The notes beneath the pieces were generated by a model that made no database searches, was not told the DNA's origin, and worked only from the letters and a program-made list of their open reading frames with translations. A stretch of DNA of 59,142 nucleotides from an uncultured Gammaproteobacteria bacterium (GTDB lineage: Bacteria; Patescibacteriota; Microgenomatia; 2-02-FULL-39-11), in the NCBI GenBank assembly GCA_964362665.1, contig CAYIFB010000007.1:1-59142 (forward strand), in the 5' to 3' direction. Numbering within the stretch: the stretch's first letter is position 1; the number at the start of each line of letters is the position of its first letter. Positions 1-59,142 of the stretch are shown here, piece by piece. A program made the position numbers and the translations under genes.

Positions 1-403
<403 letters not shown>

Positions 404-432
404 TAAGGCTTAAAGATCGGTTTATACTTGCT

Positions 433-454
433 TGACCCCGATATAATCGGGGTC
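433..454. repeat. Short palindrome GACCCCGATATAATCGGGGTC (CCCGAT..ATCGGG / CCCGC..GCGGG family)
   Basis: Perfect stem; related copies at ~89-108, 579-595, 13119-13137 and 32099-32136. Confidence 0.7.
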
Positions 455-599
455 GAATGTTCTGTTCACTTTTTAAAGAGCCCAGAATAAATTCTATTGA
501 ATTTTTCTGAGTAAACCCTCTATATTTAAAGAGCTTGCTCAGAAAAACTCTCAAGAACATAAATAGTGCTTGCACTGAGTCCCGCTGAGCGGGACGAAG

Positions 600-672
600 T
601 GGACCCGGGCGGACTCGGACCGCCTGCCTCTTCATTGCAAATGAAGTGTTCAACCAGCTAAACTTCGGGCCC
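600..672 (-). tRNA. tRNA-Ala (TGC)
   Basis: Cloverleaf with acceptor GGGCCCG/CGGGTCC carrying the G3:U70 Ala determinant; anticodon arm CTTCA-TTTGCAA-TGAAG; no encoded CCA. Confidence 0.93.
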
Positions 673-842
673 AAGTCACAGCCAGTTTCAGGTACAAAAA
701 ACCACTAAATGAAAATTATCCGATGACAAACTGAGGTAATTTAAGTAGCGCTAATTGGTTTAAAAAAATATTGGCTAGTTTTCATTATCCTTCAGTTTAT
801 CTTGAAATAATTATTGCCATGTGTCATAACTGGCAAATTTAT

Positions 843-871
843 ATTGTAATCAAACAGGTAAATATTGTCAA
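843..871 (-). promoter_or_regulatory. Sigma70-type promoter for tRNA-Ala/23S
   Basis: TTGACA-17 bp-TACAAT on the minus strand. Confidence 0.75.
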
Positions 872-903
872 TGATTAGTTAACCGCTTATAATAATATAA
901 TAT

Positions 904-1605
904 ATGGAAACTGGAGATCTTTTTATTATTACGCCTGAGGCACAAATTAAATGGGGTGAGGTTTTTTCGACTCGATCACCTCTAAGTATCTGGATGGATA
1001 TGGCTGCCCCAATCCGTAAACCTTCAGATGCTATTATTTATACCCTTAGAGATGCTACCGGAATTACAGGCAGCTCGACAGTTAGTTTTCCAGATAATAT
1101 TGATTTATCACCTATTGATCAGCTAAAAACACTCGGAGTTCTTCAATCTGACCATGTAAGCGCAGATAAAGCACGGAGAATTTTACAAACCTTTCAGTTT
1201 AAAATTTACAATTTAAACGATGATAAAAATTTTTTCACCCTTGAGTTCATCCGCAGTCTTTCAGATCAGGAAGCCCAGTTCGCGCTTGCTTATGTCTATA
1301 CTTTGGCAAAAATCAGGAATCTACCTGTGGCGGAAATCGCAAATAATCCAGACGGTCGGGCTTTACCGGCAATTAGCGATCCAAATGCGCAGGTAAGAAA
1401 TGAATTAGTTTCCCAATTTACAGAATATACAGAAGAACTCGCAGCAAAAGCGAGAAGAATTGCTCCTATTATAAGAAAAGGCACCTTAAATGCAGGTCTT
1501 AAGCTGAAAAAAGACTGGAGTACTAAAGTCGGAATGACTCAAACAGAAATTGATGGACTAGTAGGACGCCTTAATCAGGGGCAACCCGCTTATTATTTGA
1601 AATAA
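904..1605 (+). CDS. Hypothetical protein
   Basis: 233 aa ORF with TATAAT just upstream; no family recognised. Confidence 0.7.
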   Translation: METGDLFIITPEAQIKWGEVFSTRSPLSIWMDMAAPIRKPSDAIIYTLRDATGITGSSTVSFPDNIDLSPIDQLKTLGVLQSDHVSADKARRILQTFQFKIYNLNDDKNFFTLEFIRSLSDQEAQFALAYVYTLAKIRNLPVAEIANNPDGRALPAISDPNAQVRNELVSQFTEYTEELAAKARRIAPIIRKGTLNAGLKLKKDWSTKVGMTQTEIDGLVGRLNQGQPAYYLK

Positions 1606-1621
1606 GTACCCTTAAATTGTT

Positions 1622-2956
1622 TTATTTATCTCCAATTATTCTTTTTATCGCGACGATAAAAGCCGCAGTGCGAAGGTCGGTCTTTTCCTCCCTAGAGGTT
1701 TCCCAGACTGCTGAAAAAGCTGACTCAATTTTTTTCTGCAGTTTAGATCTGACTTCACTCCCCGACCAATGACTGCCTGCCAAATTCTGCATCCATTCAA
1801 AACAGGAGACCGTCACTCCTCCTGAATTTGCCAAAACATCCGGTACTAAAGTCACGCCTTTTTTATGAAGTATCCGATCGGCCTCAGGCGTGGTTGGACC
1901 ATTGGCCATTTCGACGATGACTTTTGCCTGAATTCGATCAGCATTGTCGCCTGTTATCTGATTTTCCAAAGCTGAAGGAACTAGAATATCTACCGGAAGT
2001 TCAAGTAATTTCTCATTGGTGGTGGGCCTGCCGTTTTTCAGGTCGCAAACTGATCCTACACAATAACAGCCCGAAATCGTTCCTTTTTCCTTTTTACACT
2101 TTAAAACCAGATCAGGATTAAAACTGTCTTTTTTCATATCATTGACAACAATCGCACCTTTGGAATCAGATAATGCCACAACCCTAAAGCCTGCCTCATG
2201 CAGAAACTTGGCCATATAAAAACCAACATTTCCAAATCCCTGCACCGCGGCGGTCAGTTCTTTTCCATTCCTTGGTTTTAAAGATATTTTTTTCAATAAA
2301 GCCTGCAATACAAAAAATCCTCCAATCCCTGTCGCTTCTGTCCTTCCTTCACTTCCCCCGTAATCCAGAGGCTTACCGGTAAATGTCCCCATTAACTTAC
2401 TGATTTCTTTTTCCTTAGTTTTGAGTTTTGCTTGTCCTGAGTGTAGTCGAAGGGAGTTTTGAGTTTTGAGTTTGATGAATTCATCCGCCATCCACTTCAT
2501 GATTTGCGGTGTGGTGTTGACATCCGGCGCCGGAACATCCAAATCCTGCCCGATATCCCGCCAGATGGCCTGAATATAACCTCTACTTAATCTTTCAAGC
2601 TCGTGATCCGACAGCTTTTTAGGATCCACCTCAACTCCGCCTTTGCCGCCACCCAGGGGAAGATCAGCCACCGCACATTTGATCGCCATCCAGAAAGCCA
2701 GAGCTTTCACCTCATTCATATCGACCTGATGGTGAAATCTGATACCGCCTTTGTAAGGCCCGAGAGCGCTGTTGTGCTGGACTCTGAATCCGTGAAAGAT
2801 TTTGACTTTTCCGTCATCCATTTTTACCGGGAAATTTACCGAGATGATTTTTTCAGGATTTTTCAGTCTTTCAATTTGCGCGGGAGATAATTTGAGGAAT
2901 TGCAAAGCTTTACTTAGTTGAGCGAGGGCTGACTCAAAAGGATTTATCTTGATCAT
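1622..2956 (-). CDS. gdhA: Glutamate dehydrogenase (Glu/Leu/Phe/Val dehydrogenase family)
   Basis: GPYKGGIRF, GGGKGG, DVPAPDV, VQGFGNVG and EMANGP motifs. Confidence 0.93.
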   Translation of the reverse strand: MIKINPFESALAQLSKALQFLKLSPAQIERLKNPEKIISVNFPVKMDDGKVKIFHGFRVQHNSALGPYKGGIRFHHQVDMNEVKALAFWMAIKCAVADLPLGGGKGGVEVDPKKLSDHELERLSRGYIQAIWRDIGQDLDVPAPDVNTTPQIMKWMADEFIKLKTQNSLRLHSGQAKLKTKEKEISKLMGTFTGKPLDYGGSEGRTEATGIGGFFVLQALLKKISLKPRNGKELTAAVQGFGNVGFYMAKFLHEAGFRVVALSDSKGAIVVNDMKKDSFNPDLVLKCKKEKGTISGCYCVGSVCDLKNGRPTTNEKLLELPVDILVPSALENQITGDNADRIQAKVIVEMANGPTTPEADRILHKKGVTLVPDVLANSGGVTVSCFEWMQNLAGSHWSGSEVRSKLQKKIESAFSAVWETSREEKTDLRTAAFIVAIKRIIGDK

Positions 2957-3039
2957 AAGTTTAAAATTATTTTATAAACTTAATACTTCCCCAAAAGTAT
3001 GACGATGTATGATATTGTATACTTCCTTTTTATTTTTGT

Positions 3040-3558
3040 CTAGTGGGTTATCCAGCCAATTTTCTTCAAAGCCATCTTTCCCGAAAAACTTAACTCTATT
3101 TCTCCGCGTCTAATAGCAACTTTTAACTTATCTTGGGTATAAAACTTACCCTCTTCAATTTCCTGCGGATGCAGCTTAAACGGGCCTTCGGAATATGCTT
3201 TAAAAAGCATCTGCATCTCTGTTTCGTTAGACGCATGGCATAAATACTTTACAACAAACTCAATTTGTAGATCCACTCCTAATTCTTCTTTTAATTCTCT
3301 GGCAGCTGTCACTTGATAACTGTCACCCGATAATACGTGCCCCGAGCAGGAAATCGTCCATTTTCCGGGATCCGTATCTTTGGTATTGCTTCTTTTCTGA
3401 AGATATATCTCTCCTTTGCTATTAAAAACACAAACCCCAATACTTCTATGAATCAAATTTTTATTTCTGTGCAATTTTCCTCTCGTCGATTGTCCAATCA
3501 CTTGATCATCCTTATCAACAATATCGAAAAGTTCATCTTGATTGTCAGTTGTTTTCAT
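3040..3558 (-). CDS. NUDIX hydrolase (Idi/YfcD-like)
   Basis: SGHV..G.SY..TAARELKEELG Nudix box; LQKRS..KD..PG.W. Confidence 0.85.
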   Translation of the reverse strand: MKTTDNQDELFDIVDKDDQVIGQSTRGKLHRNKNLIHRSIGVCVFNSKGEIYLQKRSNTKDTDPGKWTISCSGHVLSGDSYQVTAARELKEELGVDLQIEFVVKYLCHASNETEMQMLFKAYSEGPFKLHPQEIEEGKFYTQDKLKVAIRRGEIELSFSGKMALKKIGWITH

Positions 3559-3565
3559 CCTTAAT

Positions 3566-4432
3566 TTAGGAAGTTATTAATAGCACCATCCCCGCAAGCC
3601 CCAATGCCATTCCTACTAATTTTGTACCTGAAAAAAGATCTTTTTCTTTATAAAAAATAACTCCGGTAAACATGGTTATAACTACCAGAGAAAGCTGCTG
3701 GAGCGGATAAAATTTGGCCACGGGAGTCATCAGAAGCGCTTGATAGAATGCGACGACGGCAATAGCTGAGACAAAAGCATTGATGCCGGAAATCTGAAGC
3801 ATTTTTCTTCCGATTTTTAGATTGTCTTTCTTGATAACAGCAGAAAGCAAAAGAAGCGGAATTATCACGTTATCCTGGTTGATAATCACTTCCAGCGGAG
3901 TAAAACGGTGGATAAAAAATACTGTAAAAAATGATCCTACTCCTAAAAAAACAATAGTTGTCAAAATATAGATAAACCATTTCTTTTCCAACTGCTCCTG
4001 CTTTTTGTTTTTTTGGTGCAGCAAATACCAGAGCGCTAGAAAAGACAACACTATCCCGCTTATTACTTTTAGTCCGGTGGCGGTATGAAAATCAAAATAT
4101 TTTGATTCTCCTAAAAAAATTGCGGATAAAACAACTGTAACCAAAATTGAATAAGATTGAAAAAGGATGGATTGAGACAGTGATATTTTCAGAGCCGCAA
4201 AATAAGATACAAATCCGACAAAAAGCACTATTCCCGTAAGCGAAAGAAGTAAATCAAACCTGGGAAATGCACGGTAATACAGAATAAAACTTATATAAAA
4301 CAGGGTTTGGGCAAAGAAAAAAATATAAAAAAGCCCGACAAATGGACTTACCCGATCAGCGACTTTTTTATTTAAATACTCCCTCACCGATGCCGCCGCA
4401 AGATTGATAACAAGAAGAATCTGCCAATTCAT
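3566..4432 (-). CDS. EamA/DMT family transporter
   Basis: About 10 TM helices in two repeats, LSAIFLGE and GVIFYKE motifs; start placed at the ATG 8 nt after TATAAT. Confidence 0.75.
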   Translation of the reverse strand: MNWQILLVINLAAASVREYLNKKVADRVSPFVGLFYIFFFAQTLFYISFILYYRAFPRFDLLLSLTGIVLFVGFVSYFAALKISLSQSILFQSYSILVTVVLSAIFLGESKYFDFHTATGLKVISGIVLSFLALWYLLHQKNKKQEQLEKKWFIYILTTIVFLGVGSFFTVFFIHRFTPLEVIINQDNVIIPLLLLSAVIKKDNLKIGRKMLQISGINAFVSAIAVVAFYQALLMTPVAKFYPLQQLSLVVITMFTGVIFYKEKDLFSGTKLVGMALGLAGMVLLITS

Positions 4433-4486
4433 ATTTTCCAATTATACCTGATTTCCTCCCCCAGGCCCATGTTATAATCCCCTTGT

Positions 4487-4981
4487 ATGATCGTCATGGG
4501 AATTGATCCGGGAATTGGTACCACAGGTTTGGCGGCAGTTGCCGAAAATAAAGGTAACCTGAGTCTGATTGATGCTAAAGCATTAACAACCCCGACAAAA
4601 AACTCTACAGCTGATCGCCTTCTGCAGCTGTATAAGGAAACTAATAATTTTATCGACCGAGTAGCCCCTGACGTGGCGGGTTTGGAAACTTTATTTTTCG
4701 GCACTAACGTCACCACGGCATTCAGTGTAGGCCAGGCAAGAGGAGTAATACTTCTTTGCCTTGCACAAAAAAAGATTCCTGTTTCGGAATACAACCCAGC
4801 CAATCTGAAAATTGCTATAACAGGCTACGGCAACGCTCCAAAAGGACAAGTCCAAAGAATGGTTTCACAAATTTTAAAACTCAAAAAAACTCTCACTCCT
4901 GACGATGTGGCTGATGCAGCAGCAGTTGCAATTACCCACTGTTTTTCGTATAAGTTAAGTAAGTTAAAAGCTAATTTTTAA
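4487..4981 (+). CDS. ruvC: Holliday junction resolvase RuvC
   Basis: GIDPG...G, E.LFF..N, QARG and DD.ADA.A.A motifs. Confidence 0.95.
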   Translation: MIVMGIDPGIGTTGLAAVAENKGNLSLIDAKALTTPTKNSTADRLLQLYKETNNFIDRVAPDVAGLETLFFGTNVTTAFSVGQARGVILLCLAQKKIPVSEYNPANLKIAITGYGNAPKGQVQRMVSQILKLKKTLTPDDVADAAAVAITHCFSYKLSKLKANF

Positions 4982-4992
4982 TTTATAATTTT

Positions 4993-5568
4993 ATGATCTC
5001 CTATCTTGAAGGTACAATAAAATACAAAGGGATAAATTATCTGACGATATTGACAAATGGAGTGGGATACAAGGTTGCCCTTCCGCTAGACATACTTTCT
5101 AAATATAAACTAAATGATCCGATCAGCATATATATTTACACCCATGTCAAAGATGATGCCATCGATCTTTACGGCTTTCCTACGCCGGAAGATATGGCTT
5201 TTTTTGAGCTTCTTTTAAGCGTCTCCGGTGTGGGACCAAAAACAGCCCTGGCTATTTTTTCGCGTGATAAACTACCAAAAATCAAGGAAGCCATAGTCAA
5301 AGGAGATGTCGAGTTTTTCACCTCGGTTCCCCGCCTGGGACGTAAAAATGCCCAGAAAATAATCATTGAACTTCGCAGTAAATTGGGAAGCCTTGAAGAT
5401 CTTGATCTGACAGAAGGATCAAGCGAGTCGAAAGAAATTGTTGAAGCTCTGAAAACATTCGGCTTTGATGCAAGCGAAGCAAAAGATGCTCTTAAATTTA
5501 TAAAAGACGTTGAGGGAGATGTGTCTGTGAAAATTCGTGCAGCTTTAAAATATCTAGGAAGAAAATAA
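4993..5568 (+). CDS. ruvA: Holliday junction branch migration protein RuvA
   Basis: MISYLEG, GVGY, LYGF, VSGVGPKTA; lies between ruvC and ruvB. Confidence 0.95.
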   Translation: MISYLEGTIKYKGINYLTILTNGVGYKVALPLDILSKYKLNDPISIYIYTHVKDDAIDLYGFPTPEDMAFFELLLSVSGVGPKTALAIFSRDKLPKIKEAIVKGDVEFFTSVPRLGRKNAQKIIIELRSKLGSLEDLDLTEGSSESKEIVEALKTFGFDASEAKDALKFIKDVEGDVSVKIRAALKYLGRK

Positions 5569-5605
5569 TTTCTGCGTAGTACTTATATGTGAGCTAGAAA
5601 TTAAT

Positions 5606-6634
5606 ATGGTAAAAAATAAAAATAATAAAGAACTAATTAATCCGGAAGAAGAAAAACTCTTTATTTCTCTTCGCGCCTCTGCTTGGGATGAGTTTTGCGG
5701 ACAGGATAAGACTAAACAATCTCTACAGGTGGCTCTTTCCGCTGCTAAAAAAAGAAAAGAATCTTTGGAACATGTACTTTTATACGGCCCGCCCGGACTT
5801 GGTAAAACCACACTTGCTCATCTTATCGCCAAGGAAATGGGAGTAAATATCAGAATAACCAGCGGCCCTGCCATAGAGCGCTCCGGAGACCTCGCCTCAA
5901 TTATGACAAACCTCGAACCGGGAGACGTGCTTTTTATCGATGAAATTCATAGGTTGAATAAAGTAGTTGAAGAAACTCTCTACCCTGCCATGGAGGATTA
6001 TGCTCTCGATATTGTCGTTGGTAAAGGACCATCGGCCCGGACCTTAAGATTGGAACTTCCTAAATTTACCATTATTGGTGCAACCACCAGAATTGGCCTG
6101 ATGTCCGCTCCGCTTCGTGACCGCTTTGGCATAGTACAGCGCCTTAATTTTTATCCTGCCTCAGAACTCGAAAAAATCATCCTGACTGCGGCCAAAAAAC
6201 TGTCTATAACTCTGGATGAATTTGCGCAAAAAGCGCTCTCACAAAGAGCCCGCGGCACACCCCGGATAGCTTTAAAACTTCTGAAACGTGCCCGCGATTT
6301 TGCACAGGTGAAAGGAAGCCAGCATATTGACGAAAAAGTTTTGGATGAAGCTTTCAACTTACTCGAAATTGACCGCATGGGTTTGGATGATTCAGACCGC
6401 AGACTTTTGAAGGCATTAATTGAAAAACATCAGGGAGGACCAGTTGGAATAGAATCTTTGGCAGCAACTCTTTCCGAAGATATCGGCACGCTTGAAGACG
6501 TGATTGAACCGTATCTAATGCAGATCGGCTTTCTGAAGCGCACACCCCGCGGCCGAGAGGCAACTGAAAAAGCTTACGAGCACTTGGGAGTAAGAAAAAA
6601 TAACCTAAAAACAGACCAGAAAAAATTACTGTGA
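5606..6634 (+). CDS. ruvB: Holliday junction helicase RuvB
   Basis: GPPGLGKTTLA, FIDEIHRL, LRDRFG and RTPRGR motifs. Confidence 0.97.
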   Translation: MVKNKNNKELINPEEEKLFISLRASAWDEFCGQDKTKQSLQVALSAAKKRKESLEHVLLYGPPGLGKTTLAHLIAKEMGVNIRITSGPAIERSGDLASIMTNLEPGDVLFIDEIHRLNKVVEETLYPAMEDYALDIVVGKGPSARTLRLELPKFTIIGATTRIGLMSAPLRDRFGIVQRLNFYPASELEKIILTAAKKLSITLDEFAQKALSQRARGTPRIALKLLKRARDFAQVKGSQHIDEKVLDEAFNLLEIDRMGLDDSDRRLLKALIEKHQGGPVGIESLAATLSEDIGTLEDVIEPYLMQIGFLKRTPRGREATEKAYEHLGVRKNNLKTDQKKLL

Positions 6635-6717
6635 ATTTCCGCTAAGGTATTCTTTTACCTATATTGATCTACTTTTACAGTATTGACAGTACACATCGAT
6701 AAAGATAAATTTACTTA

Positions 6718-7408
<691 letters not shown>

Positions 7409-7416
7409 TTCTTTTT

Positions 7417-8502
7417 CTAAATTCTCTTGATCTGAGATCCGCCCCATAAAGTTGGGGCTTTTTCTTGCTTGAGAAAGGCAAAAGCAGAGGCGGCGGCGCG
7501 GGCTCCAAGGCCAACTGCCGAGGAAATCTGTTCGATGGAAAGTCCATAACTTACTAAATCCCCGGCGGCAAATATTCCGGGAATATTTGTGGCGAGCCTC
7601 TCATTTACCTCAATATAACCCCCTTGATCCATCTTTACTCCAAGAGGAATAACTAACGCAGTACCTGGAACTCCTCCTATTTCTATAAATACTTTATCAA
7701 GAGGTAATAAATTATTATCCGAAGATACCAATTTTGCAGACTGATCTCTCCCGGTAAGACTTTGTTCTTGTGAAGTCGTACTAATTGGCCCGGTACTTGA
7801 TGTGTTTGATAATGGTTGAGTATCTGAAAAATTCGGTATCGAGGATGATAATTTTACTCCTGTCACCTTCTCCCCATCCCCTACTATTTCTGTTACTACA
7901 CTGTTATATAAAACTTCAATTTTGGGATTTTTCTCCACCTGTTCCAGCCAGATCGGATCTCCGCGAAGTTGACTGCCACGATAAATTATAAAGACTTTGG
8001 ATGCGGCTTGAGCAATCTCCACTGCTGCCTGCACAGCGCTATTGGCTCCACCAATTATCGCACAGATTTTCCCGTCATAATCAAATTTTTCACAGGTAGC
8101 ACAATAATGCACACCCCTCCCTGTATACTCAACCTCTCCGGGAATGTTTAATTTTCGCCGCTCTGTGCCAGTTGCTAAAATCACAGCCTTTGCCTGATAT
8201 TTCTTTCCGTCCTGAGTTTCTACCTCGTACACTTTCTCATTATTATTTGAAATTTTTATCACACTTTGGGTGATGATTTCTCCACCCCGTTTAACAGCCT
8301 GATCAAACATCTTTTGTGTCAGTTCCTTACCGGAAATGCTTTCAAAGGCGGGGTAATTTAATATATCAGGAGCAAGCTGCAGTTGTCCGCCTAAAGCACC
8401 TCCTATAACTAAGTGTTTCAGGTGATAACAGGAGGCATAAATCGAAGCCGTCAATCCCGCCGGACCGGATCCAATGATGATAAGATCGTACATTTTAATC
8501 AA
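7417..8502 (-). CDS. Thioredoxin reductase-like FAD oxidoreductase with a ~40 aa insert
   Basis: GSGPAG, CATC, GGANSA and GIFAAGD motifs; paralog of trxB at 19693. Confidence 0.88.
   Translation of the reverse strand: MIKMYDLIIIGSGPAGLTASIYASCYHLKHLVIGGALGGQLQLAPDILNYPAFESISGKELTQKMFDQAVKRGGEIITQSVIKISNNNEKVYEVETQDGKKYQAKAVILATGTERRKLNIPGEVEYTGRGVHYCATCEKFDYDGKICAIIGGANSAVQAAVEIAQAASKVFIIYRGSQLRGDPIWLEQVEKNPKIEVLYNSVVTEIVGDGEKVTGVKLSSSIPNFSDTQPLSNTSSTGPISTTSQEQSLTGRDQSAKLVSSDNNLLPLDKVFIEIGGVPGTALVIPLGVKMDQGGYIEVNERLATNIPGIFAAGDLVSYGLSIEQISSAVGLGARAAASAFAFLKQEKAPTLWGGSQIKRI
7710..7852. repeat. Structured in-frame insertion, copy A (AATTTTG..TCTTGTGA..GCCC..GAAAAATTCG)
   Basis: Long imperfect inverted repeat; shares ordered motifs with 34420-34543. 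Confidence 0.7.
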
Positions 8503-8570
8503 TAAATAATTGTCAATCTATTAATAATACCAATTATTCTTTGAATGAAAAAGAGACAGATTGGTTGATT

Positions 8571-9941
8571 CTACCTAAGTTCCCGTAATTCTTCCTCAAA
8601 AATCTTCAAAAGCGGCTTTTTCAACTCATAAGTCAAAGTTTTCGTGGTGTGTGTACCGAAATATTTTTGGCGAAGCTCATCCTCCCGTGATTTTCCCTCA
8701 AGTGCGTAAAGTTTTTTATATTCATCAATTAACTCACCCTTGACGTTTCGCCGGTATGCCAGCCGGAAAGCCAGAAGTTGTTCATCCCGAGCCGCGGCGC
8801 TTTGATCATAAGCGCTGTCTTTGACATGATTGTGATCAGCAAAAACAGCAAACAGGTTTTTTTTGCCGATCATCAGCATATTTTCTGCAAAACCGACCTT
8901 TTTAGGATTGATGCCCAGTGCCATCATAAAAATATACATTCTGGCACATTTGGAACAAACGCCACACCAGCGTCTGTTTTTTGCTTCTTTTTCATCAGCA
9001 AAGCATGACATCTGAAACTTGGCAATGTCAGGAAAACGGGAGTGCAGAATTTTCATAATAGCAATCTCATGAATAGGTTCAACTAAACTTGCCATTATCG
9101 CATTACAACCCATCACTTTGGCCATAGCGTTGGAAAGCAGTAACCAATCATGACTTTGTTCATAGACAGGATTGATGATAAAGCCGTCCCTATCAATAAA
9201 AGTTTCATTGCAACTTTGCTCATTGCCCCAAAATAAATATCTGCTGCGTATACCGAAAATGAATGGCAAGAGAAGAAGGGTATACTGTGTCAGCAGAAGA
9301 TCCCAGCCCCAGTAAAGATCTTTTATTTGCCGCAACCAGCCTGTCGTTACCGGAAAGACGTTAATATCAATATCAAATTCTTCATAAAAACGCTCTGCAA
9401 GTTTGGCTTTGTGTTTGTTTTCATAAGGCGAACGCGGTTCACGGAAAAAAATAGGATAGGGCTTGATACCAAGTTCACGACTTAGCGCAAAGGTCAGTAG
9501 CGAATCTTTACCAAAAGAAAAAGGTATGACCGCACGGGTCCAGCTGTTGCGGTTGACGTTCTTAAATCTTGCGAAGCGGGGACGTCCCATAAACTCTGTA
9601 TTAAACTGGCTGTTATACAGTTTTTTCATCAAATCACCCATCGTGATGTTATTGTTTTCCATGAGGACCGTATCCGGTAATGAATTTAAAAGCCCTTTTA
9701 AAAAAAAGGGCTCTGTCACAGGCGGAGGGAAATTGTAATACAGTTTAAACCCGTCAATAAAAGAGAGGTGCTTTGTGAAAAAATAAGAAACTGAGTCAGC
9801 AAAAGTCTGTCTGTAAACCTCGGGAAATTCCTTCCAGATATGGGTGGGATACGTCAAATAATAAGTTTTTCGGTCGACTTGAATTTCTACACCGTTATGG
9901 ATAATGTTGCGTTTGATATGTATAGTGCCGTTTTGCTTCAT
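8571..9941 (-). CDS. PP-loop ATPase, MurL (UDP-MurNAc-dipeptide epimerase)/QueC-like
   Basis: SFGKDS PP-loop, GNEQS, SC...WCGVCSKC zinc motif; ATGA overlap with the serS stop. Confidence 0.65.
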   Translation of the reverse strand: MKQNGTIHIKRNIIHNGVEIQVDRKTYYLTYPTHIWKEFPEVYRQTFADSVSYFFTKHLSFIDGFKLYYNFPPPVTEPFFLKGLLNSLPDTVLMENNNITMGDLMKKLYNSQFNTEFMGRPRFARFKNVNRNSWTRAVIPFSFGKDSLLTFALSRELGIKPYPIFFREPRSPYENKHKAKLAERFYEEFDIDINVFPVTTGWLRQIKDLYWGWDLLLTQYTLLLLPFIFGIRSRYLFWGNEQSCNETFIDRDGFIINPVYEQSHDWLLLSNAMAKVMGCNAIMASLVEPIHEIAIMKILHSRFPDIAKFQMSCFADEKEAKNRRWCGVCSKCARMYIFMMALGINPKKVGFAENMLMIGKKNLFAVFADHNHVKDSAYDQSAAARDEQLLAFRLAYRRNVKGELIDEYKKLYALEGKSREDELRQKYFGTHTTKTLTYELKKPLLKIFEEELRELR

Positions 9942-11203
9942 CTTAGGCAGATCTTGTCTTTTCCCACAAAGTTTTGCAGAACCTCAGGGATCAGGATCGA
10001 GCCGTCTTCCTGCTGATAATTCTCAAGAATTGCAATGAGAATTCTGGGAGAAGCTACAGCAGTATTATTTAAAGTGTGAGCATATTTTACCACACCTTCC
10101 CTAGACCTATAACGAATATTAAGGCGTCTAGCTTGAAATTCACCCATAAAGGAATTCGACATAGTTTCTCCGTACTGATTCCGACAGGGCATCCAGGTTT
10201 CGATATCGTATTTTTTCACCTGAGGCTCGCCCATATCGCCGGTGCACATCAGCATTACCCTATAGGAAAGGTTTAAATCCTGGAGAACACTTTCCGCATT
10301 TTGCAGAAGTTCTTCATGAAGGTCGAGCGATTGCTGGTAATTATTAGATGTGATAATTACTTGTTCAATTTTGTTGAATTGGTGCACCCTATAAAGCCCT
10401 TTGGTATCTTTACCGTAACTTCCCGCCTCCCGTCTGAAGCATGGTGAAAAAGCGACAAATTTTTTGGGCAAGTCCTTCTCCAGAAGCATTTCACCGGAAA
10501 AATAAGCCGTTACCGGCACCTCAGCTGTTCCCGCCAAATACACATCATCCTTTTCCAAGTGATAAACTTCATCTCTTCCCCAGGGCATCTGGCCGTTACC
10601 AAGAAGAGTAAATTCTTTTACCAGACTTGGAGCAATTAAAGGAATATAGCCCTTTTTAACTAATTTTTGCAGTGTATAAGTCAAAACTGCCATTTCCAGC
10701 AGGACGGCTTCATTTTTCAGAAAGTAGGTCCGAAATCCCCCGACTTTCACACCTCTTTCAAAATCGACCAGGTCATGTTTTTTGGCAAGGGCAATGTGGT
10801 CAAGAGGTTGAAAATCGAATTTCGGTACCTCTCCCCATTTTTTAATCTCTTTGTTACTGTCTGCATCCGGTCCAACCGGTACGCTTTTATCCGGCACATT
10901 TGGCACAGTTAACATCAGATTGTTATACTTCTCCTCAACCGTCTTTAGTTCTTCCTCAAGCGCTTTAATCTCATCTTTCAACTTTCTTCCCTCATCTCTC
11001 ATTTGTTGATTAGCGGATTGGTTGGTTGGTTGGTTAGACGATTTCTTATTCCTTTCTGCCCGCTTCTCATCAATCTGACCTATCAGTTTTTTTCTTTTTT
11101 CATCAAGAGTGAGGATTTCGTCAAAATCCACTTTTCTGTTTTTGTTTTTGGCAGCCTCTTTAACTTCTTCTAAATGTTCCCGGATAAATTTGATGTCTAG
11201 CAT
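9938..11203 (-). CDS. serS: Serine--tRNA ligase
   Basis: MLDIKFIR, GTAE, CFRREAGSYGKDTKGLYRVHQF and HTLNNT motifs. Confidence 0.97.
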   Translation of the reverse strand: MLDIKFIREHLEEVKEAAKNKNRKVDFDEILTLDEKRKKLIGQIDEKRAERNKKSSNQPTNQSANQQMRDEGRKLKDEIKALEEELKTVEEKYNNLMLTVPNVPDKSVPVGPDADSNKEIKKWGEVPKFDFQPLDHIALAKKHDLVDFERGVKVGGFRTYFLKNEAVLLEMAVLTYTLQKLVKKGYIPLIAPSLVKEFTLLGNGQMPWGRDEVYHLEKDDVYLAGTAEVPVTAYFSGEMLLEKDLPKKFVAFSPCFRREAGSYGKDTKGLYRVHQFNKIEQVIITSNNYQQSLDLHEELLQNAESVLQDLNLSYRVMLMCTGDMGEPQVKKYDIETWMPCRNQYGETMSNSFMGEFQARRLNIRYRSREGVVKYAHTLNNTAVASPRILIAILENYQQEDGSILIPEVLQNFVGKDKICLR

Positions 11204-11220
11204 AATATTCCTCCTTAAAT

Positions 11221-12969
11221 TTAATAATAAGCCAATTTCTTTAATTCTCCTAATTTATACGTCAGACTCCTGCTTCTTTTCACATGCTTAGGATGAAACA
11301 GTAAATCCAGGCCCTTACCGACAAATCTTCTGTATTTGGTCTTGATAAGTTTCATGCAGCCCGCCGTCCCGACACTTATGAGTAAAACCGGCAATAAACT
11401 TTTGCAGTATAAATACAAGTCGCTTTCTTCCTCAACTCTTTTTCGCCTGACTACTCCGCCAAATCCTACAAACAGATCCACACATTCTTTGGTTTCCAGG
11501 TCCGTCAAACTGTCCCCGATCATGATTTTCCGGCCTGCAATTTGCCTGATGATCTGCAATTTGCCGTGATTGCGCCGGAGTGGCCCTTCAATAAAAGACA
11601 CGTAATTCCCATTTTCATCAAAAAGCAGGTCATTGCCGAAGATATTCTTGTCGGAAATGCCCAATGTCTTTCCCAATTGATAAAGGGCTGTAGAAAAGCC
11701 TCCGCTGATAATATAGACTTTTTTTCCGCAAAGGTGCAGAGCTTCTATCACCTCTCTGGTATCGGCAATTAAGCTGTCTTTATATAATCCGCCCACTTTT
11801 TCAACCAGACTTTTATGAGGCTTTAAAAGGCTTAACCTTTTTTCATAAACACTTTCAAAATCAACCCTGCCTTCCATGGCGTCCAGGGTCAATTTGGCAA
11901 TTTCTTTTTTCTTTCCCAAAAGCCCTGCCAACTCGTCAATACCTTCAATGTCAGATAGTGTGCTGTCGCAGTCAAAAATAACGGCATCAAAATCCGAGAG
12001 TTTGCTTTTGGCTTCTTTTTTCTTTTTAAAAACCTGCGGGTTGAGAAGATTAACAGGTAATCTCCCTTCCAAATATTCACAGATTCCGGATACCACTTCT
12101 TTTATACTCTCCTTTTGCGACTCTACAGTTGACCCGGCAATATGTGGAGTAGCAATGACCTGATCTAATTTTAATAATTTCGAGTGAGGTGACGGCTCAT
12201 TGGTAAAAACATCTACAGCAAATCCCTGAAGATATCCGTCTTTAATTCCCCGGATGACAGCTTCTTCATCCACAACTGCTCCACGGCTGCAGTTGACAAT
12301 ATATGCTCCTTTTTTACATAAGCTGACCGTATGGCGGTTGATCATTTTAGAAGTTAAGTATGTTAAGGGGACATGGAAAGAGATAATATCGCTTTCTCTC
12401 AAAAGTTCCTCATATGTCAGCTTTTTCACCCGTCTTGGAAGCTGTGTATAGGGCTCGCAAACCACGACTTTCATGCCAACCCCGACTGCCATCCTGTAAA
12501 CTTCACGTCCGACATTGCCAAACCCGACAATTCCTAATACTTTTCCCTGAATTTGACTGCCTATATACTTTTGCTTTCCCCAGATTCCTTTTTTTAGATC
12601 TGCCGCCGCAGCAGGAATATGGCGAAGAAGAGAAAAAATAAGCCCGATGGTGTGTTCTGCCGTCACTAAAGCATTGCTCTCTGGGGCGTTAATTACTCCA
12701 ATCCCTGCTTTGGTTGCGGCAAAAATATCAATATTATCAACCCCAATTCCCGCCCGGCAAATCAGTTTTAAATTGCGGGCATACTTGATGACGTTTTCAG
12801 GGATTGGCGTTGATGACCTGGTTATAATAGTGTGGTAATCGGCAATTATCTTTTGCAGCTGCGCCGGATTTAACCCCAACCGTTTTTCGATCTTAAAATG
12901 CTTTTTCAAGGGTCCCAGCCCTATTTCCGAAATATTATCTGTAATTAAAAGTTTCATCATATATTCCAT
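11221..12969 (-). CDS. Fusion of D-3-phosphoglycerate dehydrogenase (SerA) and HAD phosphoserine phosphatase (SerB)
   Basis: N-terminal RAGIGVDNID, GFGNVG, TPHIAGSTVE; C-terminal FDCDSTL, ISGGF, MIGDSLTD, FVGFGG. Confidence 0.88.
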   Translation of the reverse strand: MEYMMKLLITDNISEIGLGPLKKHFKIEKRLGLNPAQLQKIIADYHTIITRSSTPIPENVIKYARNLKLICRAGIGVDNIDIFAATKAGIGVINAPESNALVTAEHTIGLIFSLLRHIPAAAADLKKGIWGKQKYIGSQIQGKVLGIVGFGNVGREVYRMAVGVGMKVVVCEPYTQLPRRVKKLTYEELLRESDIISFHVPLTYLTSKMINRHTVSLCKKGAYIVNCSRGAVVDEEAVIRGIKDGYLQGFAVDVFTNEPSPHSKLLKLDQVIATPHIAGSTVESQKESIKEVVSGICEYLEGRLPVNLLNPQVFKKKKEAKSKLSDFDAVIFDCDSTLSDIEGIDELAGLLGKKKEIAKLTLDAMEGRVDFESVYEKRLSLLKPHKSLVEKVGGLYKDSLIADTREVIEALHLCGKKVYIISGGFSTALYQLGKTLGISDKNIFGNDLLFDENGNYVSFIEGPLRRNHGKLQIIRQIAGRKIMIGDSLTDLETKECVDLFVGFGGVVRRKRVEEESDLYLYCKSLLPVLLISVGTAGCMKLIKTKYRRFVGKGLDLLFHPKHVKRSRSLTYKLGELKKLAYY

Positions 12970-13225
12970 AAAAAAACACCTCTCTTTTGAAAAGACGAGG
13001 TGTCTCGTGGTGCCACTTTTCGCTTCCTTCAGGTTACCCCTCAGGACTTTGAAACTTCTTTGAGCTTAAAAGCCAACAAAGTTTCTTATCTTAAACGGGA
13101 ATTCCCGTCTTCTCTTCACCCCCGCCTTAAGCGGGGTTTTCGAGAAGCGACTCTACCGAGGGAAAGTTCGGTATCTTGTCCGCCGATGAGGCGGAGCTAG
13201 CGTCTTTAGATTCACTTTTTAATCT
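12970..13225 (-). promoter_or_regulatory. T-box riboswitch, probable Ser specifier
   Basis: Antiterminator AAGTGGCACCACG (13006-13018), terminator ACACCTC/GAGGTGT plus U-run, CCCGTT F-box; candidate specifier TCC at 13161-13163; upstream of serA-serB and serS. Confidence 0.82.
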
Positions 13226-13266
13226 CATGCATCATAACAAATCTTACTCGATTGTCAAGAGATTTA

Positions 13267-14616
13267 TTATCTGCATAATTTAGGCAAGGCGGCATATCCT
13301 TCCGGATATAAGGTACATACACCTGTTGCTTTGATCACATCCCCATTGGATTGATGAATGCCTACCGCCAATATTAAACCTTTTTCCAAATCATGATCCG
13401 CTATAGAATATTTTTCTTTTTCCGGAAGCACTTTACCCAATTTTCGAAGTAATCCCTCAAAATCAGAAGTTGCGTAAAATCGGTATAGTTCATCTGTCGA
13501 AATCCCTGCAAATTGCGTTACCTGGGAAAACACGTCCACTCCGTTCTCATAATAATCTCCGGCCGAAATTATGCTCTCAAAACCAAAATGGTCAAGAATT
13601 CTGCGGATTGTAATCGTCTCTAACAATACTTCATTGAACCAGGCAAAACCATAATAATTATCTGTAAAGACCTCTCCGCCACGATAATACCTGAAGTCCT
13701 CTTTTACCCCATCCGGTCTTTGCAGTTGAAATTCCGGCTTGTTAAGAAGGCTTCCTTCTGAATTTTTGACTGTATCCAAATGCCCCCACTCATGCCATAA
13801 ACCATCAAGTAAAGCCAGTCCGGCAACCTGCTGTGATCCGCCTGCCTGAGTTGACTGTCTTTTGATGCTTTCAATATTGATTAATACTTTTCCGGACTTA
13901 AAATTCGTATAGCCCCAATCAGTAGTGTCAGGAGTTCTCTCCGGATCAAGACTTTGTACTGTAGCGATATATTCGCTGGTTGTTGAATAAAAAGTAACAT
14001 TATCTTTCATGTCTTTCTGGTTTAATAAAGTACTTTTCGTAATCGTCAGATATTCTTTTGCCAGATCCGTGATAAACTTACTTCGCTTTTCCGGATTGTC
14101 AAAATCATTCCAGGTAAAGCCTAAAATCTCATCCTTCAAGGATAATGGTTTTTGTTCAGGCGGTTTTGGAGCCGAATTACATGCGCCCAATGCAAGGCCG
14201 CCTGCGGTTATAACTGCCGCTTTCAAAAATTGTCTTCTCGTCATTGGAGTACGGGTGGTTAATACAGTTCCGAGAACGGGAAACAAGAAACTCAGATCCC
14301 GGGAGTCTGATGGAACTGCAACTAATTTTTCTCTGGTTTTTCCAAGCGCAGTCCAGGCTAAAAACGGCTCTCTTTGAAGAGCTAAATCAAGTTGCTGCAC
14401 ATACCAGGCTTTGGTAAAGACATCAGCGGATTTTCTAACTCCTTTTTCTCTACCCTCGCCTCCTGCAAAATTATGAATATCACCTGGTACGCGACTTTTT
14501 CCAGCGTCAATTATAGGTTGAAACAACTCTTGCACCAGAGAATGAGGTTCTGAGTCGCCTGGAAAGAACGGTCTGACGACTGATGTGCTTGGTAATTCCT
14601 GTAGGCTTAATCCCAT
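13267..14616 (-). CDS. Putative zincin metallopeptidase / lipoprotein
   Basis: HEWGH with downstream FNE; internal TRRQFLK...LGAC twin-arginine plus lipobox segment. Confidence 0.6.
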   Translation of the reverse strand: MGLSLQELPSTSVVRPFFPGDSEPHSLVQELFQPIIDAGKSRVPGDIHNFAGGEGREKGVRKSADVFTKAWYVQQLDLALQREPFLAWTALGKTREKLVAVPSDSRDLSFLFPVLGTVLTTRTPMTRRQFLKAAVITAGGLALGACNSAPKPPEQKPLSLKDEILGFTWNDFDNPEKRSKFITDLAKEYLTITKSTLLNQKDMKDNVTFYSTTSEYIATVQSLDPERTPDTTDWGYTNFKSGKVLINIESIKRQSTQAGGSQQVAGLALLDGLWHEWGHLDTVKNSEGSLLNKPEFQLQRPDGVKEDFRYYRGGEVFTDNYYGFAWFNEVLLETITIRRILDHFGFESIISAGDYYENGVDVFSQVTQFAGISTDELYRFYATSDFEGLLRKLGKVLPEKEKYSIADHDLEKGLILAVGIHQSNGDVIKATGVCTLYPEGYAALPKLCR

Positions 14617-14662
14617 AATATATTATTATAACATAATACTATAGGATAATAAATCTTCACTT

Positions 14663-15874
14663 TTACAGGCTGGTGGAAGAAATTCCGGCGATCAGCCAGA
14701 AAAATAATTCTTCCTGGATTGATATGATATTTGTCTGAGAATGGACTAAATAAAGGATAAATACCAACAGGAGAACTTTTTGTATCAGTTTCTCTTGCTC
14801 ATCAGTTCCTGAATAACTTTTTATTAAATTTTCTGTTATTTTAAAAATCAGAAGAAGATAGACTGTTAATCCTATCACTCCTGTCGTTGCCAAAACGTCT
14901 AGTAGCATCGCATGGGCTTTATCGACATAAACATCATGCTGTAGCTTGATTGGCCATTCATCTGCTTCAAAAGCGTAATCGCTGTTGGCGAATCCGTACC
15001 CCAGTATCGGCCTCTTTTTTACCCCGAGAAGAATTTTTCTGAAGATTCTCTCCCTGCCCTCAGGCACGAAACCGCTTAACTTATTTTGCTGAAAAATTGC
15101 GACCGTAATTAAAAATAAACTCGCAAAACTCAAGAGAATAAAGGTTTGCACTCCTCTTTTTTTCCCGATTAAAAACCACCCGTTAAGAAAAAGCAGGCCT
15201 GTAACCAATCCTCCGTAGGAATTGGTGGCGACGATAGCTAAATACTGCAAGATTAGAGCTAAAATCCACCATAAACGCTGTAACTTACCTGCTGTTTTTA
15301 TTCGGTAAAAAATAAATGGCAAAGTTATGCTCAAATACCCGGCCAGAAAATTGGGATTGCCGAAGGTAGCTCCCACTGCCCTGTTCTCCCAGTGGGGAAG
15401 AAAAAGCATATCAAAATTAATGACCAGGAAGGACATGACTAAGGTAATTATGCTTATGAGTGAACTTCCCAAAGCCATACATTGATAAATTAATTTTTTA
15501 TCAATATCCTGCCAGATTAAACTGACAACAATCGAAAAAACGGCCAGATGTAGATAAGTAATTAAGCCGTCCCCGCGGTAATAATTGCCAATCAAACTTT
15601 TAGGCAAATCGGCTCCAAATAGAGAAGCAATGCAACCAACCGCCAGAAAGATGATTATCAGTAAGGTAATGGAGTTTAGTGAGGATAAGATTTTCTTAAA
15701 TAAATCTTTTTGGTAAGTTATTACGGTCAAAATCAGCAAAATTTCGATCCAACGGTTGATAAACCAGACTCTTGGAATTTCATAAGCCACCGCTGCCCAG
15801 GGCCAAAAAACCAATGGGGAGACAAGAAGTCCTGCTAAAAATACGCCTTGGAGAAGTTTTATTCCTTTTACCAT
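14663..15874 (-). CDS. O-antigen ligase/polymerase (Wzy_C) family membrane protein
   Basis: Multiple TM helices; ATFGNPNFLAGY, RPILGYG and DKAH motifs. Confidence 0.85.
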   Translation of the reverse strand: MVKGIKLLQGVFLAGLLVSPLVFWPWAAVAYEIPRVWFINRWIEILLILTVITYQKDLFKKILSSLNSITLLIIIFLAVGCIASLFGADLPKSLIGNYYRGDGLITYLHLAVFSIVVSLIWQDIDKKLIYQCMALGSSLISIITLVMSFLVINFDMLFLPHWENRAVGATFGNPNFLAGYLSITLPFIFYRIKTAGKLQRLWWILALILQYLAIVATNSYGGLVTGLLFLNGWFLIGKKRGVQTFILLSFASLFLITVAIFQQNKLSGFVPEGRERIFRKILLGVKKRPILGYGFANSDYAFEADEWPIKLQHDVYVDKAHAMLLDVLATTGVIGLTVYLLLIFKITENLIKSYSGTDEQEKLIQKVLLLVFILYLVHSQTNIISIQEELFFWLIAGISSTSL

Positions 15875-15926
15875 ATTGACAAGAGTTTAATATTCGATCT
15901 ACAGTATTAATATACTATAAATTGAC

Positions 15927-17333
15927 ATGTATAAATTGGATGCGCATTCCCCTGCTTCGAACAATCGTTCGTTACCAAATCAATTCCAGTCTGCTTGGAA
16001 AAAACTAAACTCCTCGCAAAAAGGCACTCTCACCTCGGTTTTTGTTCTGGCTCTGATGCTTCCTATAGCCATCTTTGCTTCATTTTTCCAGAATACCATC
16101 AGATCACGCGCAGCTTTGAGGCCAAGGACAAATATAGCGACCCCGGTCGTTAATCAAGGCATCAAGTTGCCCAATGAAGAAGCTAATAATTCATACCTTG
16201 TGACTCCTCCGGATCCCCAAAATGAGGCACCGGCGTTTGCTACGGGTAATCCGTTTACCATTGAAGCTTGGGTAAAGATTCCCAAACCGATTTCCGGAAC
16301 TTATATCAGAAACTATACTCTTCTCATGCTTACCAAGCCTCAAACGCCAACCGACTACGGCTATATTTATAGATTGACTTTTGAAACCCAGGAAACAACT
16401 GGCACAACCAGGCCAATTTTTTCGGCGTTGAAAAACACCTTCGACTATACCAATAAGAATTATATCTCTGTGGGTGGAGGTAATACTGTATCTATAAACC
16501 CTGATACCTGGGCTCATCTGGCTGTAACTTCGTATTCTGAGAATGACCTCTGTAATTTGAAGCTATTCTTGAATGGTTCGTTGGTTGACAGCGCGCAAGT
16601 TTATGCTCCAAAATGCCAAATTTCCATCCAGCAGCCGCAGAAATTATTTCTCGCCAAATATCCGGACGGCGCAGGCGGTATTGATGGTTATTATTTCCCC
16701 GGAGCTGTAGATGAACTTCGGATATCGAATACCGTTCGCTATACCCAAAATTTCGCACCGCCCATAGCTCCATTTGAAAGCGACAATAATACCGTATCTT
16801 TGTGGCACTTTGACGGAAATATTCAAGACTCCTCCGGACACTCTCTTCATTTCGCAAATGTTGGCACAGTTGGATATATCAATGTAGAGTATCCGCTTCC
16901 CGCCACCCCAACTGCTGAACCCACAGGGATCGAACCTTCTCCTTCAATTACAGGAATTCCTGTTACACCCAGTATAAAACCAACTAATGTACCATCTCCA
17001 ACTTCTGTTCCAACAATTTCCAATCACCCGCCGGTGATTACCTCAACTTTTCTGCCCAAAGGTCAGGTAGGCAGGCCTTATAACGCGATAATTTCAGGCA
17101 CGGATCAGGATATCGGCGATACGCTTTCGATGGATATTACTAATCTTCCTCCCGGCATCACTAAAGGCCAATGTCAAACTACCAACGCCAGAGTAAAATA
17201 TATTCGGTGTCTGATTAAAGGGATCCCAACGCTTGCCGGTATCTATCCTGTAAACGTCAAATTAACAGATAATTTTGGGGGTGTAGCTACTAAGAATCTA
17301 AGCTTGACCATCATCAATCCAATTAGGCCTTAA
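15927..17333 (+). CDS. Surface protein with LamG/ConA domain, Pro/Thr linker and Ig-like (He_PIG) domain
   Basis: N-terminal TM, FTIEAWVK, W.HLAVT, F.G.VDELRISNTVRY; C-terminal LP.GQVG..Y and LPPGI. Confidence 0.8.
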   Translation: MYKLDAHSPASNNRSLPNQFQSAWKKLNSSQKGTLTSVFVLALMLPIAIFASFFQNTIRSRAALRPRTNIATPVVNQGIKLPNEEANNSYLVTPPDPQNEAPAFATGNPFTIEAWVKIPKPISGTYIRNYTLLMLTKPQTPTDYGYIYRLTFETQETTGTTRPIFSALKNTFDYTNKNYISVGGGNTVSINPDTWAHLAVTSYSENDLCNLKLFLNGSLVDSAQVYAPKCQISIQQPQKLFLAKYPDGAGGIDGYYFPGAVDELRISNTVRYTQNFAPPIAPFESDNNTVSLWHFDGNIQDSSGHSLHFANVGTVGYINVEYPLPATPTAEPTGIEPSPSITGIPVTPSIKPTNVPSPTSVPTISNHPPVITSTFLPKGQVGRPYNAIISGTDQDIGDTLSMDITNLPPGITKGQCQTTNARVKYIRCLIKGIPTLAGIYPVNVKLTDNFGGVATKNLSLTIINPIRP

Positions 17334-17380
17334 TATAACAGCTGCCAGAAAAGAAATTCTTTCCATATTTTTTAAAAGCG

Positions 17381-18424
17381 TTATTTAACTGTAAATTTTC
17401 TTTCATCGCTTTCTTCTTTAAAAAATTTATTTCTGGCTACAAAACTCCAAGTATAATCTCCTTTGCTAAATTTTTTCTTATAATTGATATATACAAAATC
17501 TGAAAGTACTGATTGATCTTGTGCTACTAAAGCATTATTAATGTATAAAGCTCCATAATCTCCAGCACATTTACTCCATACCCAACCAATTTTGGCGGTT
17601 AATCCAAATTCTATATTATCACTACTATTAAAAACTGCTCCATCTAACGGACCATCCACGGTCATGGATATCTCGCACCCCGTAGCAACTGAAACAGGTG
17701 TTGGTGATGGTATGGGAGTTGGAACATTGGTGGGAACTGAACTAGGTCTTGGTGTAGAAGTTGGTCTTGGTGTCATGCTCGGTACTGGTGTGTTCGTCGG
17801 ATGAGATGATGGTCGAGGAGTAGAAGTTGCTGATCCTCTGGGACTTGGCGTTGGAGACTTTATGATAGTGGGTGACGGCCCGGTATAACATGAGCAAAGT
17901 ATAAATCCATTCTTATTAGTTGTTTTTGTGCAGTATCCTGGCGGATTATCAAGACATTTTTGGCCCCGGCTTTTATCAACACAACCTCTGGAGGTAGGAT
18001 TACCCGGATAACAGGAGTTGGAATCACAACTTCTTGTTCCCTTTTCCCACTGGTTGCTATTGTTACACCACCAGATTAAACCTCCCCGACAACGAAAATC
18101 ACCTTTCGTCTGACATGTCGGAGTCTTGTCTTCATCCGGTGGATTACCATTCAAGTTGTTACAGTCATTTTGGCACTCGGCGCTTGGGGGATCGTTTCTT
18201 ACTAAACCGTTTCCACAGTGAAACTGCCATCCTCCATCAGTACACCAGCAACCCGGACCCTGATCAGTCTGGACGATCGCACATCCACTTGTCGCTTTTC
18301 CTGAAGTGGACAGTCTGTTTTGAATCCCAATGACTGATAATCCCAATACCAGTAATAGTGATAAACCTGAGGCGATTTTAAACTTGGATAATTTTATCTT
18401 TTTAAGATTTTTTTTAGGTGTCAT
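17381..18424 (-). CDS. Cys-rich surface protein with Pro/Thr/Ser linker and beta-rich C-terminal domain
   Basis: N-terminal TM, many Cys, long PTPSP/TPRP linker. Confidence 0.75.
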   Translation of the reverse strand: MTPKKNLKKIKLSKFKIASGLSLLLVLGLSVIGIQNRLSTSGKATSGCAIVQTDQGPGCWCTDGGWQFHCGNGLVRNDPPSAECQNDCNNLNGNPPDEDKTPTCQTKGDFRCRGGLIWWCNNSNQWEKGTRSCDSNSCYPGNPTSRGCVDKSRGQKCLDNPPGYCTKTTNKNGFILCSCYTGPSPTIIKSPTPSPRGSATSTPRPSSHPTNTPVPSMTPRPTSTPRPSSVPTNVPTPIPSPTPVSVATGCEISMTVDGPLDGAVFNSSDNIEFGLTAKIGWVWSKCAGDYGALYINNALVAQDQSVLSDFVYINYKKKFSKGDYTWSFVARNKFFKEESDERKFTVK

Positions 18425-18482
18425 TATCTACAAAGATAGTCTTCTTGTATGATATTTGTCAAATTATTTTATTTTTATAATT

Positions 18483-19562
18483 CTAGCTTTTAAAAATCCT
18501 CTTATAAATCAGCAACACATCATCTTTGGTTCGCTGGCTGTTGAGAATCACGGCGATAAGTCTTCTGCCGTCCCTTTCGATATAAGATGACAATGTTTCA
18601 TGGGCAAAGTTTGAGCTTCCCGGTTTGACGCCTTTGATGCCATAAAAGCTTCCGTCAAGCTGAAGGATGTTATACAAAAAAAATGCTTTGTGCTCGCTAT
18701 TTTTATAGGGGATAATTTTGCTTTTAGTGGAAACAATCTCCGCAAATGTTGAATTATCCAGGGCATAATTAGTCAAAGCCAGAAGATCTAGAGGAGTGGA
18801 AAAACTGGTTTTATGAAGATCTTTTTCATCAAGCCCGGTGGGATTGAAAAAATATGTATCCATCATCCCCAAATTCTGGCCTTTCCTGTTCATTTCGTCA
18901 ATAAACCATGATCTTCCCCCTCCTCCGTCGGTTTCAGATAATGGAATTCTTTTCTGGTACTTGCCGACCCCTTCGGCAATTGCTTCTGTGGCATCATTGC
19001 CTGATGGCAAAAGACTCCCGTATAAAAGATCCTGGAGGGACAATCTTTCACCTGCCGAAATTCCCATATGGGCTTCACCTGTGCTCGCGGCAAAAACGGA
19101 GATATAAATGGTCATATCGAGAGGAGCGTTATCCAAAGCGGTTATAGCTGTCATAATTTTACTGATTGAGGCAATCGGCATCGCTTTGGTCAGATTTTTG
19201 GAATATAAAAGCTCCCGGCTGTCCCGATCCATCACGGCGTAGGTATCGCTGCTTAAATGCAGATCATCTTCATACTTTGGCGAAAGGTTAAAAGGAAAAT
19301 ATTTACTCCTGGGATAATTGTCTGTAGTTTTTGTAGACAAAACTTTCTCAAATAAGAGATTTTGGGGCTTTTTGATAAAACTTATGCCGAGTGGAGTAAC
19401 AATCGATAAATCACTGCTTTTTATTTTAAACTCGCTCGCCAGCCAGAAAATAACGATAACGAAAAGTCCTAATATCAGACCGAGGATGAAATATTTCCTG
19501 AGGTTTACGATTATTCCAAGGATTGTCGGTTTAGTATCCACCTCCATAGGAATATCAATCAC
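18483..19562 (-). CDS. D-alanyl-D-alanine carboxypeptidase (peptidase S11)
   Basis: ASISK (SxxK), SGN, F.NPTGLD, and KPG in place of KTG; N-terminal TM. Confidence 0.88.
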   Translation of the reverse strand: MIDIPMEVDTKPTILGIIVNLRKYFILGLILGLFVIVIFWLASEFKIKSSDLSIVTPLGISFIKKPQNLLFEKVLSTKTTDNYPRSKYFPFNLSPKYEDDLHLSSDTYAVMDRDSRELLYSKNLTKAMPIASISKIMTAITALDNAPLDMTIYISVFAASTGEAHMGISAGERLSLQDLLYGSLLPSGNDATEAIAEGVGKYQKRIPLSETDGGGGRSWFIDEMNRKGQNLGMMDTYFFNPTGLDEKDLHKTSFSTPLDLLALTNYALDNSTFAEIVSTKSKIIPYKNSEHKAFFLYNILQLDGSFYGIKGVKPGSSNFAHETLSSYIERDGRRLIAVILNSQRTKDDVLLIYKRIFKS

Positions 19563-19564
19563 AT

Positions 19565-19683
19565 GAGTTTCGCGTACACCTTAATAATTAAAAGGGTGAC
19601 GCGAGAGAGGGGTCCCATACGAAGATGTATCGTAGTATGGGATACTCGAGCGGCAGGACCCGAAATAGAATAACGCGAAACTC
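19565..19683. ncRNA. Structured intergenic motif, copy 1 (GGGTGACGCGAG-hairpin-CGAGCGGCAGGACCC)
   Basis: 11 bp outer stem GAGTTTCGCGT/ACGCGAAACTC; core identical to 42333-42409 around a different hairpin. Function unknown. Confidence 0.6.
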
Positions 19684-19692
19684 TTGAATCAT

Positions 19693-20631
19693 TCATTTAT
19701 TCTCATCGAGATAATGTATAACATCAAGCGCAGCTATGCAGCCAAATCCTGCGGCTGTTACAGCTTGTTTGTAATTATAATCATGTACATCACCACCTAC
19801 AAAGACGCCGGCAATATTGGTCGCTGACCGGTATTTGAGAAGGCCATTTTCTTTTACTTCCTGGCGGACGATGTAACCCTTACGGTCAAGCTCCAACCCT
19901 TTGAGTTTGTCGGTATTGGGAATGTGTCCTATAGCCACAAAAATTCCGTCAGTTTTAAACTCGCTTTCTTTGCCGGTTTTCTGATCTTTTAAAATCATTC
20001 CTGTAACTTTGGCGTCACCTAAAACTTTACTTACCGCTTTGTCCCAGATTACTTTTATTTTAGGCTCGCTAAATACCCTTTTTTGCATGGCAAGGGATGC
20101 CCGAAACTCACTTCTTCTATGGATGATGGTAACCGATTTGGCAACATTGGCTAAGACTAATGCCTCCTCCATCGCGCTGTCGCCTCCTCCGACAACAACT
20201 ACATCTTTGCCGCGGAAAAAAAACGCGTCGCAGGTTGCACAGGTGGAAATGCCTTTTCCCCGAAGCTGTATTTCACCCGGAACTTCCAGCCATTTACTGT
20301 CGGCTCCTGTGGAAATAATGACGGCTTTTGCCTGAAATGTTTTTCCATCAGCTGTCAGACTAAACGGTGTTTTAGTAAAATCTCCTTTTTCAAAAACAAT
20401 ATTTAATATTTCCACTCCCAATCTCTCCGCCTGATGCCGCATATTCATCATGAGGTCGGGTCCCTGAATCCCATCGACATATCCGGGATAATTTTCAACC
20501 AGAGTAGTCAGCATTAATTGTCCCCCCCAGCGGATTCCGGCGAGAATTAAAGTCTTCAGTCCTGCCCTGATACAGTAAATCCCGGCAGTAAAGCCAGCTG
20601 GACCGCTGCCTATAATAATTACGTCGTACAT
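19693..20631 (-). CDS. trxB: Thioredoxin reductase
   Basis: GSGPAG, GGQL, CATCD and GGGDSAMEEA motifs; adjacent to trxA. Confidence 0.95.
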   Translation of the reverse strand: MYDVIIIGSGPAGFTAGIYCIRAGLKTLILAGIRWGGQLMLTTLVENYPGYVDGIQGPDLMMNMRHQAERLGVEILNIVFEKGDFTKTPFSLTADGKTFQAKAVIISTGADSKWLEVPGEIQLRGKGISTCATCDAFFFRGKDVVVVGGGDSAMEEALVLANVAKSVTIIHRRSEFRASLAMQKRVFSEPKIKVIWDKAVSKVLGDAKVTGMILKDQKTGKESEFKTDGIFVAIGHIPNTDKLKGLELDRKGYIVRQEVKENGLLKYRSATNIAGVFVGGDVHDYNYKQAVTAAGFGCIAALDVIHYLDENK

Positions 20632-20639
20632 ATAATGGC

Positions 20640-20966
20640 TTATTGGTTGATTACTTTATTGAATTCATTCAATAAAGTTTCTTTACTCTGCACTCCGATC
20701 ATCTGTTTGACAATTTTTCCTGCCTGAAAAATAAGAAGAGTCGGAATACTCATAATTCCGAATTTTCCGGCTGTAGCGGGATTTTCATCAACATTAAGCT
20801 TAGCTATAATAGCCTTGCCTTCCATCTCTTTCGCGACTTCTTCAAGGATTGGATTTTGCATCTTGCAGGGTCCGCACCAAACTGCCCAGAAATCAACCAG
20901 AACCGGAATTTTCGCTTGTAAAACTTGTGAATCAAAATCTTTATCTGTGACAGTTATTTCCGCCAT
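20640..20966 (-). CDS. trxA: Thioredoxin
   Basis: VDFWAVWCGPCK and SIPTL motifs. Confidence 0.97.
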   Translation of the reverse strand: MAEITVTDKDFDSQVLQAKIPVLVDFWAVWCGPCKMQNPILEEVAKEMEGKAIIAKLNVDENPATAGKFGIMSIPTLLIFQAGKIVKQMIGVQSKETLLNEFNKVINQ

Positions 20967-21032
20967 TTTCTTTTTCCTTTCAAAAACTTATTTAACTTTC
21001 ATATCTTAGCAAAAAATGTCATAATAGAAAAT

Positions 21033-22586
21033 ATGGCAACTTCCGCTGGTCCTCAAAACCACTCTCACCATCTTGTTCTTCTCACCTTAATTGCCGTCAT
21101 GATCTCTGTTTTTTCCATGCTTGGTATTTCTTACATCCGATTTCTTAATTCTGTGAAAAATAAGGCTCCTCAAAATTACGAGGACTGCCTCAAACTGAAA
21201 GATAGCATTATTTCACTCTCTTATCCTCAAATCTGCACCACCAAAGACGGTAAAAGCTTCGTGCAAACTTCTCTAAGCCCTACAAAAGTTTCAACTCTGG
21301 TAAATAAAATTCCTGATGGATGGACCATTTACAGCGATAATATGCTTGGAATAAGTTTTTATCATCCTAAAGATTGGTTGGTCAATGAACCCTTTACTGA
21401 CCCCGACAACGTTCCAGGCTGGGAACAAATCAACTTGGAACATGAAAACTGTACTGATCCGTCAAATTGTACTTCCAGCGCTGAAACTATCATTAATGTC
21501 CAACCCAATCCAGGGCATCTGAGTGTTCAAGAACTTCTGAAAAAATACACTCCTGCTTATCAGTCTGATCCTAAATTGATCGATAATCTATCTGTCAAAG
21601 AATTGATCAATGCCAATGGCATACATTATTTTAAAATTGAAGATACCACTGACGATGTATCCAAATACACCCGCCAGATTTTTATCTTACTCGCAGATAA
21701 AGTGGTTATTTTAAACTCGTCTCCCAGTATCTCTGGAGTATTAAAAGATTATCAAACTCCATCTGCAGTAAAAGAAATGCAGATTATTGACCAACTTCTT
21801 GAAACTATAAATTTTACAAAAAAGACTCAACCATCCGAAGTCGTTACCTGTACTTCTCCCCGGCCAAAATATTGTACTAAAGAATGTCTAACTAATCCCC
21901 CTTATTTGTGCGGCTCCAATGGTAAATCTTACTGCAGCTCCTGCCAGGCATGTGCGGACACTGAAGTTGACTGGTACCGGACACAGGATAATCCCTGCAC
22001 ATCTCCAACCACGACACTTGTTCCTGAAACTCAACCCTACAATTGTTGCGGTCAAACAGAGCTTAATCAGGGCTATGAGTGTCTGCAGGGATGCTCGGGT
22101 CCTGTGGCGCGGGAAAATGAGCCTGCTCCGCCATTTAGCTGTCTTAATCCCACAATGGCTTACTCAAGGAAAACTTTCGGCTGTCCGATTTGTCTGGCCT
22201 CAAATACCTATATCTTAACTCCTCAAGGCTCAGTTAAAGTGACTGATCTGAAAGTCGGTATGCCCGTCTGGTCTTTAGATAAAGAGGGTAATAAAATCGC
22301 CGTACCTATCTTGAGAATATCGAAAACTCGCGTTCCCCAAAACCACCGCATCAGCCATTTGGTGCTTTCTGACGGTCGTAAACTCGATGTTTCCCCAAAC
22401 CATCCTGATATTTCCGGCAAACCAATGAGCCTGCTGCAGCCTGGTGATCTTTATGATAAATCTGTGGTATTGGAAAACTCTCTTCTCCCCTATTGGGATC
22501 TCTTCACCTACGATCTCCTGCCTGATTCTGAAACAGGACTTTATTTTGCTAATGGTATTCTTCTTCAAAGCACCCTGAAATATTAA
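21033..22586 (+). CDS. Membrane-anchored protein with PsbP-like, Kazal-like and C-terminal Hint domains
   Basis: TM, ISFYHPKDW, CGSNGKSYCSSCQAC, then CLASNTYILTPQG...L.VG..V...SPNHP...YDL...YFANGIL. Confidence 0.8.
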   Translation: MATSAGPQNHSHHLVLLTLIAVMISVFSMLGISYIRFLNSVKNKAPQNYEDCLKLKDSIISLSYPQICTTKDGKSFVQTSLSPTKVSTLVNKIPDGWTIYSDNMLGISFYHPKDWLVNEPFTDPDNVPGWEQINLEHENCTDPSNCTSSAETIINVQPNPGHLSVQELLKKYTPAYQSDPKLIDNLSVKELINANGIHYFKIEDTTDDVSKYTRQIFILLADKVVILNSSPSISGVLKDYQTPSAVKEMQIIDQLLETINFTKKTQPSEVVTCTSPRPKYCTKECLTNPPYLCGSNGKSYCSSCQACADTEVDWYRTQDNPCTSPTTTLVPETQPYNCCGQTELNQGYECLQGCSGPVARENEPAPPFSCLNPTMAYSRKTFGCPICLASNTYILTPQGSVKVTDLKVGMPVWSLDKEGNKIAVPILRISKTRVPQNHRISHLVLSDGRKLDVSPNHPDISGKPMSLLQPGDLYDKSVVLENSLLPYWDLFTYDLLPDSETGLYFANGILLQSTLKY

Positions 22587-22669
22587 TTTTTTCGACTAGA
22601 TCAAAAAACTAGTTTTTACCACGATTTTAAAGTAAAATACTCGTCTAGGTTATTAATAATTAATAGTTT

Positions 22670-22915
22670 ATGAGCTGTGAAGTCGAAGGTTTTTTGGGAG
22701 GGGTATGCAGAAATGCACAAATAAATAAGCGAGATTTTTGCCAAGCCAGAGATCAGGCTGCCGCTGATCTTCAACACTCTGCAAATGACTCTCTGCTTGG
22801 AGAGCAGGTAGACGGCTTAGCAACAGACGTCGCCCGGACATATGCCGGATGTCCTCATTTGGTTGAAGTAATCGCAGGAATAAGACAAGAATTAGCAAGA
22901 AGGCGAGCATCGTAA
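22670..22915 (+). CDS. Small hypothetical protein
   Basis: 81 aa ORF starting with ATG after an AT-rich -10-like sequence; no family recognised. Confidence 0.45.
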   Translation: MSCEVEGFLGGVCRNAQINKRDFCQARDQAAADLQHSANDSLLGEQVDGLATDVARTYAGCPHLVEVIAGIRQELARRRAS

Positions 22916-22972
22916 AACCCAAATCCACTTTCCTAAATCACCATCCAGCCAGATTTGACAGGATATATTGCA

Positions 22973-23215
22973 CTATCCATACACTCCCTGCCTGTGGGCG
23001 ATAGAATAAATAACTACAGAATTAGATTTCACTTCGTAGATAATCCTATAAGGCCAAGCACGCAACGACCTCAAACCTTCCATCTCTCCTTTTAACTGTT
23101 TCCCTATTAATGGTTCTGTAAGTAATAACTCCAATTTTCTGATTATTTTTTTGACCGCCATCTTGGGAAGTTTTTTGAGTTGCTTCACGGCTTGAGGCTT
23201 GTATTCCAGATTCAT
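22973..23215 (-). CDS. RelE/ParE family toxin
   Basis: A.KQLKKL...GKQLKG...LR..PYRIIY...IAHR; overlaps the antitoxin stop. Confidence 0.88.
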   Translation of the reverse strand: MNLEYKPQAVKQLKKLPKMAVKKIIRKLELLLTEPLIGKQLKGEMEGLRSLRAWPYRIIYEVKSNSVVIYSIAHRQGVYG

Positions 23216-23487
23216 GTTTTAAGCCCTAAGGCTTTCAGAAGATTTTGATGGGATACTGTTTTCTTTTCTTTTTTGGCTTGCCTCACAGCCTGTATTTCCT
23301 CACGGCTAGCTAGAATATCCAAAGTCTCCTGCCATGCTTCAAGCTCGGCTTTACTCATAAGAATCACTGATTCTTCACTTCCTCTTAGAGTGATTTCATA
23401 GGTTTTTAACCCTTTGCTGGCAGATTTCACCAGATCATAAAGATTCTTTCTTGCCTCACTGGCGGTATAAGTGATTGTATTATTCAT
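23212..23487 (-). CDS. Phd/YefM family antitoxin
   Basis: TASEARKNLYDLV...ILMS..E.EAWQETL.IL pattern. Confidence 0.88.
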   Translation of the reverse strand: MNNTITYTASEARKNLYDLVKSASKGLKTYEITLRGSEESVILMSKAELEAWQETLDILASREEIQAVRQAKKEKKTVSHQNLLKALGLKT

Positions 23488-23497
23488 ATATCATATA

Positions 23498-23525
23498 ACG
23501 TACCATTAATCGTACGTATTGTCAA
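23498..23525 (-). promoter_or_regulatory. TA promoter with palindromic operator ACGTAC-N8-GTACGT
   Basis: TTGACA on the minus strand at 23520-23525; the palindrome overlaps the spacer and -10 region. Confidence 0.6.
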
Positions 23526-23968
23526 ATATTTAATATATATAATGATAGCAAGGAAATTATCGGATAAGAAATAAACCCGTATTTTGCCGATACCCGCCAC
23601 TGCAACTTGTCCTGCCAGCCGGGAAGAGCTATACCGAAGATCATTAGAATCTGTTCAGTTAAATCAGGCAAAACTCCTGCGACCCCGCCGGCAAGCAGCC
23701 AAAATTGATGAAAATGAAAAAGAATCCAGAGAAAACTAATTGCAGAAAGTAAATAATCAACGCTCATCACTCCCAGAATAGTTAATAACCTCTTTTTGGG
23801 GAAAGTAAAAAATTCTCTGAGTGTAATACCCGGTTTCAAATCAAAGTCATTATGGGGGGTTAAATCTAAGACAAAATGCGATAAAAATGCCAAAGGCAGT
23901 CCTATTTTAGGATCAGGAAACAGCTTCATAATGGCAACGCCAGTCAAAAAATGCGGAGTATAGAGCAT
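23522..23968 (-). CDS. Hypothetical membrane protein, possible metal-dependent hydrolase
   Basis: H..SHFVLD.TPH.D and LPD motifs; several TM helices. Confidence 0.65.
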   Translation of the reverse strand: MLYTPHFLTGVAIMKLFPDPKIGLPLAFLSHFVLDLTPHNDFDLKPGITLREFFTFPKKRLLTILGVMSVDYLLSAISFLWILFHFHQFWLLAGGVAGVLPDLTEQILMIFGIALPGWQDKLQWRVSAKYGFISYPIISLLSLYILNI

Positions 23969-23980
23969 GGTTGAAATGTA

Positions 23981-24631
23981 TTATAAAAATAAGGTTACCG
24001 TCATGTTCCAGAAAGCATGAAGAAGAATCGGCAAGGTAAGCGAACCGCGCAGCGAAAAAAGATAGGAATTGGTGATTCCCAAAAGCAGGATAGAGATCGG
24101 ATAAATAATCAGGCTTGAGCCCGTCAGATGAAGCCTCGTGAACATAATCGGAACATGAAGAAGCAGAAATAAAAACGAAGAGGTTAAAGCTGCAGAAAAT
24201 TGGTTATTAGTAATTTTATAAAGCCTCTGGTAAAGGTATCCCCTGCCTAAAATCTCCTCCCACACTGAGGTCACCAGATTTATCAGAAAAAACACTCCCA
24301 CCCCGCTTGTGACTTTCATCGCCTGGCTGGCACTGAAGGAAAAATTTCCGTGCTTGAGAAAATTTGCCCCCAATCCTTCCAAAGCAAATAAAGTCCCCAG
24401 AGCTACACCAAAATATAGATCGGTCATGAATTCTTTGGGAGTAGGTTTTAATCCTAAATCTGACAAATCCCCTCTTTCCCTGATAAGAACAAGGTAAAGA
24501 ATAGGGAAGGCAAAAATTACAGGCTTGGCTACAAACTCATCGATCCATTCGGGGAGGTTAAAATAGGCCCGGTAAAAAGCCCAGACGAGAAAAATTGCAA
24601 ACCAGACTAAAAAAACCACTCTTTTCCTCAT
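23981..24631 (-). CDS. CPBP/CAAX (Abi) intramembrane metalloprotease
   Basis: EEILGRG, F.LLH and HAFWN motifs. Confidence 0.88.
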   Translation of the reverse strand: MRKRVVFLVWFAIFLVWAFYRAYFNLPEWIDEFVAKPVIFAFPILYLVLIRERGDLSDLGLKPTPKEFMTDLYFGVALGTLFALEGLGANFLKHGNFSFSASQAMKVTSGVGVFFLINLVTSVWEEILGRGYLYQRLYKITNNQFSAALTSSFLFLLLHVPIMFTRLHLTGSSLIIYPISILLLGITNSYLFSLRGSLTLPILLHAFWNMTVTLFL

Positions 24632-24723
24632 ACATCCATTGTAATCACTTTTCTAAATCAGTAGCAAGAGGGAGTAGAGGGATATCTTACAAGCAAGGAA
24701 ATTGAATTCTGCAAACATTAACT

Positions 24724-24999
24724 TCACATATATTGTATCTCAAACCCCGCAAACTCTCCCTTAGCTTCTCCCCATTTCACATCCACCTTCTCTACCATCG
24801 CCACATCCGGTCCATGATGGCAACGTTTTATAAACTCATCAAGCTGTTCTTTTTCACCTTCTGCAACAATCTCAACCTGTCCTTTGAAAACATTTCTTAC
24901 CCAGCCGGTCAGTTTCAAAAGTTGTGCCCGTCGAAGTGTCCAATATCTAAACCCTACCCCGGTCACATCACCATTAATTAGTACGTGTATTCTCTGCAT
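24724..24999 (-). CDS. acyP: Acylphosphatase
   Basis: G.V.GVGFR, L.GWVRN and GP..A.V motifs. Confidence 0.92.
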   Translation of the reverse strand: MQRIHVLINGDVTGVGFRYWTLRRAQLLKLTGWVRNVFKGQVEIVAEGEKEQLDEFIKRCHHGPDVAMVEKVDVKWGEAKGEFAGFEIQYM

Positions 25000-25001
25000 T
25001 T

Positions 25002-25565
25002 CTACGGCAAAATCCTTGCTCCGGCAACGGCAAAAATATAGTTTCTGATCGTGCGGCCGATAAGAGTAGCCAAATAATATTTATAAATCGAATAGCCCAT
25101 GGAGCCTGCCAGGATACCGACGTAATCAAATATCGGGAGTGGAATCATAGCAATGATAAGTATCGTCAAAAAACCGTGCTGGTGGAATATTTTTTTGAAA
25201 GCTATCCATAATTTAATCTTGTTTTTGGATTGACTGATTATTCCGCTTCCGCCATATCCGACCATATAACCTGTAAGTTCACCGATTGATGTTCCGATGC
25301 CAGAGACCAAACCAACCAAAAGAGGATTCCAGACAGCTCCACCTATAAAAATACTGGCTGCCCCGGGTATGGGAAAAACTACAGACGCGCTTGAAAGAAG
25401 ATTTATAAGAAATATTCCTAAAAGGCCATAATGAGTGTAATTAACTAGAGTACTTCTTAGAGAGAAGATCAATAACATAATCAATAAAGTAACGATTAGG
25501 ATAATCATCCGGATGAGACGTTGTTTCTCTGTTAAAGATTGATTTTTATTCTTTTCTTTTTTCAT
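25002..25565 (-). CDS. VTT / SNARE-associated (DedA-like) membrane protein
   Basis: PIPG, G..IGELTGY.VG, P.PIFD..GILAG and GR.IR motifs; start uncertain. Confidence 0.8.
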   Translation of the reverse strand: MKKEKNKNQSLTEKQRLIRMIILIVTLLIMLLIFSLRSTLVNYTHYGLLGIFLINLLSSASVVFPIPGAASIFIGGAVWNPLLVGLVSGIGTSIGELTGYMVGYGGSGIISQSKNKIKLWIAFKKIFHQHGFLTILIIAMIPLPIFDYVGILAGSMGYSIYKYYLATLIGRTIRNYIFAVAGARILP

Positions 25566-25572
25566 AAATTTC

Positions 25573-25917
25573 TTAAAAAGGTATATCCTCAATTAACTTT
25601 TTATTTTTAACTTTTGTTTTATCCTCCGTAGCCTTGGCAGAAGAGGACCATGCCCCGAGTTCCTTCAATTTCCACATGAATAGAGCCCCTTTTCTTTTGA
25701 CGTTGGCATCTTTGACAAAAGACAGGGCTTTCTCAAGAAGCGCCCGCGGAACGGTCTTGGCAAGCCGCATGTATAAAGATTTGTGCTTGAAGTCGTTCAA
25801 CTGTTCACAGAGATAATATCCGTAGGACTGAAACTCCCGGGAAATGTATTTATCCTCAAGAGGATTAAATCCTATCAGGATATTACCGATTGTTTGCATG
25901 GAAGAAGTTTTATTCAT
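25573..25917 (-). CDS. Hypothetical protein
   Basis: 114 aa, overlaps the folC stop; palindromic insert near the C-terminus (SSSAKATEDK). Confidence 0.7.
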   Translation of the reverse strand: MNKTSSMQTIGNILIGFNPLEDKYISREFQSYGYYLCEQLNDFKHKSLYMRLAKTVPRALLEKALSFVKDANVKRKGALFMWKLKELGAWSSSAKATEDKTKVKNKKLIEDIPF

Positions 25918-27335
25918 TTTAGAAATTTTTTTACCTCCCCGACCAGGTATAAAGATCCCGTGACTAAAATTATATCAGTGAGACTCGAAAAATTCTTCGA
26001 ATTTTTCGCCAGTCGAACTGATCCCGAGCGAAGTCGAGGGATCTTCATCCGCAGAATCTTTTCAACCGCACTTAGCGGATGGACACTTACCTTCACTTTA
26101 ATTTTACTATTAATTTCTTTAATTATCTCTATCAACTCCTCCGGCTCATAGGAAAACGTGTCCCCTAAGTCTGTTGTCAACCGGAATTTGGTAAAAATAA
26201 CCTCATGGCAGATAGGTAGAATTTCTTTGAGAATTCCATAAGCGTCTTTTCCACTTTTGATGGCTATAACTGCTGTTAATCGTCTCTCTGGATAAATCCT
26301 TTTAATGGCTGTCACCAACGCTTTTATCTTGTCCGGATTATGCGCTCCGTCCAAAATAACGGTCGGGTGTTTCTTAATAATCTCAAGCCTGCCGGGAATA
26401 AAAGCATCTAATAATCCTTTTCTTATTTCATTATTGGATAATTGGATAATTGGATAATTGGATAATTCAATTGCCCTCAGAGCAATTGCTGCATTTTCCA
26501 CCTGGTGCTCGCCTAATAAAGACAACTTGAGGTTTTTATATGTATGATCTCCGAAATAATCAAAAACACTCCCCTTCTCACCCAACTTTTTCAGTTTGAA
26601 TGAAAAATCTCTATTTAACAGGGATACTTTTGCCTTCTGCCTATTCCCTGTTGCTTCAATAATCTTAATTACCGACGGCTGTCCGGCTCCGGTGACGATT
26701 TTGATTCCGGATTTAATTATTCCTGCTTTATCCATCGCGATCTTTTCCACCGTATCACCTAAAACTTCAGTGTGATCGAGTCCTACATTTGTTAAAACTG
26801 CGACCAATGGTTTGATGACGTTTGTAGCGTCAAATTTCCCTCCCATGCCTACCTCGATTACTGCAATATCCACTTTTTGCTTTTTAAAATATAAAAAAGC
26901 CATCCCTGTCACAATCTCAAAATAACTTGGTTTACCCAATTTGCTATTTTCAACTTTATTTATTGCTGGATAAACATCATTTATTAAATCAACAAACTCC
27001 TTGTCTGAAATATCTTTCATAAGAGGACCCCTTGCAGAACTTGCAAGGGGTCCTCTTGAAAAAATTCTTATCCTTTCATTAATTCGTACCAAGTGCGGTG
27101 ACGTATGCAATCCGACTTTGTATTGTGTAGCAAGTATTGAAGCAATAATGGTAGCCGTCGATCCCTTACCCGATGTTCCTCCAATGTGGATTATGGGATA
27201 GTTTAATTGCGGGTTACCTAATAAACTAACTAACTGTTCCATCCTCTCTAACCCCAAACTTCCGGGATGCTTTTTATCCGGAGTCGGAATAAATCTCTCC
27301 AAATACTTGACGGCATCTTCAAATGTTCGTATCAT
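25914..27335 (-). CDS. folC: Folylpolyglutamate/dihydrofolate synthase
   Basis: GTSGKGS, TSPHL...NERI, EVGMGG.FDATN, DGAHNP and TGSLYLVG motifs; several inserts. Confidence 0.93.
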   Translation of the reverse strand: MIRTFEDAVKYLERFIPTPDKKHPGSLGLERMEQLVSLLGNPQLNYPIIHIGGTSGKGSTATIIASILATQYKVGLHTSPHLVRINERIRIFSRGPLASSARGPLMKDISDKEFVDLINDVYPAINKVENSKLGKPSYFEIVTGMAFLYFKKQKVDIAVIEVGMGGKFDATNVIKPLVAVLTNVGLDHTEVLGDTVEKIAMDKAGIIKSGIKIVTGAGQPSVIKIIEATGNRQKAKVSLLNRDFSFKLKKLGEKGSVFDYFGDHTYKNLKLSLLGEHQVENAAIALRAIELSNYPIIQLSNNEIRKGLLDAFIPGRLEIIKKHPTVILDGAHNPDKIKALVTAIKRIYPERRLTAVIAIKSGKDAYGILKEILPICHEVIFTKFRLTTDLGDTFSYEPEELIEIIKEINSKIKVKVSVHPLSAVEKILRMKIPRLRSGSVRLAKNSKNFSSLTDIILVTGSLYLVGEVKKFLK

Positions 27336-27362
27336 AACCAGTGAATTATATCCTACTTATTT

Positions 27363-27488
27363 TGCCATTGCAGATTTTCTGTAATTTTTATTAGCAAATG
27401 GTGAAAGTGGGGAAACGGCGTGCCCCTACGCCGAGGGAACCCCCTGACCACCTGAGCTTAGAAAAATCAGAAAATATGCACTTGGCCA
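27363..27488. other. Long nested stem-loop between divergent folC and SDR genes
   Basis: TGCA.ATTTTCTG/CAGAAAAT.TGCA outer stem; inner TGGT/ACCA, GGGG/CCCC and GGCGT/ACGCC stems. Confidence 0.55.
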
Positions 27489-27536
27489 CCCTTTCTTTTT
27501 CCTATTTCTTTGGGTGCACAAAGAAATAGGACGATA

Positions 27537-28265
27537 ATGATGAATAATCTCTCAAATAAAATTGCCTTAGTCACGGGAAGCGCCAAAAACCTCGGCCGCG
27601 CCATCGCCCTTGATCTTGCCAAACAAGGAACGAAAATTGTGATCCATTATCAGACAAGTAAACAAGAAGCAGAAAAGACGCTTAATGACATTCAAAAATA
27701 TTCTGACGGGATTATGGTTCAAGCCGACTTGACCCGCGAAAAAGAAGTAATTAATTTATTTCAAACTGTTAAAAAAGAATTGGGAATTGTCGATATTCTG
27801 GTGAATACGATCGGAAACTTCATTTTCGAACCAATCACCTCAACTACTTTTGCCAAATTCAAAGATGTCATCGGATCCAACCTCTACTCTACCTTTCTCT
27901 GCTGCCAGCAGGCACTGCCAACAATGCAAAAGAAAAAGTGGGGGCGTATTATAAACTTCGGCTGTGTCGGAGCGGATAATCTGACCATCCGCGAAAAAAC
28001 TACCCCTTATTACATCGCAAAATCTGGAGTTATCATGCTGACTAAAGTTTTGGCTTACGAATACGCCAAATACGGAATTACCATCAATAGCATTTTGCCC
28101 GGGATACTTCAGACCAGCGTAGCCAAACCAAAAACCCCAACAGGTAAATTTGCTCAATTCGAAGATATTATCAATGCAATTAACTTTCTTCTCAAAGACG
28201 GTTCTAATTATGTCAACGGTGCCAATCTGGAAGTCGCCGGAGGCTGGCGACCGGGTTACCAATAA
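27537..28265 (+). CDS. SDR family oxidoreductase (possibly pteridine reductase/FolM-like)
   Basis: VTGSAKNLG, IHYQTS, YYIAK and V.G..L.V.GG motifs; divergent from folC. Confidence 0.85.
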   Translation: MMNNLSNKIALVTGSAKNLGRAIALDLAKQGTKIVIHYQTSKQEAEKTLNDIQKYSDGIMVQADLTREKEVINLFQTVKKELGIVDILVNTIGNFIFEPITSTTFAKFKDVIGSNLYSTFLCCQQALPTMQKKKWGRIINFGCVGADNLTIREKTTPYYIAKSGVIMLTKVLAYEYAKYGITINSILPGILQTSVAKPKTPTGKFAQFEDIINAINFLLKDGSNYVNGANLEVAGGWRPGYQ

Positions 28266-28291
28266 GTATAGTTTTATGTTAATATATTTTT

Positions 28292-28858
28292 ATGGATTCT
28301 GCCCAACTTCCAATATCGCCATCGGTTAACCAAATTGACAAACCCGCGACCTCACAGCTGTCAGATTACACCGGAAGCATGTGGGACACTTTTGAACATG
28401 TACTCCTGTTTATCAGTCTAGGTGTGCTGGCAACCAATATTGCCTTACTGCTTCACCATTTTGTCAATATCTGGATAAAAGTTCCTACCCAATTGTCAGA
28501 TCAATATGGCTTATCCTATCTGGAAGACGTCTTTTTAAATACATTTATCCGGGGTTTTATGGCTGCAATCATTGTCTCCTATCCTGTCTTTTCTTTTTTA
28601 TTCCTGAAAATAACCAAAAGAACTCTGGAAAATCCAAATAACCGAAGTTTGAAAGCCAGAAAAGTTTTAATCTATATCACATTGATCATTACTTTTTTAT
28701 TAGTACTCGCCAATATTATTACACTTGTTTATAACTTATTAGGAGGCAATATCAATCTTAATTTTGTCAGTCATTTTCTAGTTACGGTCACAATTGCCGG
28801 AATAATTTTTGGCTATTATCTTGAACAAATCAAAGAGGACAGAAAAATCTATGCGTAA
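28292..28858 (+). CDS. DUF5671-like membrane protein
   Basis: Four TM helices; IR..MA.IIV.YPVF and RK.LIY.TL...IF.YY pattern. Confidence 0.65.
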   Translation: MDSAQLPISPSVNQIDKPATSQLSDYTGSMWDTFEHVLLFISLGVLATNIALLLHHFVNIWIKVPTQLSDQYGLSYLEDVFLNTFIRGFMAAIIVSYPVFSFLFLKITKRTLENPNNRSLKARKVLIYITLIITFLLVLANIITLVYNLLGGNINLNFVSHFLVTVTIAGIIFGYYLEQIKEDRKIYA

Positions 28859-29564
28859 ATATAATTATTTTATCGTTGTATTGGGAATATTCGTCGTAAT
28901 TTTAATGATTATTGGTTTTAGCCTTACCGGTACGCCTTATTCTATCCAAAATGATATCAAAGACCGGCAGAGAATCGCTGACTTTTCTCTGATAAAGGGA
29001 GAGATCAATTCATATTATCAAACAAATAACCAGCTGCCCCAGCGTCTGAACCAATTATCCTCTCTGGTGAAATTGAAGGATCCATATCTGAACACGGATT
29101 ATGTCTATCAAATTGACGGCAAAAATACTTATAAACTTTGCACCTCTTTTGACACAGATACGAATAGAAGTAAAACCGACAGGGCCCGTAATAATTACGC
29201 CATTCCGGAACAAAGCCACTCAAAAGGTTATTACTGCCTCACTTACCTTATCCCCAGCTATATGATCAAAGCCCCTTCCTCTACCCCGTCTCCAAACACC
29301 TGCAAAGGAGAGTGGATTGGTGGAGAGTGTTTATCTGAGATGTGTCAGGATTCTGACGGAGAAAATATCTATAAGAAAGGCAGTGTGGCTTATAAAGTGA
29401 AAGATAATGAAAACTTTGATGTTTTATATGATTATTGCCCTGATGCCAAACACGTTTATGAAAAAAGCTGTCAATCGTCTGATAAAGGAGATGGAAGGTA
29501 TGTAATTGTCAGCACTCTTATTAACTGTCCTAACGGCTGTCTTGATGGAACATGTAGCCGTTAA
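28851..29564 (+). CDS. Membrane-anchored pilin-like protein with Cys-rich C-terminus
   Basis: TM, D.QR..D...I...I..YY.....LP..L..L...DP...Y.Y.....YKLC..F; CQDSDG and CPNGCLDG.C. Confidence 0.6.
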   Translation: MRKYNYFIVVLGIFVVILMIIGFSLTGTPYSIQNDIKDRQRIADFSLIKGEINSYYQTNNQLPQRLNQLSSLVKLKDPYLNTDYVYQIDGKNTYKLCTSFDTDTNRSKTDRARNNYAIPEQSHSKGYYCLTYLIPSYMIKAPSSTPSPNTCKGEWIGGECLSEMCQDSDGENIYKKGSVAYKVKDNENFDVLYDYCPDAKHVYEKSCQSSDKGDGRYVIVSTLINCPNGCLDGTCSR

Positions 29565-29618
29565 TGAATATTTAATCCTCTTGACACTTAGTTTTAATTT
29601 GCCTAAAATGTGTAGCAA

Positions 29619-30254
29619 ATGAAAAAAGAAAAAATTCTCTCATTAATAATGTTTTCAATTCTTGGTTTAATAGCGCTTCAAATTCCCTTTACCAGACTTC
29701 TTGGATCAAACGTCAAATTCACGCTATTTGATTTCCTGGCTCCGACTGTGGGAGCATTCCTTGGTACTCTACCCGGAATAATATCGGTCTTAACTATGCA
29801 GGTTGTAAATCTCATCCTGCACGGCGGAAAGTTTGACATGGGTGGAATAATCCGCCTCGTCCCCACTCTTTTTGCGGTTGCCTATTTTGCCAAAAAAAGA
29901 TCATCGAATTTTATCGTTCCAGTTTTTTGCATCATTGCCTTTAATCTAAATCCAATCGGCCGCTCTGCCTGGCAGTATTCCATGTTTTGGCTGATTCCGA
30001 TTGCTGCACATTTTTTCAGAAAAAACCTCTTTGTCAAAAGTTTGGGGGCAACATTTACTGCTCATGCCGTAGGAGGCGCTTTGTGGGTCTGGACATTCGG
30101 TCTTTCGAAACAAATATGGCTTTCTTTAATACCACAGGTAATCCTCGAAAGAACTGCTATGGCTGTGGGGATTACCGTTTTTTATCTCTTGGTAAATGCG
30201 TGCTTAAAATATTTGACTTCGAAAAATATTCTTCACATCAAATATTCCGTATAA
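29619..30254 (+). CDS. Integral membrane protein, ECF S-component-like
   Basis: About 6 TM helices, P..GAFLG...G motif; promoter TTGACA-17-TAAAAT at 29581-29609. Confidence 0.55.
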   Translation: MKKEKILSLIMFSILGLIALQIPFTRLLGSNVKFTLFDFLAPTVGAFLGTLPGIISVLTMQVVNLILHGGKFDMGGIIRLVPTLFAVAYFAKKRSSNFIVPVFCIIAFNLNPIGRSAWQYSMFWLIPIAAHFFRKNLFVKSLGATFTAHAVGGALWVWTFGLSKQIWLSLIPQVILERTAMAVGITVFYLLVNACLKYLTSKNILHIKYSV

Positions 30255-30295
30255 TACTACTAAGATCTAATCACTTGTTTGGAATTTGGATTTTA

Positions 30296-30898
30296 TCAGT
30301 TAAACCTGTTCATCGCTTTCTCAATACCGTCTTTAAGACACGTCTGGATAGCCTGGCTGGCATGCTTGACCAGCTTCTTGGCATCTCCTGCCTCAGAGTC
30401 CATAAAGGACGACAGGACAAACTTTTCAACCAAACTTCTGGAGATGTTTTTTTTGGATGTTTTTTTAGGATCTTTCATTCCGCGTCCAATTCCTAGCCGG
30501 ATTCGCACAAAATCATTTTGCCCCAAAATCTCGATGGCAGACTTGATGCCGTTATGTCCGGCGCTTCCCCCTCCGCGTCTGATTCTAACTTTCCCCAAAG
30601 GCAAATCAATATCATCATGTACCACCCAAATATCAGATGTCGCAATTTTATAAAAATTACTGATTGAAGAGATGGCAAATCCCGAGTTGTTCATATAGGT
30701 TTGAGGCTTAATTAAGATTAGTTTGTCGCTGATTTTGCAGATTTCCGATTTGAATTTATCATCCATCTTCCAGGCTCTTAAACTTCTGAAAAGAGGAAGA
30801 AGATCTTTAGCGAGGCGTTCTACCACCATAAATCCTACATTGTGCCTGGCGTATTTATATTTATGTCCCGGATTACCCAGTCCTGCGACTAAAATCAT
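30296..30898 (-). CDS. pth: Peptidyl-tRNA hydrolase
   Basis: GLGNPG..Y...RHNVGF, KPQTYMN.SG, HDDIDL and GHNG motifs. Confidence 0.96.
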   Translation of the reverse strand: MILVAGLGNPGHKYKYARHNVGFMVVERLAKDLLPLFRSLRAWKMDDKFKSEICKISDKLILIKPQTYMNNSGFAISSISNFYKIATSDIWVVHDDIDLPLGKVRIRRGGGSAGHNGIKSAIEILGQNDFVRIRLGIGRGMKDPKKTSKKNISRSLVEKFVLSSFMDSEAGDAKKLVKHASQAIQTCLKDGIEKAMNRFN

Positions 30899-30929
30899 AA
30901 TGCTTATTCCAGTTATTATAATTTATTTT

Positions 30930-41364: not shown

Positions 41365-42303
41365 AAGTTTCTTCATTGTTATTGGAATCTGGTCTGCCAG
41401 GTCTGAGGCGTTGAACCAATATCCCATTTTGGTAAAAAGATCGTCTCCCGCTTTTTTGTTGATGTATGACGCAGCCACAGCAGAAGTAAAGGGATCGTTT
41501 ACACAATATAATGCGCCGGTCAGCCCTGCTAAAACATCCCCAGTTCCTCCTTTCGTCATCCCGGGATTTCCACCTTCAATCACTTCACACTCTCCAGGAA
41601 TGCATACATTCACATGATCTGAGTCTGTCGAAGAATCACGCTCACCCCCACAACATGCTATATCTTTCTCTCCTTTCAGAAGCACGGTGCAATGAAATTC
41701 TTTGGCAAAAAGCTTAACCTTATCTTCTGATTGTATTGTTTTATCATTGAGATTTGGAATTTTAGATTTAAGGCAAAGAAGCTCAAATTCTTTGTGGTGC
41801 GGTGTTAAAATTGCGTTTTTTGGAATCAAAGCTAAATCCAGCATCTGTAAAGCTCCGGCGTCAATGACCCATTTTTTATGAGGATATTTTTGCAATAAAT
41901 ACTTTGTCAGGAAATAAGTCTGCAATCCTTCATCTTTAATTTTCTCAATATCTTTTAAACTTTGGATTTGATTTGACATTTGAGCTTTGACATTTGAGAT
42001 TTCGGTCCTGACCATCCCCGGTCCGATAAGAATGCAATCATCCTCTGCAATATAATCCTCAAGATCAGCGCGCGGAACAACTATCCCGTCTCTAAACTCT
42101 TCCTTCAATTTTTGGACAATAGCGTTGTTCTCTTGAACAGATGAATAGTGCACCAGATCGACAATTCTGCTCGCAACTTTCAAAGACCAGAGAGAAGCTG
42201 CATGAAAAAGTTTTGATCCTCCAATGATCAGAAGTCTCCCGTTTTGACCTTTATGGGAACCTTTTTGCGGTATATTTATTTTTTCCAGATAATCTTTAAT
42301 CAT
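41350..42303 (-). CDS. nnrD: NAD(P)HX dehydratase (YjeF C-terminal domain)
   Basis: HKGQNG, IGPG, VIDA, TPH..EF and GGTGDVLAG motifs. Confidence 0.88.
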   Translation of the reverse strand: MIKDYLEKINIPQKGSHKGQNGRLLIIGGSKLFHAASLWSLKVASRIVDLVHYSSVQENNAIVQKLKEEFRDGIVVPRADLEDYIAEDDCILIGPGMVRTEISNVKAQMSNQIQSLKDIEKIKDEGLQTYFLTKYLLQKYPHKKWVIDAGALQMLDLALIPKNAILTPHHKEFELLCLKSKIPNLNDKTIQSEDKVKLFAKEFHCTVLLKGEKDIACCGGERDSSTDSDHVNVCIPGECEVIEGGNPGMTKGGTGDVLAGLTGALYCVNDPFTSAVAASYINKKAGDDLFTKMGYWFNASDLADQIPITMKKLLLDK

Positions 42304-42332
42304 ATAAAAGTTTCGTATTTCAGATAACGACT

Positions 42333-42409
42333 GGGTGACGCGAGTCAGGTGCCATGCTGTTGTCGGCGTTTAACCCGACGCAACAGCAGGGTGACGAGCG
42401 GCAGGACCC
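42333..42409. ncRNA. Structured intergenic motif, copy 2
   Basis: GGGTGACGCGAG, hairpin TGCTGTTG..CAACAGCA, then CGAGCGGCAGGACCC. Confidence 0.6.
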
Positions 42410-42460
42410 TCTGGGAATAACTATATAATATCGTGCAGTTCTTGTCATAATCAAATATTA

Positions 42461-43555
42461 CTACCTTAACTCGATCGGCTCAACCTGATTTATGATTTTT
42501 GCATCGATCAACTCCAAATCGGTCGTAGTTATAATAGTCTGCTTATCTCCAATCATATTAAAAATAATCTGCCGGTAATCCCGATCAAGTTCCGAGAAAA
42601 TATCATCAAGCAGTAGTGTGGGTTTGTCCTGACACTTATCTTCAAAAAAAGCCAATTCACCCAGTTTCAACCATAAAATTGCCAACCTCTGTTCTCCCCG
42701 ACTGCCGAAATGCGAAAGATTTCTGTTTTCTTTGGTAAATTTAAAATCATCACGATGAGGACCAACGAGCGTCATACCCGCGGCTACTTCCTCTTTTTTA
42801 TATTGTTCAAGCCGGCCCTCTGAGATAATGCTTTTATCATAGTCTAATTGATAATTTGGCATTTGGAATTTGGTCCGCCAGTTGGCGGATGGAATTTGCC
42901 TACCTGCCGGCGAGGCAGGTAATTTATTGACAAAGTCAATATATTCCTCCCTCTTTTTAGTAATATATTCTCCGTTTTTTATCAGAAGCTGGTCCCAAAA
43001 CATCAGTTGGTGACGGTATGCTTCGCCTTCTCTGATTGCCTCAAGAATTTTATTCCTCTGTCTTATCCCTTTTTCGTAGGAAACAATTGTCCGGCGATAT
43101 TCCGCATCTATCTGTACCAGAACAAAATCAAGGTAACGCCGACGAAAAGACGGCGAGTCTGTCACAAGCTCCATATCCTGAGGCCAAAATAAAACGACTT
43201 TTAACCGCCCTGCAAAATCATGCATGCTTTTAGCTACCCCGTTCACAAGAAATTTTTTATATGGAGTTTTGACACCCATCACGGTTCCGCTTGTCAGCAT
43301 TAATTCAAGTTTGGTAATCTCGCTGCCTGAAGCTAATATTCCTTCAATCCTACCTAGATCCTCATTAAAAGAAATTATTTCACTGTCTTTCTCAGCTCTG
43401 AAACTTTTACCGAGTGACAGCATAAAAATTGATTCCAGAATTATGGTTTTTCCAATTGCGTTTGGCCCGACAATTATATTCAAAGATTCTTGGAAATCAA
43501 TCTGCTTTTTAGAAATACGGCGTATGTTTTGCAGATTTAATTTGGCAATTGGCAT
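42461..43555 (-). CDS. recF: DNA replication/repair protein RecF
   Basis: GPNAIGKT, SFR, RR.LD, GPHRDD, SRGEQR and LLLDD motifs. Confidence 0.93.
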   Translation of the reverse strand: MPIAKLNLQNIRRISKKQIDFQESLNIIVGPNAIGKTIILESIFMLSLGKSFRAEKDSEIISFNEDLGRIEGILASGSEITKLELMLTSGTVMGVKTPYKKFLVNGVAKSMHDFAGRLKVVLFWPQDMELVTDSPSFRRRYLDFVLVQIDAEYRRTIVSYEKGIRQRNKILEAIREGEAYRHQLMFWDQLLIKNGEYITKKREEYIDFVNKLPASPAGRQIPSANWRTKFQMPNYQLDYDKSIISEGRLEQYKKEEVAAGMTLVGPHRDDFKFTKENRNLSHFGSRGEQRLAILWLKLGELAFFEDKCQDKPTLLLDDIFSELDRDYRQIIFNMIGDKQTIITTTDLELIDAKIINQVEPIELR

Positions 43556-44251
43556 TTAGGGAGAAATCAGGGTACCTGTAAATTCTTTATTAGTTAAAAG
43601 GCGGTCAAGATTTTTTATATCCCGGCCGATGACGAATACGCTCAAATTCAGTTTTTTAGCCAGCTTGGTGGCGATCGGGTCAAAAGGAAGATTACTGCCG
43701 GGAGACCATTTATCTCCGACCAATAACTCAAAATCCGTCCAGTTGATTTTATCAAGCGGCTTGGCATCGCTATATTTATTTGGATCCTTATCATAAACTT
43801 GAGGAATGTTGGACATGTTGATAATGACTTTGGCAGTATAATCACGGGCAAGAAGCACCGCATCATAATCGGTGGATCGCCCCGGTTTCCAGCCTGAAGC
43901 AACTACCAGTGGCTGTTCAAGATTATTTAGTTTATGCTCATAATTTTGGATAATGCGGGGATGTGCTACATCCTGAAAGATGGTACGGATGAGATGAGCA
44001 TTAAGGCGTGTTGCATGAATACCGAGGTAATCCAAATCCCAATCAGTAATGTCACCTATAATATTTTTGGCGGCATCAATGTAATGACGGGCTGTAGCTC
44101 CTCCCCCGACAACAATAAAAAATCGCCATTTTTCGGCGATTTTTTGTCTGATAAATTCATTAAACTGGGACAAAAACTTAGTGTCCATTCCCCCATTGGG
44201 AACAACCAGTGATCCACCGAGCGAAATGATAATCGGGCTATTTTTATCCAC
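43556..44251 (-). CDS. pyrH: UMP kinase (archaeal type)
   Basis: SLGGS, VGGG..AR.YI, PG.STD and VYDKDP motifs. Confidence 0.9.
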   Translation of the reverse strand: MDKNSPIIISLGGSLVVPNGGMDTKFLSQFNEFIRQKIAEKWRFFIVVGGGATARHYIDAAKNIIGDITDWDLDYLGIHATRLNAHLIRTIFQDVAHPRIIQNYEHKLNNLEQPLVVASGWKPGRSTDYDAVLLARDYTAKVIINMSNIPQVYDKDPNKYSDAKPLDKINWTDFELLVGDKWSPGSNLPFDPIATKLAKKLNLSVFVIGRDIKNLDRLLTNKEFTGTLISP

Positions 44252-44291
44252 CTTATGGAGTATTATAACAGAATTAGATTAACATTGCGCT

Positions 44292-45518
44292 TTAAACCCT
44301 CCAATTTTTCCATTTTTTTATCTCAACTACCGTCTCCCAGGGTCTCGCGGATCCGTCATCTACTCTGCCAAACGGTCCCCAAGCAGCAAGATTAGAATAT
44401 TTAATATTTGATTCTGAAAGTCGTCTTAACCCAAACCTGTCAATTGCGGCAACAAGCGACCAATCGATAGTTTGAAGAAATTTAATAATTTCCTGTTTTG
44501 GTTTTTTTTCAGTACGGGCAAAATCCACTATTATTTTTAACGGTGCCGGATACCCTATAGCCCAAGTCAAAACCACAAAACACTGGTCCGCCAAATCATT
44601 GCCAACTATTTGTTTTGCCACCCATCTGGCCATTTGGGCTCCTGTGGCATCTGTTTTTGAAGGATCCTTGCCATGTATCGCTCCTCCGCCGATCGGAACT
44701 GATGGCCCATAATGATCAATTACCAATTTTCTTCCGGTGAGTCCCGTATCCCCGGGAGCTCCGGCAACAATAAATCTTCCTGTTCCGTTTATGTAGACTT
44801 TCTTGATGTCAAAAGATAAACCATGTTGGGCTAAAACACTGTCTATTACAGGTTGAACTTTTTTTCTAATCTCTTCCAGCCCGATATTTTCTGTATGTGA
44901 TATTGCCAGAACAATTCTTTCTACTTTAACAGGTCGTCCCTTTGCATTATAGGATATAATAAATTCAGATTTCATATCCGGCTTTAATACTTTTACGGCA
45001 TCGGAAGTTCTTCGTAATTTATCAATACCAAATAGCGTATCTCTTGATAAAACTATAGGTAAAGGCATTAAATCATCAACACTTAGAGGTAACCAGGGCT
45101 TTCTAATTGCATACCCGGTGGTAATACCCTGGTCTCCGGCCCCTATTTGTTTCCTTCCTTTTTCCACGCCTTGTGCGATATCAACAGATTGGGTATTGTA
45201 AAGAACCTGTATCGCTATTTTATTCGGATCATACCCAAAGGCTTTCGTCCAACCTAAACCGTGGATATATTTCTTTGCTAAAGCCTTATAACCAGCCGGG
45301 GTAATTTTATGAGCTGAAGTTATTTCACCGGCCATAATTATAGGTCCTTTTGAAGTTAAAAGTGTTTCTGCGGCAACATGTGCTTCAGGATGATGACTGA
45401 TATGCGTCTCTACAACTAAAGCACTAATCCCGTCGGCTGTCCTGTCGGGATGTCCTGGGGAGACAAATTCTGCTGAGCTGTGTATAAATCCTTTTCCGGT
45501 GGCTGTCTGAATATCCAT
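44292..45518 (-). CDS. metK: S-adenosylmethionine synthetase (divergent)
   Basis: E.VSPGHPD, GAGDQG, DTGLTGRK and GGGA..GKDPSK.D motifs. Confidence 0.93.
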   Translation of the reverse strand: MDIQTATGKGFIHSSAEFVSPGHPDRTADGISALVVETHISHHPEAHVAAETLLTSKGPIIMAGEITSAHKITPAGYKALAKKYIHGLGWTKAFGYDPNKIAIQVLYNTQSVDIAQGVEKGRKQIGAGDQGITTGYAIRKPWLPLSVDDLMPLPIVLSRDTLFGIDKLRRTSDAVKVLKPDMKSEFIISYNAKGRPVKVERIVLAISHTENIGLEEIRKKVQPVIDSVLAQHGLSFDIKKVYINGTGRFIVAGAPGDTGLTGRKLVIDHYGPSVPIGGGAIHGKDPSKTDATGAQMARWVAKQIVGNDLADQCFVVLTWAIGYPAPLKIIVDFARTEKKPKQEIIKFLQTIDWSLVAAIDRFGLRRLSESNIKYSNLAAWGPFGRVDDGSARPWETVVEIKKWKNWRV

Positions 45519-45638
45519 GAAATTTTTTCCTCTACTTAAATATTATTAATGCTTTTGCTGATTATCCGCATTGTGGCAGATCTTGAGGAGGATAATATAT
45601 TTTTATACGTTCCGGAAAGACTTGTCAAGAAGATTGTT

Positions 45639-46511
45639 TTATTTAAGACTCTGACATTTCCGGCAATAAAAAGTCCCCCGTCCGCCGAGAATCATTCTTT
45701 CAATTTTTCCTCCGCATTGATTTGGACATGTCTCTTTCTCCCTGCCATAAACATAAAAATGTTCCTGTTTGCTTCCCTTCCGGCCAAATATATCCACGAA
45801 ATTGGTTTTTGAGGCGCCTTTCCACTTCAATCCTTCCTTAAGCACCTTGAGTAAATTAGAGTAAAGAAATTTTGCCTTGTCCCTTGAAATACTCATCGAA
45901 GATGTCTTTGGGTGGATTTTAGCAAGAAAAAGCGCGTCATTGGCATAGATATTACCTACTCCTGCCAATTTTTGCTGATCCATTAAAAGTAATTTAATCG
46001 GACGCCCGGATTGTTTGAGGATCTGTCTGAATTGTTGGAGAGTAAGTTCATTCAACGGATCAGGACCTAATTTAGAAATTAAGTCTTTTAAATTAAAAGT
46101 TTTGAGTTTTGAACTGTGGTTTTGAGTTTGCACAACTTTCATCCACCCAAACTTCCTGATGTCGTTAAAAAACAGCTTATCTCCACTTTCAAACTCCAGA
46201 ATTACTCTGGTATGTTTATTTGGTAAATCCAAAACGGGCAAGTCGAGGGAGTTATCACGGCAGGACCCGTCTGAATGGAATAGTAAATTTCCTGTCATTT
46301 TCAAATGCACTGCCAGAGAATAATTATCTTCCAAATCAATCACGAGCATCTTCCCAAACCGCCTCACTCCGGTAATTTTACTTTTCAGAGCTAATTTCTT
46401 ATCGCCTATGAAGGATTTTGGATGAAGTATTTTTATATCGGAGATCTTTAATCCAACTATTAAATCAGATAACTGTATTCTGATCGTTTCAACCTCGGGT
46501 AATTCTGGCAT
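45639..46511 (-). CDS. mutM: Formamidopyrimidine-DNA glycosylase
   Basis: PELPEVE, HLKMTG, GVGNIY and C-terminal zinc finger. Confidence 0.95.
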   Translation of the reverse strand: MPELPEVETIRIQLSDLIVGLKISDIKILHPKSFIGDKKLALKSKITGVRRFGKMLVIDLEDNYSLAVHLKMTGNLLFHSDGSCRDNSLDLPVLDLPNKHTRVILEFESGDKLFFNDIRKFGWMKVVQTQNHSSKLKTFNLKDLISKLGPDPLNELTLQQFRQILKQSGRPIKLLLMDQQKLAGVGNIYANDALFLAKIHPKTSSMSISRDKAKFLYSNLLKVLKEGLKWKGASKTNFVDIFGRKGSKQEHFYVYGREKETCPNQCGGKIERMILGGRGTFYCRKCQSLK

Positions 46512-47644
46512 TATTGTTCTTTGAATTTTGTTTCCACAAAATTCTTTAACTCTCTCTTAAATCTCTCTTTACTGAATTTTTGCGCCTGTTTGACGCAATC
46601 TTCCTTTTTCAACACCGTCTTTTCAAATTTTTTGATAGCTTTTATCATCGATTCAGGAGTAAGTTCCTCAAAAAGAATTCCTGTCCTGCCGTCAACTACC
46701 GTCTCTTTCACTCCACCTTGATTAAGACCAACGACCGGCATGCCCATTGACATAGCCTCAACAGGAATAATGCCAAAATCTTCCTCTTCTGAAGGATAAA
46801 GAAGAGCTTTGCCGTCCCGGTATAATTGACGAAGATATTCTTCATCAACTTCCCCTAAAAACTCGACTGTCGGTCCGGCAATTTTAGACAATTCTTCTCC
46901 ATAATCAGCAAAGCCGCGGCCAAACACTTTCAATGGCAGTTGCAGTTTATTGCAAACCTCAATAGCTAACTCAATATGTTTTGGTCTTGCCAGCCTTCCT
47001 CCTGCCAAATAATATTCACCTCTTTTTTTGGCATTTAATCCGCCAGCTGGCGGATGGATATTGGAAATTTTGTTATCTACCGGAGGGTAGATAACAGTGG
47101 CTTCCCTCCTATAAAACTTCTCTATTCTTCGTTTAACCTCATTTGAATTTGCAATAAAAAAATCAGGCCTTTGGGCGCTGATAAAATCAATCTCCCTCAT
47201 CCGGTGATTAACTAAGTTGCCTGCTATTTTCCCTAAAACACTATTTTGCCAGTTGCGGGCGGTAGGATATCCGTAGAGAAATCTCGGGGGTGTATGGCAG
47301 TAACAAATATGGAGAGTATCGGGCTTTCTGACAATCAGGTTGGGGCTATATGCTCCCGTAGCCGAAACTAAAACTATGTCAAATCCTTCGAAGTTCCAGT
47401 TCTCAAAAATCCAGGGAGTCAGAAGCCTGATGGGACTTATAAGTTTTTCTATAAAAGGGATATTCTGCAGCCAAGAAGTTCTTATATCCCAACCCTCAAA
47501 CCTTTTCCGGTGGGGCCCGAGAAACTGCGGCAGATAAACCGTGGTAAAAACAGGTGCTTCAGGCCAGATTTCGTGGAGCGTCTCGAGCACCCTTTCAGCT
47601 CCGCCGTATTCCTTGATGTAATCGTGAACTATTGCAATTTTCAT
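46511..47644 (-). CDS. Glycosyltransferase family 4
   Basis: GGAERV, YCHTP.R and EDFGI.PVEAM motifs. Confidence 0.92.
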   Translation of the reverse strand: MKIAIVHDYIKEYGGAERVLETLHEIWPEAPVFTTVYLPQFLGPHRKRFEGWDIRTSWLQNIPFIEKLISPIRLLTPWIFENWNFEGFDIVLVSATGAYSPNLIVRKPDTLHICYCHTPPRFLYGYPTARNWQNSVLGKIAGNLVNHRMREIDFISAQRPDFFIANSNEVKRRIEKFYRREATVIYPPVDNKISNIHPPAGGLNAKKRGEYYLAGGRLARPKHIELAIEVCNKLQLPLKVFGRGFADYGEELSKIAGPTVEFLGEVDEEYLRQLYRDGKALLYPSEEEDFGIIPVEAMSMGMPVVGLNQGGVKETVVDGRTGILFEELTPESMIKAIKKFEKTVLKKEDCVKQAQKFSKERFKRELKNFVETKFKEQ

Positions 47645-47668
47645 ACTTAATTTATCAAAAACAAATTA

Positions 47669-48637
47669 TTAAAAAAGTGATGTTTGCTGAATTTTATTCT
47701 CTTTTACGATCTCTGATTTTTGTTGTTTGTTATTTATTTTTTGCTCCCTGTTCCCTGATAATCTCGGTATCAAACTCCGAAACCCCAATTCGTCGAAAAG
47801 AAGATGTACGTCCTCGCGGTCAAAGTTTTTCAAAACACATTGTTCCCAGTTTATACTTAAAGGCACATCCGTCATTATCTTTGCCAGTTTTCTGGAAACT
47901 ATTGCCAGTTTCTCATTGTCTTTGAGGGATAATTTGATTTTTTGGCTTTCAACCTCATCTAAATGCTTGTAAAGATGATCAAAAGACTTAAACTGGGAAA
48001 TAAGGGCACTTGCAGTTTTGGGTCCTATCCCTGCCACTCCGGGGTAATTGTCTGACGGATCGCCGACCAAAGCCTTATAATCCACGACCTGTGCAGGTTT
48101 TAAGCTATATTTTTCTTCTACTTCTTTTTCACCATATAGCTTTGACTCTGATAAGCCCTTCACCGGCATGTAAATTTTTACCTTGTCGTTGACAAGCTGC
48201 AGCATATCCCTGTCCCCGCTCACGATAATTACATCAATAAAGTTATTAGTATTTTTTTTGGGAGTTAACTTTGCTGCCTGCGAAGCAATTGTTCCTATCA
48301 CATCATCGGCCTCAAATCCCGGTTTCTCGTATCTTACTATCCCCATCTCTGTCACCAGCTTTTTCACAAGATCGATCTGGGAAATAAAGTCATCATCCGC
48401 CTTTGGTCTCTGGATCTGATAGTCTTCATAAAGTTTGTTGCGAAAGGTGGGCTCAGGAGTGTCGAAAGCAACTATTAAATGGGTAGGCTTCAGTTCTGCA
48501 ACTACCCGCAGAAGCATCGAGGTAAAGCCATAAACAGCATTGATTATTTGCCCCTTAGGAGTGGTAAGAGATGTCGGAAGAGCATGGTATGCCCTATACA
48601 AAATCGCGTGTCCGTCAATGATTACAAGCCGATTCAT
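47669..48637 (-). CDS. Stand-alone 5'-3' exonuclease (PolA N-terminal domain)
   Basis: IDG....RAYHA, EADDVIG, SGDRD and GDPSDNYPGV.GIG.KTA; ends before any polymerase domain. Confidence 0.9.
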   Translation of the reverse strand: MNRLVIIDGHAILYRAYHALPTSLTTPKGQIINAVYGFTSMLLRVVAELKPTHLIVAFDTPEPTFRNKLYEDYQIQRPKADDDFISQIDLVKKLVTEMGIVRYEKPGFEADDVIGTIASQAAKLTPKKNTNNFIDVIIVSGDRDMLQLVNDKVKIYMPVKGLSESKLYGEKEVEEKYSLKPAQVVDYKALVGDPSDNYPGVAGIGPKTASALISQFKSFDHLYKHLDEVESQKIKLSLKDNEKLAIVSRKLAKIMTDVPLSINWEQCVLKNFDREDVHLLFDELGFRSLIPRLSGNREQKINNKQQKSEIVKENKIQQTSLF

Positions 48638-48743
48638 AGTTCGATTTCACTCACTATGATCCTGAGCATAGTCGAATGGATCATGGGGATATTTTAGCAT
48701 GAAGCACTCATAATTACATGATGTACGAGTATTACTCATTATA

Positions 48744-49091
48744 TTACAAAGGATACGGTTTCCATCCGCCTTTAATAGCTGCTTCTAAGAGAAGTGTTTG
48801 AGATATATGACGAATTCGATTTTCTTCTACTAAGGAAGCTGCTTGCTCAAAAACAACTCCTTCTTCAACTACTACAGGTTGATTTGAGGTAAAAACAATA
48901 AAATTACCTGCTGGATCAATCTTCACACGGCCCTCCGATTTGCTCGGATCATTTGCTCCGAGAATAATCTCCGTTCCCACTCCCCCCGTTCCATTTGGAC
49001 CCATCGGAAAAGACCTTGTCATTAGATCGCCGGGCTGCAATCCAAAATGAGTGCAAAAACTATCAATTCTAGTCTCAATTTGTGCATTCAT
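48744..49091 (-). CDS. Hypothetical protein
   Basis: 115 aa ORF co-oriented with its neighbours. Confidence 0.55.
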   Translation of the reverse strand: MNAQIETRIDSFCTHFGLQPGDLMTRSFPMGPNGTGGVGTEIILGANDPSKSEGRVKIDPAGNFIVFTSNQPVVVEEGVVFEQAASLVEENRIRHISQTLLLEAAIKGGWKPYPL

Positions 49092-49129
49092 ATATTAAGA
49101 GGGAAGATTATCGTAAATAAAGGAATATG

Positions 49130-51028
49130 TCAAGAAAGCGCGGAGATAGGAGGCTTTACTGATCCCATGAGGCGTTCGAAGTCTTCTTTTTCCAGAGTCT
49201 CTTTTTTAATCAGTTCTTCTGCCACTTTATCCAGTTTGGCTTTGTTTTTCTTGAGTATGCTGGCAGCTTGTTTGTAACAACCGTCAATAATAGATTTAAC
49301 CTCCTCGTCAATTTTACTTAGCATATTAGGCGATGTTTTTGCCTCAGATACATACCGGCCCCCCCACTCAGTCACATCCATTGATGATCCGTAATTTATC
49401 GGGCCAAGAGCTGACATACCAAAATCGATCACCATACTGCGGGCAACCTCTGTAGCTTTATCAATATCGTTGGAGGCGCCTGACGTCATTTCGTTAAAAA
49501 TCAACTCTTCTGCTGCACGTCCTCCAAGCATTGATGATATCTGTTCCAGAAGGTGGGTTTTTGTTTCGTGAATTCTGTCTTTTTGCGGAGGAATCAAGGT
49601 AAAGCCGAGCGCCATACCCCGGGAAATGATGGATATCCTGTGGACCGGATCCATGTGGGGCAGCTCATGGGTGACGATAGCATGACCGGTTTCGTGATAA
49701 GCTGTCATTTTACGGTCCAGATCGCTTTGCAGACGCTTTTTCTCGGGACCAAGCATTACTTTTGTTGCAGCCTCCTCGAGATCTGTCATTTCGATAACTT
49801 TTTGGCTTTGCCGGGCGGCCAGAATGGCGGCTTCATTGAGCATATTTGCCAGATCTGCTCCGGAAAATCCGACTGTTCTTTTTGCGGTTTTATCCCAATC
49901 CACATTTGCGGCCATCGGTTTATCTTTAACGTGGATTTTTAAAATTGCCTTTCTGCCTTCAAGATCCGGAAGATCCAAAACCACTCTTCTGTCAAACCTG
50001 CCCGGCCGAAGAAGTGCTGAATCCAGTAAATCTCCGCGGTTTGTTGCTGCCACGACCACCACATGCTCGCTGGGGGTAAATCCGTCCATCTCGACCAGAA
50101 TCTGGTTGAGAGTCTGCTCCCTCTCATCATGGCCGCCCATGACGCCAACCGACCTCATGCGGCCTATGGCATCAATCTCGTCAATAAAGATGATGGCTGG
50201 TGAATTTTTCTTGGCAGTGTTAAATAAATCTCTTACGCGACTGGCTCCAACTCCGACCAGCATTTCCATGAACTCCGATCCTGCCATGGAAAAAAACGGT
50301 GCATTAGCTTCTCCGGCCAAAGCGCGCGCCAGTAATGTTTTTCCTGTTCCGCTTGGTCCGACAAGTAATACGCCCTTTGGTGTGCGGGCTCCAAGAGCTC
50401 TGTATTTTTGCGGATTTTTGAGAAAATCCACGATCTCCTCAAGTTCTCTTTTAGCCTCATCCACACCTGCCACGTCTTTAAAAGTGACTTTAGGGGTATC
50501 TTTGGAAAAAAGTTTGGCACGGGATTGTCCGAAGGAAAAAATCGAGTCCTGAGCGCCCCTGGCTTGTTTGATTAGGATCAGGAAAAATCCAACCATGAGG
50601 GCAATCGGAAGAATATTGGAGATAATATTTACCCACAAAGCTCCACCAGCTGTGTCTTTAACGTCAATTTCGATTGTTTTAGGATCTACTCCGGAATCGG
50701 TCAAAGTTTTATAAAAAGATTCCTGTCCTTCTTTGGTGGTGGTATAAATTTTGTCGTCTTTGTATGTTGTTATTAGTTTGCTATCTATGACTTCGACCTT
50801 TTTTACCTGTCCTTTTTTGATGTCGTCAACCAAGCTGGACAATGGCTTTGAAGGAAAAATTTTCGAGACATCCCTGCCTCCGATAAAGATAAATATGAGA
50901 ATCATTCCCATAATCAGCCACAAAAAGATATTTTTGGGCGTCAGGTTTATTTTAAACTCTATTTTCTTCTTAAAACCCGGCTTTTTACCGTTGACGGCCG
51001 GTTTTTTATTTTGTTTTTGCTCTGGCAT
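49130..51028 (-). CDS. ftsH: ATP-dependent zinc metalloprotease FtsH
   Basis: Two TM helices; [24 protein letters not shown] and HETGH motifs. Confidence 0.97.
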
Positions 51029-51032
51029 AGGT

Positions 51033-51371
51033 TTATCTTACTACAGTTCCTTCAGGAATACTTTTGTTAATTGGTACTACGACAGCTTTATCAACAGTAT
51101 CTAGAGCTAGAATCATCCCTTGACTGTCTTCACCCATCATCTTTTTGGGTGCAAGATTGACCACAAAAATAAACTTTTTATTAAGTAACTGTTTGGGTTT
51201 ATACCACTTGGCAATTCCTGAAAGAATTTTCTTCACTCCGCACTCTTTTCCTAAATCTACTTCCAGCCTAATGAGGTTTGTTGACCCTTCTACTTTGTCG
51301 GCAGAAACTACTCTCCCCACGCGCAGGTCAAGTTTCTGGAAATCGGAAAAGGCCACTTCATCTTTCATCAT
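51033..51371 (-). CDS. tRNA-binding OB-fold protein (Trbp111/CsaA/MetG C-terminal)
   Basis: DF.KLDLRVG, NL.P..M.G..SQGMILA motifs. Confidence 0.88.
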   Translation of the reverse strand: MMKDEVAFSDFQKLDLRVGRVVSADKVEGSTNLIRLEVDLGKECGVKKILSGIAKWYKPKQLLNKKFIFVVNLAPKKMMGEDSQGMILALDTVDKAVVVPINKSIPEGTVVR

Positions 51372-51426
51372 TGAGGAAATAATTATAGCTTAAATCGTAC
51401 GACAAGACAAACTACGGAATAAAACT

Positions 51427-59142: not shown

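What the first reader, a model, noticed from the sequence alone, without database searches (positions are those of the whole stretch)
19565..46270. Repeated motif GGGTGACGCGAG-[variable hairpin]-CGAGCGGCAGGACCC, a candidate new structured element
Seen: 12 nt and 15 nt blocks are identical at 19594-19661 and 42333-42409 but enclose entirely different hairpins. Both copies have AGTTTCG upstream and GAATAAC downstream, and both sit just 5' of a minus-strand start in the same orientation. A shortened variant (ACGGGCAAGTCGAG..CGGCAGGACCCGT, 46234-46270) is in frame in mutM. Inference: a conserved internal-loop core with a free apical stem is the signature of a functional RNA or an ssDNA recognition site. 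The unrelated downstream genes favour a mobile element over a metabolite riboswitch.
Basis: partly seen in the sequence, partly recalled or inferred. Interest (0 to 1): 0.75.

Follow-up and report, generated by a model that had tools for sequence, protein, structure and literature searches.

The report
Mobile hairpin DNA repeat, replication-oriented
The repeated motif is the conserved core of a small selfish DNA element that folds into a long hairpin, has spread between (and in related bacteria inside) the genes of tiny groundwater bacteria, and almost always points the same way relative to DNA replication; it is not a riboswitch or other regulatory RNA.

Summary
The two window copies share exact 12-nt and 15-nt blocks around different hairpins. 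The genome (1.37 Mb) holds exactly 12 copies. A covariance model finds the family in 17 of 41 related genomes, 1 to 25 copies each.

The blocks form a bulged helix whose pairs covary strongly. Evidence points to mobile DNA and away from a functional RNA:
- 9 of 9 loci tested lack the element in a same-genus genome.
- A roughly 98%-identical strain in another study has an empty site.
- 26 of 64 copies lie inside long ORFs, in either orientation, read in frame.
- G·T and A·C mismatches are equal, 27 each.
- Neighbouring genes are unrelated.
- Rfam gives no match.

In 56 of 64 copies the GGGTGAC… strand lies on the C-rich (lagging) strand, whatever the gene direction. Inserts abut CAT/ATG, which explains why both window copies touch a start codon.

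No cognate transposase was found; Y1, TnpB, IS110, DDE and GIY-YIG genes were tested.

The scan has noted this kind of element (RPE-like hairpin repeats in CPR bacteria) in at least 28 other genomes and once in this genome. The mutM "short variant" is unresolved.

The parts
19565..19692 (+). Full element copy 1 (128 nt, short-hairpin subtype). It is inserted exactly between the trxB-like stop codon (19693-19695) and the start codon of the D-Ala-D-Ala carboxypeptidase-like gene (CAT/CAC at 19560-19564).
   Evidence: The same-genus genome G001 has the stop and start codons abutting with no insert. A contig in run X2 joins 19555 to 19697. Folded as ssDNA: -22.7 kcal/mol, z -4.3.
19565..19574 (+). 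Outer arm, 5' half (GAGTTTCGCG).
   Evidence: It is the reverse complement of 19674-19683 and pairs in the folds. The same arms flank copies in G000, G001 and G013.
19594..19661 (+). Conserved core around a variable hairpin. The helix runs: GGGU/ACCC, a 3-nt bulge in GCAGG, an A·G pair, CGC/GCG, a tandem G·A, then a 3-bp covarying stem.
19674..19683 (+). Outer arm, 3' half (CGCGAAACTC).
19684..19692 (+). 3' tail of the insert, ending in ...TCAT.
   Evidence: Junction comparison with G001. The same ...(T)CAT end is seen in other copies.
42304..42448 (+). Full element copy 2 (145 nt, second hairpin subtype; the outer arms are partly decayed). It is inserted right after the CAT start codon of the NAD(P)HX-dehydratase-like gene (42301-42303).
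   Evidence: Empty site in G001...TATCAT|AACTAAAT.... The core is identical to the G000:C5:28561 copy.
42333..42409 (+). Conserved core of copy 2.
46234..46270 (+). Doubtful relic inside mutM. It has the 3' block and a short closing stem only.
   Evidence: Not detected by the model.

Best explanation
The motif is the core of a non-autonomous, selfish DNA element of about 90-190 bp that folds into one long imperfect hairpin.

Shown:
- It is dispersed: 12 copies in this genome and 1-25 in relatives.
- It is present or absent at orthologous sites, between species and between strains.
- It sits in intergenic gaps or, in relatives, in frame inside genes.
- Its core helix is kept by compensatory changes, while the hairpin tip and the outer layers differ between subfamilies.
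- Its orientation follows the GC skew (replication direction), not transcription.

Inferred:
- It moves through a single-stranded DNA stage at the replication fork.
- The invariant bulged core (GA opposite GCAGG, plus tandem G·A) is the docking site of a trans-acting nuclease or transposase.
- It integrates next to CAT/ATG and carries its own ...CAT end, so host start codons survive.
- Copies persist only where they are harmless, that is in spacers or protein loops.

My odds: mobile selfish DNA repeat about 0.85. An ssDNA, fork-coupled mechanism given that, about 0.5. The enzyme is unidentified. The confidence figure given for this explanation refers to the main claim (mobile selfish DNA hairpin repeat).
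For: Copies. One search gives 7 exact matches against 0 for the control. One search gives exactly 12 model hits in G000. One search gives 17 of 41 genomes, 14 of 20 in the same family, with only 1 copy in the same-genus G001. One search gives 12 of 151 genomes of the class, in 7 families.

Structure. 82.4% of cells are paired against 69.9% in shuffles. The covariation score is 0.362 against 0.140 (0 of 500 shuffles reach it), and slid controls stay at or below 0.08. One stem pair reads CG 29, GC 26, AU 17, UA 15.

Mobility. 9 of 9 G000 loci tested have no element at the orthologous G001 site (junctions). Six of these are short or empty sites. Three hold unrelated sequence. A contig from another study, about 98% identical in the flanks, skips 141 nt at copy 1.

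Not RNA-directed. The neighbours are unrelated housekeeping genes. Orientation relative to genes is mixed. 26 of 64 copies lie inside long ORFs (17 antisense, 9 sense). 20 of the 22 examined are open frames, and 16 of those 20 have G000 orthologs. G·T = 27 and A·C = 27 in the stems.

Replication link. The GGGTGAC strand lies on the negative-GC-skew strand in 11 of 12 own copies and 45 of 52 copies in relatives. Where genes lie on the lagging strand, 15 copies follow the skew and 4 follow the gene.

Target. The left flank ends in CAT in 4 of 5 well-defined junctions and in AT in 5 of 5. The insert ends in ...CAT or ...AAT.

Precedent. IS200/IS605 elements insert in a fixed orientation relative to the fork (PMC5027513, passages read).
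Against: No mobilising gene was tied to the element.
- The four Y1 (RAYT-like) genes of G000 are flanked by other repeats.
- G011, with 25 copies and 92% complete, has no Y1, TnpB, IS110 or DDE_Tnp_1 match.
- Genomes with Y1 genes but no element also exist.
- The GIY-YIG genes of G000 lie kilobases away from all copies.

The strand carrying the 'target|element...CAT' layout lies on the C-rich strand, that is the leading-strand template. This is the opposite of the IS608 paradigm, in which the active strand lies on the lagging-strand template.

The 10-bp outer inverted repeat and the 2-4-nt AT/CAT repeat at the junctions would also fit a DDE-type MITE.

Reading GC skew as replication direction is an inference on draft contigs. 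Some Microgenomates have atypical skew (PMC7143001, passages read). In G000, however, the rRNA and most genes lie on the G-rich strand.

Inside this window no in-frame copy is proven.
Confidence: 0.8

Rival explanations
1. A classical cut-and-paste MITE. It would be an internally deleted derivative of a DDE insertion sequence, mobilised as double-stranded DNA through its terminal inverted repeats (GAGTTTCGCG...CGCGAAACTC). It would duplicate a 2-4-bp AT/CAT target. The orientation bias would come from transposase-replisome contacts or from selection after insertion.
For: A 10-bp perfect outer inverted repeat is present in several copies. A short direct repeat (AT, CAT or TCAT) is seen at 5 junctions. 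Orientation bias relative to replication is reported for several DDE families (PMC3971601, abstract read).
Against: No other occurrence of the arm sequence marks a parent IS in G000: 8 exact 9-mers, 5 of them in the elements themselves. There is no DDE_Tnp_1 match in G000 or G011. Many subfamilies lack these arms yet keep the inner core, so the arms are not the conserved recognition part. The junction motif is constant, not variable as a true duplication of random targets would be.
Confidence: 0.15
2. A functional structured RNA (small RNA, ribozyme or cis-regulatory element) made from the + strand of the window. The conserved internal loops would form its active or ligand-binding core.
For: There is strong covariation in the stems. 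Tandem G·A and an A·G to G·A swap (79 against 11 copies, 5 exceptions) occur on the GGGTGAC strand. That strand folds better in 87 of 100 copies with RNA parameters. One copy (G000:C9:18978) lies just downstream of a TGTATAAT box, in the sense orientation.
Against: There is no Rfam match, even at E<=10. Most copies are antisense to the flanking genes and have no shared promoter. Copies occur in both orientations inside ORFs and stay open for translation. Wobble counts are equal on both strands. Copies are present or absent between close relatives. Copy number ranges from 0 to 25 within one family.
Confidence: 0.05
3. A host-serving DNA or RNA site: for example a binding site for a chromosome-structuring or replication-associated protein, or an mRNA-end hairpin. 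It would be oriented with replication in the way Chi or KOPS motifs are.
For: The orientation is skewed with replication. The complementary strand of the short-hairpin subtype ends in a GC-rich hairpin followed by TTTT, which looks like a terminator. REP/BIME elements have such host roles (recalled).
Against: The element was not found in 6 of 20 same-family genomes, and only one copy is present in the sister species. Copies inside essential genes make no sense as terminators. Positions are not conserved.
Confidence: 0.07

Closest known systems
Rickettsia palindromic elements (RPE), as summarised in the MITE review PMC10969869 (passages read)
   Same: They are about 100-150-bp palindromic repeats with no gene of their own. 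They are scattered between genes and inserted in frame inside unrelated housekeeping genes, where they are translated as extra loops. No transposase is known for them.
   Different: The phylum is different (CPR/Microgenomates, per earlier scan notes). No sequence relation was tested. The element here has an invariant asymmetric bulged core, with interchangeable hairpin tips and outer layers, and a strong orientation bias relative to replication. I did not see that bias mentioned for RPEs in the passages read.
IS200/IS605 'peel and paste' elements and their hairpin-only derivatives (IS608, ISDra2; PMC5027513 passages, PMC6006769 abstract)
   Same: A hairpin is the recognised structure. There are no long target duplications. 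Insertion is next to a short fixed motif, with a similar motif at the element's own end. Orientation is fixed relative to the replication fork.
   Different: The strand with the IS608-like layout lies on the leading-strand template here, not on the lagging-strand template. The element is a single long hairpin, not separate left-end and right-end hairpins. TnpB is not found in the family (0 of 21 genomes). Y1 genes do not track the element.
REP / REPIN elements with RAYT transposases (PMC3116915 listing only; PMC6006769 abstract)
   Same: These are short, hairpin-forming, high-copy repeats thought to be moved in trans by an HUH Y1 enzyme acting on ssDNA.
   Different: REPs are about 20-40 nt, extragenic, and flank their RAYT gene. 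Here the elements are 90-190 nt and occur inside genes. The RAYT-like genes of G000 are flanked by other repeats.
NTS/SRM hairpin repeats bound and cut as ssDNA by Ssn GIY-YIG nucleases (PMC11893778; abstract and sections 6, 7 and 10 read)
   Same: They are oriented hairpin repeats with non-palindromic flanks, recognised as single strands by a small trans-acting nuclease. Small GIY-YIG genes are abundant in these genomes (40 of 41). One in G000 (C21:11177) is flanked by inverted GTCATCC...GGAATGAC arms that resemble the published NTS consensus.
   Different: The core sequence differs from the published NTS consensus. No GIY-YIG gene is flanked by this element in G000. Ssn is reported to modulate transformation, not to move its repeats.

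Membership tests
Any Rfam RNA family | Match to a curated covariance model | tested here: not met
   No match over the elements at the gathering score. At E<=10 on 261-nt stretches, only two chance-level hits appear, both outside the core.
REP/RAYT (REPIN) | The cognate Y1 (RAYT) gene is flanked by inverted copies of the repeat | tested here: not met
   Three of the four Y1 genes of G000 are flanked by other short repeats and the fourth by none. The two inverted element pairs examined in relatives enclose membrane or pilin-like genes.
REP/RAYT (REPIN) | Presence of the repeat goes with presence of the Y1 gene across genomes | tested here: not met
   G011 (25 copies), G008, G009 and G010 have no PF01797 match. 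G004, G007, G012, G019 and G020 have Y1 genes but no element.
IS200/IS605-type ssDNA element | Fixed orientation relative to replication | tested here: met
   56 of 64 copies lie on one skew strand. The polarity is opposite to the IS608 paradigm (PMC5027513).
IS200/IS605-type ssDNA element | Insertion beside a fixed short target, without target duplication | tested here: inconclusive
   CAT at 4 of 5 left junctions and an insert end of ...CAT or ...AAT. This cannot be told apart from a 2-4-bp duplication.
IS200/IS605-type ssDNA element | TnpA(Y1) and/or TnpB encoded by autonomous relatives | tested here: not met
   TnpB is found in 0 of 21 same-family genomes. Y1 genes do not track the element. 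No long version with an ORF was found in G000.
DDE-type MITE | Terminal inverted repeats shared with a parent IS | tested here: not met
   Inverted arms exist in one subfamily. No parent IS with those ends is in G000. There is no DDE_Tnp_1 match in G000 or G011. Other DDE families were not searched.
Rickettsia palindromic elements (as a kind) | Palindromic repeat inserted in frame in unrelated protein genes | tested here: met
   20 of the 22 in-ORF copies examined in relatives keep an open frame. 16 of those 20 hosts have G000 orthologs. Clean gaps at the insert appear in 2 of 5 printed alignments. This is not shown within the window itself.
Rickettsia palindromic elements (as a family) | Sequence homology to RPE-1 to RPE-10 | not tested
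   No RPE sequence was at hand. The resemblance is one of kind only.
Ssn/SRM system | The repeat matches the NTS/SRM consensus and flanks an ssnA-type GIY-YIG gene | tested here: not met
   The core differs from the consensus printed in PMC11893778. The 7 GIY-YIG loci of G000 lie at least about 6 kb from any copy.

The most novel reading that the evidence does not exclude
The family is moved at the replication fork by an enzyme class not yet known to transpose DNA. Candidates are one of the many small Ssn-like GIY-YIG single-strand nucleases of these genomes, or an unrecognised protein. The enzyme would read the invariant bulged core on single-stranded DNA and integrate the element at ATG/CAT so that the host start codon is regenerated. 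That would be a new transposition chemistry with mirror polarity to IS608, specific to ultra-small CPR bacteria.
Probability: 0.2. Interest if true: 0.7.

Novelty: new member of a known kind. Interest (0 to 1): 0.45.

Why it matters
Ultra-small CPR genomes are thought of as streamlined. Yet this family shows them colonised by selfish hairpin DNA that sits on start codons and, in relatives, inside housekeeping genes.

Practical consequences:
- Such copies mimic structured RNAs in motif scans.
- They add spurious loops to predicted proteins.
- They can serve as strain markers.

Scientific consequences: the 7:1 replication-linked orientation, without any recognisable transposase, points to an unidentified ssDNA-handling enzyme. 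The invariant bulged core gives a defined substrate with which to look for that enzyme. I found no description of such elements in CPR bacteria in two full-text searches.

Tried and rejected
- **First pattern search.** My gap range (10-40) was too narrow for the 41- and 50-nt inserts. One search repaired this.
- **Rfam.** Nothing matched.
- **RNA evidence.** No RNA holder is listed among 16 runs, so expression could not be examined.
- **Parent IS.** A search for the outer-arm 9-mer found no extra paired ends. No 5' block and 3' block lie far apart on one contig.
- **Partner enzymes by co-occurrence in the same 41 genomes.** Y1_Tnp, TnpB, IS110 and DDE_Tnp_1 do not track the element. GIY-YIG is in 40 of 41 genomes, so it is uninformative.
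- **REPtron-like layout.** The two inverted pairs examined enclose no nuclease. Two elements lie about 0.5 kb from a GIY-YIG gene in relatives, which is about what chance gives (my estimate: 0.7 expected).
- **Wobble asymmetry to pick the folding strand.** None was found, 27 against 27.
- **mutM variant.** It could not be shown to be an insertion.
- I aligned the wrong stretch of the G001 locus. One search read the right one.
- **Integron attC and retron readings.** I rejected these on inspection: there is no cassette array, and the flanks do not resemble the R''/R' boxes or a1/a2 plus RT gene. Those features are recalled, not tested.


Full report
**1. Observation**

At 19594-19661 and 42333-42409 the + strand carries GGGTGACGCGAG and CGAGCGGCAGGACCC around unrelated inserts of 41 and 50 nt. 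In the whole genome (G000: 1.37 Mb, 52 contigs, 38.7% G+C) the two-block pattern matches 7 times exactly. The same pattern read backwards matches 0 times.

A looser regex gave 13 rows. I dropped one of them (C11:29435, 4 mismatches), and the covariance model later did not find it either. Model R1, built from the 12 remaining copies, finds exactly those 12 at E<=1 in G000. Five are on C5, two on C7 (the window), two on C9, and one each on C10, C21 and C22.

Four hairpin subtypes occur. Rfam gives nothing over the elements.

The third item of the finding (46234-46270, in mutM) shares only the 3' block and a 5-bp stem. R1 does not find it. It lies in a loop that is hypervariable, and of the same length, in the same-genus ortholog. 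I leave it unresolved.

**2. Anatomy**

Single-sequence folds and the alignment agree on one long imperfect hairpin. From the outside inwards it has:
- an extendable closing stem around GGGU/ACCC;
- a 3-nt bulge within GCAGG on the 3' side;
- an A·G pair;
- CGC/GCG;
- a tandem G·A;
- a 3-4-bp stem that changes by compensation;
- a purine-rich internal loop;
- a second stem (UCCC.../...GGGA in three subtypes);
- a free tip of about 15-80 nt.

Outside the core, many copies carry about 20-nt linkers and a 10-bp outer inverted repeat, GAGTTTCGCG/CGCGAAACTC. Other subfamilies (G011, G014) have different, AT-rich outer layers around the same core.

**3. Is the pairing more than chance?**

I aligned 100 matches to the model: 12 own copies and 88 from 15 relatives, 99 distinct rows.
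- 82.4% of cells are paired, against 69.9% in shuffles.
- 200 cells show changes on both sides, against 68 in shuffles.
- The covariation score is 0.362 against 0.140, and 0 of 500 shuffles reach it.
- Structures slid by 1-3 columns score at most 0.08.
- One stem pair reads CG 29, GC 26, AU 17, UA 15.

The alignment was fitted to the model's structure, which favours it. The size of the effect and the slid controls make the helix safe.

The tandem position is GA/GA in 58 copies, GA/AA in 17, fully Watson-Crick in 14, and other combinations in 11. It is therefore part of the helix.

An A·G to G·A swap next to the bulge separates 79 copies from 11, with 5 exceptions. It may be one inherited change.

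In the stems G·T and A·C mismatches are equal (27 each). G·U pairs in the minimum-energy folds are equal on the two strands (167 and 164). The stems therefore carry no sign that only one strand folds. The GGGTGAC strand is the more stable in 87 of 100 copies because of its purine mismatches.

**4. Context**

The genes flanking the 12 copies are unrelated housekeeping genes:
- a D-Ala-D-Ala carboxypeptidase-like gene;
- thioredoxin-reductase-like;
- NAD(P)HX dehydratase;
- RecF;
- sugar epimerases;
- an alcohol dehydrogenase;
- argininosuccinate lyase;
- an M20 peptidase;
- ketol-acid reductoisomerase;
- DnaG;
- a class A PBP.

Only three epimerases are paralogs. Orientation relative to the neighbours is mixed.

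**5. Distribution**

R1 finds the family in 17 of 41 genomes, counting G000.
- Within the same family it is in 14 of 20 genomes.
- Copy numbers are 25, 17, 15, 13, 9, 7, 6, 5, 4 and 3, and 1 in four of the genomes.
- Outside the family it is in 2 of 20 genomes.
- The same-genus genome G001 (85% complete) has a single copy.

In an even sample of the class, 12 of 151 genomes in 7 families have a hit at E<=1e-8. Genome completeness varies, so 'not found' is not 'absent'.

**6. Mobility**

I compared nine of the 12 G000 loci with G001. None has the element there (junctions read).
- Six orthologous sites are short or empty. Examples are the trxB stop codon abutting the next start codon, and ...TATCAT|AACTAAAT... 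at the window's second locus.
- Three sites hold unrelated sequence of similar length.
- One of those three is a different hairpin element with GTCATCGCGAG/CTCGCAATGAC ends.

G001's only copy lies elsewhere.

In a groundwater run from another study, one contig with about 98% identical flanks joins 19555 to 19697, with 11 other letters in between. Depth over the element is about 224 against about 7 on the flanks. This is one contig in one run.

The comparisons fix the inserts at 19565-19692 (128 nt) and 42304-42448 (145 nt), outer arms included.

**7. Junctions**

In the element's own orientation the left flank ends in CAT at 4 of 5 well-defined junctions (C7:19594, C7:42333, C5:28561, C22:5951). 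The fifth ends in GAT. The insert itself ends in ...TCAT...GTCAT...GTCAT...GAAT and ...AAAT.

In three of the four cases the CAT is the start codon of the gene on the other strand. At C22:5951 the element's own end supplies the ATG of the kinase gene.

I cannot tell a 2-4-bp duplication from an IS608-like layout, in which a target motif lies outside the element and a similar motif lies at its end.

**8. Copies inside genes**

A crude ORF census places 26 of 64 copies inside long ORFs, 17 antisense and 9 sense.
- I examined 22 of the 25 such cases in relatives. Twenty have a stop-free frame of at least 150 aa across the element, and two have none.
- The element reads as TGDAKEG...SGRT-like peptides in one orientation and as TGPAAxVSQ...SRHP-like peptides in the other.
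- Sixteen of the 20 host proteins have G000 orthologs at E<=1e-20.
- Of five alignments printed, two show a clean gap in G000 at the insert. Both are in one glycosyltransferase-like gene that carries inserts at two different places in two genomes.
- The other three align the insert to a non-conserved stretch.

**9. Orientation and replication**

I masked the elements and took GC skew over ±10 kb.
- The GGGTGAC strand lies on the negative-skew strand in 11 of 12 own copies.
- The same holds for 45 of 52 copies in 12 relatives, and for 43 of 50 where |skew| >= 0.03.
- The total is 56 of 64. Under a 50:50 null this is about 6 standard deviations (my arithmetic). Copies on one contig share the skew estimate.

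In these genomes the G-rich strand carries most ORF bases and, in the window, the rRNA. I therefore read it as the leading strand.

Gene direction predicts orientation less well: 36 copies are antisense, 19 sense and 9 mixed. Where the two predictors conflict, 15 copies follow the skew and 4 follow the gene.

Some Microgenomates have atypical skew (PMC7143001, passages read), so closed genomes are needed.

A fixed orientation relative to the fork is the known mark of IS200/IS605 single-strand transposition (PMC5027513, passages read). It also occurs in some other IS families (PMC3971601, abstract read). Here the strand with the IS608-like junction layout lies on the leading-strand template, the reverse of that paradigm.

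**10. Who moves it?**

This is not answered.
- G000 has four Y1 (PF01797) genes. Three are flanked by other short repeats.
- G011 (25 copies), G008, G009 and G010 have no Y1 match. Five genomes without the element do have one.
- TnpB is found in 0 of 21 same-family genomes.
- IS110 is in 2 of 20 same-family genomes and not in G000.
- DDE_Tnp_1 is in 7 of 20 and not in G000 or G011.
- No parent IS carries the outer arms.
- Two inverted pairs of elements enclose no nuclease.

An earlier scan note (e1-1557816) described CPR hairpin elements that carry a 90-residue GIY-YIG gene and land on start codons. I followed that lead.
- Small GIY-YIG genes are in 40 of 41 genomes, 8 matches in G000.
- One of them (C21:11177) is flanked by inverted GTCATCC...GGAATGAC arms. 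These resemble the NTS consensus of the Ssn ssDNA nucleases (PMC11893778, sections 6, 7 and 10 read).
- None of the 7 loci found in G000 lies near a copy of this element, and the arms differ.

**11. Reading**

The evidence fits a non-autonomous selfish DNA hairpin element of the REP/MITE/RPE kind. Its invariant bulged core is best explained as the docking site of a trans-acting enzyme. Its orientation suggests a single-stranded, fork-coupled step. The functional-RNA reading is not supported.

Two full-text searches found no description of such elements in CPR bacteria. This is a search of the held library only.

Earlier notes of this scan report the same kind of element in at least 28 other genomes, and once in this genome. 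One note reports a replication-oriented family (e1-860440). The assignment of the genome to Microgenomates comes from those notes and was not checked here.

Noticed in passing
G001:C60:29779-29915 (orthologous to G000:C5:28521-28668): The intergenic site that holds this element in G000 is occupied in the sister species by a different 137-nt hairpin element with GTCATCGCGAG...CTCGCAATGAC ends. The site, right after a start codon, appears to be an insertion hotspot for two families.
   Followed up: partly
G000:C21:11100-11500: A 92-aa GIY-YIG gene is bracketed by about 36-nt inverted arms (GTCATCCCGAGC...GCTCGGAATGAC). These resemble the NTS/SRM repeats of Ssn single-strand nucleases (PMC11893778).
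   Followed up: partly
G000:C32:1700-2300 and C32:7800-8300: Two small GIY-YIG ORFs lie between tRNA-like half sequences. A partial duplicate of the tRNA 5' part stands upstream, and the rest of the tRNA stands downstream. This may be an insertion into tRNA genes.
   Followed up: no
window 41951-42002 (in the NAD(P)HX-dehydratase-like gene) and 42896-42919 (in recF): The first is a TTTGA(C/G)ATTTGA-type low-complexity repeat read in frame as ISNVKAQMSNQIQSLK, with many short matches in G001. The second is a GC-rich 24-nt hairpin with two other copies in G000 (C31, C14).
   Followed up: partly
G000:C35:1163-1882 and C10:5021-5780: RAYT-like Y1 genes are flanked by their own short repeats: ATTGATCCCCGGAATCGAG (its 14-mers occur up to 7 times in the genome) and AAAGGATCAACCTTTAAAGG (up to 5 times). 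These are separate REP-like families.
   Followed up: partly
G000:C9:18930-19090: This copy of the element sits directly downstream of a TGTATAAT (extended -10-like) box that is conserved in G001. It lies in front of the class A PBP gene, so it would form the 5' leader of that mRNA.
   Followed up: no
window 7700-7860 (second TrxB-like gene, 7423-8502, minus strand): Where a relative (G003) carries this element in frame, the G000 ortholog has an unrelated low-complexity stretch of similar length. This may be an older or different insert in the same loop.
   Followed up: no
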